In this document: positions 1-64,000 of the stretch, piece by piece
Layout: every line of letters begins with the position of its first letter
Position numbering within the stretch: the first letter of the stretch is position 1
Source of the DNA: a virus
Lineage: Duplodnaviria; Caudoviricetes
Direction: 5' to 3' (one strand)
Virus record (IMG/VR): IMGVR_UViG_3300028591_000075
Coordinates: 64,001-128,000 of that record
Length of the DNA stretch: 64,000 bases
Position numbers and translations under genes: made by a program
The notes under the pieces: model-generated
Databases searched by the model: none
Seen by the model: the letters and a program-made list of their open reading frames with translations, nothing else
Told to the model about the DNA's origin: nothing

Positions 1-1
1 T

Positions 2-3000
2 GTGGGCATCCGGACTATCGACCGGGAGAGCCTTACCATTACCGATTTGCACCTGGTCAGATTCCTCACCATCGGAGCCGGTAACCATGTGAATACCCGG
101 AATATCCGAACGTGCAATCAAGCGGATGGTGCCATCATCAATGCTGCCACCCATAGGTGTCTTACCGGCATCGATAGACACTGCACCGATGGAAGACCTC
201 AGATACTTGCGCAATTCGGCCATATCGTAGTTTTCCATGTCATGCGCATACGTTTCCGCAAAATGAGCCTGGGCATTCGGATTAGTAGACGAATTCACAT
301 CATCGCAGAACTGGTCGATACTTCCAGTGAAGCCGGCGTTAGACCTAAGGTCTTCCTTGACCATACGCTTCTGTGCAGTAGGCATATTAACATCGAGAGT
401 GCTCAGCTTCTTCTGAACCGTTCCCATAATGGCATCCAGCGATTCACGGTTAGCCTGGGTAATTGCACTTACACCATGGTCACCGTCCTCCGAGCGCATT
501 CTGCGGTTCTGTTCATTCACGGAGCCTACGCTAGGCATCTTGGGCATGCCAAGGTTCTTCTCCATCTCCTGTGCCCTACGTGCAGCAGGGCCGCGCAGCG
601 CGGTCTTCTTCGGGTTGGCACGCTCCTTGGAGTAATCCATGATTGCATCAGGAATTGCCGAGTGAGATGTACGCATCCGGTCAAGCACGTCGTCAATCAC
701 CTCACGCGGGTCTCCACTGGTGTTATCCAGCAGACGCATGTTGTTGACGATGAACTGTTCCGCCTTTGCGCCGAGCACGCTCTCGACATACCTCACACCC
801 CAGCCAGCCTTCTGTTTAAGTGCTGCGACTTCGGGGCTCGGGGTATATGCATTGCCCTGCTTCTCCATTGCCGCCTTCTTTCGTTCCTCAGAATCCTCGA
901 CCTGGTGATACTTATAGATATCGCAGATGGCATTGGCAATCTGTTCGTATGTCTTGGCCTCTTCGGCATCGACACTGGCAGCAGCCTTATAGCGTTCCCT
1001 AGGATTGGAACCGAATGCATTCACAATCCGGTCAATCATCGCATTTTTAAGGGCGCTCTTCTCGTTGACGGAACCGTCAATCTTCTCCTGCACATACTTC
1101 TTGCCAAGTTCTTCCTGCATGTACGCAACGGCATCAGGACCACCGATTTCACCCAGCGCCTTAAAGCCTTCATCACGCATTTCCTGACGTTCCTTGTCAT
1201 TCCTTGCGTTAAAGCCCAAGATCTGGGTGACTGCATCAGCCAACCTGTCATCGGCCTTTACACCACGGTCAGGATACTGCCCAGTCAAATTCTTGATGTA
1301 CTCATCAGAATCATATTGGGCACCGGCAGTAGCATCCGCATTCAAGTCCTCGGCCATGTTATGGAGATGAGCCTCATGACCGGCGTTACGTTCAGCCGGA
1401 TCCAAGGCGGCAAAGATTGTCGCCGCATGACCGGATGCAAGGTTACCAGCCAAGCTGAAGAACGTTTCAGAAATGCGTTCCATCATTTCCGGATTGTTCT
1501 TACGCATCGGGCCAAAGGTACCATTGGACAGCAACCTATCCGTCATCTGGTAACGGATGGCCTTGACAATACCATCGATAACCGCCTTGTTCTTCAGCAT
1601 CGCAGCAAGACGCTTCCCGGACAGCATACCGGCACTCTTACCGAAAGCCATCTCGGCGTAGGTCTTTCCAGCAAACGGCCCATTCACGCATGTCTCGTCG
1701 AGTGCAAGCGTTTCAAGAAGGGCACCAAAGGGCATCTTCGGGTTCGTCTGGGTCATAGAAGCAAACCTGCTAACCAGCTTGCTGTATTCGGCATCCCCTT
1801 CCGACTCGCAATCCAGAATTGCTCCGTATGCGGCAGCCGCTTCCGCATTCGGCGCGTAGCTACGGTTGATTTCGCTTTCAGCACGATGCGTCTTGTTGTA
1901 GGCAGCATGCTTTGCAGCACGAATCGTATCCAACTTACGACCGTAACCTTCAGTCGAATGCATACCGAAATCATGGTAAATGGATTCAATTTCGCGGCTA
2001 AGGTTATCGTCGTTGATAACGCTATTCATGGCCGAGTTCAATGTTTCCCTAGCAACATCCGGGTCAACATTTGCATCCGCACTAGAACGCTGCTTGGCAA
2101 CGTCACGCATAGCGGTAGGAATGTTAGACACCGGTGTCTCATGACCGGCATACGGGTTAGGAGTGGCCTGGTTCTTGGTAATGTCGCCCACGCGCAGAAT
2201 GATATGTGCGAATGCCGTACTTGCCTTCGAAATTTCGGCCAAGGTGTTATCAGGGCCAATTTCAAAGCCATCGGTAAGGAATTCGTTCAATTCATGACGC
2301 ATAGCTGCGGTCTCAGGCATGTAACGAGAGCAACGAGTTTTCAGGCCCGTGACAACTTCGTCAACCAGCTTTCTCCATTCATCACCGGCAGCGCTATCAA
2401 CGACAGCACCTGTCGGAGACTGCTGGAATCTCAACCGCATCTTGGAATCCATATACTTGGTAGCGATGTAATCAATCACATCGTCAGCCCACAACGTACG
2501 CACGTTCGCCTTTCCGACATTTGCCAAGTCGGCACCATTCTTCTCGGCAAATTCCTGCAAGTCCTCTCGGGCAGACTGGATATAGTCGGCACATTTCTGA
2601 ACCGCACCCTTATTCAATCCACTGTAAGCAGATTCGCCGTCAGTCAATGGCCTAATGGAACCAATGCTGCCACTGGTATTTCCGACCTTGATAGTATCGA
2701 ACCCCAGCTTGCCGGTCAATCCATCATAAGTACCGCCGTTGGATGGTGTCCAGGTTTTGAAGTTGCTCGCAACCTCTTCACCAACCCCACTCGGATTTTC
2801 ATCTGGCGCTTCCAGTTCCTGACCAGCATCATCCAGGGAAACGGTATCATTCGTATCCATATCGGACAATTTCCTGGGCGAAGTATGGAAGAAGTGAACC
2901 ACCTTGTTCTTCAGGTCTTCGAGGTTCTTTGCACCCTCGACGGCGCCAATAGCGGCAGCGGCCAATTCAGCATAAGCGGCATGTTCGCCACTATCGCCAA

Positions 3001-6000
3001 TGATCGAACCGCGGAATGCATCAGTCAAGGCATTGATGAGAGCGCCATTCCCGGTCAGTTGACGCAGGATAGCACGGCGCTGTTCCATCTTGGGAAGCGT
3101 CTTTTGCTTCATCAATGCGGCCATGGCCTTGTCAATAGCCTTTGTATTGACACCAGACATGAGCCATGGCTTAACACTCTCGGTAACCGGACCACGAACA
3201 ATCAGGTTGGCCAGCGCCGAGTACAGGCTTGCGTAAATCTTACCAAGTTCAGCATATTTGCCATTCGGCTGAACGATAGCCTTTTCAGCCTGCTGTTCCA
3301 AAGATGTCTTTGCCGCAGCATCTACCGGCACACGATCCAGCAACTGTGCAGCCGCGTCGGCGAGCGCAGCATTGCGTCCACGCTCTCCCACCATGGTAGA
3401 AGCATTCAAAATTGTTTCGGCAGTCTTGATAATGCCCTGCTCCGTTTCACGCTGGGCAGCAATCGCCCCATTCGTATCACGGAAACGTCCAATGGGTTCG
3501 GCATTTCCAGCAGAATTAAAGGATACCGAGATTCGGTTACCTTCATCATACTTACCGCCGGAATACATGCCTATCACATCAAGACCATGATACCCATATC
3601 CGGTAGCAATACTGTTGGCCGCACCACACAGGTCTTGCAGGAACGCCCTAAATGCAACCAAGGTATCATGTTCATCATTGTCATAAGCAGCCGAAATCTC
3701 AGCTGGAATGTTCTTACTGTTGAGCGTAGTGAACAAGTCGGTCGCGAATTCCTTACCATAGCTCTGCACGAGTTTCCTGGTATTGTCAGCTTCTTCGGCA
3801 CTGGATGTAGCATCCAGGTGATTAGCAGACATGACAGCCGCATATTCCTTGGCTCGTTCTGCAACCATTTGTAGCAATTCTTCACTAGAAGCGTCGGACA
3901 CCATGGCAGGAATACTACCATACACATCCCTGAATGCGAACCTGACCGGAGCACCAAGGTTCTGCACCACATTGCCAATATACTGGTTCAAGTCAGCATC
4001 GTATGCCTCAATGTTGGCGATGATTGAATAGGCATGCAGGGTCTTTTCATCAAACGAGCGAACCGCATCGGCATTGCTGAATTTCTGTCCCGCCTTAGTC
4101 GGGGGAAGCGTTGCAGCCAATTCCTGCTTGCTAAGTTCAGGAACCTCGAATGTATCGCGACCACTCAGGTCAACCGCCGGATTACGGTCATTCAATGACG
4201 ATATGGCACCGGAGGCGATGTCCTCACCCTCAGCAACCCTGGCGGAATGCAATTCCTGGTCCTCATCATTCATGTATTCCATCTTATTATCGACCATACG
4301 AGTATATGGAACGATACCTTTCCAGATGGTATAGGTCGTGAACGATTCGCTACTGTCATAGAACGGGAACAGAACCGGCATAGTGTAATTGTCGGCACCT
4401 TCCACATCGCCATGATTGAGCTTTACGACAGCATCACCCATCTTGATATCGAGTTCCCCATTCGTCTTGTTATCCGACAAGACCTGGTACTTGCCAGGAT
4501 AACGCTTAACAGCCCTAAGCACTCGGCTAGTAATCTCGCCACGTTCGACACTGGTCTTACGAAGCAAGATTTCATCACCGGTACCGGCAACACCAGGATA
4601 CTCCGACTTGCCATCCTGGAATACCTGGCTCAGGATATTGTTCGATACCTCATCGCCAGCCTCAGCACGAAGCGCGGCGACACCCTGGTCATGAACCTGA
4701 ACAGCGGCGCGTACATCACGGGACAAGCTGGCGATCTTGGCATTGATTTCATCGCGCATGTATTCGGTATAATCCGAGTCTTCTTCATCCTCAGCCTTCG
4801 GGCGAAGGGACACGCCGAATAGCTTAGCCATTTTCTCGTAACCGCGCACAATGTCATTGATGTCGTTCAAACGGACACCACCACGCTTCTTCATGAAACG
4901 GGCGCAATCCTTTGCGAACAATGGCTTCAAGTATTGCGGCGCCACCGGTGCGCCACTGAGGTCCAAGCTCGGATTGGCGATATTCAAGGCAAGGTACTCG
5001 CTCCTACCTTCGCCGGTCTGATATTCAGTTTCATCGGGAAGACCTTCACCCTCAATCCAGTCCTGAACATATCCAGCCGTATCAGGTACGCTCTTCGAAT
5101 GGTCAGGCGGCTTGGGGCTAGGGTTGGACGACCAGTACCAGTCGGCATAGTCGGAAGCAGCATCCTTGGCTTCGAGACTATGTTCAAGAATACCACTACC
5201 ATAGGTTTCGGACATGCGGCATGCGATATATGCATAAATTTCAGCATCGCTGATGGTGCTATGGTCCGATTCATTCGGCTGATTGCCCTTGTTGTAGCTA
5301 AACCCAACAGCCTTCGGCTGGAGATAGCGCTCAACCGGATTTCCATCCTTGTCGGTTTCGACAGCGGACAACGGCTTGCTAGAGGTCAATTCACTGACAT
5401 ACTGTTGACGGTATGTATTCATCATGTTGCCGAAGTCATCCAACAGCGGCATCGAATTGCGCTTGCTTTCGATATGCGACACCAGGTCGTAAAGGTAGGC
5501 GCCAAACTTGGAACCAAGTGTCTTCAAGCGTTCCGGGTTGTTCAGTATGCCAATCACGGTCTTACGAGCTTCCCTGGTCGTATTGTAGTTATAGTCACTC
5601 AACTTCTGGGAGGATACTGCCTGCTGCCTACGCAGAGCAGGATCGCCCTTACGCCCAAACGGAACGATACGGCGAGAAGCCGGGTCATAGCGGAACCCCG
5701 CGTCCGACTCGATATCCTTGACATTCGGATTGCGATAGGACCTGGCAATGTCACCGGTCACTGCTTCGGCGATGAGGTCGAAGTATTCCGGGTCATCGTT
5801 CCGGTGGAACGCTGCATAAATGACGGAGGCCAGGCTCGGTGGAAACCTCAATGTGTCATCTTTAGTATTGACGCGATATACAGGAGAATCATCGGTTGAC
5901 TTGGTAAACACCAGGGCCAACTTGTGCATGGCATATAACGCATTCCTGATTCCGTCGATATCCTGCTGCGGGGCATTGATCGCTTCGAGTATTGGACGAT

Positions 6001-6007
6001 TGTTCAT
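2..6007 (-). CDS. Giant hypothetical protein (>2002 aa, runs off the window), probable virion/internal protein
   Basis: ATG at 6007 (MNNRPILEAINAPQQ...) and an open frame to the window edge. The + strand ORFs 2-3874, 4247-4822 and 4934-5899 are its in-register antisense shadows. TATAAACT lies upstream at 6049-6042. Absent from the ORF track because there is no stop in the window. Confidence 0.88.
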   Translation of the reverse strand, partial: MNNRPILEAINAPQQDIDGIRNALYAMHKLALVFTKSTDDSPVYRVNTKDDTLRFPPSLASVIYAAFHRNDDPEYFDLIAEAVTGDIARSYRNPNVKDIESDAGFRYDPASRRIVPFGRKGDPALRRQQAVSSQKLSDYNYNTTREARKTVIGILNNPERLKTLGSKFGAYLYDLVSHIESKRNSMPLLDDFGNMMNTYRQQYVSELTSSKPLSAVETDKDGNPVERYLQPKAVGFSYNKGNQPNESDHSTISDAEIYAYIACRMSETYGSGILEHSLEAKDAASDYADWYWSSNPSPKPPDHSKSVPDTAGYVQDWIEGEGLPDETEYQTGEGRSEYLALNIANPSLDLSGAPVAPQYLKPLFAKDCARFMKKRGGVRLNDINDIVRGYEKMAKLFGVSLRPKAEDEEDSDYTEYMRDEINAKIASLSRDVRAAVQVHDQGVAALRAEAGDEVSNNILSQVFQDGKSEYPGVAGTGDEILLRKTSVERGEITSRVLRAVKRYPGKYQVLSDNKTNGELDIKMGDAVVKLNHGDVEGADNYTMPVLFPFYDSSESFTTYTIWKGIVPYTRMVDNKMEYMNDEDQELHSARVAEGEDIASGAISSLNDRNPAVDLSGRDTFEVPELSKQELAATLPPTKAGQKFSNADAVRSFDEKTLHAYSIIANIEAYDADLNQYIGNVVQNLGAPVRFAFRDVYGSIPAMVSDASSEELLQMVAERAKEYAAVMSANHLDATSSAEEADNTRKLVQSYGKEFATDLFTTLNSKNIPAEISAAYDNDEHDTLVAFRAFLQDLCGAANSIATGYGYHGLDVIGMYSGGKYDEGNRISVSFNSAGNAEPIGRFRDTNGAIAAQRETEQGIIKTAETILNASTMVGERGRNAALADAAAQLLDRVPVDAAAKTSLEQQAEKAIVQPNGKYAELGKIYASLYSALANLIVRGPVTESVKPWLMSGVNTKAIDKAMAALMKQKTLPKMEQRRAILRQLTGNGALINALTDAFRGSIIGDSGEHAAYAELAAAAIGAVEGAKNLEDLKNKVVHFFHTSPRKLSDMDTNDTVSLDDAGQELEAPDENPSGVGEEVASNFKTWTPSNGGTYDGLTGKLGFDTIKVGNTSGSIGSIRPLTDGESAYSGLNKGAVQKCADYIQSAREDLQEFAEKNGADLANVGKANVRTLWADDVIDYIATKYMDSKMRLRFQQSPTGAVVDSAAGDEWRKLVDEVVTGLKTRCSRYMPETAAMRHELNEFLTDGFEIGPDNTLAEISKASTAFAHIILRVGDITKNQATPNPYAGHETPVSNIPTAMRDVAKQRSSADANVDPDVARETLNSAMNSVINDDNLSREIESIYHDFGMHSTEGYGRKLDTIRAAKHAAYNKTHRAESEINRSYAPNAEAAAAYGAILDCESEGDAEYSKLVSRFASMTQTNPKMPFGALLETLALDETCVNGPFAGKTYAEMAFGKSAGMLSGKRLAAMLKNKAVIDGIVKAIRYQMTDRLLSNGTFGPMRKNNPEMMERISETFFSLAGNLASGHAATIFAALDPAERNAGHEAHLHNMAEDLNADATAGAQYDSDEYIKNLTGQYPDRGVKADDRLADAVTQILGFNARNDKERQEMRDEGFKALGEIGGPDAVAYMQEELGKKYVQEKIDGSVNEKSALKNAMIDRIVNAFGSNPRERYKAAASVDAEEAKTYEQIANAICDIYKYHQVEDSEERKKAAMEKQGNAYTPSPEVAALKQKAGWGVRYVESVLGAKAEQFIVNNMRLLDNTSGDPREVIDDVLDRMRTSHSAIPDAIMDYSKERANPKKTALRGPAARRAQEMEKNLGMPKMPSVGSVNEQNRRMRSEDGDHGVSAITQANRESLDAIMGTVQKKLSTLDVNMPTAQKRMVKEDLRSNAGFTGSIDQFCDDVNSSTNPNAQAHFAETYAHDMENYDMAELRKYLRSSIGAVSIDAGKTPMGGSIDDGTIRLIARSDIPGIHMVTGSDGEESDQVQIGNGKALPVDSPDAH

Positions 6008-6041
6008 CGAGATAACCTTGTGAAACTTGTTATTTGCAGGT

Positions 6042-6110
6042 AGTTTATAGAAATGTCGAAAAAACAATCCGCCCATATATCAAATTTATGGGTGCAATGC
6101 CCTATAAACT
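6042..6110. promoter_or_regulatory. Divergent pair of TATAAACT (late-type) promoter motifs
   Basis: AGTTTATA at 6042-6049 (minus) and TATAAACT at 6103-6110 (plus). The same motif precedes many genes in the window. Confidence 0.7.
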
Positions 6111-6131
6111 GTCGGTATATAGAGGAATGCC

Positions 6132-8627
6132 ATGAAACCCATAAAAGATGCGACGCCGTTCGAACTCCTTGATGAGAGATTAGACAATAATCCGTACTTT
6201 AAGCGCGAATATCCCATGGTTCGCGGTGGGTCACCTCTTTGCTGGGCTTTCTATGTACAGATGGTTCCGACCCTGTGTGAACAGGAAGTCATAAACAATT
6301 TCTTCCAGAACCTGTCACATCCGGAAGACCCACTCTTCCAGCACCTGAATGACCTCGTACTGGAACCCCATAAGCATAAGGATCTTGCGGTCTATCTGTT
6401 AAAGACGTATCAGCTTCTTGACGCAAGCATGTGCAGTGATATTGAGGAATTTGCCAATGCATTCACCAACGCGCTCGAAACCATATATGGAGAACGGGAT
6501 GACTTCGCAATGCCAACCGATAACCCGATTTGGGAAGCTACTGTATCCAATGTCCCATCGGCACCACGTTCAATGGCAATTCTAGGTCTTTTTATCGATG
6601 ATTTTTCCCCGGATAATCTCGAAGCCACATTGCATAACCAGATACCATCTCAACGAATGTACAGCAATCCTTCCACATCGGAACGTGTGGTAGAAGTTGA
6701 GAAGCAGAGGATGTATGCAGCTCGCGTGGCCGCGCTTACACAGATTTTTAAGCTCTGCGATACAATTTTCAACGAAGAAAAACATGAGCTGGATCCGCAG
6801 ACGCTGTCCATTATTGTAGAAGACATCAACAATAAGTACATGAATACACCGGAACTTCCGGATTGGGCCATCGACACTCCCGCATCGAAACCCGATATAC
6901 CGGACACAACAGCAATCGAACCTCCTGTCCCGAAAGTGGAGCCGAAGGTGGAACCGAATCCTGTTGTACCCCCTGCACCGAAGGTTGAACCTAAACCTGC
7001 TGCCCTCCCGGCACCGAAGGTGGAGCCGAATCCTGTTGTACCCCCTGCACCGAAGGTTGAACCTAAACCTGCTGCCCTCCCGGCACCGAAGGTGGAGCCG
7101 AAACCCGTTGTACCACCCGCGTCAAAGGTTGAACCTAAACCTGCTGCCCTCCCGGCACCAAAGGTGGAGCCGAAACCTGTTGTGCCCCCTGCACCGAAGG
7201 TGGAACCAAAGCCTGCTGCCCTCCCGGCACCAAAGGTTGAACCAAAACCTGCTGCACTGCCAGCTCCAAAGGTTGAACCAAAACCAGCTGTACCCCCTGC
7301 ACCAAAGGTGGAGCCGAAGCCTGCTGTACCCCCTGCGCCAAAGGTGGAGCCGAAACCTGCTGTACCTCCTGCACCAAAGGTGGAGCCGAAACCGGTCGTC
7401 CCCACAGGTGATGTCGTAGTGTCAGAAGAACCGGCACCCGCTGCTCCGGCTGCTCCTGCCGCTACTCCGGCTCCGGCTGCCCCTGCTGCTGGTGGTGATA
7501 GCGATTTGGGTGGCATTGTTATTGATGAGCCTGAACCGGAAGAAATTCCACCCGAAGAACCCGCTGCTGATGAAGACTCTAGTAGCTTGGACGGCAATAT
7601 GGACGAAGGCGCCTTGCCACCGGGTACCCCGGCATCGCCCGCCCGTCGCATCAACGTCCCACAGCGTGTACTCATGGAAATTTACAACCATGCAAGTTCC
7701 AGGGACCAGATTACCGACGCGCTCCGCCATGTCGAACAAGATATCATGGATAACACCCCGAACGCACAGTTCCTTGTGCGCTTTGTTCCCGGTGTTACCC
7801 AGGAAATCATCAAGGACATCTTGGTCAACCGTACCGCCAGTGGGCGGTATATCAACCGTTCTACCGGTCGTACCGGTGACGCCATCCCGCATACGAACCT
7901 GACCGGCGGTACCACCTACACCGCCGGCACCAGGACCAGGGCTCTCGGTCCGGTCGAGGTTCCGCCTGGATTTGCCCAGGAAAATTCCTCTGTCCTGTGG
8001 GATGAACCCGTCATCACGACTATGGGTTATCCATTCATCAACTTCGGTGCCCCCGAGATTTACACCATCCTGAAAGACAAGGATGAAAAGCGCGTAAAGC
8101 AGGCATACAAGAAGTTGAAGAAACAGTTGAAGAAGGTTGGCCTTTCGGACCCAATCAAGGTATTGAAGGACTTCAAGAACTCCGTCGGTGTCCCCTGTGC
8201 CATCAACCGCTTGACAATCGATTCCAACGACCTCCTTGAAACCGGCAACGCGAACGTCCTCGCGACAGTCTACCCGCGTGCCACTTCCACGATGCAGGCC
8301 GCTATCGGAACCATACCCCTTACCAGGGACTTCATCGTGGAAATGTACAAGGTACTTTCCCCGACCAAGGGCGCCAAGATTTACATGGACACCCTGGGCA
8401 TGACCGAGGATGAGTATGCGGATACGCTGAATACGGAAGGCCGTCCGCCTATCTACATATTCATCCCGAAGGAAAAGCTCCGGTTCAAGAAGGCCCCGGC
8501 TGGCTTTATCGCCCGTCTGTTCACCAGCAACAAGAAGCCTACCCTGGTCGAGGCCAAAATTGGCACCCATTCGGGCGGCTTCGTGATGCCGTTCAAGACG
8601 ACAAGGATACTTTTCACCGAAGTATAG
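6132..8627 (+). CDS. Hypothetical 831-aa protein with a PEVK-like tandem repeat; C-terminal domain paralogous to 13097-15079
   Basis: GAGG SD and TATAAACT upstream; shared C-terminal motifs GxPxIN, AYKxxKKQLK, GxPC, GxPPxY. Confidence 0.85.
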   Translation: MKPIKDATPFELLDERLDNNPYFKREYPMVRGGSPLCWAFYVQMVPTLCEQEVINNFFQNLSHPEDPLFQHLNDLVLEPHKHKDLAVYLLKTYQLLDASMCSDIEEFANAFTNALETIYGERDDFAMPTDNPIWEATVSNVPSAPRSMAILGLFIDDFSPDNLEATLHNQIPSQRMYSNPSTSERVVEVEKQRMYAARVAALTQIFKLCDTIFNEEKHELDPQTLSIIVEDINNKYMNTPELPDWAIDTPASKPDIPDTTAIEPPVPKVEPKVEPNPVVPPAPKVEPKPAALPAPKVEPNPVVPPAPKVEPKPAALPAPKVEPKPVVPPASKVEPKPAALPAPKVEPKPVVPPAPKVEPKPAALPAPKVEPKPAALPAPKVEPKPAVPPAPKVEPKPAVPPAPKVEPKPAVPPAPKVEPKPVVPTGDVVVSEEPAPAAPAAPAATPAPAAPAAGGDSDLGGIVIDEPEPEEIPPEEPAADEDSSSLDGNMDEGALPPGTPASPARRINVPQRVLMEIYNHASSRDQITDALRHVEQDIMDNTPNAQFLVRFVPGVTQEIIKDILVNRTASGRYINRSTGRTGDAIPHTNLTGGTTYTAGTRTRALGPVEVPPGFAQENSSVLWDEPVITTMGYPFINFGAPEIYTILKDKDEKRVKQAYKKLKKQLKKVGLSDPIKVLKDFKNSVGVPCAINRLTIDSNDLLETGNANVLATVYPRATSTMQAAIGTIPLTRDFIVEMYKVLSPTKGAKIYMDTLGMTEDEYADTLNTEGRPPIYIFIPKEKLRFKKAPAGFIARLFTSNKKPTLVEAKIGTHSGGFVMPFKTTRILFTEV
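6933..7406 (+). repeat. Coding tandem repeat, about 13 x 36 bp (KVEP[K/N]P[AAL/VVP/AVP]PAP)
   Basis: Directly visible; the first eight units alternate between two variants (72-bp higher-order unit). Confidence 0.95.
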
Positions 8628-8641
8628 GATAGTTTCGCATT

Positions 8642-9004
8642 ATGATAGCAGTCAAACACATCGCATCGGCAGTCTATGGTTGTATCATAGGCAACTGGAT
8701 AGAGAACCTGTTCAGGACGTTCACCCACCGTCCAGGTGGTGAACACCGGTTCGTCGTGGTTGCACAGATCCAAACCGGTGAATATATCAAGGTTCTCGAA
8801 ACCGATACCCAGTCGGTCGCACTCGATTTCGAAGGCCAGATTGACGAGACTACCAACACAATTACCGGTTTCACGTTCGACCGACTGATGCCGGGAGACA
8901 AGGAAGAGCTCCAAATCCTTGAAATAATGAACACCGTGCCTGTCGATGCTGAGGAGCGCGACAAGCTTCTGGCTATCATCCACGAGGCAAGAAAATACTG
9001 GTAG
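8642..9004 (+). CDS. Hypothetical protein (leaderless)
   Basis: 120-aa ORF; TAGTTT at 8630-8635 ends 6 nt before the ATG. Confidence 0.75.
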   Translation: MIAVKHIASAVYGCIIGNWIENLFRTFTHRPGGEHRFVVVAQIQTGEYIKVLETDTQSVALDFEGQIDETTNTITGFTFDRLMPGDKEELQILEIMNTVPVDAEERDKLLAIIHEARKYW

Positions 9005-9047
9005 CATTTATATAAACTGAGGGCATTACAGGACCTGAGGTTTTATC

Positions 9048-9881
9048 ATGGTATCCAAGAAACTCCAAGACAAATTTTATGCCGCGCTCGAATCCCTGAA
9101 GGACGGCAAGAACGATTATATCCTCGAAGCTCTTGCCGCCGGTGCAAAGGCAACGTTCGAAGGCCTGCTCACCGGACAAGTGTCGGAGGATGGGACCTAT
9201 ATTCCGTCGAAGGACGAAGTGCCCCGTTCGGCATCAATCGGTCCCGATTCGTGCCCTAGGGTTCTGACCAAGGAAGATATCCAGAGGCTGATTCACGATC
9301 CGGATACTGAAAACGAAGCAGACCCCGAGGAACTGAACTTCGAAGACAACGAAGCCAAGCGTTTCCCGACCTACCCAGGCCAGTTCAGCGAGGAAGAAGA
9401 TCCGTTCTACTCCATGGTTGCCGAGGCTGTCACGAAGCTCGGAAATACCATCAACGAAATGAAAACAGCCGACAACGCCTCCATCATGGAAGCTATCCAC
9501 GAAGGGTTCAGTGCATGTTTCGAAAGCTCCGAAGAACAGAAATCCGAGGCCCGGTTTCCAATAATGTTCGCGGATGAGGACGTTATAGAAGACGCCGAAG
9601 TGGAAAAGGCTAAGTCCGGCGACACGACCGCCCTCGTTGAAAAACTGCGTGCAAAGGCGCACCCCGCCGGAAAGGGATTTGCCAGGCCGGAGGGACGTAT
9701 GTTCACCGAGCATGACCTTGCCGACATCATAGACATGCACACCAGAATGGTTGCACAGGATGAAGAACGCGGCCGGTTTGCAAAATGCATCCTCGATGAC
9801 CCCAACGAGAAGGCATGGTTCTTCGACGACTACAACTCCGAAGGCGCACATACCCCGTGGGCAACCTACATCAAGTGGTGA
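9048..9881 (+). CDS. Acidic hypothetical protein with two copies of the shared E-S/G module
   Basis: TATAAACT at 9011-9018, GAGG SD; modules KFYAALES..ATFEG and NASIMEA..ACFES. Confidence 0.85.
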   Translation: MVSKKLQDKFYAALESLKDGKNDYILEALAAGAKATFEGLLTGQVSEDGTYIPSKDEVPRSASIGPDSCPRVLTKEDIQRLIHDPDTENEADPEELNFEDNEAKRFPTYPGQFSEEEDPFYSMVAEAVTKLGNTINEMKTADNASIMEAIHEGFSACFESSEEQKSEARFPIMFADEDVIEDAEVEKAKSGDTTALVEKLRAKAHPAGKGFARPEGRMFTEHDLADIIDMHTRMVAQDEERGRFAKCILDDPNEKAWFFDDYNSEGAHTPWATYIKW

Positions 9882-9902
9882 TATTTTCATTTCGACTTCA
9901 TC

Positions 9903-9930
9903 AAATCCGCCGGCCCTCCGGTGGATTTTT
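9903..9930 (+). terminator. Intrinsic terminator
   Basis: aaatccgccgg-ccct-ccggtggattt followed by T tract. Confidence 0.7.
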
Positions 9931-9954
9931 AGTATTTTAAGATAGTTTTCCGCC

Positions 9955-10650
9955 ATGAGCATATATGTAGTAGGATCCAAACACAACAATTTCCTTGAAC
10001 TCGACGAGGGCAGGGAAAAGTTCTTAGTAGACGTTCCCCACAAGGGGGACAATATCGACAACCTGAACCCATGGTACTGTGAGCTCACCGCCCTGTACTA
10101 CATGTGGAAGCATTCGACCGCGAACATCATCGGCCTCGAACACTACCGCAGGTTCTTCGCTAACGCCAACAACCAGGGGTGGTCCAGGCTTACTAAGAAC
10201 CAGGCCAACGAGCTTCTCGACAAGTCGGACATCATCGTCACCGAGTTCTTCCACCGGAAGGACTACTCGGCGTTCATGTGGTTCGCCGATGCAAAGTACA
10301 TGAAGTGGCTCGATATATTCCTCTCGGTACTCGAAGAAACCGAGAAGAACCTCGGCACCAGGTTCGCCGATTACCTGAAAGGCCCGTCCCTCATCCAATG
10401 CAACATGTTCATCGGCAAGAAGCCGCTACTGGACAAGTATTGCAAGGACCTTTTCAACCTACTGAAGGCATACGACGAAAAGGCCGGCCTCGATGACAGC
10501 AACCGCCGCATGGACGGATACCTCGCCGAACACTTCTTCGGCTTCTGGTTGTCCCTGGCAAATGCCCGGATGTCCAAGGTCCCGAAACTGGAACTCAGGT
10601 ACCTCCGCACCGGTGTCCCGGAAGGCGAAAAAATCAGAACAATCTACTAA
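9955..10650 (+). CDS. DUF4422 (GT111-like, galactofuranosyltransferase-related) protein
   Basis: Signature GDNIxxLNPxYCELTALY..WK...IGLxHYRRFF, CNMFI and RxxGYLAE. Confidence 0.85.
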   Translation: MSIYVVGSKHNNFLELDEGREKFLVDVPHKGDNIDNLNPWYCELTALYYMWKHSTANIIGLEHYRRFFANANNQGWSRLTKNQANELLDKSDIIVTEFFHRKDYSAFMWFADAKYMKWLDIFLSVLEETEKNLGTRFADYLKGPSLIQCNMFIGKKPLLDKYCKDLFNLLKAYDEKAGLDDSNRRMDGYLAEHFFGFWLSLANARMSKVPKLELRYLRTGVPEGEKIRTIY

Positions 10651-10653
10651 ACA

Positions 10654-10684
10654 GAAAGGCCATCTCGCGAGAGATGGCCTTCTT
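10654..10684. terminator. Bidirectional intrinsic terminator between convergent genes
   Basis: aaggccatctc-gcga-gagatggcctt. Confidence 0.8.
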
Positions 10685-10701
10685 AAATTTTCATCGAACA
10701 A

Positions 10702-12084
10702 TTAGGCAATCACACCACTGAACTTCTTTGCTGCGAAGTTCAGGAGTTTCACCGTATTCGGGCCGGACTTCAACATATCATCAACAGTTTCAAAGGACCG
10801 TTGATATCTGGTTTCACCACCACCCCTCGATACGTTGTATTCGATATTGAAGAACGGCGAATAGCCCTCGCCACTGAGAATTTCAATCTTGATATGACGG
10901 GTGCCAACCGAATGAGACATAGAGAACAGGTTGCCTTTAAGCAATATGTCCCAAACATCCGACGGTAAGGTGAGTATCCGTTTGACCATATTTCCCGGAA
11001 GGTCGGTGTGACGCGAGAACAACTTGGTATATGCCTCGGCATTCGGCTGCATCTTGGGCGGGGCGCCGACCGGACAGTTGACACGCTTAACACGGTTGAT
11101 ATCGGCTTCGACAATTTCCTTCGTCAGCGGGATTCCGTCATCCAGTGTACTGCCGTTTTCAGCCATGTCGATAACCGTGCAATCCATTCGCGGTTCACTG
11201 GTGTACAAGAGAGTCGGACAGTTGCGCGGCTTTTCGGTATCGTAAACGCGGCGGACATATTCCTTCACGGCCTGCACGGTCGCTTCGGAGTATTCCGGGA
11301 TGAACTGGGAAATGACCGAAATGTCTTCACTGGTCAGTGTTCCGGCATTGAGCCTGTTTTCCCTTACCATACGGGCGATGATTACATGCGCAGCCTCAAC
11401 CACACCACGGTTCTCATCGTTCTTTTCCAGGTTCCGTTTGAGTGCATCGAGTGCGAACGTCTCGTTGATTTGCATCAGGGTGACACCATCCAGCGACTGG
11501 ACACCGAGACGCTGCAGGAACTTCGGGTACTTCGGCATACCGAGAACCTTGTAGTCACGGCCATCAGCCTGGATCGGCGTACGGACCTTGTACCAAATCA
11601 TTGTGGTATATTCATGCAGGGCGGAATCGTTTGCATGGATGAGCTCATCGTCGCCAAACGTGAAATCATCGAATTCCGGCAACACCTGTTTCAGTGCTTC
11701 CTCATAGGTAGGCCACGATGCGTAGTCGTAGGTTCGCCAGGAAGGTACGGGATTCGCGGCAGGTTTTTCACCGGGAGGAATGGGAGCATTTCCCGGCTGG
11801 CAATACGGGGGCGCCGGCTTCTGTGCAAATGCCTGGGCGAAAGGGTTCATCGTAAACTCGCCATTGTTTCCGGGCATCATCTGCGGCTGCATGTCCGGCT
11901 GGGACATGTTGACCCCAATCCGTTCCTTCATGTCGGCTTCCGCCTTGCGGAGTTCATCGACGGACGGGGCCTCATCCTTCTCGGTTTCAGGAACATCCAT
12001 CTCCCGCATGTCGGGAGATTCGTTTGGTTCGGAATTGTCGAGAACATCGACGGGTTCGGACTTTGACTTGATTTCTTTCTTCAT
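10702..12084 (-). CDS. Hypothetical protein, 460 aa
   Basis: GGAGG SD; TAGTTT motif at 12108-12103; phage-like codon usage. Confidence 0.85.
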   Translation of the reverse strand: MKKEIKSKSEPVDVLDNSEPNESPDMREMDVPETEKDEAPSVDELRKAEADMKERIGVNMSQPDMQPQMMPGNNGEFTMNPFAQAFAQKPAPPYCQPGNAPIPPGEKPAANPVPSWRTYDYASWPTYEEALKQVLPEFDDFTFGDDELIHANDSALHEYTTMIWYKVRTPIQADGRDYKVLGMPKYPKFLQRLGVQSLDGVTLMQINETFALDALKRNLEKNDENRGVVEAAHVIIARMVRENRLNAGTLTSEDISVISQFIPEYSEATVQAVKEYVRRVYDTEKPRNCPTLLYTSEPRMDCTVIDMAENGSTLDDGIPLTKEIVEADINRVKRVNCPVGAPPKMQPNAEAYTKLFSRHTDLPGNMVKRILTLPSDVWDILLKGNLFSMSHSVGTRHIKIEILSGEGYSPFFNIEYNVSRGGGETRYQRSFETVDDMLKSGPNTVKLLNFAAKKFSGVIA

Positions 12085-12110
12085 GGGTTTCCTCCATGAA
12101 GAAAACTACA

Positions 12111-13097
12111 TTATTCATTCTCTTCCGGATTGAAGATCGGATCATTTACCGCGTCTTCGAGACCATACATCAGGTTGTCATTATTGCTCTTCACATTCAG
12201 CCCAGGCATTTCAGGCAGTTCACCATTTTCCTCGGGCTTCTCGTCATTCTCCTCGGGAACGGGATTTGCATCGGGCGACGGTTCGGTAGGAACTTCCTCA
12301 CCATGTTCAATCACGCCCGCGAGCGCATCGAGCGACTCCTGGGCTTCCGGTATCTTGATTGGGTTCAATCCTTCCATCTTCGGCAACGCATCCTTGTCGC
12401 TGATGACAGTCTTACCCTCTTCCGGTATGACCTCGGGACGTTCACCCTTCGGCGCTTCCGCCTGTTTCGGGAACATTTCAGGCGTCTCGCCCTTCTGTTC
12501 TTCCGGCTTCTTCTTTTTCGCCGAGAGTGGACCGAGGTCCACCTTCTCCTGTTCAGGCTTCGGGAACCTGGCGGTCCTGGCATCCTTCATGATTGGTCCG
12601 GCATTGGAAAGCATACCCTTGAGCGCGGCAGCGAGATGCTTGCATATCGTATGCTCGCGTTCCGGATCGCGAACGTCAGGCGGGATGTCGGAACCGGCAT
12701 CACCATGCCCTTCCTCGAAACCGTCATGCAGGTGCGACATGTTGTATGCCGCGCCGGAATAACGGAAATCCTTGCAGGGGCAGAAGCACCTGACATCGGC
12801 TTCCTTCAATGCGTTCACCCTGGACCGGAGGTCGCGGACGTTGTTGGCTACAGCGAACAGCGACATGCCCTTCGGCTTGATGGACACGTAGCACTCGTAC
12901 ACGGTACCGGGGTTCGACTGGGACGGGATGTGCCACTTGATGACTGCATCACCGGAAAGGTTCTTCTCTATCCCGACATAGTGATATTGCAGTTTCTTGG
13001 CACGCTCGACACGACCGGAATCCAGCGGAGCCGTGAATTCCTGCATCGTGCCTTCAAGGAAGGTACGCAGCCTTTTCTGCAACATCGACTTTAACAT
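12111..13097 (-). CDS. SWIM-type zinc-finger protein with acidic disordered tail
   Basis: CxCxDF...CKH motif (RCFCPCKDFRY...TICKHL). Confidence 0.75.
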   Translation of the reverse strand: MLKSMLQKRLRTFLEGTMQEFTAPLDSGRVERAKKLQYHYVGIEKNLSGDAVIKWHIPSQSNPGTVYECYVSIKPKGMSLFAVANNVRDLRSRVNALKEADVRCFCPCKDFRYSGAAYNMSHLHDGFEEGHGDAGSDIPPDVRDPEREHTICKHLAAALKGMLSNAGPIMKDARTARFPKPEQEKVDLGPLSAKKKKPEEQKGETPEMFPKQAEAPKGERPEVIPEEGKTVISDKDALPKMEGLNPIKIPEAQESLDALAGVIEHGEEVPTEPSPDANPVPEENDEKPEENGELPEMPGLNVKSNNDNLMYGLEDAVNDPIFNPEENE

Positions 13098-15079
13098 TAA
13101 CCCACCTTGAAGAGAGCTTCGGCAGTTTTCGCCTTCATAATCATGCCGGCCTTGTGACCCTCGACCATCATGGTAATCATCTGGTATCCGTTGGCCGCAT
13201 CCTCATCGGACCAGTGGTCAATTTCCTTCGGCTCGCTCTTCGGTTTCAACAGGTAGAACGGCGGATGGCCATTCTCCTTGATGTACATGGCGAGCTCACC
13301 CATTGCCTTGGTAATGCCATCGGCTTCCTTGGCTTCGAGTTCCTTCTTGGCACCGCGACCGAGAAGAGGAATCTTGCTCAGGAGCTTCTTGCCGGCAGCG
13401 GCAGCGGCATCGCCGAGACCCTTGCTTGCATTGTCGCTCTTGGCATTCACTTCGGCCATGGCCTTTGCATAACTCTTAAAGGACGCCTTGGGATCGACCA
13501 CGCTGTAGAACGCGGTAAGATGGGACATCGGAACTGGCACGGACTTGTTCAGGTCAACGAGCGTACCGCCGCTGACTCCGAGCGGGATGACGGTGACATT
13601 TTCGTTGCTGTCACCGGACTTGCCGTCGATTTCCTTGTACATGACGACGAGATTGTTTCTACGGCACGGAGTACCCTTGTTTCCGGCAATGCTCTTCAAC
13701 ACATCGACCGGGTTCTTGAGGGCATTCGAGATATCGGTAATCGCGCCTTCAACAAGCACATTGCCATCAGTGTTGACACCTTCGGTGCGAGTATCAATCC
13801 TGGCCTTCTTGTCTGTCGTGGCATCCTTCTTCCCACCGCCAAGACCGAGGGTACCCATCATGCCGATACCGAGTGCCTTTGCGACATCCGGATCAGCCTT
13901 GAGCTGCTTCTTGAATTCCTTGTATGCACGCTTCTGTGCCTTTGGTTCCTGGGCACGGAGCATTTCACGTACAAGCGTGGAGGTAAGGTTAATCATCGGG
14001 AAACCGAATGCCGTAATGAGCGCATTTTCCCATTCGCTATCGTCGATTTCCACATTGAACGCATCGGGTACTTCCACCTGCCCAACAATCTGGGAAAGCG
14101 CCTTGGAGATTTCGGTCTTCTGGGAAAGCGATGCCGTATTCTCACCCTTGTCGTTGAGCTTGCCGGCCTCTTTGAGTTCTTCATAAAGTTCCGGATTCAC
14201 GCGCTGGACGATGGTGAACACGATTTTCGAGATGCTCATCGGGTTCTTGGCCAGCTTGGCGTATATTTCGGAACCTTCGTCACCGGCCTTTTTCGCCTCG
14301 CCATCGATAAAGGCGGTAACCTTCTTCTCGATAGCCTTCTTCATCCCATCGTCAAGGCCGAGGGAATCAATCTTTTCAATGATGCTATGGTAAACTTCCT
14401 GTTTGTCGGGACTGGAACTTGCGCCCTGCTTTCCCGGAGCGGGCTTTGCGCCCTGATTTGCCTGAGCTGCGGTACCACCCAATGAAGTCAGCGGCGCATT
14501 GGAATGCCAGCCCTGTCCATTGATCTTGGCTTTCAACTCCTGTCCAATGGTTGGTTTGCCCATAAGTTCAAAAGTTGCGCCCTGTGCGGAAGCAAGTGAT
14601 TTGGAACCCTCCGTCTTCACAATCTTTCCATTGGAAACATAGATCTTCTTGTCATCACCGTAGCAATATATTGCGGTATTCTTCTCGCCAGGTTCACTGG
14701 CAACCACTTCGTTGGGTTTGCCGGAGGCAACTTTTGGATTTCTCTTTCTTGTCTGGTTTACATTGGCAGGTTGTTGGCCATTACCCGGTTCACCACCTTG
14801 GGCAGCAGGAGCAGCAGGGTCAGCCTTCGGCTTTCTAGCCCTAGGCTTCCCGGCGGGTTTCGGTGCACCCGCCTGGGCCTGCCCATCATTTTCCCCGCTT
14901 TCCATCACCGGAGCCATGATGTCATATTCCACCAGGGTATCGGCGAGCATCTTCGCTGCCGAGTTGTCACTTTCGAACATGACCTTGGAACCTTCGATAT
15001 CGGCACCAGTGTCCTCCATCGTAGAAATGAACGGGTCGAACGCGCCATTGTCCTTGATATCGTATTTTAAGAAATCCAT
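13097..15079 (-). CDS. Hypothetical protein (~660 aa), paralog of 6132-8627
   Basis: Likely start MDFLKYD at 15079, downstream of TATAAACT (15116-15109); shared C-terminal domain. Confidence 0.8.
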   Translation of the reverse strand: MDFLKYDIKDNGAFDPFISTMEDTGADIEGSKVMFESDNSAAKMLADTLVEYDIMAPVMESGENDGQAQAGAPKPAGKPRARKPKADPAAPAAQGGEPGNGQQPANVNQTRKRNPKVASGKPNEVVASEPGEKNTAIYCYGDDKKIYVSNGKIVKTEGSKSLASAQGATFELMGKPTIGQELKAKINGQGWHSNAPLTSLGGTAAQANQGAKPAPGKQGASSSPDKQEVYHSIIEKIDSLGLDDGMKKAIEKKVTAFIDGEAKKAGDEGSEIYAKLAKNPMSISKIVFTIVQRVNPELYEELKEAGKLNDKGENTASLSQKTEISKALSQIVGQVEVPDAFNVEIDDSEWENALITAFGFPMINLTSTLVREMLRAQEPKAQKRAYKEFKKQLKADPDVAKALGIGMMGTLGLGGGKKDATTDKKARIDTRTEGVNTDGNVLVEGAITDISNALKNPVDVLKSIAGNKGTPCRRNNLVVMYKEIDGKSGDSNENVTVIPLGVSGGTLVDLNKSVPVPMSHLTAFYSVVDPKASFKSYAKAMAEVNAKSDNASKGLGDAAAAAGKKLLSKIPLLGRGAKKELEAKEADGITKAMGELAMYIKENGHPPFYLLKPKSEPKEIDHWSDEDAANGYQMITMMVEGHKAGMIMKAKTAEALFKVG

Positions 15080-15129
15080 TGGAAAATCCCCGGAAAACCT
15101 TTTTCCGGAGTTTATAGGAAAACCGCGTC

Positions 15130-16686
15130 TCACGAAACCGCGTTAGCGTATTCGTCGGCTATCCTGCGGTCGGCCTCATCACCCCATCCGCAATAGTACC
15201 CGACCTCGTAGAACGATGCCATCTCGGCATCGACCATGGCGTCATCGGGTTCAAGTATCGCCCTCTCCTCGACTGTCGTAGTCGGGATGCCGAACCGGTC
15301 GAGTTCCCGGTCAAGGATGGCCTTGGCGGCATCGCCGAACTCGCGGGGAACGATGACCTCGTCATGCACAGTGCAGTAAGGGCACCCTATCTCGGCCTTG
15401 ATTGCCGGGATGACCACGTCGAACACGAAGGAACTCTCCATCCTCTGCATCTCGTATGCGAGTGCGCGGTAGTTCGACACCTTCATGCTGTCGATGAGGA
15501 TGAGCAGTTTCGGCCAATGTTCCTCCCACACCCTGCGACATGCATGCCAAGCCGGGTCGCACCCGTCATCGAGCCGGACACCGGCGAACAGCGTGGCCAG
15601 GAAGGCCTTCTTCGCCCTCTCGCGATCAACCACCTCATCCAGGTCAAAATCCTGTGACATCTCGGAAGCGAAGAACTCGTAAAGTTCGCGCCGTTCCAGC
15701 TTCCCGCGAAAATCGGCAAACTCCCGGTTCAACTGTTCCCGGCCAATCCAGTCCGGTGCGCCGGGATCCATCACGATGAACGATTCCCCGTTGCGCCCGA
15801 GCATGGCCTTGTCGCCACGGAGGCACGCGCCGATGATGTAGCACAGGAACGCGCCCTGGCTGCTCTTGATGTCAACCTCGGCAACCGGTCCGCCGTCACA
15901 TGTCAGGGCGCCCTCCCTGACCTCGCGCTTTACCTGGGTAATGTTGGTGTGTACGCGCCCGTAGTCGTCGCGCACGACATACAGAGAAGTGTCACTCTCC
16001 TCCGCATCGTTGAACCGGTCAACCTTCCTCAACTCACGGTCCAACTTGCGCCCCTCAATCCCGGCAGTCACCAGGGCGCGACGGGCCTTGGCCCGGTCGA
16101 TGTGGAAGTGTTTCAGGTTCTCGTGCGCATCGCGGACAACCGGGTCCATGAGCTGGATGCGCTTGCGGTCCTCGGCACATTTCTGCAGCCTTTTCAGGAG
16201 AATTTTCGACCGTAGTTTCACGGCCATCATGCGTCCCGCGTGGAAGTCGCCCTTGCCATAGAGGTGCGCGACATCCCTCGCGTAGCAGTATTCCTTCAAC
16301 ATCCACCCGTAGCCCTCGCCGAACCACACGGCCTTGCTCATGCCGGGTGTGCTCCCGGTAGCCTTGCAGTAGGAGGAACCGCGCATGAGGACACCCCAGT
16401 TCTTCAAGTTCTCGAACACCTCGATGTACTTGTGGCCCATCGCGGTATCCATGATTTTCGAGTAGAGGCGACAGAACCATTCGCGGCACTTCGGGGGCTT
16501 CCTGGTGGCCAGGTACTCCCTGCGGTAGGACTCGACGAGCCCCTTCGTTACCCAGTGGATGATTAGCCAGTAGTAGTCGTGGTCCCTCTCGGGGACATTG
16601 TGCTCTTTCAGCAGTGCGCGAATGGGTTTCCTGAACTTGTCCAGGACCCGTATCTCGTATTCAAACTTTGTCCGCGTTTCCGGCAT
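15130..16686 (-). CDS. Family-A polymerase-fold protein (TV-Pol/T7-like palm, no exonuclease domains) with N-terminal winged helix; candidate primase/initiator
   Basis: YGRVHTNIT, motif A EVDIKSSQ, motif B RERAKKAFLATLF, MQRMES, motif C TVHDEVIV; only 518 aa. Confidence 0.78.
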   Translation of the reverse strand: MPETRTKFEYEIRVLDKFRKPIRALLKEHNVPERDHDYYWLIIHWVTKGLVESYRREYLATRKPPKCREWFCRLYSKIMDTAMGHKYIEVFENLKNWGVLMRGSSYCKATGSTPGMSKAVWFGEGYGWMLKEYCYARDVAHLYGKGDFHAGRMMAVKLRSKILLKRLQKCAEDRKRIQLMDPVVRDAHENLKHFHIDRAKARRALVTAGIEGRKLDRELRKVDRFNDAEESDTSLYVVRDDYGRVHTNITQVKREVREGALTCDGGPVAEVDIKSSQGAFLCYIIGACLRGDKAMLGRNGESFIVMDPGAPDWIGREQLNREFADFRGKLERRELYEFFASEMSQDFDLDEVVDRERAKKAFLATLFAGVRLDDGCDPAWHACRRVWEEHWPKLLILIDSMKVSNYRALAYEMQRMESSFVFDVVIPAIKAEIGCPYCTVHDEVIVPREFGDAAKAILDRELDRFGIPTTTVEERAILEPDDAMVDAEMASFYEVGYYCGWGDEADRRIADEYANAVS

Positions 16687-16707
16687 GGCACCACAACTGA
16701 ACAGGAA

Positions 16708-16799
16708 GTGCCCCTGTGCCTCCCTCTTTTAATTTCGCTGGACGGGAGACAGCAGGGGCACCAAAATGAAAAACTCATCTTTCGGACGGGTCCAGCGAA
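16708..16799 (-). ncRNA. Structured 5' leader (H-type pseudoknot) of the PolA-like gene
   Basis: 17-bp stem 16708-16724/16744-16761 (one bulge, one G-U on the minus strand); loop 16734-16743 is perfectly complementary to 16790-16799. Confidence 0.6.
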
Positions 16800-16838
16800 G
16801 ACCGTTCCATTGCCCGCAGCTTATACATCGGCATAGAA

Positions 16839-16844
16839 AAACTA
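16839..16844 (-). promoter_or_regulatory. TAGTTT -10-type motif for the PolA-like gene
   Basis: Same motif precedes 8642, 9955, 12084(-), 22492, 40428, 52720 and 62669. Confidence 0.5.
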
Positions 16845-16918
16845 TCCCAACTACGGTTTCAACGGCAAAAAGTTACGAAACGCTTGCAACTTCAGCAAGG
16901 GGTCAGGCCCTGTACATA

Positions 16919-17237
16919 TGTAAAAAATTGTTTAAGTTTACATAATACTGGAGGCACAGCGACTCCCGGAGGGAGGGTTTTCTGTGGCTGCCGCCAAGGC
17001 TACTCCCCTTCCATAAAGATGTTTACGAAACAGCAGGGTGGCCAATATGGCCCAAAATGGGCAATTCGGGGAAGGCCGGAAGGGCCATCACGCCACCGGG
17101 CGTGTAAACTTTTCTAAACTGCTTGTACAGAGGTACCTGGACTCCCGAGGGGAGGGGAGGGGTTGAGTTTCGCCTGCGTCAAAGCAACCTACACATCCAT
17201 AAAGATGTTTACGATTTTAGGATGGGAAAATAGGCCC
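16919..17237. repeat. Two degenerate ~135-bp direct repeats (period ~185 bp), candidate origin/iterons
   Basis: Identical 19-mer TCCATAAAGATGTTTACGA at 17010 and 17196; GACTCCCG plus G-tract at 16961 and 17140. Confidence 0.8.
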
Positions 17238-17242
17238 CGTTG

Positions 17243-17271
17243 TTGACATTGTCTCCCGAATTTGCTACATT
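17243..17271 (+). promoter_or_regulatory. Sigma70-like promoter TTGACA-17-TACATT (leaderless)
   Basis: Consensus -35, 17-bp spacer, ATG 6 nt after the -10. Confidence 0.75.
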
Positions 17272-17277
17272 TTGGGC

Positions 17278-17745
17278 ATGAGCGAAGGAAATATCAGCAT
17301 AAGCGCACCCGAGAAGAAGTTCCGGGTGGGTATATTCTCGCCTACCGAGTGGCATGCCGGCATGACGAAGCCGTCCATGGTTATCGAGCTGTACCCGGTG
17401 TTCCATAGGTCATCGGTGACTTTCGTCCCGACAGTCGTCGGCGAGGAGCCTGACGTTATGGACGGATGGGAATCCGGGTACATCGCCGGCAAGGTGGTTG
17501 CCGCGGTCAAGGCCGAACTCGAAGCCGAAGGCGAACTGTCGAACGAAGCGCGTATTCACGACAAGACCTGGATCCTGTCGGCATCCGAAGGCTATGTGCG
17601 TCCCGGGGCTGACTACCGTGTACTCGTATGGTTCGTATCCGAAAGGCCGGGCGAGATTTCCGCCCTGTGGGTAGCATCCGCCGACTCGGTAAAACGTGAA
17701 ACCGCTGCGGTCGATGAACCGAAGGGGCACAGGTACAAGGTATAG
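17278..17745 (+). CDS. Hypothetical protein
   Basis: ORF starting MSEGN, co-oriented with uvsW. Confidence 0.7.
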   Translation: MSEGNISISAPEKKFRVGIFSPTEWHAGMTKPSMVIELYPVFHRSSVTFVPTVVGEEPDVMDGWESGYIAGKVVAAVKAELEAEGELSNEARIHDKTWILSASEGYVRPGADYRVLVWFVSERPGEISALWVASADSVKRETAAVDEPKGHRYKV

Positions 17746-17748
17746 CCG

Positions 17749-19638
17749 ATGGCTGAATCCGAAAAGAAATATGAATTTGTTGTCGAGTTCTCGGTGGGCG
17801 ATTCGTCGCACACCGCCGTTCGCGCATATCCGGTAAACCCGAATTCCAACGCGAAGAAGCTCGTCCACATGTTCATGCAGTCCGCCTTTACCTACTACAA
17901 CAAGGCGAAGAAGTATTCCTGGGAAGCGAAGCATCACATCCGCGGGTTCGACTGCAACGAGTATTTTTACGACAAGAATAAGGGGTGGATTCCGACGGGC
18001 ATGATCCCGAGGGCGCGTGACTACCTGAAAATGCAGTATGGCGACAGGGTGGCCATCACGATTTCTAAGGAAATCCGCAACATGTTCTCCCCGCCTTTCG
18101 GGCAGATTACGCGAGAAGACATCGAGGAGTTTACCAAGACACTCAATATCCACGACCGGGAAACCGGGAAGCCGCTGATCCCGTTCGAGCATCAGTACCG
18201 TCTGGTCGAGATTGCGCTCAACAGGCGCCGTGGCCTCCTGTTTGCATGTACCTCCGCCGGCAAGTCGGTGTCGATGATGATAATCGCCCGCTACCTGATG
18301 GAGAAGGAACACAAGAAGATCCTCATCATTGTGCCGAGCAAGGGCCTGGTCGAACAGCTTTACGACAACTTCTACACCGACTACGGGTGGGACGATGCGC
18401 GTGAATACTGTACCCTGCTGCATGGCGAGTCCTCTGACAAGATTTCCAAGAAGAAACTGGAAGAGTTGCAGAAGAAGTCAATCGGTGAAGAGAAGCTGTT
18501 GAAGCAGATTACCATCTCCACCTGGCAGACGCTCCAGCACAAGCACCCCGGTTTCTTCAAGGTGTTCGATGCCGTCCTGGTGGACGAGGCGCACGGCATG
18601 CGCGGTGTCGTCCTGCGCAGCATCCTCGAACAGTGTACCAACGCAAACAATTTCAAGGTCGGTGTCTCCGGCACGCTTCCCCTTGTCAAGCCCACCAAGG
18701 AGAACCGTGGACAGCACGGCGAAATCGGTATCAGCCTGGCACCCAGGGACGTTACCGACAGTGCCGAGTTCATCGACGCATGCAATATCGAATCGCAGCT
18801 CGGTCCGATTTATGACGTTGTACACCTTCGCGACCTTATCGCGAACGGTACGTTGACCCCGGTGCAGATGCACATGATTTACATCCCGTATCCCTACAAT
18901 ACGCGCTACGGCATATGTTATGCCAAGTACCAGATGGAACGGGCGATCGTCCTCGGGAACAGTTCCCGCAAGGACGTGATTTCCATGCTTATCGACGCCG
19001 GTCACCTTGGCACCGACCAGAATTCGGTCATTCTCTATGACGGCATCGAGCGTCTGCACGACCTGCATGATTTCTTGCAGGGGAAATATCCGCAGTACAC
19101 CTACCACATCATCGAGGGTGAAGTCAGCGCGTCCGAGCGCGAATCTATCCGAAAGCTGCTGGAAGGCAGTACCGGTAATATCCTCATCGCCACTTACGGT
19201 TGCATGAAGCAGGGCGTGAACATCAAGCAGCTCAACAACCTGGTCCTTGCCGAGCCGGCCAAGTCCATGTACAAGGTGATGCAGTCCATCGGGCGCGTGG
19301 TGCGAAAGCACCCGAACAAGCAGGTCGCCAACGTGTACGACCTCGTGGATGACGCAAATTGCTGGAAGCGTAAGCTGGACGGGACATCGGAGCAGATGTT
19401 CAACTACATGATGATACACGCCCGTTACCGCATGACGTACTATGATGCGGAGAACATCCCCATCGAGGAGCAGCACATGGACGGCATATACGAGGCGCAG
19501 CTTACCCCCGATGACATCAAGAAGCACCGCAAGGAAGCTGCCGACCGTGCCGCCGAGCGACTGCAAAAGCAGAAGCAGAAGAATGGTGGACAGATAGAGA
19601 TGGATTTGCCATACAAGAAGAAATTCTCGCTGATTTAG
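17749..19638 (+). CDS. uvsW: UvsW-like SF2 DNA helicase
   Basis: TSAGKS Walker A, DEAH, SGT, QSIGRVVR, VYDLVDD motifs; T4 UvsW layout. Confidence 0.92.
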   Translation: MAESEKKYEFVVEFSVGDSSHTAVRAYPVNPNSNAKKLVHMFMQSAFTYYNKAKKYSWEAKHHIRGFDCNEYFYDKNKGWIPTGMIPRARDYLKMQYGDRVAITISKEIRNMFSPPFGQITREDIEEFTKTLNIHDRETGKPLIPFEHQYRLVEIALNRRRGLLFACTSAGKSVSMMIIARYLMEKEHKKILIIVPSKGLVEQLYDNFYTDYGWDDAREYCTLLHGESSDKISKKKLEELQKKSIGEEKLLKQITISTWQTLQHKHPGFFKVFDAVLVDEAHGMRGVVLRSILEQCTNANNFKVGVSGTLPLVKPTKENRGQHGEIGISLAPRDVTDSAEFIDACNIESQLGPIYDVVHLRDLIANGTLTPVQMHMIYIPYPYNTRYGICYAKYQMERAIVLGNSSRKDVISMLIDAGHLGTDQNSVILYDGIERLHDLHDFLQGKYPQYTYHIIEGEVSASERESIRKLLEGSTGNILIATYGCMKQGVNIKQLNNLVLAEPAKSMYKVMQSIGRVVRKHPNKQVANVYDLVDDANCWKRKLDGTSEQMFNYMMIHARYRMTYYDAENIPIEEQHMDGIYEAQLTPDDIKKHRKEAADRAAERLQKQKQKNGGQIEMDLPYKKKFSLI

Positions 19639-19645
19639 ATAATTT

Positions 19646-19745
19646 TGTTGATATATTGTTGATAAGTTGTGAATAAGTTGTTGGGATTGTTGATAGATTG
19701 TCAAAAAATGGAAAAATTTGACAAGTGTTGGCAAATTTTGCCAAC
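19646..19745. promoter_or_regulatory. Phased array of DnaA-box-like 9-mers plus inverted repeats
   Basis: TGTTGATAT 19646, TGTTGATAA 19657, TGTGAATAA 19668 (=TTATTCACA), TGTTGGGAT 19679, TGTTGATAG 19688; palindrome GTTGGCAAA-T-TTTGCCAAC at 19727-19745. Confidence 0.6.
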
Positions 19746-19780
19746 TGTTGCTATATTTATGATATTGAAAATGGGTTTCC

Positions 19781-20179
19781 ATGATGACCGATGAGAGAAA
19801 AAATGCCCTGGCGATACTGACCGCGTTCGCGTATCCGGAGATACTTGCCGAGAAACTTGGGTACATCCCCAAGTTTACGTTCAAGAATCGGATCTTGAAG
19901 AAGGCAATCCGGGAAGTGAAGAAGAACGGTGATACATCCATGGTGGTTACGACAAAACGCACCCGCGATGGCAAGGGTGACGTGATTTATCTTGCCGTGT
20001 ACGATCACCCGGTCGGAACACCGCGTTGTGCGTTTACACCAGGCGTGGTTCTCTGTATGGGGTTGAAGGAAATTCCGTTCAAGAACATAATCGAGAGTAA
20101 CGACGCGATTGCGACTGCGAATGCGATTTACCATTATCACCAGGCGTTCAAACAGTATGATTGCAGTGCGGGGACATGA
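19781..20179 (+). CDS. Hypothetical protein
   Basis: 132-aa ORF after TTGCTATATT; stop overlaps the next start. Confidence 0.75.
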   Translation: MMTDERKNALAILTAFAYPEILAEKLGYIPKFTFKNRILKKAIREVKKNGDTSMVVTTKRTRDGKGDVIYLAVYDHPVGTPRCAFTPGVVLCMGLKEIPFKNIIESNDAIATANAIYHYHQAFKQYDCSAGT

Positions 20180-21591
20180 TGGCCGGCAAGAAAAAGAAAG
20201 AACCGACATTTGAACTCCCGCCCCTGAAATCATACCGGTCGGTAAACAACCGGTATCTGGTACTGGACTGGGCATCCATGTCCTACCACAAGATGTTCTC
20301 CATCAACACGGCAAAGAACCGAGAGAAGTACGGGTTCATGGGTGCCGAAGGCGAAATCAAGCTGTGGCGCACGTTCATGGTCGATGAACTGATGAAGCTC
20401 ATCGCCCTGTTCGATCCGATGCACATCATCATCGCCCTCGAAGGTCCGGGTTCATGGCGCAAGAAGTTCGTCAAGGACTACTACGCCGAGCACGCCACAA
20501 TCTATTACGTCAACGATCCCGACAACAAGGCCTACTTTGTCCGCGCCGACAACCTCGGGTACGAGGTGAGGAAGGCCCAGGACGGGAACTTCTGCGTTAC
20601 CCCCATTCCAATTGCCGACTTCCCGAAACTCAACGAATTGAAGCACAAGCAGTTGGGTGAGTTCAATGAAGACAGGCAGAAGATGTTCTGGGACATCTAT
20701 GCACCCAACGGGAAGGACCCCATCCTCCCGTCGTACAAGGGAACCCGTAACAGCAATGACTGGCCGTTCACCATCGACCGCAAGATTTGGCGAAAGTACA
20801 AGGAGCAGTTCGCACAGGAACTCGCGCCCATCTTCCGCGCCCGCGCAATCTCGTGCGAAGGTGCCGAAGGTGACGATGTGGTTTATGCGTCCGCGAAGAT
20901 GTTCTGCGGGAAGGCCGATGACGTAATCGTCGTGACCCACGACTCTGACTTGCTGCAGTTGAACTTCCCGAAGGTGAAGGTCTTCGACCACATCAGTTGC
21001 AACTTCATGACTGTGGACGATCCGGTCAAATACCTCGACATCAAGGTGCTCGCGGGTGATAGTTCCGATAACATCCACGGCATGTCGTTCATCAAGCCGA
21101 AGACGGGTAAACTGGATTTTACAGTAAAGAACAGGTTCGGCGAGGGAACCGCCGCGAAGTTCATCCAGGCGTTCCCGAACGTGTATGACGTGGCGAAGAA
21201 CAACGGGTGGGATGACCAGTACATGCGCAACCGCAAGCTGATTGACCTTTCCTGCACACCGCCGGAAGTCGTTACCCGCCTGAACGACATGCTTACAAAG
21301 CCGGAACCGGAACTTTGCGGCTTCGAACTCCTGGATTTCTGGGATGTCGAACCGTACTACAAGGACCTTATGCAGAGCATGCGCTCCTATGGCTACCGCT
21401 CCATGATACCGGTATCCATGGCCGAGAAGAAGGCGCCAGTCGCCCTGCCGGCGGTCCCGGTTTCGGGTTTCGATGACAAGAAGTTCATGCCGATACCGCC
21501 GGGCGGTCCACAGACTGTGGCCAAGCCCGCCATGCAGGGATTTACATTTGCTGACACCGCCGGAATCGACGATGTCGGGAACCTTTTATAA
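20176..21591 (+). CDS. rnh: T4 RNase H-like 5'-3' exonuclease/flap endonuclease
   Basis: VLDW, YKGTR, EGDD, THDSDLLQL, LAGDSSDNIHG motifs. Confidence 0.9.
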   Translation: MMAGKKKKEPTFELPPLKSYRSVNNRYLVLDWASMSYHKMFSINTAKNREKYGFMGAEGEIKLWRTFMVDELMKLIALFDPMHIIIALEGPGSWRKKFVKDYYAEHATIYYVNDPDNKAYFVRADNLGYEVRKAQDGNFCVTPIPIADFPKLNELKHKQLGEFNEDRQKMFWDIYAPNGKDPILPSYKGTRNSNDWPFTIDRKIWRKYKEQFAQELAPIFRARAISCEGAEGDDVVYASAKMFCGKADDVIVVTHDSDLLQLNFPKVKVFDHISCNFMTVDDPVKYLDIKVLAGDSSDNIHGMSFIKPKTGKLDFTVKNRFGEGTAAKFIQAFPNVYDVAKNNGWDDQYMRNRKLIDLSCTPPEVVTRLNDMLTKPEPELCGFELLDFWDVEPYYKDLMQSMRSYGYRSMIPVSMAEKKAPVALPAVPVSGFDDKKFMPIPPGGPQTVAKPAMQGFTFADTAGIDDVGNLL

Positions 21592-21601
21592 GGAGGACCT
21601 T

Positions 21602-22408
21602 ATGTCCAAGAAAATAGACAAGGAAATCAAGGCTGTCTTGAAGAAAAACTCCAAGAAGAAAACAGCGTCCGAATATGACAAGGACGGAAGCCCGAAGAAC
21701 TGGCCGAAGGTACTCAAAAGGGTGCCCATGAACCGTAACGTCCGTATCAAGGACTTGCCGAAGCAGCCGGTGTTCAAGGACGAGGGCGATAAGCAGCGAT
21801 TCCTCGACCAGTTGAAGGCCGCGACTACCGGTAAGGATTGGAGCAAGGAATTCAAGGATGCCGTCAAGGATGATGCCCTGCAGATCGAGTTCAGCGGATT
21901 TGGTAACGGGCAGGTTTCCGAATTGGAGGATGGTATCAGCAAGACCCTTACCCACGGGGAAAGCCAGAGAGTTGCCGCGGCCACAAACGAGCGCGTGCAG
22001 AAGGACAATCGAGAAAACCCGATTGACGGCCAGGTCATGGAATCCAACTTCATCCTCCCGCTTCCGGCCACCAAGCTCGAAGAGAACGACATCCCGGAAT
22101 ACGTCCTCATGGCCTTCATACAGCCCGGTGCCGATTTCAAGCTGGAAAGTACGGTTACCGTCGGCAAGGACGTGCGTATTGTCTATCAGCGTGATCCGGA
22201 GTATTTCGAGGCCATCATTACGATAGGCGCCCAGAGGACCCTGAACCGTCGCATTGAAATCAACAGCCTCGTCATTAAGGACGGTGCCACCTATGCCGTG
22301 GACGGCAAGTTCTGCGACCATCCCGTGTTTGATGATGAAATTGTGCTTAATCAGCCCCGTGTGCTCAAATTGTACGATTTCCTGTGTGGCAAGCTCGGTT
22401 TGAATTGA
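21602..22408 (+). CDS. Hypothetical protein
   Basis: AGGAGG SD before MSKKID. Confidence 0.8.
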   Translation: MSKKIDKEIKAVLKKNSKKKTASEYDKDGSPKNWPKVLKRVPMNRNVRIKDLPKQPVFKDEGDKQRFLDQLKAATTGKDWSKEFKDAVKDDALQIEFSGFGNGQVSELEDGISKTLTHGESQRVAAATNERVQKDNRENPIDGQVMESNFILPLPATKLEENDIPEYVLMAFIQPGADFKLESTVTVGKDVRIVYQRDPEYFEAIITIGAQRTLNRRIEINSLVIKDGATYAVDGKFCDHPVFDDEIVLNQPRVLKLYDFLCGKLGLN

Positions 22409-22421
22409 TCGGCTATGTTTC

Positions 22422-22489
22422 ACCAGTAAGCAATTACGGTTTTCTAAGATGAATATAGTTTAACCTCGTAAGCAATTACGAGGTTTTTT
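22422..22489 (+). promoter_or_regulatory. Twin GCAA-tetraloop hairpins flanking a TAGTTT promoter; second hairpin sequesters the SD
   Basis: acc(a)gtaa-GCAA-ttacggt+T tract and aacctcgtaa-GCAA-ttacgaggtt+T tract. Confidence 0.7.
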
Positions 22490-22491
22490 CT

Positions 22492-24099
22492 ATGATGAAC
22501 ATCCACTGTCTTGTACAGGTCAACGGTAACGAGCTCGATTTTGCCGAATGGCTCGATTACCATATCGCACTCGGTTTTGATGCGATTTTCGTGTTCAACA
22601 ACGGCAATCACAACTGGCTGAACGCCGTTTGCGAACGCCGCGCCGACAAGAACGTAGTGGTTGTGCCGGGGGACGAAGACTGGTCCCATCAGTCCACCAT
22701 CATCCAGAAGTTCGTCGCCCGCCGTAAGCAACCCTCCTGGGCAATTTGCCTTTCCGATGACGAGTTCATCTGGCTGGACCCGAAGTTCTATCGCAACATT
22801 AAGGACTTCGTGTTCGGTGAATGCGACCGTCGCGGCGCTACGGCATGTACCCTCTACACGAAACACATCTCCTCCAAGGAACCGATGAAGAGCCGCGTGG
22901 GCACGCAGATTGACTGCTTCACCCACATCCGCCGTGAACCGGAAGGTTACCTCCCGGCACTTGAAGTGTGCCCGAACACCGGTGCCACCTTCTTCAAGAT
23001 TACCAGTCCGGAAATGCCGCTTGCCAACAAGCTCGTACCGAAGAACCCCAGCCGCTGGGTCGATGCAAACGGTGGCCGTCTTCTTCCGGAAGAAATGGGC
23101 CGGTACATGCACTCCAACCAGTTCTACCCGATGCGCTTCCGCGCACGTATCTACCGTTTCTGCCCCAAGAGCGGGTTCGAGATGAGCTTTGCCGAAAATG
23201 CCGTCCCGAAGGGATTTGACATCAAGGACCTGTCCATGCAGGAAGCAAGAAGTCTCCTCATGCGCGTACCGGTGAACCCGGACACCGAGAACCTATTTGC
23301 CAAGGATATCATCCCGGAAGCACCTGCCGTGGTCGAAAACTCTAACGGCACCACGAGCGAAATTTCCAAGGAAGAACTCGCCGAACGTGAACTCCCCGTG
23401 TCCAAGGCCCGCGTCTGCAAGATGATTCTTGCCGGCAAGTATTTCGAGGACATCCGTGACGAGTTGCAGAAGCAGTACCAGGATATCGATGTCGAGGCCC
23501 TTGAACGTGTGTTCAACAAGGAACGCGAGGCTATCCTCCAGGCCGATACCTCCTACAAGTGGTTGCAGGAACTCCTTGACGAAGGCAAGACCGAGGAAGA
23601 AATCTGCAAGACTATGTTCATCAAGCACACCGCCTATACCCGCATGGTGAAGGCCCTGCCGGTTCTCGACATCCCGCGTGAAGGTGCCGAGGAAGAACCG
23701 GAAGCCGAAGCCGATCCAGGTCTCACGCTCGAAGTCGGTGAACCCGAAAGCGTCGAGGACCTTGCCTCCAAGTTCAACGAGAGTGTCGAAAGCCACAAGC
23801 TGACCGAACTTGAAAAGGAAGAAATCGACAACTTCGAAAAGGAACGCAGTGTCCGCAAGAGCGCCAAGCAGGGTGGCAAGGGCAAGAAAAAGAAGGACGA
23901 TGCTCCCAAGAAGCCGAAGGTCGTTGCCGTGGAAGCGGTCGATGCCGGTGCTGCGGAAGGCGATGTCGTAATCAAGGAATTCGTGCCGCCTACCGGAAAC
24001 GATGATTTCCAGTTGGAAGTCGAAAGCGACCTCATCGAAAATGCGTCTGCCGATTCCGTAATCAAGCATGCTACGGAAGGAGGTTCCGACAATGCGTAA
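22492..24099 (+). CDS. GT-A (GT2/GT92-like) glycosyltransferase-fold domain, degenerate, with acidic C-terminal region
   Basis: EWLDYHIALGFDAIFVFNNG and WAICLSDDEFI resemble EWxxYHxxxG..YDN / FxDxDEF. Confidence 0.7.
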   Translation: MMNIHCLVQVNGNELDFAEWLDYHIALGFDAIFVFNNGNHNWLNAVCERRADKNVVVVPGDEDWSHQSTIIQKFVARRKQPSWAICLSDDEFIWLDPKFYRNIKDFVFGECDRRGATACTLYTKHISSKEPMKSRVGTQIDCFTHIRREPEGYLPALEVCPNTGATFFKITSPEMPLANKLVPKNPSRWVDANGGRLLPEEMGRYMHSNQFYPMRFRARIYRFCPKSGFEMSFAENAVPKGFDIKDLSMQEARSLLMRVPVNPDTENLFAKDIIPEAPAVVENSNGTTSEISKEELAERELPVSKARVCKMILAGKYFEDIRDELQKQYQDIDVEALERVFNKEREAILQADTSYKWLQELLDEGKTEEEICKTMFIKHTAYTRMVKALPVLDIPREGAEEEPEAEADPGLTLEVGEPESVEDLASKFNESVESHKLTELEKEEIDNFEKERSVRKSAKQGGKGKKKKDDAPKKPKVVAVEAVDAGAAEGDVVIKEFVPPTGNDDFQLEVESDLIENASADSVIKHATEGGSDNA

Positions 24100-24232
24100 T
24101 GCCTTGAAGTTCTTCCTCATGCTGCCGGTCGTCATCGGCTCCATGTTCCTCGGGGCTATCCTGGTCGGCCTATCGGTCGCGGTGGATTCCCTCGAAATGA
24201 GCAAGGAGTCAAAGGAATTGCCTACCAAGTAG
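24092..24232 (+). CDS. Small (46-aa) membrane protein
   Basis: AGGAGG SD; MRNALKFFLMLPVVIGSMFLGAILVGLSVAVD hydrophobic helix; below the ORF-track cutoff. Confidence 0.6.
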   Translation: MRNALKFFLMLPVVIGSMFLGAILVGLSVAVDSLEMSKESKELPTK

Positions 24233-24269
24233 ATAAACTGTCGGTGTTGTTCCTCTTGGAGACACCGGC

Positions 24270-24740
24270 ATGACCCTTCTTGAATCTTTCTGCGCCAATA
24301 TCGAGGACGAACTCGGACATACCCCGCTGGTCGAGGCTGCCCAGATGGCGGCCTTTGTCTTGCTCAATGATGAACCAATCCAGCTTGAAGGGTTCGGCGA
24401 TTTCATGAAGAGCCTCGGTCGGAAGGCTGGAAAGGCTGCTGCCATCGGCGCCCTGGCGTTCAACGTCGCCAATGCGAATGCCGCCCCCGTGAAAAAGAAC
24501 CACGGGCCGAATCCGAACCTGGCCAGCCACAAGCAGAGCACCAAGGTCTGCAACACGATGGTTCGCAATCTCTGGAATAACCCCCAGTACCAGGAACTTG
24601 AAACCAAGTACCTGCAGGAGGAACTGGACAAGCAGCAGAAGCAGGTCGAGGCCGGCAAGAGGGCCAGGGTCAATGAACAGAGAGCCTACACCGATGCCCA
24701 GATGCGGGCCATGAACGAAATCGCCTGTTCGACCAACTAG
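24270..24740 (+). CDS. Hypothetical protein with E-S/G module
   Basis: GATAAACT at 24232; LLES..LVEAA..LEG. Confidence 0.8.
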   Translation: MTLLESFCANIEDELGHTPLVEAAQMAAFVLLNDEPIQLEGFGDFMKSLGRKAGKAAAIGALAFNVANANAAPVKKNHGPNPNLASHKQSTKVCNTMVRNLWNNPQYQELETKYLQEELDKQQKQVEAGKRARVNEQRAYTDAQMRAMNEIACSTN

Positions 24741-24761
24741 TTCCATTTGACACATTAAATT

Positions 24762-24798
24762 AAGCTCGGTTGCCACTACCGGGCTTTTTTGCTAAATT
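24762..24798 (+). promoter_or_regulatory. Terminator hairpin fused with promoter TTGCCA-17-TAAATT (leaderless gp46)
   Basis: aagctcggt-tgccact-accgggctt+T tract; -35 lies in the loop; ATG 6 nt after the -10. Confidence 0.65.
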
Positions 24799-24804
24799 TG
24801 GAAT

Positions 24805-27231
24805 ATGGCTAATTCTTCGAAGAATCATATTCATGTAAAGCGGATTACATTCCGTAACTTCATGTCCTACGGCAACAACGTGAACGAATTCACGTTCCCC
24901 GACGGCCTGAACTGGCTCTGTGCGGCCAACGGATGTGGCAAGTCCACTCTCGTAGAGGCACTTAATTTTGCATTTTTCGGCAAGTCCTACCGAGGCGGTA
25001 AGCGCGAGGAACTCCGGAACACGATGAACACCGAGGCGGTACTCGAAGTCACCGTCGAGTTCAGCCGTACCCAGGGTACCACTACCGAGGAATACTTCAT
25101 CAAGCGCACGGTCGATCCGAAGAACACGATGAAGTTCACCGTCGAGAAGAAGGAAGGCGACAAGTGGATTCCCCAGAACAAGCGTGCCGGGTTTACCCAG
25201 AAGGATTTCGAGGATGACATCCTCCGCTTCAATGAAGTCTTGTTCAAGAACAACATCGCGCAGAACACCCAGGAATCCTTGCCGTTCATTGACATGGAAG
25301 CCGCTGACCGCCGTAAGCTCACCGACTCCATCATCATGCTGGACAACGACCGCATCAAGAAGGAAAATGCGAAGGAACTGTCCACGGCGAAGACCAATTT
25401 CGAAATTGCCAAGAGCGACCGTGACCGCATCGAGAACGAAATCACCGAGCTCAAGAAAATCATCGCCCACATGGAAGACGAGAAGAAGGCCAACATCGCC
25501 CAGATGGAAGCGACCGTTGCCGAGAAGCGTACTCTCGTCGAACAGTACAAGGGCCAGTCCGGAGCACTTGCTACCGAACTTCAAGCATTGCAGAACCGTC
25601 TCACGGAATTGAAGTCCGTGCTCGATACCGAGCCGAGTATCGATGCGGCAATCGCGGGCATTCATAATGCGAAGTCACAGATAGTTCCGTTGCAGCAGTA
25701 CCGTGCCGAACTTGAAAAGGCGAATGTCGAATTGACTGCCGCGATGAATTCCTACAATGCGTTGCCCATCCAGGCGAAGAACGAGGAACTGGCCGGCATC
25801 GATAGCCAAATTAGGGAGCTGAATACCGCTGCCCAGGGTATCATGACTGAAATCAACGGGTTGAACTCCGAAAAGGGTAAAGCCGAAGGTTTCGTCCAAA
25901 AATGGGACTATGCAATCCAACAGGCTTCCACACAGTTGAAGCAACTTGCCGATGACGGCAAGAAGCGCAAGGCTGACCTTGACCATGTTGACGAGCAGAT
26001 CAACCTCGGTGCCATGATGCAAGCCGGTACCAAGTGTCCTACTTGCGGCCATACCCTTACCGAGGCCGACATCGAGGAACATAAGGGCGAAATCCGCCAG
26101 AAACTTATTGGCGATATCAATGCCGATGTCAATCGTCTTCGCGAAGCCTGGCTTCAATGTAAAGGAACAGTTACGGAACTTGAACACAGTCGTGCAGAGG
26201 CTGCAGCAGCCCTGGAAAAGGTCACTGGTGACTTGTCCGGCGCCAATGAGCGTTATTCCGCTATCGAGCAGCAGTTGGCTACCGCCAACACTAACCGGGG
26301 CACCGTATATAACGAGATCCAGGGCTACACATCCATCTACAATAGCACTGTCATTCCGGTGCAGGCCAAGGTCGAGCAACTGAAACGCAACATTTCCATG
26401 AGTGAACAGGTTATTGCCGGTACCGGCATAAATGTCGATGAATTTGTTGCCGAAGAAGCCCGCCTGACACAGGAAAAGGAGCGCATCGCAGGTGTCCGTA
26501 CTGACTGGCAGTCGGTGTATGATACCTACTCCACGAAGAACGGCGAGTATTCTTCTCTCAGCGGTTCCATTACCCAGGTGGAAGCAGAAATTTCCCGTAT
26601 CGAGGGTGAAATTGCCCGCATCAAGGCAGCTACCAGTGAAGATGCGTTGGCCATGACCAACAAGCGTCTCGCCGATGCCGAGCGTGACCTTGAACAGGCG
26701 ACTGAACGCTGGCATACCGCAAGCAAGACTATTGCCGCATGTAATTACATCACCGGTATGCTGTCGGATGGCGGCATGAAGAAGATGGTCTATGGATTGT
26801 ACATCGACCACTTCAACGAGGTCGTTCGCAAGAACCTGCTCAGGGCGAATCTCCCGTTCGTCATCGAGTTCGATGACACAATGAACTTCAAGTTCATCAG
26901 TGCCCCTGGATATGCGCCGTCCTATACCATGTTGTCCCAGGGTCAGCGCCGCAAGGTCGGCTTCGCAATCGCGATGGCCTTCCGTGACTTTGTGTCCCTG
27001 GTCGGCAATTTCAGTATCAACTTCATGTCCCTCGACGAAGTGCTCGACATTTCGACCGACAACTACGCCATGAGGGAAATGCTGGATATCGTGCGCTCCA
27101 TGGTTTCCGAAATCGGGTGCGTGGTCGTCATTACCCACCGTGGCGATGCCGTGGCCGACAAGTTCGACCACAAGATCGTGGTGGAATATGACGGAACTTA
27201 TTCCCATATGGGTGAAGTTACAGCCGTGTAA
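24805..27231 (+). CDS. gp46: Recombination ATPase gp46 (Rad50/SbcC-like)
   Basis: NFMSYGN, NGCGKST, coiled coil with CPTC zinc hook, LSQGQ signature, LDEVLD, ITH. Confidence 0.93.
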   Translation: MANSSKNHIHVKRITFRNFMSYGNNVNEFTFPDGLNWLCAANGCGKSTLVEALNFAFFGKSYRGGKREELRNTMNTEAVLEVTVEFSRTQGTTTEEYFIKRTVDPKNTMKFTVEKKEGDKWIPQNKRAGFTQKDFEDDILRFNEVLFKNNIAQNTQESLPFIDMEAADRRKLTDSIIMLDNDRIKKENAKELSTAKTNFEIAKSDRDRIENEITELKKIIAHMEDEKKANIAQMEATVAEKRTLVEQYKGQSGALATELQALQNRLTELKSVLDTEPSIDAAIAGIHNAKSQIVPLQQYRAELEKANVELTAAMNSYNALPIQAKNEELAGIDSQIRELNTAAQGIMTEINGLNSEKGKAEGFVQKWDYAIQQASTQLKQLADDGKKRKADLDHVDEQINLGAMMQAGTKCPTCGHTLTEADIEEHKGEIRQKLIGDINADVNRLREAWLQCKGTVTELEHSRAEAAAALEKVTGDLSGANERYSAIEQQLATANTNRGTVYNEIQGYTSIYNSTVIPVQAKVEQLKRNISMSEQVIAGTGINVDEFVAEEARLTQEKERIAGVRTDWQSVYDTYSTKNGEYSSLSGSITQVEAEISRIEGEIARIKAATSEDALAMTNKRLADAERDLEQATERWHTASKTIAACNYITGMLSDGGMKKMVYGLYIDHFNEVVRKNLLRANLPFVIEFDDTMNFKFISAPGYAPSYTMLSQGQRRKVGFAIAMAFRDFVSLVGNFSINFMSLDEVLDISTDNYAMREMLDIVRSMVSEIGCVVVITHRGDAVADKFDHKIVVEYDGTYSHMGEVTAV

Positions 27232-27263
27232 AAGCGGTTGGTTTGGGGCAAATGGCTGCCCGG

Positions 27264-27292
27264 TTGCCATCCGGTGGCCATTTTGCTATATT
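27264..27292 (+). promoter_or_regulatory. Promoter TTGCCA-17-TATATT, -35 inside a hairpin loop
   Basis: Recurring TTGCTATATT class. Confidence 0.65.
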
Positions 27293-27322
27293 CGAAGAAA
27301 CCAAAAAGAGGACTTAATTAAA

Positions 27323-28459
27323 ATGGTAAACCAAGAAATCAATCCGCTGGAAATGGCATCCCTCCACATCGTCTACAACAACATGAGCCCGTTGGACGAA
27401 AAGGATGGCCGTCGTGGCATCTTCCACCTCATCGAACACATGATTGGGGCGGTGTTGGATCCTATTCTCCCGGAACTGCACGAATATGCCATCCTGGATG
27501 ACCTGATGACTTCCCATGAACATGTGATTGCCACGTTCTCCGGTACTGCAGAAGCAATCGAGAAGTTTGCCCACAAGATTATCAACATGATCATCACGGC
27601 TTCTTCCAAGAACATCACGAAGGAAATGTTCGAAATGGAACGCGATGCCGTGTATAACGAAATTGCCGAACTCGGCTCCGACTTCAATGCGGTGATGCTG
27701 CGTGATGGGTTAAGAAAAGTTTACGGAATTCATTCCCCGGAAGGCGACATCGAGGATGTCGAGAAATACACCTTCGAGCAGTTCAAGAAGGACTACGACA
27801 AGTACGTCCCGCATCCGAGTTCCATCTGCTATGTCGGTCCTCGTGCACTCGACCTCCCTGACCTGGCCAAGAATCCGTATTCCGGCGCCAGTGTCGGCAA
27901 GTTCCCGAAGATGAAGCTGGTTGCCGATGCCAAGGCCAAGCGTTCCGATATCGCAATCGATAAAGAGGCCACCTATGTCGGTATTTCAGCACTCGGCACC
28001 AAGCCGGCCACTACGGACAAGGAATATGCCGCATTGAACATCGCCTGCCGCATGCTCGGTGGTGACGGGGAAAGTGCGCTGTTCCAGGAACTGCGTACCA
28101 ATCGCCACCTCGTGTATTCCTGCAACGTCAGTGTCGAACCGTTCCGCAAGGCTGTTATCCCGATCTTCATCACCAGTGCTTCCGCGGACAAGGCCCGCGA
28201 GGTGATTTCCTGTATGAAAGATATCCTGGCAAATGCCGACAAGTACCTGACCGAGGAAAAGTTCAACCGTTGCAAGAACATGCTCACCATGGTCTTGAAG
28301 CAGCAGAGCATTATGCGCTTCACAGCACCGGGCAATCTTACCCGCCTGGGCATGATCAACGATGAACTCGAAACACCGAATATCACGTACAAGTACATGA
28401 TGCGTGTGGTTCGCAAGTATTTCGGTAAGGGTTCCTTCCGTTTCTTCGCGGCTTCCTAG
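27323..28459 (+). CDS. M16 (insulinase-family) zinc peptidase
   Basis: GIFHLIEHM (HxxEH), ERDAVYNE, SALFQELR...LVYS; start MVNQE after GAGG. Confidence 0.85.
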   Translation: MVNQEINPLEMASLHIVYNNMSPLDEKDGRRGIFHLIEHMIGAVLDPILPELHEYAILDDLMTSHEHVIATFSGTAEAIEKFAHKIINMIITASSKNITKEMFEMERDAVYNEIAELGSDFNAVMLRDGLRKVYGIHSPEGDIEDVEKYTFEQFKKDYDKYVPHPSSICYVGPRALDLPDLAKNPYSGASVGKFPKMKLVADAKAKRSDIAIDKEATYVGISALGTKPATTDKEYAALNIACRMLGGDGESALFQELRTNRHLVYSCNVSVEPFRKAVIPIFITSASADKAREVISCMKDILANADKYLTEEKFNRCKNMLTMVLKQQSIMRFTAPGNLTRLGMINDELETPNITYKYMMRVVRKYFGKGSFRFFAAS

Positions 28460-28794
28460 CCCTGGGTCTCGTTGGCGGAAACTGCACCCGGCTTGTCGGT
28501 GCCACCGCCCATCATGCCGAGAGTGGTGCGGCCCGGCATGGTGAAACCGCCACCCTGGCCGAAACGTCCGAAGTACGAACGGTCAATGAGCGACTGGATG
28601 AACGGGTCCTTGGACCCGGTAGTCTGGTTCGGGATGATACCCTGGCTGCACTGGCCTATCATCGGGGTGTGCATGGTGGGGTTCACGTCGGTAGCGGAGG
28701 CTTCCATTACTGCATTCCAAAGTTTGGCCACGGTCTCGCAGAGAGCCGGGTCTTGGTCACGAAAATGGTCAATAAATGAAAGAAACCTGTCCAT
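28456..28794 (-). CDS. Small hypothetical protein with E-A module (leaderless)
   Basis: AATAAACT ends 7 nt before the ATG; DPALCETV..VMEA. Confidence 0.75.
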   Translation of the reverse strand: MDRFLSFIDHFRDQDPALCETVAKLWNAVMEASATDVNPTMHTPMIGQCSQGIIPNQTTGSKDPFIQSLIDRSYFGRFGQGGGFTMPGRTTLGMMGGGTDKPGAVSANETQG

Positions 28795-28837
28795 ATCGGA
28801 CAGTTTATTGCTATATTTGTTCTAAAGAGGAATTCTT

Positions 28838-29932
28838 ATGGCCGGATTAGATATGATTTCGGGTGCCGGGCTCGACAAAGAAACAGCGACCGCGGCAAGT
28901 GCTATTGACAACAGGTACTGGACCAAGAAGTACCAGGGTACCCAGATTGACGGTACCGACATCAGCAAGCTGATTGTTCTGCCGAACAAGTTGAAGACGA
29001 TGATCAAGACCGCTATTTCCAATACCGGTCTCGGCAACTATATTTTCTATTCCGGCCCTGGCACCGGGAAGACCTCCCTCGCCATGGCAATTCCGGGCAT
29101 CCTTGGTGCCAAGTGCATCGAAGTTCCGCCGAAGCGTTCCAGTGAAATCCTGGAACTCATTGACCGTTACTCCGTCTTGAAGAGCAACGGCAAGCCGTAT
29201 TTCTTCGTCCTTGACGAATGCGACCACCCGAACAACCCGGAAGATTTCTGGCGTACCATTCAGCACGAGATTGAAGCCACCTCGTCCAACCTCAGGTTCA
29301 TCCTCACCTGTAACGACCTGTGGCGTATCCCGAAGCCGGTGCAGTCCAGGTGTACCCCGGTTAAGTTCAATCACCCGGTGGACGATAAGGATTTCAAGAA
29401 CCAGATTTACACGAAGCTGCGCTACATTGCCGATACGGAAACTGCCCCGCACGGTGGCAAGGTGGACAAGCATACCATCGTTGAAATCATCAACGCATGT
29501 TATCCCGATATCCGCAACATGATTAACGTCATGAAGAACACCTTCGACGAGAACGAGGGGAACATCATCGGGCACCCGCATGTGATTACTGACCAGACGG
29601 TCGAGGCCATTGCGAAGTACCTGATTATGCGCGATCTGCGCGGTCTCCGTTACTACATATCGTTGAACGTGGATGACCCAGTGAACGTGTACATTCCGTT
29701 GACCCGCTACCTCCTGGACAGACTTCCTCCACAGATGGATCTCGCCATGGCAAAGGTGACACGCGACGGCATCGTAAACTCGCAGGGCCAGGTTGACCAG
29801 GAATCCATGCTGATGGGTTTCTTTGCCGACCTTATCGAAATCTTTAACGCTTTCCAGATACCGGTTGCCCCGCTTCCGGAACAACCGGTATATGCAATCA
29901 ACAATACCGTGGGGAGCGTGCCCAATGGCTGA
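28838..29932 (+). CDS. gp44: Clamp loader large subunit (AAA+)
   Basis: GPGTGKTS, VLDECD, RFILTCN, QSRC, YPDIR. Confidence 0.92.
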   Translation: MAGLDMISGAGLDKETATAASAIDNRYWTKKYQGTQIDGTDISKLIVLPNKLKTMIKTAISNTGLGNYIFYSGPGTGKTSLAMAIPGILGAKCIEVPPKRSSEILELIDRYSVLKSNGKPYFFVLDECDHPNNPEDFWRTIQHEIEATSSNLRFILTCNDLWRIPKPVQSRCTPVKFNHPVDDKDFKNQIYTKLRYIADTETAPHGGKVDKHTIVEIINACYPDIRNMINVMKNTFDENEGNIIGHPHVITDQTVEAIAKYLIMRDLRGLRYYISLNVDDPVNVYIPLTRYLLDRLPPQMDLAMAKVTRDGIVNSQGQVDQESMLMGFFADLIEIFNAFQIPVAPLPEQPVYAINNTVGSVPNG

Positions 29933-31079
29933 GAAGCGCGTAGTATATCCGATTTACATGCTTGATGCGCCGGTGTACTGCAAGAAGTTCTGGTCGATGG
30001 TGGAACAGCTCATCACCTCGTTGACTTCCTATTTCACTGCGGGAAATACTGTGCCCGTTCTTGTCGGTACGGATTCTCGGGAGGTCAAGGAGATTGTCGA
30101 GCGCGTGTCCAGGTATTACGGATATCCGGTAGATGTCGCCCGTGAGCAGCCGTCCGTCATCGAGGAAACTGCCGGAAAGTATTCCGAGCCCATTTGTCGC
30201 AACCGTATCAGCGAGTGCCGTCTCGATGTGGTGACCAGCAAGATTTATACTATGCTGAAAGTCGGTGCGGAATATGACAGGCTGGTGGTGGACATCGACA
30301 CCCTGTGGTTCAAGCCCATTCCTTGGGAACAGTTTGAGAACAGCGGAATGGCGATGTTCTGCCCTGACCAGTGGAAGCACCTGATGTCAGTCACAATCGG
30401 ACAGATGGTGCATTTCCGCAGCAAGTACATGGAGAAAGTCAGCATCCAGGAATACTATACCAAACTGAGCGATTTGGATCCTGCGTGGCGGACGCTTCCC
30501 TTGATTGCCACGTTGCCGTGGCCGAACAGCGGCATTCTCTTCATGACTTCCGAGTTTACGAAGGAAAAGTATATTCCCGAGCTTGACAACCCGGCCCTCC
30601 AAATGTTGTCGGTCGAGGATGAAACTCCTCTCGTCAGTCTGCTGCTCAAAGGTGGCAAATACTTTACCGATATCCAGATGAATGTCCCGGTCGCGTTCAC
30701 CGACATTACCATGGAGAAAGATATTCTCCATCCCGAGGGCATTATCTGTGCACACTATCACCGCACTCCGAAACCGGACACGTTTGACCTTACCTATTCC
30801 GGCGTGGTGAAACATCCGGCCTTGCATGAACCATATGAGCTGGTGTTCATAAGGGATAGCATCGCTTGTGGCCAGTATGGCAGCATGTCAGGTATCCTCT
30901 GGTGCTACGTGTGGCGCTACTACTTTTCCTATGCGGCAGCGCAGTACCGTAATGGTGAGGAAACCCCCGTCTACAAGCAGGATTTCTGGGCCGGGATAAT
31001 CAAGACCTATTATGAAAACCGACAGGTTTGGCTGGATAGCCGGGAAACTGAAAAGATACTTACGAGGATGCCGAAATGA
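29925..31079 (+). CDS. GT8-like glycosyltransferase
   Basis: VDIDTL (DxD), PNSGILFM, EDET, AHYHRTPKP; start MAEKR overlaps the gp44 stop. Confidence 0.7.
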   Translation: MAEKRVVYPIYMLDAPVYCKKFWSMVEQLITSLTSYFTAGNTVPVLVGTDSREVKEIVERVSRYYGYPVDVAREQPSVIEETAGKYSEPICRNRISECRLDVVTSKIYTMLKVGAEYDRLVVDIDTLWFKPIPWEQFENSGMAMFCPDQWKHLMSVTIGQMVHFRSKYMEKVSIQEYYTKLSDLDPAWRTLPLIATLPWPNSGILFMTSEFTKEKYIPELDNPALQMLSVEDETPLVSLLLKGGKYFTDIQMNVPVAFTDITMEKDILHPEGIICAHYHRTPKPDTFDLTYSGVVKHPALHEPYELVFIRDSIACGQYGSMSGILWCYVWRYYFSYAAAQYRNGEETPVYKQDFWAGIIKTYYENRQVWLDSRETEKILTRMPK

Positions 31080-31546
31080 GTACCTACGATCCATTCCGCT
31101 TCATGGAAGAACGTCAGGAAGGCAAGCAGGTAACCGAGGCCGACTGCAACGAGTTCCAGATGTTCAATACCTGCCGTTACCTGTCGATGGCGCCGAACAT
31201 GCGCAAGTATGTGCATATATTGAACGACCTGCAGTTCCAGAAGCTCCCGAAGGACTTGCAGGCGAGGTCGTTCAATGCGTTCAACGGAATGAACCTGAAC
31301 CTCCGGTGGACGAGGGCGAAGACTGGCGCGGTACGCGAAAAGGAAGAATTCATTGACCACGTAATGAAGATTACCGGGATGTCGCGAAACTGTGTCAAGG
31401 CAGCAATCCGCTATGGCTATGTGGACAAGGATGAAATCGAGGAGGCCTACATGCGCAAGTATGAACCCGAGAAGATGATTGCCCGCATGCAGGGCGAGGA
31501 ACGTCAAATCAAGCGAAACATCAAGAAGGCGGCGAACCTAAAATGA
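31076..31546 (+). CDS. gp62: Clamp loader small subunit, gp62-like
   Basis: FxxxRYLS..N..LP..Q..RW..GMS pattern, size and position. Confidence 0.7.
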   Translation: MSTYDPFRFMEERQEGKQVTEADCNEFQMFNTCRYLSMAPNMRKYVHILNDLQFQKLPKDLQARSFNAFNGMNLNLRWTRAKTGAVREKEEFIDHVMKITGMSRNCVKAAIRYGYVDKDEIEEAYMRKYEPEKMIARMQGEERQIKRNIKKAANLK

Positions 31547-31752
31547 ACGCGAACCTGAAAGAAATAATGGAACTCTTCGGGGTGGATGAAGCCACCGCCG
31601 AGAAGATGGCCAAGGCCGGTTTCAAGACCGGTGGCGAGGCCAATGAAATTGCGGCCAACATGTTCTACGACGATGCTGGCCTCAATGAGATGTTTGGTAA
31701 GGTGAAGAAGGACTTCGACGGGTTAAAGTCGGAGGAGAGCTTCAAGGACTGA
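31543..31752 (+). CDS. Small hypothetical protein
   Basis: 69 aa, translationally coupled to the upstream gene. Confidence 0.65.
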   Translation: MNANLKEIMELFGVDEATAEKMAKAGFKTGGEANEIAANMFYDDAGLNEMFGKVKKDFDGLKSEESFKD

Positions 31753-32538
31753 CTTTGTCACCTTGTTAGGCACGGTTTCCTGTGGTCGTGCCTCTGGCGT
31801 CGGATGGTGCTTTGCTTCCTCCGGCGCCTTTTCGTTTTCTTCCGGTTTTGGTTCGACCGCGGGGGCCGGTTCGGCGACCGGCTTGGAATTTTGGGCCGGC
31901 TGTTCGCCTTCCGGGTTTACCGGTTCAACTACCGGCTTGACCACTTCCGAGACATCGATTTCCTCGGTCGGGGCATTGGCAAACTCATCGAGCATGAGAA
32001 GCAGGCGGTCATCCGTAGGGATACCGGCTTCCGGCTTACCGATGGCATAGTCGGCAAGCAGATCCATCGGGGTGCAGCCGTCCACGTCCTTCATCATCCA
32101 GACTGAACCGGCCTTGGCACCCTCGTTCTCGAACGGGGACTGCAACGACACGAAACCCATATCCTTGTCCAGCAGCTTCTTGATGAAATCGTAGTTTACC
32201 TCGTCGGTATATTCGCCGAGGGCTGCCTTTACCAGGCGGTGCAGTACGGTGTCGCCGGAAGAATCGCGGGTCGTGAGATAGAGGGGGTTGAGTTGGAGGA
32301 TGGTGTCGAGCATGTTGTCGGCCCACATGTGCAACTGGGTCGTCCATTCGCTCGGGCTGGTCTTGATACGGTAGGCGGCATACTGCATCGGGAACATCAT
32401 CAGCGCACGCTTCTGTTCGGGCGTGGCGGTCTTGACTTTTTCATTGAACAGCTTCTGGACACCCTCAATCAGGGCCTCCTGGCCCGGATTCTTGTCCTTC
32501 AGACGGTTCAGTTCGATATTTATGCCCCTTTTATCCAT
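31723..32538 (-). CDS. Ankyrin-repeat-like protein
   Basis: RDSSGDTVLHRL and KDVDGCTPMDLL; start MDKRG with GAGG SD and TATAAACT at 32571-32564. Confidence 0.7.
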   Translation of the reverse strand: MDKRGINIELNRLKDKNPGQEALIEGVQKLFNEKVKTATPEQKRALMMFPMQYAAYRIKTSPSEWTTQLHMWADNMLDTILQLNPLYLTTRDSSGDTVLHRLVKAALGEYTDEVNYDFIKKLLDKDMGFVSLQSPFENEGAKAGSVWMMKDVDGCTPMDLLADYAIGKPEAGIPTDDRLLLMLDEFANAPTEEIDVSEVVKPVVEPVNPEGEQPAQNSKPVAEPAPAVEPKPEENEKAPEEAKHHPTPEARPQETVPNKVTKSVLEALLRL

Positions 32539-32660
32539 GTCAAAACCTCGTTTCTCGCCCGGAAGTTTATAACATTTACGCATTTTGGAAGATTTTTGGT
32601 CAAAAAAATTTGGCCACGGCATAAACTTCACGCAGAAAAATAACAACCGTGAGGTTTTCC

Positions 32661-35600
32661 ATGGCTACAAAAATGGGGGCACCTGGAGTTCGCATAGAAC
32701 TCAAAGACAGTTCTCAGTACACCGTGATCGAGAATCCTAACGCGATTGGCGCTATTGTCGGCTTCGCCCCCAAGGGTGAGCTGAACAAGGTCACCAAGCT
32801 GACCAATACCGCCACGATGGACAGGACTTTCGGTATCGGTTTCAACAACTGGAAGTACAACCAGGGCCTGTATGCTGCCCGCGCCGTGCTCGATGCCGGC
32901 GGACATGTCCAGTATGTCCGTCCTTATGGCGAAGAAATCGACATGAGCGACTCCCGCAAGCGCGACTTGAAGACCGACTGCTTTGTCGTGACCTTCGACC
33001 GCAAGGCTGCTCAGCAGGAAAAGGGTAAGCAGAATTCGATCAACATCGAATACTTTGCCGCTACCCGGTACAAGTCCGATGGCGCTGCCGGTTACGGCGT
33101 GACCCGTAAGATTAACAATGTGGCCGAGACGGTTGCATCTGGTTCCAATGTGGACTTCAAGGTGTTTGCCGACGAAAGCTTCAAGGACAGCAACAAGTCC
33201 CGTGGTGACGGTGATGCGGTCCTCTTCGCTATCATGGGTGCTGACCCGAGCTCCGCTCGCCGCGCAGTTACTACCTATGACATCGTGGGACAGCCCGATG
33301 ACTTGAAGGACCGTGACCCGGATACGTTCCGTGTTACCCTGGCAGTCAATCCTGGGTTCATTGTTGGCGACGTTGTTTACGGCCCTGCTGACAACAACAC
33401 CAAGACGTTCTGCAAGTTCGTTGTTCAGGGTATTGACGGCAAGGATGTCGATATTACCGCTGCCGATGCGGCTACGCATGAAGCCTGCATGATGGGTTAC
33501 AAGCCCACCACGGTCCTCATGTTCTCCGCAGATGACGCGATTGTCGAAGACGACGCCGACTACCTGACCGTGAAGACGGCTGTGACCGGTCGCGGTGCCA
33601 AGCTCTTCTCCTCTCTCAGGATGGACAGCGACGGCATCAAGGCCCTTACGGAAGTGCCGAACGGCTGGATGTTCGTGGTGAGGGACCAGAGCAACAACTC
33701 TGTGGCAATTCGTATTGCCAACGAGAATTACTCGGTCATCCCTGCGGCTGAAAACCCGTTTGCCAGCGTAACCGATCCGACCCTCCCGATTGAAATCTCC
33801 AAGGAACTCAAAGACAAGTATTTCGTTGGTGTTTGCAACAATGACATCGTAAGCCTCGAATGGGAATATGGTAGCTCCTCTGGATCCGCCCCGGCCATCC
33901 ATACCGGCACATTCCTGTTTGCCGATGTGGTTGACGATGCCGGCGAAGTGACTGGCGCCCGTCTCTATGTGGACGATTCCGCCTGGTTTGCTGATGATGC
34001 GTCCGATCCTACCAAGTTCGGTAACCTTACCGTTCGCAACCTTCCGACCGGCTGGACCAGTGATTACGATTACGTGACGCTGACCGTGCCGACCCGTGGC
34101 GACGAGGAAAGTGACCTCGACTACGCGAGCAGGGTGCGCGATGCAATCCTTGCCGCGTTCCGCAGCAGCCGTCTTGGGTACACCAGCAACGTGATTACCA
34201 ACGACATCGACATGAAGGCCGATGAGTTCAAGGCCGGTGAAACCAAGAAGATCCGCATGACCCAGGGAAGCGCTTTCGACTACAATGTCGGCGACCTCGT
34301 GGCCATCGTTCGCGGTACCCATGCCGATAGCGTTGAAGGTACGGAAGACCCCGAAAAGTTCTCCGGCGCCAACATCCTGAAACTGAGCACGGTTACGGCA
34401 ATCAACGGCTTCACCAACGAAGTGACCATCAAGGATGCGGTTGATGCCGTGTTCATCGATACTGTCATCGCGGACGGTGAATTCAAGTCTGACTATCGCC
34501 AGTTGCAGATGCTGAACCTCTCGAGCACGAACAAGACCGCCTATGCGGCCATGCCCACTCACAGTGTGGAAGTCTACCAGGAATATGTGGTTTCCGTTAG
34601 CGGAACGCCGCGTACCATGGAATTCCTCTCCTCCACCAAGTACGAGAAGGGTGCCAAGGTCAAGGTGGAAATGTCCTATGTCGATGACAAGGGTGTTACC
34701 CAGACCGATTGGCTCATCACGACCATCGATACCCGCGAGGAGGTCGATAACGAATACAAGTATTCGCTCAGCACTACCGCCCCGGTTGACTACGAAGGTG
34801 GTCCAGCTAGGGTATTCAGCGGTGAAGTGAAGACCAACGCGATGGTGGATGTCTATCTCATTGGCAACTATGACGTTACCGTGAACAGCAGCATCCAGAA
34901 GCTCACTCCTCCAGTGGACGAAGAAACGCTTCCTGATGGCGTATTCACCTACCAGCTCGCCAAGAAGGACACTGCGGTTATCATGCAGACCGAAAAGGTG
35001 CTGCGCGATGCCGACATCGGTGCCAACTTCGTGGGTCTCGGTTTGGCCACTGTGCGCTACGAGGACATCAACTTCACTGGTGTCACGGAAAAGGTCTACG
35101 ACCTGACCGATGCCGGCGAATCCGTCGCCCGTCTCTACATGTCCTGCACCTACCGCTTCAACGGCCAGGTCTACAACTTCGACGGTACGGTGGTCGAATA
35201 TGTCCACAATGACACCCAGTTGTTCATTGGTGACACTGCCGACTCCGAGTTCGAAGGTTCGGGCCTCAAATTCATCCTCAACGAATCCGGTATCCTGGAA
35301 TCCTTCCTCGAAGACGAATCTTGGGACCTCTCGGAAACGGTTGTGGACGGTATCCCGACTTCCAGCGTGACTGCGGTCTCGTTCAACCGCGATGACCCGG
35401 CTGTCATCTGGAATGCAATCTGGTCCTATGAACCCAAGAACAACTCCAGCACGACAACGCTCGCCACTGCCTACTCCCTGTTCCTCGACAAGGACAAGGC
35501 TGACCAGACGTTCTTCGTCGCTGCCGGTAACGACATCAACAACTTCGGATGGGCAGGCCGCGAAAGCCTGAACACCACGGTCATCCAGGCCATCTTGAAC

Positions 35601-36383
35601 ATCTGCGAACTCCGTAAGGACTGCTTCGCCCTGTTCGACGGCGTGGCTGAACAGAACATTGACAACGCCTTGAAGAAGGATGTGGTCAGGTTCCCGTCCA
35701 CCCTCGGTCGTTGGGGTGCCATCTATGATGCTCGTCCGCTCTTCTACGATTCGATGATTACCCGTCGTAACGTGGAAATCGCCCCGTCCATCACCATGGC
35801 CTCTCTCATCACGGCCAACCGTTCGGGTGCAATCTTCTGGTATGTGCCTGCCGGTAAGGACACCGGTATCGTGCCTAGCGCATGGTGCACCAGGGTCAAG
35901 TTCGAACGTAAGTTCAACTACCCGGAAGACCCGGATTCCGATATCGCTCGTCTCTGCGATGCGCACGTCAACCCGTTCCGCACCAACGATGACGGTATCT
36001 TCTGCTGGGGCGACTTCACCATGCAGATGGAAGACTCGGCCTTCAACCAGATCCATGTGGCCATGCTCATCGCGGGCATCCACAAGATCTTCTACAAGTA
36101 CCTGGACGGCAAGGTGTTCCGCCTTAACACGGCTGCACTCCGGTCCCAGATTTCCAGTGACTTGCAGGCCAAGTTGAACATGATGCGCGACAGCAACCCG
36201 TCGGCGTTCTACGATGCCATCGCAATCTGCGACGACACCAACAACCCGCCGGAAGTCATCGACCAGAACAAGCTCTATGTTGACTTGAAACTCAAGCCGA
36301 CCAAGAGCACCCGTTACATCTACCTCAGGACAGAGGTCCTTGCGACCAGTTCTGGCAACAGCATCACTATCAGCAACGTATAA
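32661..36383 (+). CDS. gp18: Contractile tail sheath protein (large, ~1240 aa)
   Basis: APGVRIEL N-terminus, GAIVGFAPKG, RKDCFALFD, WYVPAG, CDDTNNPPEVID..LKP. Confidence 0.93.
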   Translation: MATKMGAPGVRIELKDSSQYTVIENPNAIGAIVGFAPKGELNKVTKLTNTATMDRTFGIGFNNWKYNQGLYAARAVLDAGGHVQYVRPYGEEIDMSDSRKRDLKTDCFVVTFDRKAAQQEKGKQNSINIEYFAATRYKSDGAAGYGVTRKINNVAETVASGSNVDFKVFADESFKDSNKSRGDGDAVLFAIMGADPSSARRAVTTYDIVGQPDDLKDRDPDTFRVTLAVNPGFIVGDVVYGPADNNTKTFCKFVVQGIDGKDVDITAADAATHEACMMGYKPTTVLMFSADDAIVEDDADYLTVKTAVTGRGAKLFSSLRMDSDGIKALTEVPNGWMFVVRDQSNNSVAIRIANENYSVIPAAENPFASVTDPTLPIEISKELKDKYFVGVCNNDIVSLEWEYGSSSGSAPAIHTGTFLFADVVDDAGEVTGARLYVDDSAWFADDASDPTKFGNLTVRNLPTGWTSDYDYVTLTVPTRGDEESDLDYASRVRDAILAAFRSSRLGYTSNVITNDIDMKADEFKAGETKKIRMTQGSAFDYNVGDLVAIVRGTHADSVEGTEDPEKFSGANILKLSTVTAINGFTNEVTIKDAVDAVFIDTVIADGEFKSDYRQLQMLNLSSTNKTAYAAMPTHSVEVYQEYVVSVSGTPRTMEFLSSTKYEKGAKVKVEMSYVDDKGVTQTDWLITTIDTREEVDNEYKYSLSTTAPVDYEGGPARVFSGEVKTNAMVDVYLIGNYDVTVNSSIQKLTPPVDEETLPDGVFTYQLAKKDTAVIMQTEKVLRDADIGANFVGLGLATVRYEDINFTGVTEKVYDLTDAGESVARLYMSCTYRFNGQVYNFDGTVVEYVHNDTQLFIGDTADSEFEGSGLKFILNESGILESFLEDESWDLSETVVDGIPTSSVTAVSFNRDDPAVIWNAIWSYEPKNNSSTTTLATAYSLFLDKDKADQTFFVAAGNDINNFGWAGRESLNTTVIQAILNICELRKDCFALFDGVAEQNIDNALKKDVVRFPSTLGRWGAIYDARPLFYDSMITRRNVEIAPSITMASLITANRSGAIFWYVPAGKDTGIVPSAWCTRVKFERKFNYPEDPDSDIARLCDAHVNPFRTNDDGIFCWGDFTMQMEDSAFNQIHVAMLIAGIHKIFYKYLDGKVFRLNTAALRSQISSDLQAKLNMMRDSNPSAFYDAIAICDDTNNPPEVIDQNKLYVDLKLKPTKSTRYIYLRTEVLATSSGNSITISNV

Positions 36384-36395
36384 GGGAGGTGAACT

Positions 36396-37115
36396 ATGAT
36401 AGGAAAAACTGCTCCTGATATCGACAAGGTCTTTTGGGCCGGCAACATAGACCAACTCCCCGATCCGGTTCGTACCACCCGTTGGCGCTTCATCGTTGAC
36501 CAGGATATCTTCCAGGCAACTGGCATCGACCCTACCAATGGCGACAGCTTTGGTAAGGACTTCGAAAGCCAGAAGAACTTCACGATTCACATCGTGGAAG
36601 GCCCGAAGATTCCTGACCTCCAGACGAAGGACGACAAGATTATGTACATGGGATTTGAGAAATACTATCCCGTGCAGCAGCAACAGCTTGCTGGTACAGT
36701 CGATCTTACCGGTCTTCTGCTGGAAGACGCCAGGGCCTACGAAACGGTGCTTGCCTGGAACCAGTGCTGCCTTAACACGGGTATCCTGAATTCCGACGGC
36801 AAGGGCGATACGAATGCCGGTAGCAACCGTATTGCTGATGGTAAGAATGCTATCGAGCTCGGTCTCGGTCAGCAGGAGAACTACAGCAACCCGACGGCAA
36901 TCCTGCTTCGTAACCAAAACGTTACACTCGAACTCTACGACTGGATGTACGGTGAAGTCATCATGGCCATCCGCTACATCAACGCATGGCCGCAGAAGGT
37001 GTCCGTCCCGGATTCCTTCAACTACACCGATGCGAAACTCGCGAAGTTCAAGTTCACGCTGCGTTACGACCGCTGGAACATCTGGTTCCCAGGTGGCTAC
37101 CACAGCAAGGTCTAA
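36396..37115 (+). CDS. gp19: Tail tube protein
   Basis: Follows sheath; DPVRTTRW...NAWP..V...FTLRYD pattern. Confidence 0.8.
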   Translation: MIGKTAPDIDKVFWAGNIDQLPDPVRTTRWRFIVDQDIFQATGIDPTNGDSFGKDFESQKNFTIHIVEGPKIPDLQTKDDKIMYMGFEKYYPVQQQQLAGTVDLTGLLLEDARAYETVLAWNQCCLNTGILNSDGKGDTNAGSNRIADGKNAIELGLGQQENYSNPTAILLRNQNVTLELYDWMYGEVIMAIRYINAWPQKVSVPDSFNYTDAKLAKFKFTLRYDRWNIWFPGGYHSKV

Positions 37116-37131
37116 CGGCCTGATTACTCCT

Positions 37132-37158
37132 AAAAGGGGCCTCTTCGGAGGCCCTTTT
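37132..37158 (+). terminator. Intrinsic terminator
   Basis: aaaaggggcctc-TTCG-gaggccctttt. Confidence 0.85.
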
Positions 37159-37194
37159 CTTGCATTTTTACCAAAAATAAGCTATTTTTATAGT

Positions 37195-37710
37195 ATGATT
37201 TTTACGGACGAAGAAGTAATTGCCGAACTTATTGGCTCCGAGGACCTTAGCCTCAACGAGCAGTTGAAGAATTTGCGCAACTGGCTGCGGAATACCATGA
37301 ATACCATGAAGCCCAAGCCGGATGGTACATGGGAAGTCGATCCGCAGACGGTATATTACAACGCGGCATACTGCATGGCCGAAGCCGGCACCAAGATAGG
37401 CATGATTGCCATGCGTAACCGTATGCGTCTGAATGACATGAAGAAGGAATATGCCATTCACAAGAAGGAAGCCCTTGACAAGTTGCACCATGACCGTTCC
37501 CGCGGTTGGTCTCCGAATGACAAGGAAAAGGAAGTCCTGGTGAATGGCGATGTCAACCTTGCCGAGGAAAAGATGATGATTGACAACCAGGAGGACTTTA
37601 TCCAGTTTCTGGCTGAACAGCAGGAGCAAATCCGCTACTACGCCCGCAACGCGGATGTGTTGGTGAAGGTCCATAACTTTGGACAGGAAATCGGAAAGAT
37701 TATAGTCTAG
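37195..37710 (+). CDS. UvsY-like recombination mediator (leaderless)
   Basis: Helical, EKEVLVNGD..L..FL..I pattern resembling UvsY; TTGCAT-17-TATTTT ends 6 nt before the ATG. Confidence 0.55.
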   Translation: MIFTDEEVIAELIGSEDLSLNEQLKNLRNWLRNTMNTMKPKPDGTWEVDPQTVYYNAAYCMAEAGTKIGMIAMRNRMRLNDMKKEYAIHKKEALDKLHHDRSRGWSPNDKEKEVLVNGDVNLAEEKMMIDNQEDFIQFLAEQQEQIRYYARNADVLVKVHNFGQEIGKIIV

Positions 37711-37718
37711 GAGGTATC

Positions 37719-38162
37719 ATGAAAGTTTCGCTGAAATCATACAATGACCTCGGCAAGTGCGCGTATGCCACTCTCATGGATGAGTTCGATTCCGAGAAGG
37801 ACGAAATCCGTCTTGATGGGAAGAAGGTCGAGATTAACACTATTGACGATTTGTTCCAGTTCCTGTGGAACATACCGGGCATTGCTTCCCATGACAATGT
37901 GAAGCATACCTCGGTATCGGATTTCTACTCTACCGGCACCTGGTGGGAACACCGGTACGGCGAGTCGATTGAGAATGGAAAGCAGGAAATCAGCAAGCTG
38001 GAAAAGCGCCTGAAAAGGGCTGCCGACTCGCGAAAGCCGAAGATCCTGCAACAGATTGAGAGTGAACGGGAACATATCGAATCGCTGGAACGCATCATCA
38101 AGCGTCTCAACGAGGAAATGGAAGAACGTAAGGAGATGATTCGCCATGACAACGGATTGTAA
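37719..38162 (+). CDS. Hypothetical protein
   Basis: GGAGG SD, coiled-coil C-terminus. Confidence 0.8.
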   Translation: MKVSLKSYNDLGKCAYATLMDEFDSEKDEIRLDGKKVEINTIDDLFQFLWNIPGIASHDNVKHTSVSDFYSTGTWWEHRYGESIENGKQEISKLEKRLKRAADSRKPKILQQIESEREHIESLERIIKRLNEEMEERKEMIRHDNGL

Positions 38163-38415
38163 CATTGTATTGGAAACACCTGTTCCTCATGCCGATGAAC
38201 GCACGCACGTTCTCGCGGGAGAACCGCTGGTCGGGGACAAGAAGGTCCTCACCGAAGTTATCAACGAGGAATCCGAGCTCGCAAAGAAATGCGGGGGTGG
38301 TGTCAATTTTGAGAAATGGCACCCGGAGCCCGTCGATACCCCAAATTGTGACGGCATCCCCATCACGCCAAGCAAGCGCGTGGATATTCCCGCTGATAAA
38401 GGAATTTTTGGATGA
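38146..38415 (+). CDS. Hypothetical protein
   Basis: AGGAG SD, coupled overlaps on both sides. Confidence 0.65.
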   Translation: MTTDCNIVLETPVPHADERTHVLAGEPLVGDKKVLTEVINEESELAKKCGGGVNFEKWHPEPVDTPNCDGIPITPSKRVDIPADKGIFG

Positions 38416-39218
38416 GCCAGTTTGTAGGTGCAGAACCGCTTGACTCGGGTGATGATTTGTTCGACATGGACGTGAACTTTGCCGCTAAACCGGCAGAGCC
38501 CGAACCGGAACGCGAACAGACCCCGGAGGAGCACAAGGAAGAACTCCGAGAGGAGATGAAGAGCAATGCCTTCGCCGCAATCGAGGACAAGCTGGGTCTT
38601 CCCATCGGCAGCACGAAGGAAGGCATCAAGGCTGCCAAGGAAACGACCAAGGCGGTTACCCAGTCCGTACAGGACTTGAAGGGCCAGTATTCCATCATCG
38701 AGACCAAGGAGAAGTTGAACGAGACACTTCCGGTGCCCCGGTACAATATCGAGACTTTGGCCGATGACCGTAACAGGCTCCGTGAACTCGCGTTCCAGAA
38801 CCTGGAAATCGCCAACCGGTGGCTCACGACCCTCGACGAGCAGATTATGCAGACCTTGCAGCCCACCGACCAGAACTGGGCGGCTGCAGCCAACATGTAC
38901 AAGACCGTTTCCAAGGGTATCACCGACCTGACTCACATGCTCGTCACTCTGCGCCAGGAAGATGAACTCATGAAACTGCAACTTTCGTCCAACAATGCAG
39001 CCGGTACCACCGGTGCCAAGTCGGATGAGCCGGTTGATCCGAATGACCCGCTTGGAAGCACCAAGGGGCGCCCGATGACCCCGCAGGAGGTTATCGCCCT
39101 TGTCCGCGAATGGGGCAAGGAACGGGATGCCGAGACGGAACAGCTCATAAACGATGAGGCCGAGGCAAGACAGCGCGGACTGGTCACCTCACCGCCCGGA
39201 GATGCCAAACCCGAATAA
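38412..39218 (+). CDS. Hypothetical protein, possibly small terminase (T4 gp16-like)
   Basis: Helical hairpin DxxxxRxxxxxxL..P....A..YKTV...L and C-terminal TPQEVI loosely resemble gp16. Confidence 0.4.
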   Translation: MSQFVGAEPLDSGDDLFDMDVNFAAKPAEPEPEREQTPEEHKEELREEMKSNAFAAIEDKLGLPIGSTKEGIKAAKETTKAVTQSVQDLKGQYSIIETKEKLNETLPVPRYNIETLADDRNRLRELAFQNLEIANRWLTTLDEQIMQTLQPTDQNWAAAANMYKTVSKGITDLTHMLVTLRQEDELMKLQLSSNNAAGTTGAKSDEPVDPNDPLGSTKGRPMTPQEVIALVREWGKERDAETEQLINDEAEARQRGLVTSPPGDAKPE

Positions 39219-39251
39219 AATTGCTATATTCCTCGCGAGAGGAATTTTTTT

Positions 39252-40367
39252 ATGTCCAAAATCGCAATTATCGGTGACATCCACCTTTCCCCCAAGTGCG
39301 ACATCACGTCCATCAGGAACCATGTGGTTGCCGCGCAGAAGAAGTACCTCGATGGCCTGGCGCCCAAGCTGGAAGCCGCCGGGGTCGATACGATCCTGTT
39401 CGCAGGCGACATTTTCAGCGTCCGCACCTTCATTACGGTGGAAGCGCTGAACTATGCCATGGAGCTGTTCGGCAAGACCCTGGCCAAGTTCGACATCCAT
39501 ATCGTCGCCGGTAACCATGACTGCCTTTACGACAATACCAACTACGTGTCCAGTATCCGTTACCTGGGCCTCCTGCCCAATGTCCATGTCTACATTGACG
39601 ACATCGAGACCATCGAACTCCACGGGATGAAGTTCCACATGGTGCCTTGGGTCACTCCGACCGCCATGCCCGGTTTCAACGAATGGCTGGCCAAGATGGC
39701 CAAGAAGCCGAAGGCCGAAAGGGACAAGACTGTCATCCTGGGCCATTTCGACATGATGGGTGTCCTCATGGATGCCGGCCAGATTTCCGAAGCCGGCCTG
39801 GAACCTGAGAAGTTCATGAAGGCTGCCAAGTACACGTTCAGTGGCCACTATCACTGCCGTTCCGACCATGAGAACCGTGGCAACAGGGTCGTCTACTTGG
39901 GTACCCCGTTCCAGTTGACCTTTGCCCATGTCGATACCGACTGCGGCATCTACCTGTTCGACGACGAAATGAACCTCGAATTCATTGAGAATACCGAGTC
40001 GCCGAGGTTCATGGACTGCGATGACGAGCACCTAGATGGCCTCGGCGACATCAGCAACTACTTCGTACGCTACATGGCCAGGACCGGTCGAAATGCCGAC
40101 GAGAGCTCGGAATTGAAGAAGAAACTCGAATCCTACGGCCCCCTCTACATCAAGATGGTGCCCTATGGCGGGGAGGCCGGTACCCTGGACGATGCCAAGG
40201 CTGTCGATGACGAGGAAGCCAAGAAAATCATGGAGAGCGACACAATCGGCCTGGCTACCATGTACATGGACAAATATGCCGATTTGCTCCCCCAGTTCGA
40301 GGATGGGACCGATTCCAGGGAAAAAATTATCGGGCTTTTGAAAAAATATGTCGATAGAGTGGGATAA
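39252..40367 (+). CDS. gp47: Recombination nuclease gp47 (Mre11/SbcD-like)
   Basis: GDIH, GDIF, GNHD, GHF, SGHYH metallophosphoesterase motifs. Confidence 0.92.
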   Translation: MSKIAIIGDIHLSPKCDITSIRNHVVAAQKKYLDGLAPKLEAAGVDTILFAGDIFSVRTFITVEALNYAMELFGKTLAKFDIHIVAGNHDCLYDNTNYVSSIRYLGLLPNVHVYIDDIETIELHGMKFHMVPWVTPTAMPGFNEWLAKMAKKPKAERDKTVILGHFDMMGVLMDAGQISEAGLEPEKFMKAAKYTFSGHYHCRSDHENRGNRVVYLGTPFQLTFAHVDTDCGIYLFDDEMNLEFIENTESPRFMDCDDEHLDGLGDISNYFVRYMARTGRNADESSELKKKLESYGPLYIKMVPYGGEAGTLDDAKAVDDEEAKKIMESDTIGLATMYMDKYADLLPQFEDGTDSREKIIGLLKKYVDRVG

Positions 40368-40427
40368 ATTCTCCACATTTCTTGAAAACAGATATAGTTT
40401 CCTCACCAAAGAGGAAACTTTTTCATT

Positions 40428-41942
40428 ATGACCGATTTCAAGAAACTCATTGAGGACGGCATTGCCGCCAACCTGGCCAACAAGCCTAAGTTCAACATCC
40501 TGTATGTGGGCGACGAAAGCTCCCGCCTCGCATATTGCCGTGGCATCACTGCCATGCAGGAGTTCAAGCACTTCTATGGCAACCTTGCCGACATCTCGCT
40601 GACGATTATCGACAGCAAGACCTTCAACAGGGCATGTCCGGATCTCACCTTCTACAACATCCTCTGGATTGACAACATATCCAACCGTACCTTCATGGCT
40701 GCTCTTGAAGAAAAGGTGAATGCTGTCATGGACAAGCTCGCACCGGACTGGCGCAAGGATGCTGAACAGATTAAGAAGGATTCCGAAGCCGACCGCAAGG
40801 CCTACGAAGACTTCCAGGCGGAAGTTGACGCCAAGGTCGCTGAACTCGGCGACAATGAAGAAGAAATCAACAAGTATCTCGAAAGCGTCCAGGAAAAACT
40901 GGATGGCTTGAAGGAAAAAGGCACCGTCTACGAACAGTACGTTGCCGATGCCAACGAATACCGCGCCATGACGCTCCGCGTCGTGTATGCCCTTGACGAA
41001 TTCGTGTGGGAAGCTCCTGCCGGCCGCCAGCGCACCATCGTTGATGCGATGACCGTCCAGGAAACAATGCAGATGGCTGACGAAGTGATTGTTCCGAACA
41101 GCGAACTCGCCGGTGCAATCAAGGATCTCGGCCTCGTTTCCGAATACACCGACGTTCTCGTCATCCCGACGTTCATGAACGAATACTTCTACCCGATTAA
41201 CCGCATCACCAATCGCATGGCCTCGTTGAGCACGATGATCAACAAGCCGAAGATTTTGGTGAAGGGTACCTGCATTCCGAAGAATGTCCAGAACTTCATC
41301 ATCCACGGCTACGACAAGTACGACATCACCATCTGCACCGTTGGTGAACTTGACGACCGTCTCATGAAGCTCCTTACCACGGCCAAGGATCCGAAGCATC
41401 CTGAAAAGGGTGCATGCGTGCGCAACATGATTCACTGGGCCAACCCCTACGTGAACCCGCGCAACATGCAGAAGACCATCGCCATCGAACGTGACGCAGC
41501 CTTCGACTTCACCATCCTTACCGGTCCGGATGATTTCAGTGATGACATCTACAACATCACCATGACCGATACCGATGCGCTCATCGCAGTCGCTTCCGGT
41601 TCCGTGGCCATCGCCTGCATCGACGATGCCGGCTTCCGCAAGGGAACCCATATCTGCCTTGACACCGGACTTACCTTCGGCAAGGACACCAAGGTGGACG
41701 ACATCAAGGGCATGCTCATCAAGTGGTCCATCTGTTCCAACTGGGACACCGCTTATGAAAAGCAGAAGCAGTACCTCATCGGTCGCCGCTTGGTCAGCGC
41801 ACCTAACGTGATGGGTGGCTTCTTCAACGCCATGCTTGGTCGTAAGTTCTCTCTCGCCCGTAAGGAAAAGTTCGGTGATGGTGAAACGAAGCCGGAAACC
41901 GAAACGACCGAAACTGTCGAAGAGAAGAAGGACGGAGAATAA
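40428..41942 (+). CDS. GT-B (GT4-like) glycosyltransferase-fold protein, degenerate, with coiled-coil insert
   Basis: VVYALDEFVW..ADEVIVPNSELA..VLVIPT resembles VVYDxDD..AD.VTVST..L..VIPN. Confidence 0.55.
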   Translation: MTDFKKLIEDGIAANLANKPKFNILYVGDESSRLAYCRGITAMQEFKHFYGNLADISLTIIDSKTFNRACPDLTFYNILWIDNISNRTFMAALEEKVNAVMDKLAPDWRKDAEQIKKDSEADRKAYEDFQAEVDAKVAELGDNEEEINKYLESVQEKLDGLKEKGTVYEQYVADANEYRAMTLRVVYALDEFVWEAPAGRQRTIVDAMTVQETMQMADEVIVPNSELAGAIKDLGLVSEYTDVLVIPTFMNEYFYPINRITNRMASLSTMINKPKILVKGTCIPKNVQNFIIHGYDKYDITICTVGELDDRLMKLLTTAKDPKHPEKGACVRNMIHWANPYVNPRNMQKTIAIERDAAFDFTILTGPDDFSDDIYNITMTDTDALIAVASGSVAIACIDDAGFRKGTHICLDTGLTFGKDTKVDDIKGMLIKWSICSNWDTAYEKQKQYLIGRRLVSAPNVMGGFFNAMLGRKFSLARKEKFGDGETKPETETTETVEEKKDGE

Positions 41943-41946
41943 GACG

Positions 41947-42213
41947 ATGTCATCCGAGCGGCACTTTGCAGTCCGCGTGGACATTAAGAGCCTGGCAGCC
42001 AACAAGGACCTGCCGGGCCATTCTCTTGATTATCATGACCTTAAAGTGGAAGCGCCTATGCTCATGGAGCCGTCATACGGCACCCATGACGAGGCTGCTG
42101 CCAGGGTCCTGGACTTGATGGCACATGGACGGGGAGAGGAAATCGAGGTCGATCTTCCAAACGGACAACATTATAAAGGACCTCGATATTTTTATTACAC
42201 TACGAAAGGGTAA
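41947..42213 (+). CDS. Hypothetical protein
   Basis: Start MSSERH just after the upstream stop. Confidence 0.65.
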   Translation: MSSERHFAVRVDIKSLAANKDLPGHSLDYHDLKVEAPMLMEPSYGTHDEAAARVLDLMAHGRGEEIEVDLPNGQHYKGPRYFYYTTKG

Positions 42214-42218
42214 TACTT

Positions 42219-43535
42219 ATGGCAACAGGAATGGAAAATCTAGATCCGGAAAGCCGGAAAATCCTTGAACAGGCGATGTCGATGGATTCGGCAAATCGGG
42301 CCATGGGGATGAACGAGGTGCGTGCCGCGGAACAACGCAAGCTGGCCGAGGACATGGAAAGGAAGAATGCCGAGGCCCGACGCAGACGGGGAGCCGCAAT
42401 CGCCGGCGAGGACCCCGTTGTCCAGGCGATGAAGAGGCAGTCCCCAATCAAGCGCCGTAAGGGAATGGTGAAGCAGGAAGTTCCCATGCCGATGGCACAG
42501 CCGGAACAGATTGCTCCCGCCGTCCAGCTTCCTCCCGAGCAGACTCCTGCAGAAACCGCGATTGACACCGGGGCAATGCGCCAGGCTTTCGCGAAACTTA
42601 GCGGGACTAACCAGGCCCCGGTAATTCCGGAACCTCCCATGCCTGAACCTGAACCGGCCATTGAACCTCCTGTCCAGACACCTCCTGAACCGCCGCAAGT
42701 GCGCGTGACCGTTCCGGAGCAGGATTTCAATGACCACCCATTGGATTTCGATCCGTCGCGTGATGTCAATGTCTTTACGCCGATATCTCATCTTCCGTCC
42801 AAGGGCCTGTTCTATCCGGGTCAGTTGTTCGGTCAGTCGCTGAAACTTATCGACAACTATTACTTGGATGACATTGTTGACGGCTCGGCAAATACCAGGA
42901 CTGCGATCAACGCAATCCTCGGTCGCCGTATCCGCGGGGTTGACCCGTTGGACATCTTGACCATCGACGAGGCCTACATCCTTCACTGGCTGCGTGCATC
43001 TTCGTTCCCGAAGCATGGCCTGTGGCACCCTGGGTACAAGTGTCCCCACTGTCAGTTCGATACCGATACCGACAACGTGTACAACGATTTCCGTATCGGC
43101 TTCCGTAACTTAAAGTTTACATTGACGAAGGACATCGACGCGCTTGCCGCTCTGCATGGTACCAACGGGTACCATTCCGGTTTCCTGGATGACGGGCGCG
43201 AATGCCATGTGTATGTGCACCGCCTGAGACATGCGGTCGAACTGAACGACTTCATTGGCAAGTGGGAAAAGCGTAACGGGATGACTGCTCCTAACGCCAT
43301 CCGCAAGGCTGCCGGTGTCGCCACGGTCGTCGAAATCGAGGGTTGTGAGAATATGGACGAAAAGTTCGCCTATATATCCGAGCTCCCCGAAATCCAGAAG
43401 GAAAACTTTGAAAAGCTGGTTGTCGAAGGTACGGTTGCGTGCAACGTGTCTGCGGTACTCACCTGTGGTCGATGTGGAGGCGTGGTTGAAACACCATATC
43501 CCTTTCGAGTACAGTGGTTTGTTTCCAGTCTTTAA
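42219..43535 (+). CDS. Baseplate hub / tail assembly chaperone, gp26-like
   Basis: LPSKGLFYP, DILTIDEAYILHWLRASS, CPHC and CGRC. Confidence 0.72.
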   Translation: MATGMENLDPESRKILEQAMSMDSANRAMGMNEVRAAEQRKLAEDMERKNAEARRRRGAAIAGEDPVVQAMKRQSPIKRRKGMVKQEVPMPMAQPEQIAPAVQLPPEQTPAETAIDTGAMRQAFAKLSGTNQAPVIPEPPMPEPEPAIEPPVQTPPEPPQVRVTVPEQDFNDHPLDFDPSRDVNVFTPISHLPSKGLFYPGQLFGQSLKLIDNYYLDDIVDGSANTRTAINAILGRRIRGVDPLDILTIDEAYILHWLRASSFPKHGLWHPGYKCPHCQFDTDTDNVYNDFRIGFRNLKFTLTKDIDALAALHGTNGYHSGFLDDGRECHVYVHRLRHAVELNDFIGKWEKRNGMTAPNAIRKAAGVATVVEIEGCENMDEKFAYISELPEIQKENFEKLVVEGTVACNVSAVLTCGRCGGVVETPYPFRVQWFVSSL

Positions 43536-43719
43536 CATAGTGTCGCTTACCAAGGACAAGGCCCTGGTATCCGAGATAACCAACAACAGCATGGCGGATT
43601 GCGACCGGATGTTTATTCCCGAATTCCTGGAATTGCTTGCATACGCTGAACAGCGGTTCAGGAACATGTATGTTCAGACGAACGGATATGTTCCATTGGG
43701 CTCCCCAGGTACAATATAG
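43486..43719 (+). CDS. gp51-like chaperone segment (frameshift extension of the upstream gene, or TTG-initiated ORF)
   Basis: SMADCDRMFIPEFLELL resembles gp51-type SLxExExMxPWE; lies in the +1 frame overlapping the gp26-like end. Confidence 0.55.
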   Translation: MKHHIPFEYSGLFPVFNIVSLTKDKALVSEITNNSMADCDRMFIPEFLELLAYAEQRFRNMYVQTNGYVPLGSPGTI

Positions 43720-43772
43720 GGCCTCAAAGGTTATAAACTATCCGGTGATAATATAGTCGCCGGATCGTTTTT

Positions 43773-45800
43773 ATGAGTGGACTTTTTAACGGAAATTCTA
43801 GCGTGGCCCAAACCACCGCAGCTACAAAGGAAGTCGAGGCACCCAAGTCTTCGAATTCCAATGATTTCTCCGCGGCTATTGCATCCATAGGAACTGCCAT
43901 CGGGGAATTGAAGGAAGCCTTCCCGTCCATGATGGAAACGGCGTTTACCACCGTGATTTCCAGCGATGCGACAAACAATGCGCTGTATGACGCGCTTGCC
44001 TCGGCAACCTACGACAGCATGGCGGCATTGCATGATGAGGGGAAACTCGGACCGAACGAGCGAGAAAAATCTAGTGAGGCTGAGTCTCGTGGCGAACGCG
44101 GGTTTACTCGCGCCGAATTGCTTGCAATCGAAACTCTTGACCAGAATGAGCAACTGGCCAATGCAATATCTACAGCATTTGACAAGTCTCTCGAAAAATC
44201 GAAGTTTGACCGTGCTGCCGACGTTGGTGCAACCGCGGCCAAGGCCGCTGCCGATACTACCATCGATGCCACTGCCGAGGCTACGAAGGGTGTCGGGAAG
44301 ACCGGCCTATCCGTTGGTCTGGAAGCGACCAGGGGTGCACTCGACCTGGTGGGACAACTTCCCGCCGGTGTGATTGAGAGCGCCATTGCCCGTAACCCCG
44401 GCCCGTTGCTTGACCGGATGTTTGGCTCGCTTGAAAAGACCGGTACCAACGTCATCGACAAGGGTGTCGATGGCATGGCGGACACCGCGAAGAATGTAAG
44501 CTCGAAGACCATTGACAATGTTAAGAAGGGTGCATCCGATGTTCGTGATGCCTATGCGCAGGGTGAAGGCGAAGGCGAAGGCGAAGGTGAAGGTGAAGGG
44601 GAGAAACCAAAGGTTACTCCCAGGGCACCTATCGAAGCAACCAGCATGACATTGGGCACCCAGCCGAATATGGGCCTTGGTATGCCAAATTCCATGATGG
44701 GGCAGCCGAACCCAACTGGGGCCGACATCAGCCGTAAGCGCATGATGGATGACATGAGTATGAACTTCATGTCCAAAACGGCTCCGGATTTCATGTCGAA
44801 GGGCAACGAGGTATTTGACAAGATTTTGAATGATGAACTGACTGTCCATCTCGATGAGGATATTGGACAGTCGGTTGGCATGAGTATGCGTGGGCTTCCT
44901 TGGGGCGCGATGCTTAAAGGCGGTGGAATGCTCGCACTCGGTGCGGCCACCATTGCATCGCTTGGCGCCATTGCTACTGCGGGTAAAGAGTTGTGGGATT
45001 GGCACAAGGCCAATGAGGAAGCTGAAAAGAACCTTGACAACATTGCCGAGAACAGTGCCAAGGGAAATGAGCGCATGAAGAACGGGGTCAACAATGACCT
45101 CCGTGATGCCAATATCAAGGATGACAAGGCCAGTGTGGAACTTGCCAAGGCTGAAAACGGTATCGGCAACAGCATCCTGGGTTTCTTCGGTTACAAGACT
45201 GATGAAATCCGAGAAAAGGAAGCTGCGAAGATGCAGGCTAAGTCCGAACAGGCGATTGAGCAGCGTCGTTATAGGGAGCTTCTTGATCGTGCCGAGGCCT
45301 ACGGCATTAAGCGCACTGACAGCGAGGCCGTCAAGAAATGGGTGGAAGAACAGAAGAAACTTGCTACCCAGGCCGGTGTCAACGTCGAGGACAAGGGTGC
45401 TTTCATCCGGTTCCAGAACGAAGAGCTTAAACGGTACAAGGAGGCCCAGAAGAAGGCCGTCGAACAGGGTACCCAGCCGAACCAGCAGGGCCAGGGCCAG
45501 CATGGACAACAGGGTCAGCAAGGGCAGCAGCCGAACAACGGGGCACCCGATGCGGCTAATCAGGCGAATGGCGCTCCTATGGCCGCGGGTTCAAATACGA
45601 ATACGACACAGAATACGGTCAATGCCGGCACCGGTGCAATGACCGAGGATATTCTCAGTGCCGAGGAAAAGCTCAAACAGTACAAGTTGTACACCTTCGA
45701 GGGCATCCGCGATGCGCTGTTGCTCCCGGAAGTGCAGTCGATGTTCACCGCAACTGCACAGACCGCCGGTGCGTCTGTCGAACAGAAGTTGATGGGGTAA
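43773..45800 (+). CDS. Probable tape measure / gp29-like protein
   Basis: Ala/Gly-rich helical protein between chaperone and baseplate genes; TATAAACT at 43732. Confidence 0.55.
   Translation: MSGLFNGNSSVAQTTAATKEVEAPKSSNSNDFSAAIASIGTAIGELKEAFPSMMETAFTTVISSDATNNALYDALASATYDSMAALHDEGKLGPNEREKSSEAESRGERGFTRAELLAIETLDQNEQLANAISTAFDKSLEKSKFDRAADVGATAAKAAADTTIDATAEATKGVGKTGLSVGLEATRGALDLVGQLPAGVIESAIARNPGPLLDRMFGSLEKTGTNVIDKGVDGMADTAKNVSSKTIDNVKKGASDVRDAYAQGEGEGEGEGEGEGEKPKVTPRAPIEATSMTLGTQPNMGLGMPNSMMGQPNPTGADISRKRMMDDMSMNFMSKTAPDFMSKGNEVFDKILNDELTVHLDEDIGQSVGMSMRGLPWGAMLKGGGMLALGAATIASLGAIATAGKELWDWHKANEEAEKNLDNIAENSAKGNERMKNGVNNDLRDANIKDDKASVELAKAENGIGNSILGFFGYKTDEIREKEAAKMQAKSEQAIEQRRYRELLDRAEAYGIKRTDSEAVKKWVEEQKKLATQAGVNVEDKGAFIRFQNEELKRYKEAQKKAVEQGTQPNQQGQGQHGQQGQQGQQPNNGAPDAANQANGAPMAAGSNTNTTQNTVNAGTGAMTEDILSAEEKLKQYKLYTFEGIRDALLLPEVQSMFTATAQTAGASVEQKLMG
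44562..44603 (+). repeat. (GGYGAA)n hexamer repeat encoding (GE)7
   Basis: Directly visible. Confidence 0.9.
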
Positions 45801-45803
45801 TGT

Positions 45804-47144
45804 ATGGCGTGGTCAGCAAAGGAAATAAGAAAGAAGAAGTATTTGCCGTTTCCGGGTCATAACGACAAGGTTTCGAAGTCGTACCATTCTGAAAAGTTGC
45901 CGAACCCGAACGTTATCCGTATCGAGGTGCTGTCACCGTCGGCAAAGGCCGCATACCTGAATGGCGGTCTGTATGCAATGACCAACAAGTTCCAGCATGC
46001 CTTGATGGAAACGATGCTGTATGATGACGCGACGAAGCCGTTCTATGGATTTGTTGATCCCGAGGAAACTGCCGGTGTTACGTTTGGCGTGTCTGCATCA
46101 TGGGAAAAGGGAAACCACGGGTTCGGTGAAGTTGCCAAAGTGTTGAAGGGTGTGACCGGTGCTGTCTCCAGGGTTCCGGTTGTTGGTGCCGTCGGCAGTG
46201 TTGCTGGTGGCCTGATCGGGGCTGCAGAGAAGATTGGCAATTTTTCAAAGGATATGGCTAACATGGCTGGTCTAAATACCGATTCAACCGGCGCATGTAC
46301 CATGCGAGATTTCAAACGCGCAACGTTTGATTTTAATAAGACGGTGAAGTGCAAGTGGTATATGCCGGAACAGGAATATATGGCTCGGCTATCTATTTCC
46401 CGATTATTGACGCTCACGTTTCTGCGTTCGGCAAATATGGATGATAAGGATGTGTTGGGAAAGCTCACCAGTGCAATATCTGAATTAACTAGTAGTCAGG
46501 AATGGGAAAATACCATGTCATCCATAAGTTCCATTGGCAATGAAATTGCTGGAATGGGTAAGAGTATCGTAAAACTCGGGAAGAGCTACGCAACTGATGT
46601 CCTGGGTGGTGGTATTGTGAATGGGGCCACGGATCTAGCGAATGGCGCTGCTGAATGGATGGGTGATTTCCAAAATTCTGTTTCCGGCACATGGGGCTTG
46701 AATGAAAAGGCTGAAACTGCCAAAAATGCTCTTGCACCGAGTGAGGATACAAAGAGTCTTGCCGGTGATGTAATGAAACAAATCGTAAATGGGGGAACGG
46801 ACATTCTCATGAAAGTAAATTCGTTCTTTGGTGGAAACATCACGGTAAACCCATTCCCGGTGCGAGTTACAATCGGGCATATTCTGGATATTGAGCCGGT
46901 TGTCATTGAAAATGTTACGTTCCATTCAAGCAAGGAGCAGTTCATTTCGGAGGATGGGACACATATTCCACTGTACATTACAGCCGATATTAAATTTGGC
47001 ATGTGGATGACGCCTGACCCGAAAAAAGGTTTCATTCGATGGATGGGTGATGATGTGTTCAATAGTGGTAGGTATTTGAGGAGCGGCAAGGCCAGTGGGA
47101 ATCGGGGGACATCCGGTAACGGCGGTGGCACCAAGAAGAAATGA
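45804..47144 (+). CDS. Baseplate/tube-cap protein, gp48-like
   Basis: Position; C-terminal P..VTIG..L.IEPVVIENV.F....P.YITADI.F pattern. Confidence 0.55.
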   Translation: MAWSAKEIRKKKYLPFPGHNDKVSKSYHSEKLPNPNVIRIEVLSPSAKAAYLNGGLYAMTNKFQHALMETMLYDDATKPFYGFVDPEETAGVTFGVSASWEKGNHGFGEVAKVLKGVTGAVSRVPVVGAVGSVAGGLIGAAEKIGNFSKDMANMAGLNTDSTGACTMRDFKRATFDFNKTVKCKWYMPEQEYMARLSISRLLTLTFLRSANMDDKDVLGKLTSAISELTSSQEWENTMSSISSIGNEIAGMGKSIVKLGKSYATDVLGGGIVNGATDLANGAAEWMGDFQNSVSGTWGLNEKAETAKNALAPSEDTKSLAGDVMKQIVNGGTDILMKVNSFFGGNITVNPFPVRVTIGHILDIEPVVIENVTFHSSKEQFISEDGTHIPLYITADIKFGMWMTPDPKKGFIRWMGDDVFNSGRYLRSGKASGNRGTSGNGGGTKKK

Positions 47145-47156
47145 GGTGGATAGACT

Positions 47157-47609
47157 ATGGCAAAAGAAGAATTTCCGCGCTTTCGCGAACGCAACTTTCC
47201 GATTTTGAGTTCATTTAAGCTGCCGTTTTACCGTGGTGGTCGCCTTGACCTGGTGTGCGCCGACAGGTATGACACGCCTACCGCCTACAAGGTGTTTGCT
47301 GCCGCCAATAGGATAATGAACCCTATGCTGACCCGTCCGGGGATTCGACCCACCGACGAATCCATCCGTAACGAACTAGTTTTACGGGGGTACAGTGGCA
47401 GCGCACTGGAAGCGGAACTTCGCCGGATAAATGACCTCATGATACGTGGTGTCAGGGATTGGCTGGGTTATTCCGATTTCGGAAATGGAAATATCACCGA
47501 TGCCGAACCGGATCGTCTGATATTTGTCCCGTCACCGGATAGCGCTGTCCAATGGTACGATAGGTACAATGAACTGAATGAAGTGGTCGAGGAACAGGAC
47601 GACGAATAA
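47157..47609 (+). CDS. Baseplate wedge protein, gp53/LysM-like
   Basis: GRLDLVCADRYDTP..YKVFAAANRIMNP. Confidence 0.7.
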   Translation: MAKEEFPRFRERNFPILSSFKLPFYRGGRLDLVCADRYDTPTAYKVFAAANRIMNPMLTRPGIRPTDESIRNELVLRGYSGSALEAELRRINDLMIRGVRDWLGYSDFGNGNITDAEPDRLIFVPSPDSAVQWYDRYNELNEVVEEQDDE

Positions 47610-48967
47610 TGGGTGGAGTATCTAAAACAGGTTCAAACTTTGTAGTGGCGTTTTCACTGCCGAAGTCACAGAGCCCGGAAGTGGATGGGTATGTTGTCAT
47701 CAACGCACCCAGTGTTCGTGAATTCTCCATGTCGTTTCCATTGAACGCCATGCCAAGCGGCCATGCCACCTGTACCTTGAACCATCTTGCTGATATTCCG
47801 GTTGCCGGAAGCTATGGCTCGATGGTTATCCAGGAATACGGTGCTGACCAGAAGGATGACAAGGCCTTCGGGATTTACATCTCCAATTTTAGCCAGTCCC
47901 AGAGTACGACTGATAGCGTCGATATCTCGTTCGATTTTGTCATCGGTTCCAAGGAAGCCGATATGAAGCAGGTTAACTTTGCCTGCACCGGTACCAGTTC
48001 GACCGCGATGAAGGAAGTTGTGAAGAAGAGCGAGATGGAATGCATCTCCAGGTATGTCGATAATGGCAAGAATTCCGACACCATGGTATGGCGTCTGGTA
48101 AATGGTAACTTTGAAGAAAACATGAACTACATTGTGTCGATGTCCTATATTCCGTCGGATATTCTGTACTGGATATTTGACGAGATGAAGGGCAAGATTG
48201 TCATCTCCACATTCAATACCGAGAAGGCTTCGAAAGTGCGCTCGATGATGTTCTATTCGCAGGATGCGCTGCTATCGACCAAGGATGCCGTCTATAAACC
48301 AAAGGCACTTGCCGGCACCTCCATATATCGTTACCAGTCTATGACCAGGGAAGACCAGTCTTCCAGGTGGCGAGCATCCATGTTCCCTAACCTGATTGTT
48401 GACACTACAACCAACAATGGCCAGAAGGAAACCGGCGACTGTGGTGGGGAATGCCTCGATGTTATCATGACGACCGCTGGAGCGGGTGAATTGCCGTCCG
48501 GTATGAAGCCGTCTAGGAACAAGAACAGTTCCGGCGTATATGGCGAACCGAAACTGGCCATGTCCTTCCCGATGAATGGCCATAAGAAGTATGCCGTTGC
48601 CGATACCATTCGTGCAAGGCTCATGTCGGAGTATAGCCGAGTTGCCAAGGTGAGGATCTTCAACCATTTCGGTCCTCCGGTTGGCTCATGTGTTTATCTG
48701 ATGGCGAACAACTTGCTCATAAAGCAGGGCCAGTTGAATGCCGACCCGAATTATACAGCCCGCTACATTGTCCTGGAAAAGCAGGTGACCAAGAAGAATT
48801 CCGTAACGTCCGGTACCCTTGGTAATCCCGGTCAGACGATGACGAGCGAATATGAGACCGTACTTGTCCTGGCGACTAATTTCCAGTATTCGAAGAACCC
48901 ATCCAAGGAATATGGCATTGTCATGAATGCCGTTAAGCAAGTGGTTGATAACCTGAAGGAAAAGTAA
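47609..48967 (+). CDS. Baseplate hub protein, gp27-like
   Basis: Position before the spike gene; beta-rich; C-terminal G..V.L...YTARYIV. Confidence 0.55.
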   Translation: MGGVSKTGSNFVVAFSLPKSQSPEVDGYVVINAPSVREFSMSFPLNAMPSGHATCTLNHLADIPVAGSYGSMVIQEYGADQKDDKAFGIYISNFSQSQSTTDSVDISFDFVIGSKEADMKQVNFACTGTSSTAMKEVVKKSEMECISRYVDNGKNSDTMVWRLVNGNFEENMNYIVSMSYIPSDILYWIFDEMKGKIVISTFNTEKASKVRSMMFYSQDALLSTKDAVYKPKALAGTSIYRYQSMTREDQSSRWRASMFPNLIVDTTTNNGQKETGDCGGECLDVIMTTAGAGELPSGMKPSRNKNSSGVYGEPKLAMSFPMNGHKKYAVADTIRARLMSEYSRVAKVRIFNHFGPPVGSCVYLMANNLLIKQGQLNADPNYTARYIVLEKQVTKKNSVTSGTLGNPGQTMTSEYETVLVLATNFQYSKNPSKEYGIVMNAVKQVVDNLKEK

Positions 48968-48968
48968 T

Positions 48969-50198
48969 ATGCCAGAGTCAACCCTTAATGTAAGAACCAA
49001 TGGCCGAAGGCTTCCACTGCCCTTTTATTATGGACAGGTTGTCGGCACAATGGTTGATACCAATCATACCGGTGCTGTCCAGGCAATTATCAAGGGAGTT
49101 ACCGATGACTGGAAGGTAGAGGAACAGCCATGGGTGTACCCGCAGCTTGGTTTGGGTCTTGAAGCAGTCCCACAAGAAGGGTACTGGCTTCTCATCAAGT
49201 TTCTGAATGGCGACATCATGCAGGGACTTTACTATGGCGTATCTGCAACGCCGTCGTTCTTGCCGAAGGAATATACCGATAACTACCCGTTCCTTGCCGT
49301 GGCCAACCTCGGTGAGCATAACTTCCTCTATACCCACAACCGTGATACGCATGTGACCAAGATTGACAATCCGGGTAACGGTAGCAATATCACCTGGGGC
49401 CCGAATGGTGCAATCACCATCGAATCGGATAGTTACAGCAGCGAGGAAGGTGCGAAATCCCTGCCGGTTCTTACCGAGGGAACAATCGACATCTTTACCT
49501 GCATGCCGGTGGGTCATGGCGAAAGCGGCGTTACCCAGGGTAGTGAATACCTGGCCGTGTCCCATGTCTCGGCCATGACCATCGAGATGCTTCGCGGTGC
49601 CGGTCCCCAGGAGGAAAAACCGCCTAAGGTTGATGAAGGTGGCGATGGTTCTAACGTGGCCGAACTGTATGGTGCCGATGGCAATGTCGTTGAAACCGTG
49701 GCCATTGAATCCTGTGGTCCGGATGGCTTTGCTGTCCGTAATGGCAAGAAGGCCACCCATATCCTTATTTGCTGCACCGAAGGTGTGCCATTCTCCTCCA
49801 AACTCGCTGACTTCATGTCAAGCGACGCAAAGAGTGTCCCGCACTACCTCGTGGGTCTGGGCGGTGGTGCACCGGATGTCATCGGCGCGAACGACACCGA
49901 TCCTGCCGAATTGACCAACAACGGCTTTGTCCAGATGATTGATTTGGAGAACGACGCTACGGTCGGCAAGGACATGAAGTTGAGCAAGCTGCGCAACAAG
50001 AAGGCGAACGTGGATGCGATTGTCGTTATGTTCTACGGTGATGGCATCCTGAACCAGTATCAGAAAGATAAACTGGCATTGATTCGTACCAGTGCAGTGA
50101 AGACCTTCGGACTGGATGGCGAGCCGCCTATATTTGCATACCAGAGGTCGATGGTCGATCTGTCTTACATAAATTTGAAGGAATATGAGGATTCGTAA
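48969..50198 (+). CDS. Baseplate spike (gp5-like OB fold) fused to a degenerate amidase_2/PGRP-like domain
   Basis: YYGQVV..D....G.VQ..I.G..PW..P...VP.EG.W..I.FLNGD; C-terminal THILICCTEG, PHYLV, NVDAIVV. Confidence 0.7.
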   Translation: MPESTLNVRTNGRRLPLPFYYGQVVGTMVDTNHTGAVQAIIKGVTDDWKVEEQPWVYPQLGLGLEAVPQEGYWLLIKFLNGDIMQGLYYGVSATPSFLPKEYTDNYPFLAVANLGEHNFLYTHNRDTHVTKIDNPGNGSNITWGPNGAITIESDSYSSEEGAKSLPVLTEGTIDIFTCMPVGHGESGVTQGSEYLAVSHVSAMTIEMLRGAGPQEEKPPKVDEGGDGSNVAELYGADGNVVETVAIESCGPDGFAVRNGKKATHILICCTEGVPFSSKLADFMSSDAKSVPHYLVGLGGGAPDVIGANDTDPAELTNNGFVQMIDLENDATVGKDMKLSKLRNKKANVDAIVVMFYGDGILNQYQKDKLALIRTSAVKTFGLDGEPPIFAYQRSMVDLSYINLKEYEDS

Positions 50199-52060
50199 TG
50201 GCCGCAAAGACTTGCCAAGAAGTCCTTGATGGGGACAAGCAGAACCTTACCGGTGTCACCGGTAACGTGGTTCCGGCTAACCCGGAGCCAACGTCGGATT
50301 CCAAGCTGTCGCTCAATGACAAGGTCAATGAGTTCTTTGACATATTTAACGATACGTCGAAGGCTATCCAGAAGTCGGCAACTGACCTGTACATGTACGA
50401 CTGCTCCGACCATCTATATGACTGGATTACTGACCTGTGCCCATGGTTGAAGACGGGCCTCAAGGCGGTGGATTCTGCCAAGAAGTTCATGAATTCGTTG
50501 AGTAGTGGCGTGAAGTTGAAGGACTTCATGGCCACCAATACCGTGACGAAGGCAATCTGTAACGCGATTGCGACATTCTACGGGACCCTGATTGGCTGGC
50601 TGGAAATATGTACCAAGGCTGCGTTTGTGCTGTTTGAGAAGATTGATGCCGCTAGAAAGAAACTCGAAAAGGCGATGAAGCGCATTACCAATGCTACGCT
50701 GGCTTGTTTGCTTGACATTTACGATGCTATTGACAAGTATTTGCAGAACACTATTGAGCTTTCTCTTGCTGTTGACTGGAACGGCCTCATCAAGTTCATG
50801 ACGAAGTGCCCGTGCGTTTCTAGGTTCATCGCGTATATAACCGGTTGCGATAAGGATGATGACGGGAATAGCATTTCCGACAATCCTACCGAAATCGTGA
50901 ACTGTATCAAAGAAAAGTTCTCCTTCCTTGATGGAGCCACTCTTGCTACCGGCCTCTCGAAGCTGATGGACAAGTACATCAGGCAGTATCTCGTATTGTT
51001 CTTTGACTTTATCAAGTTCGGTATCGATTTCCTGTTCAGCATGATTATCGCCCCGTTCCGTTGGCTCATCAAGCAGTATGCCGACTTCCTGCGCAAGAAG
51101 TGGGATGTTACAGTAATGATAGAAGGTTGCAAGGAAGCACATCTTGACTGTCTGTTCGTGTACACCACCGAATATGAAGGCGACCGTGAGTATTACGGCA
51201 TGTCGATTATCGACATGATAACCACCCTGAAACGGATGATACCGTGTCTGGAATACGGGTGTCCCGGTTTGAGTGACAAGATCCGAAACAAGGTAAAGAA
51301 GCTGAACGAAGACCTTCGCCTCACCGATAAGTTCTGGGACCGTGCGTTCGAGGCGGACCTGTACATGTGCTGTATCGATGCCGATGCGGAACGTGCGTAC
51401 ACGTTCAAGCAGTTGCGCGAAATGTGGGATTCCTTGTGGGATAGATTGGTCTCCAAGACCCAGAAGGCTGCTGTCGTCGTGGAAGAGAACCGAAAGTCCG
51501 TCACCCTCGGCTCGTTCGGTGTCGCTATCGACGAGGCAAGGCGCGAGGCCGGCGTGAAGCCCAAGGACCCGTATGCCAGCTTCGACGACCCGTACAAGCA
51601 GGCCGCTACCTTCGCGACCGGTCTGGACCTGGAAAACAACATCATCAACGGTGATGAGTATGTGTCCAGCAACGATGAGGATATCCTGATAAAGGTTGCC
51701 GGTTCCATCGTGCAAGGCATGAAGAACGGTGATGACTACTACAATGAGAAGTGGTACCAGTACCTGAGGTTCAAGGCTGTCAAGGAGTTCAGCGACGGTG
51801 GCATGGACAAGCTGCAGAATTACTCCGATGAACTGACCGAGTCCTACAAGAGGGCCCCGGTGCGTAGCGCGTACATGCCTGGCCCACGCCGTCGTCTTCC
51901 GCTTGAAATCGATACGGATGAGCGTCCTCCTAACTATAAGCCGGATAACGACTATAACCAGCAAAGGGTCGAGGTTCTGCTGGCCACTACCTGGGAACCT
52001 TCCGGAAAGTCCGAGTCGCTGTCCGATTACTATGCGAGAATGTATGCAAAGGCGGTGTAG
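50198..52060 (+). CDS. Cys-rich hypothetical protein (620 aa) in the baseplate operon
   Basis: Long coupled ORF. Confidence 0.8.
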   Translation: MAAKTCQEVLDGDKQNLTGVTGNVVPANPEPTSDSKLSLNDKVNEFFDIFNDTSKAIQKSATDLYMYDCSDHLYDWITDLCPWLKTGLKAVDSAKKFMNSLSSGVKLKDFMATNTVTKAICNAIATFYGTLIGWLEICTKAAFVLFEKIDAARKKLEKAMKRITNATLACLLDIYDAIDKYLQNTIELSLAVDWNGLIKFMTKCPCVSRFIAYITGCDKDDDGNSISDNPTEIVNCIKEKFSFLDGATLATGLSKLMDKYIRQYLVLFFDFIKFGIDFLFSMIIAPFRWLIKQYADFLRKKWDVTVMIEGCKEAHLDCLFVYTTEYEGDREYYGMSIIDMITTLKRMIPCLEYGCPGLSDKIRNKVKKLNEDLRLTDKFWDRAFEADLYMCCIDADAERAYTFKQLREMWDSLWDRLVSKTQKAAVVVEENRKSVTLGSFGVAIDEARREAGVKPKDPYASFDDPYKQAATFATGLDLENNIINGDEYVSSNDEDILIKVAGSIVQGMKNGDDYYNEKWYQYLRFKAVKEFSDGGMDKLQNYSDELTESYKRAPVRSAYMPGPRRRLPLEIDTDERPPNYKPDNDYNQQRVEVLLATTWEPSGKSESLSDYYARMYAKAV

Positions 52061-52062
52061 CC

Positions 52063-52686
52063 ATGGCCAAGAAGTCATACTACACCGGGTGCCACAATGA
52101 TTTCTACTACGTGGACAACCTTGACAAGTACATGTTCCAGGACGCCCGCGAATGGGTGGAATGCCCCAAATGCAAAGGAGCCGGCAATATCCATGGTGCC
52201 ACCTGCCCCTTCTGCAAGGGTGCCGGGCAGATTGAACAAATTGCCGTAAATTATAAGTCCGACTGGGAACGGAAAGTGTTCATTTTCTGCGACCATAACC
52301 CGTTTGTCACCAAATGGGGATATGAGCCATTCGCCATATCCTACTTCTCCCCGGTCCAGATGAAACAGTCGATATACAAGCCCGATGTCTATGTCGAGTG
52401 CCAGTATTCCGACGGTACCAGGGAAAAGTGGCTTATCGAGGTGAAACCGGTGGCATATTCGGTCATGCCGCAGGCCCCGAAGCCGGTGGTCGAGGGCGCC
52501 ACCGCCAAGCAGATCGCCAATTACCAGAAGCGAAACCTGGCCTACCAGCGCAAGAGCATGGACGTGGCCACCAATTACGCCAAGTGGGAAGCTGCCGAAA
52601 AATGGTGCCAGCAGCACGGGGTGAACTGGCTCATCCTGAATGAGAGCAATACAATGGGTCTATTCAGCCCCGGTAAGCCCGTTTGA
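52063..52686 (+). CDS. gp4: Head completion nuclease (gp4/TnsA-like) with DnaJ-type zinc-finger insert
   Basis: YKSDWERK..FCD.NP.V.KWGYE..I.Y.SP..Y.PD..IEVKP..N.AKWEAA; CPKCKGAG..CPFCKGAG. Confidence 0.85.
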   Translation: MAKKSYYTGCHNDFYYVDNLDKYMFQDAREWVECPKCKGAGNIHGATCPFCKGAGQIEQIAVNYKSDWERKVFIFCDHNPFVTKWGYEPFAISYFSPVQMKQSIYKPDVYVECQYSDGTREKWLIEVKPVAYSVMPQAPKPVVEGATAKQIANYQKRNLAYQRKSMDVATNYAKWEAAEKWCQQHGVNWLILNESNTMGLFSPGKPV

Positions 52687-52719
52687 AATAGTTTTCTCCC
52701 TGTAAAGAGAGGAAATATC

Positions 52720-53202
52720 ATGTGCAATGAACGTGAAGATGCGGTATGGTTCATCCATGCCAACCAGGTGTCCGGTTCCCAGAATGATGCCGGAGAAACA
52801 GTTGCCGTAATGCCTGATATGGGCACGGTGACCCTGTCGGTGGACAACATGTACACCAAGAATGACCATGCGACAAGCGGTGTGAACCGCAAGTTCGATG
52901 CTACCCTGGTGGATACCATTGACGAAGTGTACCGTAGCCACTGGGACCTTCCCGAATATCTCCCGTTCCGTGAATGCGTCAAGATGGGCATCCAGGACGG
53001 TATCGAGGCCGGCATGAAGCGTGCGTGCGCCAAGTACGACAAGCTGGTTGCCGATAAGAACAAGCAAATTCTTGAACTGGAGGCGGAAGCCAAGCGCTGG
53101 AAGGATGCCTTCAGGGGTCTCCTGAACAAGTGCCAGCAGGGTGTCGAGGCTCTGGATTTCATTTCCAGGGTTATTCACGGTAGCTGCGGGAAGAAGTTCT
53201 AA
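52720..53202 (+). CDS. Hypothetical protein
   Basis: GAGG SD; TAGTTT at 52689. Confidence 0.8.
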   Translation: MCNEREDAVWFIHANQVSGSQNDAGETVAVMPDMGTVTLSVDNMYTKNDHATSGVNRKFDATLVDTIDEVYRSHWDLPEYLPFRECVKMGIQDGIEAGMKRACAKYDKLVADKNKQILELEAEAKRWKDAFRGLLNKCQQGVEALDFISRVIHGSCGKKF

Positions 53203-53630
53203 TGGCGCAGTGCTGTCCAGAAACTCCCGAAATCGACGGGATATACAAGCCCCTTAGTCGGCGCCTCGTTGACTTTGGTAACGAGGTGTACGCTGATTGC
53301 AATGCCAACCAGCGCGTCATCATGTGGGTATTCAGCTTCTATGACGGAATGGCGAACTGCAAGGTCTGTAAACACTCCCTCGACGAGATGTATGGCTGGT
53401 TCCACAAGTACGGGTTGCTGAATGACCCGGTGCGCGGTGTTCGCATGGTGGTCGAGGATGAACCCCATACCAACATGATTTACAACGATTTCGGATTTAC
53501 GAAATTACCGATGCACATATTCACCGATGGTGATGGGAAGATTATCGACATGCTGTTTGACTTCCCGGAAGCGGAATGGCTCGACAAGTACATTCTGCCT
53601 TACTTGCAGGAGGATGCAAAGATACTATGA
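53202..53630 (+). CDS. Thioredoxin-fold protein
   Basis: FSFY....CKVC and LPMHIFTDGDGKI. Confidence 0.7.
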   Translation: MAQCCPETPEIDGIYKPLSRRLVDFGNEVYADCNANQRVIMWVFSFYDGMANCKVCKHSLDEMYGWFHKYGLLNDPVRGVRMVVEDEPHTNMIYNDFGFTKLPMHIFTDGDGKIIDMLFDFPEAEWLDKYILPYLQEDAKIL

Positions 53631-54667
53631 GGCAACAGGTTACGATTATAGGCTATTCGTTGGATGCCATTCTTGAGGCTGTCCGTAGGTCAACTATGAC
53701 CGATACCGAGGTCACGCTCCTGGCGACTTCAGCATTGGGCGACCCGCTTGACACCTATGGCGACTGCATCAGCAGCCGTTATGCGGATGTCATCTCCGAA
53801 TTGCTCGGGGGCAGTATTTCTTTTGAGGAATATACCAACCCAAGGTACATGTATCTTCCTTTTGACAGCGTGAAGATTGCCAACCGGCACAATGGGGTCA
53901 TCCAGTTCCCCCTGTCCAAGAAGTCATTTGACGATGCAAATGAATGGGCCGAATGCGTAGAAGGAATGAAGGATCCAGAAATCAACAAGTGCATGGCCGA
54001 CCTGTCCCTTCCGCCTACCAAGATTGTGACCGCAATGAAGGCCGCTATGCCCAGCAAGTTCCTTGATACATTTGTCAAGTCCATGGGCATTACCAGGTGG
54101 CGCGGTGTACAGGTGTCAAAAATGTCGATGCAGGGTTACAAGTATGAATTCCCCCTGGAATTTATTGGCAAGGAAGACTATAACGAGTATTTCTGTAAGC
54201 CAAATATTACCTACCGGGAACTCTGCGCCCGTATTCTGAAACGGTTCAACATCGGATGCAGTCGCATTACCTTGCAGGAAGCTGGTGAAATCATCAAGAA
54301 CAACCAGTATCCCGGCCATACGGTTATCATGGACAACCGTGTTGATCAGTTTGTCGATTATGTGGGCGGTCGCTTTGAACGTCAACGTTTCTCTGTCGTC
54401 AGGATGAAGGTTCCTCCTGAACTGGAATTCGCTGGTGATGGGCTGTTCTACACACCGTTGTCCACATGCTGGGCCGTTTCTATTTTCAACGGTAAGGCGA
54501 AGCGGTTCATGTCCGAAGTGGTGGAAACTCTATATGATGAAGGTCTTACCGAAATTCCATCAACAAAGACAAACATCAAGATGTATGATACCTATGTGAA
54601 CCTGATTCGGCAGTTCGGCAACAAGGAACTCATGCTCGGTCAGCGGGTGGAGACCCTAATCAAATGA
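53627..54667 (+). CDS. UDP-galactopyranose mutase (Glf)-like protein, degenerate
   Basis: Collinear with Glf motifs (VIQFPLS, FVKSMGITRW, YFCKP..TY..L..RIL, RVDQFVDY..GRFE, LGQ); GxGxxG replaced by IIGYSLDA. Confidence 0.6.
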   Translation: MRQQVTIIGYSLDAILEAVRRSTMTDTEVTLLATSALGDPLDTYGDCISSRYADVISELLGGSISFEEYTNPRYMYLPFDSVKIANRHNGVIQFPLSKKSFDDANEWAECVEGMKDPEINKCMADLSLPPTKIVTAMKAAMPSKFLDTFVKSMGITRWRGVQVSKMSMQGYKYEFPLEFIGKEDYNEYFCKPNITYRELCARILKRFNIGCSRITLQEAGEIIKNNQYPGHTVIMDNRVDQFVDYVGGRFERQRFSVVRMKVPPELEFAGDGLFYTPLSTCWAVSIFNGKAKRFMSEVVETLYDEGLTEIPSTKTNIKMYDTYVNLIRQFGNKELMLGQRVETLIK

Positions 54668-55383
54668 TGACTGGCATATTTGCATTTGATGGCACTATTG
54701 ATCCGGCGAAATACGGTGACTGCAAGGTTTACCTTGCCAATCCTATTATGCCGGTTGGTGTCGCTTACCAACTGAATGCCGGCATCCTGAATCTGATGAA
54801 GGACGGATGCGACAACATCGTGTTCATGGGAAACCATTGCACGCCGCAGGATGATACAGTCAAGAGCCATGTTGAGCAACTGGAAAATCATCTTTATCCG
54901 TTGGTTACCTGTGGCCGTGTGCTTCATTCGGATGATAACTGGAAGGATTACCGCGAGAACGGTGAGGCTAAACGCCTTGGTCTGTTCAATCGCTCCGGTA
55001 CAATTATTCAGAATTCATCCATACTTACTTCCGGCTACGGGATATCTATTGCCAACTTTGGATTAAACCGTGCGGCAATAGACCGCATTAGCCGGTTCTC
55101 GAAACTGTACTTTGATAGTGAAGGCCCCTTGCCGGTTCTACCGGAATCGCGTCCGTTTGGTTATGGCAAGGTTCTGTCCCTTTGTGCCTGGTGCGCAAGG
55201 GTGACTATATTCATGCTTCCGACCGGTCGTAGCAACGCGGTTGTGTACAACACGGAAGGGTGCAATCCGTATGCGAGCAATTCGTGCGACGGTGACGATT
55301 CCGGTGACGCGCTGAAACACATACATGAAGAAATGACCAAGCAACCGATCGGCCTGGATTTCTTCGATTCCCCACGTGATTAA
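54664..55383 (+). CDS. GT2-like fold protein, degenerate
   Basis: AYQLNAGI...DNIVFMGNHCTP..V.SH and ANFGLNR; DxD replaced by GNH. Confidence 0.5.
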   Translation: MMTGIFAFDGTIDPAKYGDCKVYLANPIMPVGVAYQLNAGILNLMKDGCDNIVFMGNHCTPQDDTVKSHVEQLENHLYPLVTCGRVLHSDDNWKDYRENGEAKRLGLFNRSGTIIQNSSILTSGYGISIANFGLNRAAIDRISRFSKLYFDSEGPLPVLPESRPFGYGKVLSLCAWCARVTIFMLPTGRSNAVVYNTEGCNPYASNSCDGDDSGDALKHIHEEMTKQPIGLDFFDSPRD

Positions 55384-55389
55384 CAGATC

Positions 55390-56466
55390 CTACTTCTTGT
55401 AGGCATCGTGCATATCGTAGTTGTACTTGTCCGCCGAATTGAATGCGGTCGGATGGGTCTTCATGTATGTCTTGTAATCGTTCGGGTTATAGGTCTCGAA
55501 CAGGTATGCGCTCTTGGTGCCCTGCCATGTGGTATAGCCGGCTTCATAGAACGCCTTGTTGTATTCGCCGTAAGGAGAACTTTCAGTGGCCTGTTTAATC
55601 ATGGCGTTGCCCACATCGACGCCCTTCGTGGTATTGTCGCGGAGGTAGCGGAACTTCTTCTTGAATGAACCCTGGAAGGAGTTCGGGTATTCCATGGAAA
55701 CTTGGAATGTATATTGGTTTGTGTCGTCGTAGGCCAGTTTTGCTTGTGGCGCATTTTTCAGAACACATGAGTTGAATTCAAACATCTGTCCAACATCCAC
55801 GTCGGTTATACATGGATCCGCATCGGTGCGGCTGTTCGTGAAGGTTCGCTTGTCATGCGAACGACCCATCGTAATTGCCTCGTAGTACATGTTGACATAC
55901 AGGTTGAATTTCTGCAGGGTGCTACGTGGTTTCAGGACAAGTGGGCTGAACTGCACGTTGTACAGGGCGTTGAAGAACTGGAACCACATCATGTAGCTGT
56001 CATCGAGGACGGTCAGGTTCAATGCGGTCGGACGTTCGTTTGCGGTAATCACCGGATATTCCATCGACTTGATGGAGTCCATCATGAACCACTGCGTCTT
56101 GGCCTTGGCACCCGGTATGTCGATGCTCTTGGCGTTCCAGCGCATGCAGAGCGTCTTTTCCTTGTCATCCCACGAGTGGGCGAACCAGTCATCGAACTGG
56201 TTCTTCTTGTAGTAGTCCAGCGTATTCGGGAACACCTTCACGTCGGTCATTTGGTACTTGTCGGCGAAGGAGTTGCGGTCCATGACGCGCAGTGCTTCCT
56301 CGACATACGGCCCGTAGAGATACACCTCGTACCGGTTGGGCAGATGGCCACGCGCAGTCTGGTAGAAATCCACCAGCTTACGGCCAATAACCCCGCGTTC
56401 TTTCACGCCGGTATTGGCCACGTCCTGGCCAGTTTGGTAAGTTTTGCCCGGTACTGGTGTTGCCAT
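55390..56466 (-). CDS. Tail-tube-fold baseplate protein (gp54/gp19-like)
   Basis: PNRYEV, AKSIDIPG, LNLTVLDD..FF..L, FQVSMEY. Confidence 0.55.
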   Translation of the reverse strand: MATPVPGKTYQTGQDVANTGVKERGVIGRKLVDFYQTARGHLPNRYEVYLYGPYVEEALRVMDRNSFADKYQMTDVKVFPNTLDYYKKNQFDDWFAHSWDDKEKTLCMRWNAKSIDIPGAKAKTQWFMMDSIKSMEYPVITANERPTALNLTVLDDSYMMWFQFFNALYNVQFSPLVLKPRSTLQKFNLYVNMYYEAITMGRSHDKRTFTNSRTDADPCITDVDVGQMFEFNSCVLKNAPQAKLAYDDTNQYTFQVSMEYPNSFQGSFKKKFRYLRDNTTKGVDVGNAMIKQATESSPYGEYNKAFYEAGYTTWQGTKSAYLFETYNPNDYKTYMKTHPTAFNSADKYNYDMHDAYKK

Positions 56467-56468
56467 GT

Positions 56469-57164
56469 TTAACCTGTCTGTCCGTCGGTGTAGCTGTTGT
56501 TACTGGTCGATACGCAAATCGCGCTCATGAGGTTGTTCGGGTCAGGGAGACGGATAATGCGCTTAATCTCGTACTTGACCGTGATAGAGAACGGGAGGGG
56601 GTCAACTCCCCGCAACTGGGGCTGCAGGTCGCCCAGGTCGGTAAGCCGGCACCTCTCGAACCTCACTATCATGTGTTCCTGGGCGCAGTCGTCCGCGGCG
56701 TGCATCTCGATGTACGGGATGAATGTCAGGCGGTTCCTGTATGTCCGGTCCAACCCGTAGATGCGGTGTTCCGGATCCTGCTCAGGAAATCCCCCGGTGC
56801 GTCCACTCATTACGGTATCCATGTACCTATGGAATGCCCACCAGTTCTCGTACCAGTTGTCGCAGAGCATCGTGACCTGGAAGGTCTTTTCATATTCGTT
56901 GTCTTCCTGGATAGGAATGTTGGTAACGAACTTGTAATGACCTTCGGGTGCATACTTGATGCTCAGGCCCGGACAGTTGTATTTCTGTATCAGGGCGTTG
57001 GTGATTTCCGGCGGGGGTGCGGTATGGGGTACCGTGGTGAACTCGGCATCATGGGCCTCGTCTTCCCAGGACACAGGTATCGGGCCTATGCGTAGACGCC
57101 AGAACCCCCCGTGCACGGGCGCGGGGCTCCTGGAAAGTCTCCTGTCAAAGACGTGCCTTGCCAT
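56469..57164 (-). CDS. Tail-tube-fold protein (gp54/gp19-like)
   Basis: YNCPGLSI, FQVTMLCD.WYENW, L.L....P..FSITVKY. Confidence 0.55.
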   Translation of the reverse strand: MARHVFDRRLSRSPAPVHGGFWRLRIGPIPVSWEDEAHDAEFTTVPHTAPPPEITNALIQKYNCPGLSIKYAPEGHYKFVTNIPIQEDNEYEKTFQVTMLCDNWYENWWAFHRYMDTVMSGRTGGFPEQDPEHRIYGLDRTYRNRLTFIPYIEMHAADDCAQEHMIVRFERCRLTDLGDLQPQLRGVDPLPFSITVKYEIKRIIRLPDPNNLMSAICVSTSNNSYTDGQTG

Positions 57165-57170
57165 AGCGGA

Positions 57171-57908
57171 TTATTTGCCCATGTCCTTGGACGGGACACG
57201 CTGCTTGCCGAGAGCTTCCTTGGGCTTCACGGCACCGGTGTTGTCCTTGCCCGGCTTGTCAGCCTTGCTGGACACGGTGACATTGTTCGGGGTGGCCTTC
57301 AACTTGGCATCGAAGGAGTTGAGCGTAGTCACGGTTCCGCTGACATCGACCATCTTCGGCTTTTCCTTGAAGATGTCCGGGATGTTCTGCTTGCCCATGG
57401 CGGCCTTCGGCTTCACGGCGCCGGTGTTGTCCTTCTTCGGGCTTGCCGCATTGGACTTCTCGACGACCTTGCCGATACCGAGTTCTTCCACGGTATGGGT
57501 CACCTTGCCGGACATTTCCTTGACCGTAGTCTTCTTCAGGGCCTTGATGGAGCCGACGAGCTTGTCGGTGGAAGGCTTCTGGGCGAAGCTGTCGAGCACA
57601 ACGCTGCCGAAGTTATCAACTTCGGTGACAGGCTTGGCAGTCTTGGCCTTGGCCTTGTCGCTACCGAGGAACTTTTCCCAAGCAGCATCGATGCTGGTTT
57701 CGGAAGCAACGAAGTCAACCTTCGGCTTTACCACGCCGCTCTTGTTGCTGACCTGGATGGCATGGGGGCCACCCTGCGGTTTCCAGAACGGGAACATGGT
57801 TTCCTCGTCGAAACCACCTTCTTTCTTGGCCTTCTTGGAGGCTTCCAGGATTACCTCGCCGAGTTCGCTTTCGGTGGGCAAGTCAAACATATCGATTGAA
57901 GAATTCAT
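57171..57908 (-). CDS. Lys-rich hypothetical protein with an internal duplication (KDNTGAVKPK x2)
   Basis: TATAAATC at 57944-57937; VILEAS motif. Confidence 0.8.
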   Translation of the reverse strand: MNSSIDMFDLPTESELGEVILEASKKAKKEGGFDEETMFPFWKPQGGPHAIQVSNKSGVVKPKVDFVASETSIDAAWEKFLGSDKAKAKTAKPVTEVDNFGSVVLDSFAQKPSTDKLVGSIKALKKTTVKEMSGKVTHTVEELGIGKVVEKSNAASPKKDNTGAVKPKAAMGKQNIPDIFKEKPKMVDVSGTVTTLNSFDAKLKATPNNVTVSSKADKPGKDNTGAVKPKEALGKQRVPSKDMGK

Positions 57909-58039
57909 ATTTATTTTCCTGCAGGATTTTCCGATAGATTTATATACTTTACTGGCTCGAATGAACGAGTTTTGGGGCAGAACCCAGCCACTATTTGCTA
58001 TAAACTGCTGCTGTAAAGAATAAAACGAGGTTTAACCTT

Positions 58040-58954
58040 ATGGAATGGATTGTTGAGGACAGCCTTACCAACTTCAACTTTTGGAGCGGAGCAGCCGATA
58101 ACGCCAAGCTGCTGGAATACAGCGAACTGAAAGAACTCGACGAGGCGTTACCGAGTTATTTCGAAGGGCGTACTCCTACCGCGACCGAAATCAACGATTT
58201 GTTCTGGTTCGAGTTTGGGACAGTGTGCTCCCTCATCGGCCTCAAATACGACAAGACCCGTGACGCGGTTATCCGCGGCGACGATGATGAAGGTGATGCC
58301 GAAATGGAATCGGTCGGTACGGACATGAATGCAGTGTTTGAATGTATCCGTAAGGACAATCCGGCCCTCGCCGACGCAATCGAAGCCGGTTACAAGGCGT
58401 GCATGGAAGGTGCCATCGGTGACCCGCATGACCGTTTTGCTGACCACACCTATTCTCCCGATGTAGTGCTGGATGACCAGCCGAACTTCACTGTCATCAT
58501 CTCCACCGATTCCATGGATCCTCATCCGGCCCGTGTGCTGGTACAGGCCCGTGATGAAGCCTCCGCTATTGACGAGGCGGTGGAGTCCCTTGTCGCGCAT
58601 GGCATGTCCGGTTATATCGAGGAGGATGAGCCTGAACACCCGGAAAATTACATCGAAGTGTCCAAGGGTTGGATTCCGTCCCATCTTATCCAGGTAAACC
58701 CACGGACCGGTTCCGATATCCGTACCGCCTATGTTCCCGAGCAGTTCTTGTCCGCCCTCGTAAATGACGACCGAAGCGGGATGAGTTCCGAGGATGAAGC
58801 CGAATTTGAGGCATTCTGTCAAGACCTTGCCGAGGAAGGAATTCCCGAATCCGGCTTGTACCCAGTTTGTGGCCCTGATGGCGAATTCTGGGACGTTGAC
58901 GACGATCCGTACAGCGGAAAGTCTGTTCTCTGCTCGGTGTTTGTCGGTCGCTAA
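58040..58954 (+). CDS. Acidic multi-module hypothetical protein with internal E-G module
   Basis: TATAAACT at 57999, GAGG SD; NPALADAIEAGYKACMEG. Confidence 0.85.
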   Translation: MEWIVEDSLTNFNFWSGAADNAKLLEYSELKELDEALPSYFEGRTPTATEINDLFWFEFGTVCSLIGLKYDKTRDAVIRGDDDEGDAEMESVGTDMNAVFECIRKDNPALADAIEAGYKACMEGAIGDPHDRFADHTYSPDVVLDDQPNFTVIISTDSMDPHPARVLVQARDEASAIDEAVESLVAHGMSGYIEEDEPEHPENYIEVSKGWIPSHLIQVNPRTGSDIRTAYVPEQFLSALVNDDRSGMSSEDEAEFEAFCQDLAEEGIPESGLYPVCGPDGEFWDVDDDPYSGKSVLCSVFVGR

Positions 58955-58963
58955 GGAGTAACC

Positions 58964-60070
58964 GTGAAGGCTCGTAAGATAGCTGGTATTCGTCTCGTCA
59001 ACTACATTGAGGACGGGATTACGTGGAAGTCCCACAAGGACGTTATTCTGGATTTCTGGATTACCAAGAAATGCCAGGAGGCCGGCTATTCCCCTTTCCA
59101 GTTCCGCAACATGTTCCGCGTGGTGCAGCTTCCCACAGCCGCTCAGCAGAAGTATGAGGAATGGTTTAACCACTATGATTTCCAGAACGATACCGACAAG
59201 GACTGGCTGGACTTCGTAAATGGAACGTTAAACCTTTTCTATCATACGTCCGAGCCGAACATTGAGGCTGACGAAACCTGGTTCATTGACCTGATGCAGT
59301 CCGAGGTGGAGGCCCGCGACATCGTTACCGAACAGGTATATCACGGTAGCCCTAACCTCAACGCATTCTGGAAGATCGAAACCAATTCGAAGCCGGAAGA
59401 AGTCGGTGGCCGTCGTAACGGGTACATCTATGTCACCAAGCTGGCTGACCTGAAACCGGCTGATACGCAGGGGTATTACTGGGGAGTTATTTTCCAGTGC
59501 CCGGAAACGGTGAGCCTCGCATTCGATGACGGTGGTACCAAGCGCAGGAAGTGCATTTGCTGGGCGGCTGATGTCAACCACATGACCTTGGTGCGCATCG
59601 GCAGCGATGGACGACTGATGATTGTTCCCGTATTCGTCGAAGGTAAGACCTGGAAGGCCGACCGTTGGATTCCGGAAGGAAGCATCAACCAGAAGCCGAT
59701 GTCCAGCGCGGGGCTATTGAACTACATCAATCAGAATTTCCATCGCCTCTATGGTATCTGGGACCAGATTGATGACAAGGTCAAGAATGTCCGTGAACAG
59801 TCAACTGCTCGTCTTACTGCCGTGAACGTGATGAACGATGAAGAAATCAAGCTGTCAAGGGTCATTGGAAACCTCGACAAGTTCGTCCGCGAAGGTAATG
59901 TTCCCGATGAACGCCGCGAGTACAACAAGGAGGTTCGCCAGAACCTGATGAAGCGGTTGCGCGAAAGGGACAAGGAAGCCAGGGCACAGGTCAGGGAAAT
60001 TGCCAAGGCCGAAAAGCGCAAGGACAAGAACGAACGGTCGAAAATCAATCCTACCATTACCGCAAACTAA
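58964..60070 (+). CDS. Hypothetical protein
   Basis: AGGAG SD, GTG start. Confidence 0.8.
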   Translation: MKARKIAGIRLVNYIEDGITWKSHKDVILDFWITKKCQEAGYSPFQFRNMFRVVQLPTAAQQKYEEWFNHYDFQNDTDKDWLDFVNGTLNLFYHTSEPNIEADETWFIDLMQSEVEARDIVTEQVYHGSPNLNAFWKIETNSKPEEVGGRRNGYIYVTKLADLKPADTQGYYWGVIFQCPETVSLAFDDGGTKRRKCICWAADVNHMTLVRIGSDGRLMIVPVFVEGKTWKADRWIPEGSINQKPMSSAGLLNYINQNFHRLYGIWDQIDDKVKNVREQSTARLTAVNVMNDEEIKLSRVIGNLDKFVREGNVPDERREYNKEVRQNLMKRLRERDKEARAQVREIAKAEKRKDKNERSKINPTITAN

Positions 60071-60076
60071 AAAAAG

Positions 60077-60103
60077 AAAACCACCGGAGAACCGGTGGTT
60101 TTT
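60077..60103. terminator. Intrinsic terminator
   Basis: aaaaccaccgg-agaa-ccggtggtttt. Confidence 0.85.
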
Positions 60104-60108
60104 AAGTT

Positions 60109-60415
60109 GGCTGTGTGCCCCCAAAGTATTGCTAGAATAATCCAGATTAACTCCAAGAGGCACTCCATAAACTGATTCGGCGTTCAACACGTGAACGCCT
60201 AACACCGTAAGTTCAAGGATTTTATTAGGCAGTTCTGCGGGCTCGCAACCAAGTATCTGGACAACTATCTCGCATGGCTAAACATCCTACACGTCAACGG
60301 GGATTCCGTAGGAAAGGAAACCCGTTTAGGCAAGATTTGGGCTAGGATGGTGTACCTGCGGAGTCACAGGACTTTCGCCATGCGTCCGGCGATTCCTCTG
60401 GCCGTTGCTGCTTAA
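60109..60415 (+). pseudogene. IS1595-family transposase C-terminal remnant
   Basis: Frame 60140-60415 reads IQINSKRHSIN*FGVQHVNA*HRKFKDFIRQFCGLATKYLDNYLAWL, matching IS1595 HxQxVNxYH..K....F.GVATKYLxNYL.W; two internal stops. Confidence 0.8.
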
Positions 60416-60419
60416 TGTG

Positions 60420-60878
60420 CTAATTGTCTTCTTCTACCTCGAAGTCTGAAATAGCTGCAGAAATTACTTTCTTTCCTGCAGCAACAGCATTTGGATAGGA
60501 TTTTGAAATATAAAGAACGTCCTCGTATATGTCACGGAACGGTAGTTTGAGTTTGTCATATTTTTCAGCCAGACCGGAGCTTATCCGTTTGTCGTATCCA
60601 GTGCTGCGAGTATCCAATAAGCCAACTGCGGCATATTCAGCATCACTCAACGGTGTACCGTCGTCAGCTTTGTCAATGATATATTCTATCACGGCGGTTA
60701 GATAGTGTGAATCACCGGATGCATTAAACATAGATTCCAGTTTAGCCTTGGTATAGATGACGTTCGATGCCTCACAGAAAGCTTGGAAACCTTCTTGAAG
60801 AATAGGCAGCATATCCATGTGGCCGGATATCTTGCATACACTTTCAAGGAAGGTATTGAATTTTTGTTCTGATTTCAT
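60420..60878 (-). CDS. Hypothetical protein with N-terminal E-A module; AT-richer than neighbours
   Basis: AGGAG SD; FLESVCKIS..EGFQAFCEAS. Confidence 0.8.
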   Translation of the reverse strand: MKSEQKFNTFLESVCKISGHMDMLPILQEGFQAFCEASNVIYTKAKLESMFNASGDSHYLTAVIEYIIDKADDGTPLSDAEYAAVGLLDTRSTGYDKRISSGLAEKYDKLKLPFRDIYEDVLYISKSYPNAVAAGKKVISAAISDFEVEEDN

Positions 60879-60891
60879 TGGTTGTCTCCTG

Positions 60892-61680
60892 TTAAATATC
60901 TAATGTTTCCAAATCACCGTCCGCATCGGCAGTATTGGTTTCCTCACTTGTACCGCCTTCCTCGGCTACCGGTTCGGTACCGACTTCTGTTTCATTACCT
61001 TCTTCTGAGGTGCCTTCCGTAGCACCTTCCTCGGGAGCCGGTTCCTCGGCAGCCCAGTCATCCGGGTTCAGTTCGTTTCCGGAAGTATCTAGTTCGGAAC
61101 TGCCGAAGCCCATCGCGGTTTCATCAAAGCCGTTCGGGTCGGTTGTGGTAATGTCATCGCCAAGCGCATCGAAGGAACCGCTTACCATGGCATCGGAAAT
61201 TTCCTTATCGACGGTAGCTTCCTGGGGGAGTCCATCATCGCCGCTAATGCCGAATACGTTGACGCCTTGGGCTTCATGCGGGTTAGCCCCGACCTTCTGG
61301 CGGAGTTGCTCGGCCACCGTGCTGGACTGGGAGGCTTCGACAAGAACTTCCTTGAACAACTTGGTAGCGGTCTCGGCCAGCACCTGCGGACAGTCGAAGG
61401 AATTAACAAACTTGGCGTAGAAGCCCATCATGGATTCATATTTGGCGGAAACGGGCTTTCCGGCCAGTGCGCGGTCGCATGACTTTACCCATCCTTCGGC
61501 ACGTTCGCCATATACTTCAATTTGGTTCCGTAGGTCAGCGAGCTGGTCAAGCTGTTCCTGGGACAGACTGCCATTGTCGTGCTCCATCCACAGTAGCGCG
61601 TCAATCTGATCGACGAGACCGGAATACCTGGTTTCGGTATTGTCCGGTTCTCCGAATGCATTTTTATTGTCAAGTGGCAT
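60892..61680 (-). CDS. Acidic hypothetical protein with E-A module
   Basis: TATAAGTC variant upstream; LAETATKLFKEVLVEAS. Confidence 0.8.
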   Translation of the reverse strand: MPLDNKNAFGEPDNTETRYSGLVDQIDALLWMEHDNGSLSQEQLDQLADLRNQIEVYGERAEGWVKSCDRALAGKPVSAKYESMMGFYAKFVNSFDCPQVLAETATKLFKEVLVEASQSSTVAEQLRQKVGANPHEAQGVNVFGISGDDGLPQEATVDKEISDAMVSGSFDALGDDITTTDPNGFDETAMGFGSSELDTSGNELNPDDWAAEEPAPEEGATEGTSEEGNETEVGTEPVAEEGGTSEETNTADADGDLETLDI

Positions 61681-61771
61681 GGGATTCTCGCAATTTTTCT
61701 ACAGACTTATATCCAAAACGGTACATTTTTTGCTATATTTTCATAAAACAACAAAAACAGGAACTAGAACA

Positions 61772-62308
61772 ATGCCTAAGAACAAGCTCGAAATTACCGC
61801 CATCGGTACCCTCATGTCCATGGCCCCGACCGTCGTCAAGGACACTACCGTCACCAAGTTCAAGTTGAAGATTACCGGTACTTCCGATTCCAAGGAAATG
61901 GCCGAAGTCCTCGAAAATACTTTCGGTGTCGAGGACATCAACATCCGCTTCCCGCTGGGCAGCGTAAAGGCCGACCTCCGTGATTACGGCGTGTTCATCA
62001 AGGTCGATTTCGGGACCGAACTGGAACACCTGGTCACGTTCTCCGGCATTGCCAATACGGCGACCTTCACCCATACCCGCAAGAATACCGGTGATGGTGT
62101 CGAAGAGAACATGACGTGCACAATCGACGGCATCAAGAACCGCGACGAAGCGAACGATGTTCTGGAAGAATGGATCAAGCGCAAGGAAACAAATCCGCAG
62201 ACCGGCAAGAAGGTGCTCATTCCTATCAAGCTGGAAATCCATTCCCTTGACGAAAACCCGGTCGTGTTTACCCCGATTGCAGATACTGACGAAGAAGGCG
62301 AAGACTAA
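61772..62308 (+). CDS. Hypothetical protein
   Basis: Start MPKNK after TTGCTATATT and AGGA. Confidence 0.8.
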   Translation: MPKNKLEITAIGTLMSMAPTVVKDTTVTKFKLKITGTSDSKEMAEVLENTFGVEDINIRFPLGSVKADLRDYGVFIKVDFGTELEHLVTFSGIANTATFTHTRKNTGDGVEENMTCTIDGIKNRDEANDVLEEWIKRKETNPQTGKKVLIPIKLEIHSLDENPVVFTPIADTDEEGED

Positions 62309-62309
62309 G

Positions 62310-62335
62310 AAAGGTGGTCATTTGACCACCCTTCC
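62310..62335. terminator. Hairpin between convergent genes
   Basis: ggtggtca-tt-tgaccacc. Confidence 0.55.
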
Positions 62336-62336
62336 C

Positions 62337-62594
62337 TTAAATGAACCGTCTTGTCAGTGGGTTAGTGCATAGCACCGCCACCGACAGTTTCTTTTTCTGA
62401 CTGGGCCTGATACGGATGCGCTTCTTCGGAGGCACGGGGGTCTTCGGTACCGGCGCAGCAGTCTTTGGCGCCACAGGCTTCTGTGGTGCCGTTTCGTTTT
62501 GAACCTGGGGCGTTTCGGTCACAACCGGTTCGATGACATCGGGATTGATGTCGATTTTTTCGGTTTCGGTAGTATTTTTATTCTTGCGTGCCAT
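62337..62594 (-). CDS. Small basic/Pro-rich hypothetical protein (leaderless)
   Basis: TATAAACT ends 7 nt before the ATG. Confidence 0.7.
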   Translation of the reverse strand: MARKNKNTTETEKIDINPDVIEPVVTETPQVQNETAPQKPVAPKTAAPVPKTPVPPKKRIRIRPSQKKKLSVAVLCTNPLTRRFI

Positions 62595-62668
62595 AAAATG
62601 CAGTTTATATAACCCGAATGATGTAGTTTTCCTGCAGATACCTGAAAACTTAATCCTAGGAGTTAAAA

Positions 62669-63184
62669 ATGTCAGGAGAAGCTATCATTACCCTTATCGC
62701 GGTCGCCGTCATATTTGTCGTATTCGGCATTCCGCTCTACGTGGTTCGTCGCCGCAACCGCATCCAGGTTGAAGAGCCCGAACAGGAACAGCTCAGCGTG
62801 GGAGCCACTCCGGTGAACGATGCCGGTCCGCAGCTCACACAGGAACCGGCCATTACGTCCGGTCCAATCGCAGTGGATCCGAACCCGGTTCCTCCTGTGA
62901 AGCCAGCCCGTAGGCGTGTTGAAAAGAAGGCCACGGCTTCCCCGGTCGCTGAAAAGAAGACTGCCCGCCGCAGCAAGCCGAAGACCGACATTCCCAGCAA
63001 GGAACTCAAAAAGGCATTGAAGGAAGTTGCCGACATGGACAAGGCCAAGCCGGTTCTTTCCAAGGAATTTGCCTTGAAGCACGGGCTCAAATTGGATGAA
63101 AAGAAGACCAAGACCACCAAGAAGACTACCAAGTCCACCAAGACGTCCAAGAAGTCTGCTCCGAAATCCAAGAAGAGCAAGTAA
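62669..63184 (+). CDS. Membrane-anchored Lys-rich protein
   Basis: N-terminal TM helix followed by RRRNR; histone H1-like K/T/S tail; AGGAG SD. Confidence 0.8.
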   Translation: MSGEAIITLIAVAVIFVVFGIPLYVVRRRNRIQVEEPEQEQLSVGATPVNDAGPQLTQEPAITSGPIAVDPNPVPPVKPARRRVEKKATASPVAEKKTARRSKPKTDIPSKELKKALKEVADMDKAKPVLSKEFALKHGLKLDEKKTKTTKKTTKSTKTSKKSAPKSKKSK

Positions 63185-63211
63185 GCCATTTCCCATATAC
63201 CTCACTGAGGT

Positions 63212-63236
63212 AGGGGCGCCTTCGGGCGCCCCTTTT
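63212..63236 (+). terminator. Intrinsic terminator
   Basis: aggggcgcc-TTCG-ggcgcccct+TTT. Confidence 0.85.
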
Positions 63237-63269
63237 CCTATAAACTGGAACCTGTAGAGGAAGAACGAC

Positions 63270-64000
63270 ATGGAACTGAGACATAGGCAATTCATCAACT
63301 CGCTTGTTTCGCTTGCTAACGAGAGCAATCGACCGCTTATTGAATGCGCAATCAAGGAATACGTGGTGCTGGAAGGCACCGGCAATTTCTTCAACCGCGC
63401 CAAGGCCCTTGCTGGCAACCTGAAAAACAAGATTGCTGGCTTTGCCGGTGACTCCAAGCAGGCTTATGCCAATACCCATCAGCCGCAGCAATCCCAGCCG
63501 CAGCAGTCGAAAGGAAGCACCTCTGGTCTCAAACAGCGCGAATTTACTCCTCAGCAGCAGAAGGCCAGGGAGTACCTTATTGACAATGACCGCAAAACCT
63601 GGGAGCATGACTACAATCGTTTCTTGCAGGCATGTGATGACATTACCTATTTCTTGAAAACATACGGAAACCGCGAATTCAACCTGATGCGCCAGACACC
63701 CGATTTCAAGAAAGCCGAGAAGCGCGGAACCTTGATGGATGACTATATCAGGGTAAACCCCCAAAAAATTCGCGACGAACACCGTTCTGCATACAGGAAC
63801 ATCATGGACTCGGTATGCAAGATCAGTCCGCAACATCGTGCCCTCGTTGAATCCATATTGTCAATCTATGACATTACCGAAGGTGTTACCCGTCATCGTA
63901 TAATCCCGCTGTGCGAATCCAGCAACAGGGATTATGCGCTTTCTCAGTTGAAGAATGACATGGCCATGGTCGAAGTGTTCGTTACTCGACATGGTATTTA
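63270..64000 (+). CDS. Hypothetical protein (incomplete) with two E-G modules
   Basis: TATAAACT at 63239, GAGG SD, MELRHRQFINSL...; open to the window end; missing from the ORF track. Confidence 0.8.
   Translation, partial: MELRHRQFINSLVSLANESNRPLIECAIKEYVVLEGTGNFFNRAKALAGNLKNKIAGFAGDSKQAYANTHQPQQSQPQQSKGSTSGLKQREFTPQQQKAREYLIDNDRKTWEHDYNRFLQACDDITYFLKTYGNREFNLMRQTPDFKKAEKRGTLMDDYIRVNPQKIRDEHRSAYRNIMDSVCKISPQHRALVESILSIYDITEGVTRHRIIPLCESSNRDYALSQLKNDMAMVEVFVTRHGI

Follow-up and report, generated by a model that had tools for sequence, protein, structure and literature searches.

Tagged and tag-like genes in the window

The window analysed here is a 64,000-nt stretch (positions 64,001 to 128,000 of IMG/VR virus record IMGVR_UViG_3300028591_000075) from an uncultured T4-type jumbo phage with gp23-, gp20-, gp21-, and gp55-like genes. 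Its capsid protein shares no more than 30% identity with those of cultured T4-like phages, and a 12-kb part of the window had no megablast match among cultured phages. Five window proteins share a segment of about 30 residues, hereafter the tag, and three further ones carry a tag-like segment. In the list below proteins are named by their start coordinate (with a minus sign for the minus strand), and a slash marks the predicted cut after Glu.

9011-9018, plus strand: TATAAACT late-promoter-like motif before 9048
9048-9881, plus strand: 277-aa late protein with tag 1, acidic linker, tag 2, and C-terminal cargo; 56 homologues
9069-9161, plus strand: tag copy 9048a, residues 8-38, ends ..ATFE/G; 44.8 bits with the database-derived profile
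9435-9524, plus strand: tag copy 9048b, residues 130-159, internal, ends ..ACFE/S; 45.0 bits
24273-24389, plus strand: weak tag-like N-terminus of the 156-aa protein at 24270, ends ..IQLE/G; profile score insignificant
28456-28794, minus strand: 112-aa protein, N-terminal tag and Gly-rich 81-aa payload
28702-28794, minus strand: tag copy 28794, residues 1-31, ends ..AVME/A; 25.0 bits, 15.6 when left out
32440-32538, minus strand: weak tag-like N-terminus, ends ..LFNE/K; profile score insignificant
57999-58006, plus strand: TATAAACT motif before 58040
58040-58954, plus strand: 304-aa protein with N-terminal phrog_5149 domain, internal tag, and acidic 181-aa cargo
58322-58408, plus strand: tag copy 58040, residues 95-123, ends ..ACME/G; 29.8 bits, 20 when left out
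60420-60878, minus strand: 152-aa protein, N-terminal tag and 116-aa acidic payload
60771-60860, minus strand: tag copy 60878, residues 7-36, ends ..AFCE/A, 'FMESVC' subtype; 42.4 bits
61336-61428, minus strand: tag-like segment of the 262-aa protein 60892-61680(-), ends ..VLVE/A; not in the family by profile
62602-62609, minus strand: TATAAACT motif at the head of a minus-strand block (62594 to 60420) that includes 61680- and 60878-
63239-63246, plus strand: TATAAACT motif before 63270
63270-64000, plus strand: 5' portion of a gene that extends to window coordinate 64697 and encodes a 475-aa protein with two tags
63285-63374, plus strand: tag copy 63270a, residues 6-35, ends ..VVLE/G; 23.7 bits
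63792-63881, plus strand: tag copy 63270b, residues 175-204, internal, ends ..DITE/G; 16.4 bits

The TATAAACT motif occurs 9 times in the window versus 0.72 expected. According to the original prediction, all tagged genes lie behind such a motif or in an operon headed by it. The exact motif is indeed present 31-41 nt 5' of the ATG of 9048, 58040, and 63270 and 26 nt 5' of 32538-, but 28794-, 24270, and 61680- have only one-mismatch variants (the AATAAACT variant lies 5' of 28794- and GATAAACT 5' of 24270), and 60878- follows 61680- in an operon. The genome encodes a gp55-like late sigma factor, and the tagged genes adjoin portal, capsid, protease, and scaffold genes.

The tag as a sequence family

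All peptides quoted in the original prediction were found in the ORFs it named. A profile built from its 8 segments reports 11 domains in the genome's proteins at 19.6-41.6 bits, versus best scores of 8.0 bits in 20 shuffled proteomes and 3 bits in the reversed proteome. Iterating this profile within the genome leaves the family at 11 domains. Leave-one-protein-out profiles retrieve 58040 (20 bits), 28794 (15.6), and g148862 (11), with both 9048 copies marginal and no others found; inside this genome alone, leave-one-out is thus weak for several copies. The database-derived profile, for which 160 tags from other genomes were used, detects 10 copies, spread over 8 proteins and scoring 16-58 bits, while the shuffled proteome reaches at most 6.0. 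The copies that form one sequence family are 7 in 5 window proteins (two each in 9048 and 63270, and one each in 28794-, 58040, and 60878-), with further ones outside the window in g12383, g12800, and g148862 of the same genome.

A shared tag had been proposed for at least eight proteins, and the profiles bear this out for the five just listed, whereas 61680-, 24270, and 32538- show only a loose helix/loop/helix/hydrophobic-Glu pattern. Neither helix-2-only nor database-derived profiles recruit these three or g942, g130555, g130945, g20225, g38742, g142565, g27594, g146081, and g135769, so all of them are treated as pattern-level candidates only. The 61680- segment scores 27.7 bits when included in its own training set and 2 bits otherwise; its orthologues retain VLLE/S and VLVE/A. 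In 32538-, the Met at 32538 is the actual start, and Glu is followed by Lys, not by a small residue.

These three proteins, together with about ten additional 'tag-like' N-termini that stay below significance with every profile, are what would be expected if the shared segment were a chance or compositional likeness of Ala-rich, Glu-rich helices. For the core family, however, this explanation is refuted already by the scores of the ten copies relative to the shuffled maximum and by a profile search of 1.84 billion cluster representatives, in which 136 clusters match at E <= 1e-3; overall it is extremely improbable. Nothing in Pfam-A or PHROGs covers the tag in any tagged protein. The phrog_5149 N-domain of 58040 is the only family match in the tagged proteins, the 9048 and 28794- proteins having no Pfam or PHROG family. 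An origin of the tag as a copy of part of the phage's own scaffold protein was rejected, as the scaffold g136720 has no profile match.

In the tag, two amphipathic helices are joined by a short loop, in which Pro or Asn is frequent. Helix 2 has an aromatic side chain at P6, five positions ahead of the Glu, and a small one at P4. Two hydrophobic residues and the Glu close the module, and the next residue is Gly, Ala, or Ser. The same helix-loop-helix arrangement is predicted in AlphaFold2 models of the 9048 and 63270 proteins, with helix 2 stopping at or just past the Glu. Predicted helices span residues 4-16 and 23-42 for 9048a, 119-137 and 144-158 for 9048b, 3-14 and 21-35 for 63270a (the second stopping at Glu), and 164-185 and 187-203 for 63270b. 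Because the confidence is low (pLDDT 53.5 for the 63270 protein and 51.1 for the 9048 protein, with 57-74 in the tags), these models are used for secondary structure alone.

The Glu-small junction and the head protease

P1 is Glu in 10/10 genome copies and in 147/156 library copies, and P1' is Gly, Ala, or Ser in 137/156. Regarding P3, the 156 library copies have Cys (63), Phe (45), Leu (14), Thr (13), Ile (7), and Val (6); P3 is hydrophobic, Cys and Phe predominate there and at P2, and the literal T4 motif (Leu/Ile at P3) occurs in 21 copies. The pattern A-x-[FMC]-E-[GAS] has 28 occurrences versus 6.6 +/- 2.6 in shuffles, and the control patterns (Asp or Gln at P1, non-small P1', reversed) show no enrichment. 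In the relative G002 (~60% identity), orthologues retain Glu and a small residue at 9/9 comparable sites; for 63270b the orthologue has ..CAE/G. The enrichment of the cleavage pattern was not replicated in G002, whose record overlaps only from about 114 kb on and is without most head genes. Stop-codon recoding and frameshifts were both ruled out as the cause.

Within individual protein families, the Glu of 9048a is invariant in 55 tag-carrying homologues and followed by G or S (N in 2), and that of 58040 is invariant in 48/48 tag-carrying database homologues and followed by G, A, or S. Among 25 homologues of the 63270 protein, which has a third Glu/Ala site beyond the window, E35, G36, E204, and E296 are nearly invariant. 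Its distant homologue P0108 carries an FMESVC-type tag N-terminally, and ALVE/S and ALCE/A flank its conserved C-terminal domain.

The presence of the junction varies with what follows it: Glu and a small residue are found in 123/141 copies with at least 25 residues downstream versus 2/10 with at most 10. In the 9048 family, Glu at tag 2 is present in 25/40 homologues with downstream cargo and in 0/16 without (Fisher p = 1e-5). All 25 homologues with F-E at the 9048b site (F-E-[GAS] in 23) carry at least 88 residues of cargo downstream, while all 16 that stop 1-4 residues past this position are without Glu. A tag-2 variant without Glu is found in 15 cargo-bearing homologues, so cleavage would not be obligatory. 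The latter 15, the nine C-terminal copies, and the fact that cleavage is here a prediction would suit a generic helix hairpin for folding, dimerisation, or regulation that undergoes no proteolysis, Glu-small being a helix cap. Such a hairpin is quite unlikely, however, because Glu disappears exactly where nothing follows, there is no enrichment of Asp or Gln at P1, Glu and a small residue stay invariant across deep divergence, the capsid protein has the same junction, and the phage encodes a Glu-specific protease family.

This protease is represented by a Peptidase_S77 match (PF03420, 53.8 bits, above cut-off) at genome positions 136005-136541, 8 kb past the window. With T4 gp21 it shares 31% identity, including aligned NHP and S-x-RG motifs (His and Ser conserved), and it also matches phrog_207 (4e-33). 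The capsid protein has ..AKFE/S near the aligned position of the T4 gp23 LTE/A site, in an alignment offset by a 25-residue gap, and Glu followed by S, A, or G is invariant at the predicted maturation site of 80 related capsid proteins (57-99% identity). In the head cluster, g27594 is an acidic protein of low complexity with 18 cleavage-like sites, and its three ..DAKFE/SIL or ..DAKLE/SII repeats resemble the capsid protein's site.

The composition of the tag also bears on whether it might be a recognition leader for another enzyme, e.g., a SunS-type protein glycosyltransferase acting in RiPP-leader fashion, and not a capsid address. Cys is common at P3 and P2 (125/312 positions), the commonest subtype has three Cys, and glycocins are likewise helix-loop-helix peptides. 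Several subtypes (9048a), however, are Cys-free, the cargo consists of 60-400 residues of unrelated protein with no short core peptide, and no linkage to a modifying-enzyme gene was seen near the tagged genes. Together with the dependence of Glu-small on downstream cargo and the matching capsid maturation site, which point to the head protease, this makes a leader very unlikely.

Cargo diversity and exchange

With tags masked, the 18 candidates gave 0 payload-payload BLASTP hits below 1e-3, in agreement with the earlier description of the proteins as unrelated. Across the library, 116 of the 156 copies sit at the N-terminus, 31 are internal, and 9 lie at the C-terminus; by BLAST, the 153 cargo segments form 102 groups, and the commonest subtype among the 136 clusters is 'FMESVC', the type of the 60878 tag. 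The 60878- payload is unrelated to those of g12383 and g12800 despite a nearly identical tag. Conversely, the same cargo is found behind two tag subtypes, namely in P0155 and P0156, which have the 58040 cargo behind another subtype, and in P0108 as compared with 63270.

Homology between relatives stops precisely where tags end. Among the 56 homologues of the 9048 protein the breaks lie at residues 43, 119, and 158-160, at least 6 mutually unrelated C-terminal cargo groups are present, and stand-alone tag-linker-tag forms of 159-174 aa exist. Some 58040 homologues (P0151-4) are without the N-domain, so that the tag is N-terminal there, whereas the N-domain stands alone and tagless in P0157 and P0158, and also in L008-L010. 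The apparent tandem copies of tag and cargo in P0109, which comes from a contig of 1.7 kb, probably reflect misassembly. The predicted occurrence of the module internally or twice, between exchangeable segments, is thus seen in 9048, 63270, and their relatives, and the breakpoints, cargo swaps, and library-wide diversity suggest that the tag is portable on varied cargo, as originally proposed.

As for cargo function, no solid assignment came from Pfam, PHROGs, the protein atlas, or a PDB sequence search. Most predicted cargo fragments have a pI of 4-5 and are strongly acidic, their net charge reaching -35. The 63270 fragments, with pI 8-9.4, are non-acidic exceptions, and g146081 has a Dps-like domain behind a tag-like leader.

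Since most fragments are acidic, unlike T4's basic internal proteins, some may be degraded prohead-core components and not injected effectors. More generally, the tagged proteins might be prohead-core (scaffold) components, with the hairpin as a co-assembly element and the Glu sites serving degradation, by which these proteins would be cleared from the head before DNA entry; they would then not be host-directed cargo. T4 gp22, gp67, and gp68 are said to be acidic. T4 core proteins are likewise cut to several fragments (PMC9026906), and the 18 cleavage-like sites of acidic g27594 and the stand-alone tag-linker-tag forms fit the same explanation. The segments behind the tag, however, are hypervariable (the 102 groups) and swapped among close relatives, unlike a usually conserved core; such variation recalls the polymorphic loci for internal proteins in T-even phages (PMC3012670), and some cargo is basic or domain-like, as in the 63270 fragments and g146081. 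A core role of this kind is therefore regarded as unlikely.

A candidate load-and-clip signal

The reading favoured here, which is probable when taken as a whole, is that the family represents one portable propeptide module of about 30 residues, which targets proteins to the capsid and is cut off by the prohead protease, i.e., a longer, internally reusable variant of the T4 capsid-targeting sequence (CTS). Late in infection, tagged proteins would be made alongside head proteins, and the helix hairpin would dock them into the assembling prohead core. A T4 gp21-type serine protease, activated within the prohead, would then cut after the terminal Glu, the capsid protein being matured at the same Glu/small junction. 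The cut would free each cargo segment from its tag, so that proteins with two or three tags would act as polyproteins cut into several pieces, and released cargo would presumably be retained in the virion and delivered to the host. With targeting and release both in the tag, cargo could be exchanged by recombination at tag borders, as seen in relatives.

The precedent is the CTS on T4 internal proteins with its L/I-x-E cleavage motif, and the CTS is all that the diverse internal proteins of T-even phages have in common (PMC9026906, PMC3012670). The tag resembles the T4 CTS (IPI, IPII, IPIII, and Alt; removed by gp21) in being a conserved leader that ends in Glu before unrelated, rapidly exchanged proteins, in the cut C-terminal to Glu and before a small residue (here predicted), and in the location of its genes in late operons beside head genes. 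In contrast, the tag has about 30 residues in a helix-loop-helix versus 10 in T4, Cys, Phe, and Met prevail at its P3 and P2 in place of Leu/Ile-x, about 1/4 of its copies are internal or C-terminal while the CTS is strictly N-terminal, and a protein may have 2-3 tags with cargo between them. Cargo is mostly acidic here, whereas T4 internal proteins are basic and DNA-binding. There is no demonstrated sequence similarity between the tag and the T4 CTS.

In phiKZ, 201phi2-1, and SPN3US, head and inner-body propeptides are cut at S/A-x-E (or A-x-E) by the prohead protease and are thought to guide incorporation (PMC9026906, PMC10052503, PMC5694885). Similarly to the present phage, many head proteins of these jumbo phages are processed after Glu, with several sites per protein possible. 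They belong, however, to another lineage, while capsid, portal, and protease are T4-type here; a different residue position is constrained (P3 is here mostly Cys or Phe, not S/A/G), and no single conserved, portable module of 30 residues has been reported among their propeptides.

A functional analogy, and only that, exists with the C-terminal helix-turn-helix of P22 scaffolding protein, which binds coat protein and loads foreign cargo into P22 shells, and with encapsulin cargo-loading peptides, short elements that bring cargo into the shell. In each case a short helical element suffices for arbitrary cargo inside a shell, but the P22 and encapsulin elements are C-terminal and not removed by a protease. 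No sequence relation between them and the tag is known.

If the tag works in this way, the T4 CTS, the only well-studied phage "load and clip" signal, would be extended to a structured, reusable module that allows polyprotein cargo. The loss of Glu-small where no cargo follows provides a clean prediction that is testable by proteomics. It is possible, although doubtful, that a clade of 250-420-kb rumen and gut T4-like phages uses interchangeable helix-hairpin tags as a general loading code. Whatever segment stands behind one tag or between two would then be docked into the prohead, freed by the head protease, and delivered along with the DNA, and more than 100 cargo families, many of them very acidic, would form a large, fast-evolving injected arsenal for host takeover or anti-defence, partly made as polyproteins. 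Were the inferred function true, sequence would by itself mark more than 100 candidate virion-delivered proteins in uncultured jumbo phages, giving a direct handle on injected anti-defence proteins and a candidate tool for protein loading of large capsids.

The tag family and its anatomy

All of the peptides quoted in the original prediction are found in the sequence. Proteins are named here by start position in the window (a final minus sign marks the minus strand) and g-numbers give the genome position. In the heuristic gene set called for this analysis, a profile of the 8 segments first singled out reports 11 domains in the genome (19.6–41.6 bits), while the controls reach at most 8.0 bits in 20 shuffled proteomes and 3 bits in the reversed proteome. 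The leave-one-protein-out procedure recovers only 58040 (20 bits), 28794- (15.6), g148862 (11), and, weakly, both copies in 9048, and thus the copies within this single genome have diverged too far for a small profile to capture. A search of 1.84 billion cluster representatives with an alignment of 11 copies (A2) yields 136 clusters at E <= 0.001, many of them intermediate between the tag subtypes of this genome. The profile rebuilt from 160 tags of these library clusters detects 10 copies in 8 proteins of the genome (16–58 bits; shuffled maximum 6.0), namely, 9048 (two copies), 28794-, 58040, 60878-, and 63270 (two copies), as well as g12383, g12800, and g148862 outside the window. Of the at least 8 tagged late proteins proposed in the window, five are thus retained; the 61680- segment, 24270, and 32538- are members by no profile and have only a loose pattern in common.

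The rough consensus of the tag is K-F-x-x-F-L-E-S-L-K, then a loop in which D-N or N-x-P is common, then L-I-E-[AS]-I-x-x-G-[FY]-x-x-C-F-E; the next residue is G, A, or S. According to AlphaFold2 models of low overall confidence, each tag consists of two predicted helices, the second stopping at or just past the Glu.

Predicted tag helices (AlphaFold2, residue numbers)
63270, tag 1: helices 3-14 and 21-35 (Glu35)
63270, tag 2: helices 164-185 and 187-203 (Glu204)
9048, tag 1: helices 4-16 and 23-42 (Glu38)
9048, tag 2: helices 119-137 and 144-158 (Glu159)

Among 156 tag copies of the library sample, the residue before the predicted cut (P1) is Glu in 147 and the residue after it (P1') is G, A, or S in 137, with mainly Phe or Cys at P2 and mainly Cys or Phe at P3.

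Cargo exchange and the Glu-small junction

The tagged proteins were predicted to be otherwise unrelated, and with the tags masked BLASTP indeed reports no match below 1e-3 among the 18 tagged or tag-like proteins of the genome. The 56 homologues of 9048 align over residues 1-43, 119-160, or 1-158/160 and diverge beyond, which places the breaks in this family where tag 1 and tag 2 end; at least 6 unrelated cargo groups stand behind tag 2. As for 58040, 48 of its 50 homologues carry the tag, all keeping the Glu with G, A, or S as the next residue, and in 4 of the tagged homologues, which have no N-terminal domain, the tag becomes N-terminal. Two homologues comprise the N-domain only, and 2 have the same cargo (49–50% identity) behind the other subtype, 'FMEGVC...FQAFCE'. 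Similarly, P0108, a distant homologue of 63270, bears the other tag subtype N-terminally, and its conserved C-terminal domain is flanked on both sides by Glu-small sites. Judging from these sequences, one tag subtype can replace another on homologous cargo. Across the library, BLAST sorts 153 cargo segments into 102 groups.

The 58040 protein opens with a separate domain of ~75 residues (window 58040-58270), phrog_5149, which occurs in other phages (L008-L010) as a stand-alone protein of 76–151 aa that has no tag. The 63270 protein (window 63270-64000, continuing to 64697; L017:7270-8697) has a third conserved Glu / Ala site at residue 296, ahead of a strongly conserved C-terminal domain of ~150 residues. 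This domain has no match in Pfam, PHROG, or PDB sequence searches, the sole lead being a weak neighbour in the protein atlas with a DarT/PARP annotation (score 0.90, rank 24).

The junction depends on what follows it. In tag 2 of the 9048 homologues F-E is present in 25 proteins (23 with F-E-[GAS]), all of which continue for at least 88 residues, versus 0/16 with Glu among the homologues that stop 1–4 residues past the Phe (Fisher p = 1e-5). Library-wide, Glu plus a small residue is found in 123/141 copies with cargo behind and in 2/10 at a C-terminal end. In a further 15 homologues of 9048, whose cargo is of one of two specific kinds, tag 2 is a Cys-rich variant lacking the Glu, and hence the predicted cleavage is not universal. 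This variant, G-C-D-x-C-F, is always followed by either the 68-aa 'GSGCT...' or the 'TFNYD...' cargo, and looks like a non-cleavable, Cys-rich junction.

Homologues of 9048 with the Glu-less tag-2 variant
P0026, P0036-38, P0049, P0053, P0055, P0058-59; P0023, P0032, P0035, P0061-63

Four library proteins (P0181, P0182, P0185, and P0186; 329–411 aa) have the tag at the extreme C-terminus with 0–3 residues beyond, i.e., in the opposite polarity to a leader, and in 3 of them Thr follows the Glu.

Head genes and predicted late expression

The window covers bases 64001-128000 of an uncultured virus record of 253,312 bp; those relatives that are complete and have direct terminal repeats measure ~420 kb. 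The major capsid protein of the virus (PF07068, 216 bits) and portal (PF07230, 230 bits) are T4-type, the former having at most ~30% identity to that of any cultured phage. The prohead protease (genome 135972-136712) is a Peptidase_S77 that matches phrog_207; it shares 31% identity with T4 gp21, and the NHP and S-x-RG motifs line up between the two. A scaffold protein, g136720, is encoded as well. A weaker second hit to Peptidase_S77 (23.6 bits, below the cut-off) is located at genome 207089-207427.

The window contains 9 copies of the motif TATAAACT versus 0.72 expected, and the genome 39, usually 4–42 nt ahead of a start codon and also ahead of many head and tail genes. The late promoter consensus of T4 is TATAAATA. 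Together with a gp55-like late sigma factor (phrog_234), the motif fits a predicted T4-style late promoter. The tagged genes had all been placed behind motifs of this type or in an operon with one; the motif itself precedes 9048, 58040, 63270, and 32538-, and 28794-, 24270, and 61680- have one-mismatch variants.

A divergent pair of TATAAACT motifs 54 nt apart (window 6042-6110; 6042-6049 on the minus strand, 6103-6110 on the plus strand) sits between a 2225-aa minus-strand and an 831-aa plus-strand gene. Since the called ATG of the 2225-aa gene (6076) lies upstream of its own motif, the true start is probably further in. Another copy, at 43732, lies inside a stretch of seven consecutive large plus-strand ORFs of 409–675 aa (window 40428-52060), none of which has a PHROG match.

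The predicted protease site and the role of the tag

T4 gp21 cuts after the Glu of L/I-x-E [PMC9026906, PMC3012670], and the diverse internal proteins of T-even phages have only the capsid targeting sequence in common [PMC3012670]. The N-terminal region of the capsid protein is alignable to that of T4 gp23, and in this alignment ..AKFE / SAN falls a few residues from T4 ..LTE / AEIGG, with a 25-residue gap between. Among 80 related capsid proteins (57–99% identity) the Glu and the following S, A, or G are invariant, and P2 and P3 are variable.

The pattern A-x-[FMC]-E-[GAS] is found 28 times in the proteome versus 6.6 +/- 2.6 in shuffles (maximum 16), and no enrichment is seen there for control patterns in which P1 is Asp or Gln, in which P1' is not small, or in which the order is reversed. 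Subtracting 7 core-tag junctions and 2 helix-1 matches (g12383 and g12800) leaves 19 sites, which include the capsid protein, g135769 (61 aa, just upstream of the protease), the tag-like N-termini of g942, g130945, and g146081, and four sites in the 604-aa acidic head-cluster protein g27594, three of them in near-identical repeats. Glu plus a small residue is kept at 9/9 compared sites in orthologues from a relative, G002 (~60% identity).

The very acidic, low-complexity g27594 (genome 27594-29408, minus strand; L012:7594-9408) has 18 hydrophobic-x-hydrophobic-Glu / small sites, and its three repeats, ..DAKFE / SIL or ..DAKLE / SII, resemble the predicted maturation site of the capsid protein, making it a candidate heavily processed core protein. 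In g146081 (genome 146081-146563, plus strand; L014:18081-18563) a 34-residue tag-like leader, ..ARME / A, which has no significance by the tag profile, precedes a Dps/ferritin-like domain (phrog_858, 1.8e-8), and the product is possibly a DNA-binding protein that is packaged.

The frequent Cys residues would also suit a leader for a modifying enzyme, a minor rival; against it stand the dependence of the Glu-small junction on the downstream cargo and the match of the capsid protein's site to the tag junction. If the tag is a capsid-targeting propeptide, the tagged proteins would enter the prohead, be cut, stay in the virion, and arrive in the host. The predicted cargo fragments, however, are mostly acidic, the C-terminal parts of 58040 and 61680- among them, which is more in keeping with prohead-core proteins or DNA mimics than with basic internal proteins like those of T4, and for this reason the possibility that the tagged proteins are prohead-core components is kept as the main rival.

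The principle of the capsid-targeting propeptide is already known from T4. In contrast to the T4 sequence as described in the literature searched, the tag here is a structured module of 30 residues, is used internally and repeatedly to give polyprotein layouts, has interchangeable subtypes, and reaches a scale of ~100 cargo groups.

Follow-up and report, generated by a model that had tools for sequence, protein, structure and literature searches.

A predicted minimal family-A polymerase beside repeated boxes at a likely replication origin of T4-like jumbo phages

Large T4-like phages of 250-420 kb appear to encode, at their likely replication origin, a small family-A polymerase with a fused DNA-binding module. 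The gene lies on the minus strand (15130..16686) of the window, by which we mean the whole 64,000-nt stretch analysed here (positions 64,001 to 128,000 of the 253-kb IMG/VR record IMGVR_UViG_3300028591_000075). From its sequence and structural model, the 518-aa product is predicted to be a minimal family-A polymerase that has an intact active site, lacks an exonuclease and belongs to the TV-Pol/divPolA2 superfamily, with a winged-helix-like N-terminus. We tentatively propose that it is an origin-linked initiation polymerase, recruited to short boxes next to its gene and giving the first 3′-OH at a single bidirectional origin, a reading to which we give slightly less than an even chance. A preliminary description of this locus had suggested that an N-terminal winged helix binds adjacent repeats and the palm makes an origin-specific primer, or that the enzyme copies a template encoded by the repeats. 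The fold, the minimal architecture, the winged helix, the origin position and the adjacent repeats were borne out, at the strengths given below; the repeat-encoded template was not.

The ORF is real, and what had first been observed at the locus was confirmed as a whole. The family-A motifs quoted at the time (GRVHT, DIKSSQ, RxxxK and TVHD) are present as G243-R-V-H-T247, D272-I-K-S-S-Q277, R355xxxK359 and T439-V-H-D442, and vary little or not at all among 25 homologs. In an alignment of 49 sequences with identities down to ~20%, R244, D272, Q277, K359, Q414, H441 and D442 do not vary, and R355 is also invariant in the homolog alignments. Within the predicted polymerase core of thumb, palm and fingers (residues ~171-476; 15259..16176, minus strand), supported by VIA matches and invariant columns, lie R244, Q414 and motifs A (D272/Q277), B (R355/K359/F367) and C (H441/D442). 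The protein has 39 close homologs and a wider set of 956 representative clusters (E<=1e-3). It matched none of the Pfam (E<=0.1), PHROG or NCBIfam models, and the canonical DNA_pol_A model (PF00476) matched nowhere in the phage genome, in a search in which control genomes did match. Sequence searches of the PDB with the protein or with profile A1 returned nothing relevant. No cultured phage was recovered by tblastn against 50,697 phage records, which yielded only uncultured phages of 595-735 kb at 23-25% identity.

The AF2 model (pLDDT 79.8) supplied the PolA/T7-type palm, fingers and thumb that the preliminary description had expected of a structure search. Almost all of the top 50 Foldseek matches were PolA (best E 6.6e-4; region ~171-476), and the best VIA matches, over residues 180-476, were Aquifex Pol I, the apicoplast Pol and Klenow (Z 12.2, rmsd 3.8, 249 residues aligned). 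The N-terminal domain (residues 1-150; 16237..16686, minus strand) is modelled with the elements H76-83, H86-96, E100-102 and E119-122. Residues ~14-150 match winged-helix domains only, namely those of Fur, ORC, Cdc6, MarR and a plasmid initiator (VIA Z 5.2-6.1), in agreement with both the proposed winged helix and the proposed absence of an exonuclease domain. Since these Z-scores are modest, we assign the domain as winged-helix-like only tentatively.

The fold scores of RNA polymerases came near those of DNA polymerases, with Z 11.4 for mitochondrial RNAP and Z 9.3 for T7 RNAP. The protein could accordingly be read as a minimal single-subunit RNA polymerase akin to T7 RNA polymerase and N4 RNAPII, with the boxes as its only promoters, which we consider improbable. 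Two tandem promoters would then give a transcript of an AT-rich tract serving as primer RNA or R-loop, much as T7 RNA polymerase makes primer RNA at the T7 primary origin, or would drive the enzyme's own operon. In line with this, the best PDB sequence match of family profile A3 was N4 RNAPII, at motifs B and C, although non-significant (E 0.085), and motif C reads HDS in most members of the 49-sequence alignment, as in T7-like RNAPs. The substrate-selecting positions argue the other way. T7-like single-subunit RNAPs have Gly at motif A D+5, and their motif B Tyr selects ribonucleotides; here D+5 is the invariant Q277 and motif B K+8 is F367. Because a bulky, invariant Gln occupies the steric-gate position and Phe replaces the ssRNAP Tyr, we infer that the enzyme uses dNTPs. 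PF00940 also gave no match to the protein, in a search that had no working control.

TV-Pols are nuclease-free, minimal family-A cores of viruses and mobile elements that have a separate replicase as well. They were predicted to act in initiation, and their genes are linked to those of a D5-like helicase or of a resolvase, integrase or transposase (Iyer, Abhiman & Aravind 2008; PMC2579912). The 518-aa protein shares with them the thumb, a beta-hairpin with a conserved Arg, the two-Asp palm, the RxxxK fingers and the absence of nuclease domains. Its distant homologs (~400 aa, E ~1e-10) occur in Planctomycetes and in an element beside a large serine recombinase, as for TV-Pols. The TV-Pol-like architecture proposed at the outset is supported, and the distant homologs suggest a kinship with TV-Pols. 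The differences are that the neighbouring helicase is SF2/UvsW-like and not D5-like, that the N-terminal domain is winged-helix-like, and that the phages encoding the protein, T4-like and 250-420 kb in size, have a full replisome. No recombinase was found at the polymerase locus. Profile A3 found nothing in the records of Microcystis phage LMM01 and Vibrio phage 1.063.O, empty results that carry little weight.

A second relative is divPolA2, a divergent phage PolA of unknown function that sits in variable gene neighbourhoods (PMC11348598). It too combines an active palm with a novel N-terminal domain, lacks an exonuclease, coexists with PolB and has a fold that matches DNA and RNA polymerases alike (Z ~9-12). 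The family phrog_4756 corresponds to AUR84708 of that study. Intermediate sequences match both the 518-aa protein and phrog_4756 (the latter at E 4e-8 to 2.5e-3); the protein itself did not match the phrog_4756 profile, and an hhalign comparison of profile A1 with AUR84708 was weak (E 0.05). The two differ at the steric-gate position, which is Glu in the divPolA2 alignment and Gln here, and the present clade holds a fixed, origin-linked position with boxes.

As first described, the polymerase gene is transcribed away from the longest intergenic region in the window, an ORF-free gap of 585 bp (16687-17271) that is also the second longest in the record. Across the gap begins a divergent operon on the plus strand. 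Its first gene encodes a small conserved protein of 155-157 aa (17278..17745), with positional homologs in 13 loci, and is followed by a UvsW-like SF2 DNA helicase (17749..19638; Pfam ResIII, DEAD and Helicase_C; phrog_16 at 2e-59). The polymerase gene is divergent from this helicase in 25 of the 28 helicase-anchored loci that had a helicase identity of >=40% and enough upstream DNA.

Strand composition points to this junction as the origin. In four of five related genomes, cumulative GC skew reaches its global minimum 0-3.5 kb from the polymerase locus: at 211,043 in the complete 422-kb genome G001 (polymerase gene 207,748-209,292), at 154,213 in G002 (153,937-155,553), at 86,837 in G003 (86,939-88,573) and at 83,551 in G004, where the polymerase start codon is at 83,728 and the proximal box near 83,536. 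In the window's own genome, G000, the curve forms a plateau: the polymerase locus starts a 25-kb flat skew minimum, the global minimum falls at 105.9 kb, and the best orientation-controlled breakpoint, at 81 kb, is the polymerase locus. Across the locus, going from left to right, the third-codon GC skew of the plus strand increases by ~0.07-0.15 in all five genomes, in genes of either orientation. The skew minimum falls at the same place as the strand switch of the genome, and the five genomes do not amount to five independent observations because they are related and syntenic. The skew inflection anticipated in the preliminary description was found at the locus, which we regard as a likely replication origin on compositional grounds.

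The gap contains the two direct repeat units noted before, at 16951-17028 and 17130-17214. The part of them under selection is an exact 18-mer, CCATAAAGATGTTTACGA, present on the plus strand as box 1 (17011..17028) and, 186 bp downstream, as the identical box 2 (17197..17214), where 0.05 matches would be expected by chance. No further copy occurs in the 253-kb record, even at relaxed stringency; the boxes were therefore ruled out as a general promoter class. The box is exact in three related loci (L006-L008; 71-97% protein identity) despite diverged flanks. In the fetched phage loci, a core ATATGTT(T/C) is present in one or two copies 86-330 nt upstream of the polymerase gene, in lineages down to 24% protein identity, so homologs do carry adjacent repeats. 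Boxes measure 18-25 bp; copies are identical inside one genome and differ among lineages, another lineage having, for example, ACCAAATATATGTTTCATG. They remain with the polymerase gene where the helicase operon has moved off (L008, L038-42). A degenerate third half-box (AAAAAGTTACGAAAC; 16867..16881, plus strand), conserved in L006-L008, is similar to the box's 3′ half. Read toward the polymerase gene, the boxes are followed by an AT-rich tract (16907..16956) that is partly conserved in relatives and, with 75% AT in a gap of 50% GC, is a candidate DNA-unwinding element.

Specific, tandem, lineage-specific boxes with an AT-rich tract beyond them, toward the polymerase gene, would also suit promoters of a dedicated RNA polymerase. 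That reading is disfavoured by one lineage in which the box orientation is flipped, and it gains no directional information at the boxes from RNA-library contigs. These metatranscriptomes are assembled contigs that carry no strand, ends or expression levels, and some reach 9.9 kb and may be DNA carry-over. The boxes could likewise be mere promoter or operator elements, since in several lineages a rightward gene begins 64-97 nt downstream of them.

No coding sequence lies between the boxes, and the preliminary description had raised the idea that the repeats encode a template. A retron-like or otherwise template-directed enzyme, or a degenerate domain without polymerase activity, seems to us highly improbable. 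The between-box sequence is poorly conserved and contains indels, and Rfam has no family in 16400-17500. A dead enzyme is argued against by the invariance of the catalytic residues in the 49 aligned sequences of a family of ~950 representative clusters. An RNA gene between the boxes was separately ruled out, the sequence being unconserved, with indels and no conserved ORF.

Transcription signals in the gap bear on when the enzyme is made. The polymerase mRNA would have a leader of ~130 nt with a long hairpin (16708..16762, minus strand; MFE -64.5 kcal/mol, z = -3.71, with some compensatory pairs), whose loop (16734-16743) pairs perfectly over 10 nt with 16790-16799 and may form a pseudoknot. 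Of the pseudoknot claimed earlier, the leader hairpin (z = -3.7) and the 10-nt complementarity stood. Covariation did not: in L008 the two segments pair out of register, and the 7-bp helix obtained by a shift is no better than expected by chance. Small GACTCCC...GGGAG hairpins were considered as N4-type promoters and ruled out, being unconserved in the relatives L007 and L008. Upstream of the leader is TATAAGCT (16818..16825, minus strand), likely the promoter of the polymerase gene. It is invariant in the window, L006, L007 and L008, and is a variant form of TATAAACT, a motif that recurs in the genome. A same-strand gene follows within 200 nt of four of the five TATAAGCT copies and of 23 of the 39 TATAAACT copies. 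The TATAAGCT class also occurs upstream of a baseplate wedge gene and at none of the other replication genes, which suggests that the polymerase gene is expressed late rather than early. A role as an early initiator fits poorly with a promoter of this class. On the opposite strand, a consensus scan gave a sigma-70-like promoter, TTGACA-17-TACATT (17243..17271, plus strand), just before the start codon of the 157-aa protein. An RNA-library contig starts at 17291, a weak hint for this promoter.

The gene content of the region and of the phage is that of a T4-like replication system. Beyond the UvsW-like helicase gene lies that of a flap endonuclease/5′-3′ exonuclease (20161..21591, plus strand; phrog_107; NCBIfam Pol I N-terminal and Xni) like the Pol I N-terminal domain and T4 RNase H, and an SbcC-like protein is encoded near the polymerase gene. 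Elsewhere the phage encodes PolB, a gp41-like helicase, gp32 and a gp61-like DnaG-type primase (match to PDB 8dvf_H, E 4.6e-18). With its own primase, helicase, gp32 and PolB the phage would not need priming by the 518-aa enzyme for general replication, and a general primase was ruled out on these grounds. For the 157-aa protein, an alpha/beta model (pLDDT 80.8) found no structural match (best Z 3.6; Foldseek E of at least 0.15), and the idea that it is an MP-like OB-fold SSB was dropped as unsupported; no other OB-fold SSB partner like MP was found.

These neighbours suit another reading, in which the enzyme is an accessory DNA polymerase for repair, recombination or gap filling, corresponding to a nuclease-less Pol I domain or to a Pol-theta-like partner of a helicase. 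It would work with the flap endonuclease, the UvsW-like helicase and the SbcC-like nuclease to mature Okazaki fragments, rescue forks or support recombination-dependent replication, the boxes would be ordinary divergent-promoter sites, and a nearby origin would fire through a T4-like R-loop without it. The complete replisome with its own primase and the late-like promoter class agree with such a role. So do R244, Q414 and H441, which stand in motifs that, on motif inspection, appear to resemble those of Klenow R668, Q849 and H881. Repair is also one option suggested by the divPolA2 authors (PMC11348598). It leaves unexplained, however, a unique and concertedly evolving box that stays attached to the gene through rearrangements, a winged-helix domain on a polymerase, and the closeness of the gene to the skew minimum in four genomes. 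We consider the repair reading rather unlikely.

Under the initiation reading that we prefer, the gene would sit at the divergent junction that is the single bidirectional origin of these jumbo phages, adjoined by one or two lineage-specific boxes of 18-25 bp (here CCATAAAGATGTTTACGA twice) and the AT-rich tract. The enzyme would be brought to the boxes by its own winged helix or by a partner, and would supply the first 3′-OH either by de novo synthesis, like CCPol-MP at the SCCmec origin, or by extending R-loop RNA, like Pol I at ColE1. The replisome of PolB and the gp41-like and gp61-like proteins would then take over. The data show the fold, the intact active site, the conservation of the family, the association of gene and boxes and the location near the skew minimum; box binding and primer synthesis or extension are what we infer for the enzyme.

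A precedent for de novo synthesis is CCPol-MP, a primase of the A family that starts preferentially at the iteron origin beside its own operon; its steric-gate residue is still Glu, and F762 is likewise retained (Bebel et al. 2020, PMC7581432; for Pol-SSB pairs, 10.1101/2022.12.02.518924). As in CCPol-MP/Cch2 of SCCmec, a proofreading-less A-family polymerase, a small protein and a helicase lie beside origin-like direct repeats. Here, in contrast, the steric-gate residue is an invariant Gln instead of Glu, the small protein has no recognisable fold whereas MP is an OB-fold SSB, the helicase belongs to SF2 and not to the D5 type, polymerase and DNA-binding module form one polypeptide, and two boxes ~90-190 bp apart replace clustered 5-nt iterons.

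Another known system is T4, where host RNA polymerase and MotA make an R-loop primer at several origins, of which oriF and oriG lie at points of transcription divergence and composition switch (Kreuzer & Brister 2010, PMC3016281). A promoter-like element, an AT-rich unwinding element, UvsW and RNase H/FEN are common to both. T4, however, encodes no dedicated family-A polymerase at its origins and needs none, and it has several origins where the present phages show one dominant skew switch.

In a stricter form of the proposal, one polypeptide does both tasks: the winged helix would read the boxes and the family-A palm would make the first primer, firing the one bidirectional origin of 250-420-kb genomes whose replisome is otherwise of the T4 type. 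We find this doubtful. Such an enzyme would be the PolA-fold counterpart of ColE2 Rep, a comparison by analogy only, or of the T7 RNA polymerase acting at that phage's origin, and it might be produced late and brought along into the next cell.

To our knowledge, origin choice and firing in large T4-like and jumbo phages are poorly understood outside T4, and we know of only one biochemically studied member of the TV-Pol/divPolA2 class, CCPol-MP. The locus described here, whose position matches the compositional origin of several genomes, is a defined, testable system in which a ~520-aa enzyme is combined with two exact copies of an 18-bp box and an AT-rich tract. Should the enzyme prove to bind the boxes and to prime or extend at them, it would be a new type of sequence-specific replication initiator, would give a function to the widespread 'orphan PolA' genes of phages, and would make available a compact DNA-synthesis enzyme that is addressed by sequence. 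Should it not, these data would still place the probable origin of an uncultured family of rumen jumbo phages.

The minus-strand ORF at 15130-16686 encodes a 518-aa protein that matched no Pfam, PHROG or NCBIfam model, although 39 close homologs were found, and 956 representative clusters at E<=1e-3. Its AlphaFold2 model (pLDDT 79.8; 25 homologs as input) retrieved nearly exclusively family-A polymerases in Foldseek (best E 6.6e-4), and an exhaustive VIA search matched residues ~171-476 to Aquifex Pol I, the apicoplast polymerase and Klenow (Z 12.2, rmsd 3.8, 249 residues). The catalytic motifs quoted in the preliminary description are real. These residues are invariant in 49 sequences, down to ~20% identity: R244 (GRVHT), D272 and Q277 (motif A), K359 (motif B), Q414, E417, and T439-H441-D442 (motif C). 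By motif inspection rather than residue-level alignment, we take R244, Q414 and H441 to resemble Klenow R668, Q849 and H881. Unlike Pol I and CCPol, the A-family primase of SCCmec, the protein has an invariant Gln at the steric-gate position and a Phe in place of the motif-B Tyr. RNA polymerases also scored against the model (mitochondrial RNAP Z 11.4, T7 RNAP 9.3, N4 RNAPII 8.1), but a reading of the protein as an RNA polymerase is weakened by Q277 and F367. The polymerase has no exonuclease domain; residues ~14-150 matched winged-helix domains only, with modest VIA scores (Z 5.2-6.1).

Distant homologs of ~400 aa are present in Planctomycetes, and one lies in a bacterial element, where it has a large serine recombinase and UmuDC-like genes as neighbours; TV-Pols were originally defined in this kind of setting (PMC2579912). 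Several intermediate sequences also matched phrog_4756, identified as the divPolA2 protein AUR84708 of Vibrio phage 1.063.O (PMC11348598). The polymerase itself did not match phrog_4756, the profile comparison was weak, and a search for a TV-Pol member in Microcystis phage LMM01 was empty. Because of these distant-homolog settings and intermediates, sequence comparison tentatively places the polymerase in the TV-Pol/divPolA2 superfamily in the broad sense. It forms a clade of its own, of which the literature searched gave no description. One phage whose only UvsW-like helicase is a distant one (27% identity) has, near that helicase, a weak match (E 3e-8) to the polymerase family profile (L133:788-2380, plus strand).

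Taken over the entire record, genes switch strand at the polymerase locus. In this 253-kb IMG/VR record (G000), estimated to be 67% complete and with the window as its bases 64001-128000, the best orientation-controlled GC-skew breakpoint lies at 81 kb, at the locus, with 81-107 kb nearly tied and the minimum forming a 25-kb plateau. In four related genomes, which as syntenic relatives are not independent, cumulative GC skew reaches its global minimum near the polymerase gene. This minimum falls at 83,551 in G004, 177 bp from the start codon (83,728) and close to the proximal box near 83,536; at 86,837 in G003, ~0.1 kb from the 3′ end of the gene (86,939-88,573); at 154,213 in G002, inside the 5′ end (153,937-155,553); and at 211,043 in the complete 422-kb G001, on a flat stretch ~1.8-3.4 kb from the gene (207,748-209,292). 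Plus-strand third-codon-position skew rises by ~0.07-0.15 from left to right in all five genomes and in both gene orientations, the signature of a replication-linked rather than a transcription-linked bias. Rightward of the locus, cumulative skew stays flat over ~25 kb (window 17000-42000; 81-106 kb of the record) and then rises, unlike the sharp V-shaped minima of the relatives; insertion or rearrangement of a block could account for this, as could a second zone of initiation.

Upstream of the polymerase gene lies a 585-bp gap (16687-17271), confirmed as the longest in the window, in which selected elements were recognised as phylogenetic footprints: the box CCATAAAGATGTTTACGA in two exact copies (17011 and 17197) plus a degenerate half-copy (near 16872), an AT-rich tract (16907-16956), TATAAGCT on the polymerase gene's strand (16818-16825, minus), and a long leader hairpin (z = -3.7) with some compensatory changes. 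The 18-mer box has no further copy in the record. Lineages down to 24% protein identity carry a box with the core ATATGTT(T/C), in one or two direct copies 86-330 nt ahead of the polymerase gene. Paired copies are identical over 16-25 nt inside each genome and differ between lineages, as one would expect if a co-evolving factor recognises them. Where the helicase operon has relocated (L008, L038-42), the boxes remain with the polymerase gene; in one lineage a gene separates the two boxes. In a lineage where 19 kb separate the polymerase gene from the helicase, no box lies upstream of the helicase, and the polymerase gene is again at a divergent junction beside a box-like sequence, with orientation flipped. 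This arrangement is seen in G005 (IMGVR_UViG_3300028887_003391; L173:4394-9494), where the divergent neighbour is a lineage-specific 1084-aa gene without homologs in G000-G002.

Downstream, the polymerase stop codon overlaps (ATGA) the start of a gene for a 678-aa low-complexity protein (13097-15133, minus), followed by one for a 328-aa protein (12111-13097, minus). This three-gene order is confined to the closest relatives (L006-L009); homologs elsewhere in the group sit on the opposite strand.

The motif TATAAACT, of which the element at 16818-16825 (minus) is a variant, occurs 39 times in the 253 kb, whereas a random 8-mer would be expected ~8 times with both strands counted. Twenty-three of the 39 precede a gene on the same strand by no more than 200 nt, the usual spacing being 11-58 nt. 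Genes with the motif upstream include one for a baseplate wedge protein, the gp32-like gene and numerous large genes without annotation, but not PolB, the helicases, primase, FEN or SbcC. The motif probably serves this phage as its equivalent of the T4 late promoter.

On the other side of the gap, the gene at 17278-17745 (plus) and its positional homologs (L004-L020) encode fast-evolving proteins of 150-190 aa, always ahead of the UvsW-like helicase and sharing a strand motif, Y-R/K-x-V-hydrophobic. The confident alpha/beta model matched no PDB structure (best Z 3.6), and the protein is a candidate helicase partner. A 2294-nt rumen metatranscriptome contig (17291-19583) covers this 157-aa gene and the helicase gene (together 17278-19638) almost from end to end, starting directly past a sigma-70-like promoter; a bicistronic mRNA whose leader is very short would look like this, although contigs cannot prove transcript ends.

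The replication gene set of the phage is T4-like, with a family-B polymerase, a DnaB/gp41-like helicase, a gp32-like protein and a 386-aa protein matching T4 gp61 primase (PDB 8dvf_H, E 4.6e-18); the window holds the UvsW-like SF2 helicase, a flap endonuclease/5′-3′ exonuclease (FEN) and an SbcC-like protein. The FEN gene (20161-21591, plus) carries ~160 aa of extra N-terminal sequence, hits spanning residues 165-316 only. Related contigs reach 422 kb, and the locus is present in RNA and DNA runs from gut samples of cattle and sheep.

On these data, an origin-linked role is the favoured one for the polymerase. The observation in the preliminary description is confirmed. Its origin-initiator interpretation is partly supported: the fold (Foldseek/VIA), the broad TV-Pol/divPolA2 family and the origin position (GC skew) hold up, while box binding and priming by the polymerase are what we infer. 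Several points argue against a simple early initiator: the phage encodes its own primase, the polymerase gene has a late-like promoter motif, and no SSB partner was recognised. At ColE1, Pol I extends R-loop RNA; the polymerase might likewise extend R-loop RNA at the origin, which is as compatible with the data as priming of the CCPol-MP type. R-loop extension would fit the adjoining FEN and UvsW-like helicase, and the T4 origin model (PMC3016281). The closest experimental precedent is CCPol-MP, an A-family enzyme that uses dNTPs for priming and starts preferentially at the iteron origin adjoining its operon (PMC7581432). Together, the polymerase and its boxes form a sharply testable locus.

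Follow-up and report, generated by a model that had tools for sequence, protein, structure and literature searches.

The leader of P0001, a polymerase-like gene of a jumbo phage, very probably forms a genuine and conserved RNA pseudoknot, with helices that differ in sequence among relatives and yet remain complementary. The pseudoknot leader is a structured-RNA motif of a known general kind but undescribed, narrow in its distribution and attached to an orphan polymerase. An H-type pseudoknot upstream of this PolA-like gene, on the gene strand, had been proposed in a preliminary description of the same DNA, and this proposal stands, with compensatory change in the relatives now added to it.

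Genomic setting and product of the downstream gene

The window, i.e., the whole stretch of 64,000 nt analysed, represents bases 64001-128000 of a 253-kb IMG/VR virus contig (CheckV completeness estimate of 67%) that comes from an uncultivated, livestock-gut jumbo phage. The pseudoknot leader is located within a ~590-bp divergent intergenic region that contains repeats and has P0001 on one flank and, on the other, an operon that includes a DEAD/ResIII helicase gene (Table 1). A blastn search of the locus against a phage database gave no match. Among the neighbouring ORFs, one of 337 aa (17410-18423, minus strand) has no family match, overlaps both the plus-strand gene 17279-17745 and the helicase gene (17749-19638), and is probably a shadow ORF. 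Another, of 678 aa, is listed from a GTG at 15133, with the ATG at 15079 as the likelier start, and is preceded by a TATAAACT copy (15116-15109) that falls within the coding sequence of P0001, near its 3' end.

Sequence searches with P0001 returned no Pfam match (even at E values up to 10) and no PHROG or PDB-sequence match, and the DNA_pol_A profile was unmatched. A structural model was obtained with AlphaFold2 from 18 homologs (pLDDT 76), and residues ~172-470 of this model match family-A polymerases by structure alignment (VIA-align), with Z = 11.6 against Aquifex Pol I (243 residues, rmsd 3.8), 11.5 against the Klenow fragment, 10.8 against T7 DNA polymerase, 9.8 against mitochondrial RNA polymerase and 8.5 against T7 RNA polymerase. 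Foldseek searches against the PDB produced weak rows (E ~1e-3, TM ~0.3), all of them family-A polymerases or single-subunit RNA polymerases. Residues ~10-160 weakly resemble winged-helix domains (Z 5-6.4), and D272, R355, K359, H441 and D442 are invariant in the 18 homologs. Given the match at Z = 11.6 and the invariant D272 and D442 (motifs A and C), the PolA-like label that the gene had received earlier holds for the modelled fold, with sequence profiles giving no match; the enzyme could make either DNA or RNA. The P0001 core has no exonuclease domains, like that of TV-Pol and the minimal family-A polymerases (Iyer, Abhiman, Aravind 2008, PMC2579912), and such stripped-down superfamily-A polymerases occur in mobile elements and viruses (PMC2579912). 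Unlike TV-Pol, P0001 has no Pfam match and carries an N-terminal winged-helix-like domain; the likeness to TV-Pol is one of fold and description.

Structure of the leader

On the minus-strand RNA, a GC-rich, two-part hairpin (S) that ends 20 nt upstream of the ATG (16686) comprises outer and inner helices of 9 and 8 bp, respectively, with a bulged C between them (16761-16744 with 16724-16708). The hairpin of 17 bp claimed in the preliminary description was thereby confirmed on the checked sequence, and the MFE fold adds a single closing G.U pair for a total of 18 bp (16762-16744 / 16724-16707). S contains a single internal U.G pair, whose equivalent on the plus strand is a C-A mismatch, as had been pointed out. 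The claim that the first 10 nt of the 19-nt terminal loop pair perfectly with an upstream segment also proved accurate: an inverted-repeat search found these 10 nt (U', 16743-16734) to be 100% complementary to U (16799-16790), which lies 46 nt upstream of U'. Of 5000 dinucleotide shuffles, 10 attained a perfect 10-nt match of the upstream region with the part that the outer helix encloses. For the 171-nt region, the folding energy is -65.2 kcal/mol on the minus strand (z = -2.69; 2 of 200 shuffles as good) and -51.2 kcal/mol on the plus strand (z = -1.81). The whole H-type pseudoknot spans ~93 nt and occupies nearly all of the space from the promoter-like motif to the short pyrimidine-rich spacer before the AUG. 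The junction of 0-3 nt between U' and the inner stem would let the two helices stack coaxially into one long rod.

The connecting loop L1 bears a small hairpin of its own in the window clade, which is not conserved, and a loose UUU-N-RAA motif was noted in it by eye only. In addition, the S 5' arm together with its preceding bases (16746-16768) is 78% identical over 23 nt to 17027-17049, just upstream of the second copy of the 17-nt core motif described below; this likeness, which could be the trace of a duplication or a chance match, was not seen in more distant relatives.

A competing hairpin, acting as a switch, had also been suggested for the upstream arm. The hairpin itself is present in the window (GGUCU/GGACC, 16803-16789) and overlaps U, but the switch is not a feature of the family. 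That is, the cost of freeing U would be 3.6-7.4 kcal/mol in the window clade, L025 and L039 and 8.2 kcal/mol in L041, whereas the remaining six lineages that were tested gave values of only 0-3.4 kcal/mol, and a conserved hairpin switch was rejected on the basis of the latter values. The MFE folds further suggested that the 5' segment pairs with the spacer in a third helix, which would sequester the sequence ahead of the AUG. This helix was rejected as well, since in 5 of the 7 lineages its duplex energies did not surpass those of dinucleotide shuffles (p 0.17-0.87). The same applies to a conserved upstream ORF (a 56-aa ORF from 16778 is found only where the leader reads GAUGAG, and is absent in L003, L017 and others) and to L1 as a mimic of the repeated motif, for which the shared 7-mer, AAAGATG, occurs in the window only, is not conserved and has a chance expectation of ~0.2 by our own estimate.

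Table 1. Features of the P0001 leader and its surroundings (window coordinates), and the U/U' sequence pairs of the relatives
Feature	Position	Strand	Remarks
P0001 gene (518 aa)	15130..16686	(-)	ATG at 16686; one flank of the intergenic region
Spacer from S to AUG, pyrimidine-rich, weak GGUG at its end	16687..16706	(-)	12-24 nt in all leaders
S 3' arm	16707..16724	(-)	Folding and alignment; GGGAGG within, window clade only
L3, A-rich 9-nt remainder of the loop	16725..16733	(-)	0-11 nt among relatives
U' (GUCCAGCGAA), first 10 nt of the loop, pairs with U	16734..16743	(-)	Starts 0-3 nt past the inner helix in 19/19 leaders
S 5' arm (outer helix, bulged C, inner helix)	16744..16762	(-)	S included in the MFE fold of every lineage
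L1, 27-nt A/U-rich connecting loop	16763..16789	(-)	23-34 nt in 19/19 leaders
U (UUCGCUGGAC), 5' strand of the pseudoknot helix	16790..16799	(-)	100% complementary to 16734-16743; partner covaries among relatives
Promoter-like motif TATAAGCT, variant of TATAAACT	16818..16825	(-)	17/19 leaders
Candidate second promoter (TTGCTG, 17 nt, TAACTTTTTG)	16866..16898	(-)	Conserved in close relatives
Operon on the other flank	start 17279	(+)	Includes DEAD/ResIII helicase (17749-19638)
TATAAACT, example copies in the window	6103-6110, 9011-9018, 15109-15116, 43732-43739, 63239-63246
U/U' UUCGCUGGAC / GUCCAGCGAA			Window clade
U/U' UCGCAGGGUC / GGCCCUGCGA			L025
U/U' UCGCAGGAC / GUCCUGCGA			L039
U/U' GCAAUCUCC / GGAGAUUGC			L004, L044
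U/U' GUUGCGG / CCGCAAC			L022
U/U' GUGCAUCC / GGAUGCAC			L023, L043
U/U' GGUAGGACU / AGUCCUACC			L042
U/U' UACGGUU / AACCGUA			L045
U/U' wobble-rich pair			L041

Conservation of the pairing among relatives

Homologs of P0001 were collected from viral and metagenome contigs by back-translated pattern scans and protein search, and comprise group A (58-98% protein identity to P0001; 19 distinct leaders) and group B (~40% identity). A single algorithm, with no tuning for individual sequences, was applied to the leaders: the best complementary run was taken as the outer helix, the best run between the upstream and the enclosed sequence was searched for thereafter, and, as the last step, the enclosed region was folded with the U' segment kept single-stranded. 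All 19 group A leaders showed the same architecture, with U first and the S 5' arm, U' and the S 3' arm following in this order. U starts 25-32 nt from the first base of the TATAAGCT-type motif, S is two-part with 14-20 pairs and a terminal loop of 9-20 nt, U' measures 7-11 nt and lies 43-55 nt downstream of U, and the 3' end of S is followed by the AUG after 12-24 nt, with 7-11 pyrimidines among the first 12 nt of this spacer. Thus, the start of U, the length of L2 (0-3 nt) and that of the spacer are constrained while the helix sequences turn over.

The turnover is clearest for U/U', which is represented by eight or nine different sequence pairs among the relatives, every one of them complementary (Table 1). 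Shuffle tests of U/U' in individual lineages gave p values of 0.002-0.4, and their combination by Fisher's method over eight lineages gave p = 4e-7, a value computed on the pairing, with the conserved position ignored. Alignment-based counts of pairs were restricted to the 11 leaders that MAFFT aligned well, because both MAFFT and covariance-model alignment put the helices of the most divergent leaders out of register; the latter leaders were therefore analysed singly. Among the 11 alignable leaders, 94.8% of the cells are paired, vs. 41-56% when the partners are slid by 1-3 columns, and 7 pairs (15 cells) are changed on both sides, i.e., the covariation across homolog leaders by which the pseudoknot was to be checked is present. 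The paired fraction, the number of double-change cells and the covariation score were each reached by 0 of 500 shuffles, with similar results on 8 sequences. In helix 2 of S, pairing amounts to 96%, and 5 pairs differ at both positions. A covariance model of S alone places the L023, L004 and L022 leaders correctly (E = 6e-5 to 0.03) and finds a single copy in the entire 253-kb genome.

The leader pseudoknot is absent from the group B homologs (~40% identity), which instead carry ATAAACT ~37 nt before the ATG and a promoter (TTGMCR, 17 nt, TAnnTTTGG) that ends 4-7 nt before the ATG. Since group B is without the leader, the pseudoknot is an innovation of group A. As a separate observation, four group B members (L033, L034, L032 and L035) have 100-140 nt between the last motif copy and ATAAACT, and these stretches fold to -45 to -66 kcal/mol with several GC-rich hairpins, which could mean that small structured RNAs are produced there from the motif copies.

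RNA on the gene strand or element of the DNA

Several lines of evidence bear on the strand and on the molecule that folds. The helices of the first 11 leaders contain 13 G.U pairs on the gene strand, a count that is not neutral because the helix definition allowed G.U but not A.C. When S was folded on both strands, the sense strand gave the stabler hairpin in 7 of 9 lineages, with a margin of 6-10 kcal/mol in L025, L004 and L022, and antisense S was slightly more stable in L042 and L045. The latter two lineages, together with the location in a ~590-bp divergent intergenic region with repeats, are what would be expected of an element acting at the DNA level, i.e., inverted repeats that form single-stranded DNA hairpins or a site for a dimeric protein, as part of an adjacent putative origin. 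However, the gene-strand G.U pairs, which in L025 and L041 occur within U:U' itself, are against such an element, as is the constant junction of 0-3 nt between U' and the inner stem, which matters to the stacking of RNA and not to protein half-sites. The position is also fixed relative to the promoter motif and the AUG, and only one copy exists. We consider the DNA element the least probable of the readings weighed in this study. RNA of the gene strand is the best reading of the sequences, on account of the G.U pairs, the stability of the sense strand, the 0-3 nt junction and the fixed position between motif and AUG, with the orientation of the wobble pairs favouring the gene strand moderately.

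Promoter-like motifs and upstream repeats

The promoter-like motif starts 126-143 nt upstream of the AUG across the 19 leaders; L042 and L045 carry variants of it (TATAAAACT and TATAAGTCT, 134 and 126 nt before the AUG, respectively). The 253-kb genome contains 39 copies of TATAAACT and 5 of TATAAGCT, vs. ~8 and ~8 expected by chance according to our own arithmetic, and these copies lie mostly 5-35 nt before the ATG of an ORF, and ~40 genes are preceded by TATAAACT. This motif looks like a late-type promoter of the phage, comparable to T4 TATAAATA, and several copies are so near the ATG that the resulting mRNAs would be almost leader-free. The gap of 131 nt at P0001 is an outlier, the longest after any of the 44 motif copies, and a start at TATAAGCT (16825-16818) would give a leader of ~125 nt, vs. 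the ~146 nt of the preliminary description, in which the start had been predicted near 16832. A candidate second promoter farther upstream (Table 1) resembles, by eye, the group B promoter that abuts the ATG and was left unflagged by a sigma-70 scan. All promoter candidates being upstream of U, a transcript from any of them would include the knot.

Elsewhere in the window, TTGACA, 17 nt, TACATT (17243-17281) ends 6 nt before the ATG at 17279, and TTGCCA, 17 nt, TAAATTTG (24760-24807) ends 4 nt before the ATG at 24805, which makes the genes at 17279 and 24805 candidates for leaderless early mRNAs. TAnnTTTG is the -7 consensus of Bacteroidota, and the TAnnTTTG form of the second box of the 24760-24807 promoter hints at a Bacteroidota host.

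The intergenic region also contains a 17-nt core motif, TCGTAAACATCTTTATG, in two minus-strand copies (17012-17030 and 17198-17216), each continuing into GG. These are the only two in 253 kb, and both are upstream of P0001 and read toward it; a partial third copy, TTTCGTAA, is found at 16880-16873. The core is unchanged among the close relatives examined while its flanks diverge, and most group B homologs have 1-3 upstream copies of a related motif, CGTAAACATATnnATAG, at distances of 85-190 nt from one another (no copy of this type was found in L004, L005 and L037). The end of the TCGTAAACATCTTTATG-type motif resembles a T7-type promoter (CTATAGG), and the core may be the recognition site of the polymerase itself, as origin or promoter.

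This arrangement raises the question of whether the element could be a separate small RNA of ~105-115 nt, extending from TATAAGCT to the U-tract and acting together with the polymerase at the nearby repeats, e.g., as its primer, as a template or as a cofactor bound to it. In many relatives there is indeed a promoter-like motif upstream and a terminator-like end downstream, the element is always beside a polymerase-fold gene and a core motif found only twice in the genome, and a related core motif is upstream of nearly every homolog examined. However, the window clade is without a good terminator tail, transcription of the gene must run through the element, given that no other promoter-like sequence was seen from S to the ATG, and the RNA is missing from the distant homologs, which have retained both enzyme and repeats. 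For these reasons, we regard a separate small RNA as quite unlikely, and the stronger version, in which the knotted RNA would be the polymerase's RNA partner (primer, template or scaffold), bound and extended at the neighbouring motif repeats, as very improbable.

Possible function of the pseudoknot

We think it rather likely that the pseudoknot regulates the P0001 gene in cis, after transcription has started. For the mechanism, we propose, tentatively, a protein operator that acts on translation from the edge of the predicted ribosome landing site. Under this hypothesis, the knot would be a cis-acting translational operator, i.e., a rigid platform of specific shape that borders the landing site on its 5' side, and would be bound by a protein, the likeliest candidate being the P0001 polymerase itself once its amount exceeds that of its DNA sites. 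The knot-bound protein would block loading of the 30S subunit on the neighbouring spacer, and the amount of polymerase would be held down even though its gene has the type of promoter motif that precedes ~40 other genes. We rank the operator first because the shape and not the sequence is conserved, at a constrained distance from the start codon; because the knot borders, without covering, the pyrimidine-rich landing zone; because the product, given its polymerase fold, would bind nucleic acid; and because T4-type phages repress gene 32 and gene 43 autogenously through leader structures (PMC3014915).

Several observations do not fit the operator well. S ends 12-24 nt before the AUG and leaves the start codon uncovered, the spacer is without the A/U-rich UUAAA repeats of the gene 32 operator, and homologs of ~40% identity manage without the leader. 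The sole strong SD-like element, inside S, is not conserved either. The preliminary description had emphasized this element as a GGGAGG buried in the stem, more than 30 nt from the ATG; it is indeed found in the 3' arm (16724-16719), 32 nt before the ATG, but is confined to the subclade of the window. A GGGAGG-like sequence being limited to this subclade, SD sequestration cannot be the common mechanism, and we rejected the buried SD as an explanation.

Further, the U-tract that follows S in most relatives fits a transcription attenuator at least as well as an operator. As an attenuator, S would be an intrinsic terminator between promoter and gene, such that only read-through transcripts encode the polymerase, and the U:U' helix, whose formation precedes the synthesis of the 3' arm, would tune the speed or completeness of S closure and thereby set the read-through fraction. 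A GC-rich stem that leads into a U/pyrimidine tract, as in intrinsic terminators and leader attenuators, is found a short distance ahead of the start codon in most relatives. Of the 6 basal pairs of S, 4-6 are G-C, and 8-nt stretches with 5 or more U, beginning 0-2 nt past the stem, are present in ~6 of 9 lineages (7 U of 8 nt in L004, L044 and L023). The late-type motif resembles the T4 late promoter, which is read by the host RNA polymerase core, an enzyme that obeys intrinsic terminators, and ordinary terminators (a GC hairpin, then UUUU) are visible elsewhere in this phage. Unlike such terminators, however, S is two-part with 15-20 bp, its loop of 9-20 nt exceeds the short-loop criterion of 3-8 nt and is knotted to an upstream segment, and the terminator scan left S unflagged. 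The U-tract is weak in the window and its nearest relatives (only 3-4 U in 8; 4 in the window), and the pyrimidine tract could equally be the ribosome landing site. Finally, U pairs with the loop and not with a terminator arm, which leaves no obvious antiterminator, and no competing one was identified. We regard an attenuator as the main rival of the operator, and as only slightly less probable.

The leader could also act on the mRNA itself, with the stacked helices (~27 bp in total) shielding the 5' end, or with an RNase III site that sets the functional 5' end. U would be ~12-20 nt from the 5' end if transcription starts just past TATAAGCT, and the quasi-continuous helix formed by S and U:U' across the 0-3 nt junction matches in length the RNase III substrates known from phages (e.g., the R-sites of T7 and the N leader of lambda). 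However, 5' stabilisers are usually within a few nt of the 5' end, the sequence offers no evidence of an RNase III site, and a role in stability or processing, which we consider unlikely, would leave the constrained distance to the AUG unexplained.

Comparison with known systems

The leader had been described as novel, and the pseudoknot matches no Rfam family. Specifically, cmscan of 15500-18500 on both strands, with E values up to 10, gave four weak matches, none at threshold and none on the leader strand. One of them, RF01089 (PK-repBA), falls on the leader (16709-16768) but on the plus (antisense) strand, with 14.6 bits (threshold 45) and E = 8.3. Another weak match, to HCV_J750 at 15751-15868 (plus; 33.9 bits, threshold 90, E = 7e-4), is opposite the P0001 coding region and was taken as chance.

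Two short stems make up the small knot of gene 32, whereas the present knot covers ~93 nt, with a stem of 15-20 bp and a pyrimidine-rich spacer of 12-24 nt without UUAAA repeats, and P0001 is a polymerase-fold enzyme, not an ssDNA-binding protein. Shared with the gene 32 leader of T4, T2 and RB69 (PMC3014915, PMC535899) are an H-type pseudoknot with coaxially stacked stems (predicted in the present case) and its location on the 5' side of the leader of a replication gene. In both leaders, the knot is upstream of the start codon without covering it, and the products bind nucleic acid (P0001 by prediction). In gene 32, a distance of 67 nt separates the knot from the initiation codon downstream of it, and there is an unstructured A+U-rich tract with UUAA(A) repeats, where binding is cooperative (PMC3014915). 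The functional analogy proposed for P0001 is with gene 43 of T4 and RB69, where the phage polymerase represses its own translation through a structured leader element (PMC3014915), although gp43 is a family-B enzyme and P0001 has a family-A fold. The gp43 operator comprises a hairpin of 16-18 nt along with bases that overlap the ribosome binding site, with no pseudoknot, and its autoregulation is absent in some T4 relatives (PMC3014915).

The control of IncI/IncB rep genes had been suggested as a further parallel. In the IncB and IncI-alpha plasmids, the hairpin loop pairs downstream, beside the rep ribosome binding site, and activates translation, and an antisense RNA blocks this pairing. The P0001 leader shares with these systems (RF01089, PK-repBA) a hairpin loop that pairs with a distant single strand in the leader of a replication protein, but the likeness fails on geometry, the loop partner being upstream rather than at the ribosome binding site. 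Nor was an antisense promoter detected, the scan of the plus strand over 16400-17200 having returned no promoter-like site.

In conclusion, the leader pseudoknot is a candidate for a new RNA family suitable for Rfam-type curation. A review from 2010 noted that gene 32 of T4-type phages was possibly the only case of a viral pseudoknot used for translational autoregulation (PMC3014915). The P0001 leader would represent a putative second regulatory pseudoknot of a phage leader, unrelated to that of gene 32 and much larger, in which the pairing has been kept despite complete sequence turnover. If the reading of the knotted RNA as the polymerase's partner were true, it would amount to a polymerase-RNA replication-start particle built on a family-A fold. 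The compensatory U/U' pairs, in turn, represent a mutable handle on how the level of an enzyme that apparently combines a winged-helix and a family-A domain is set.
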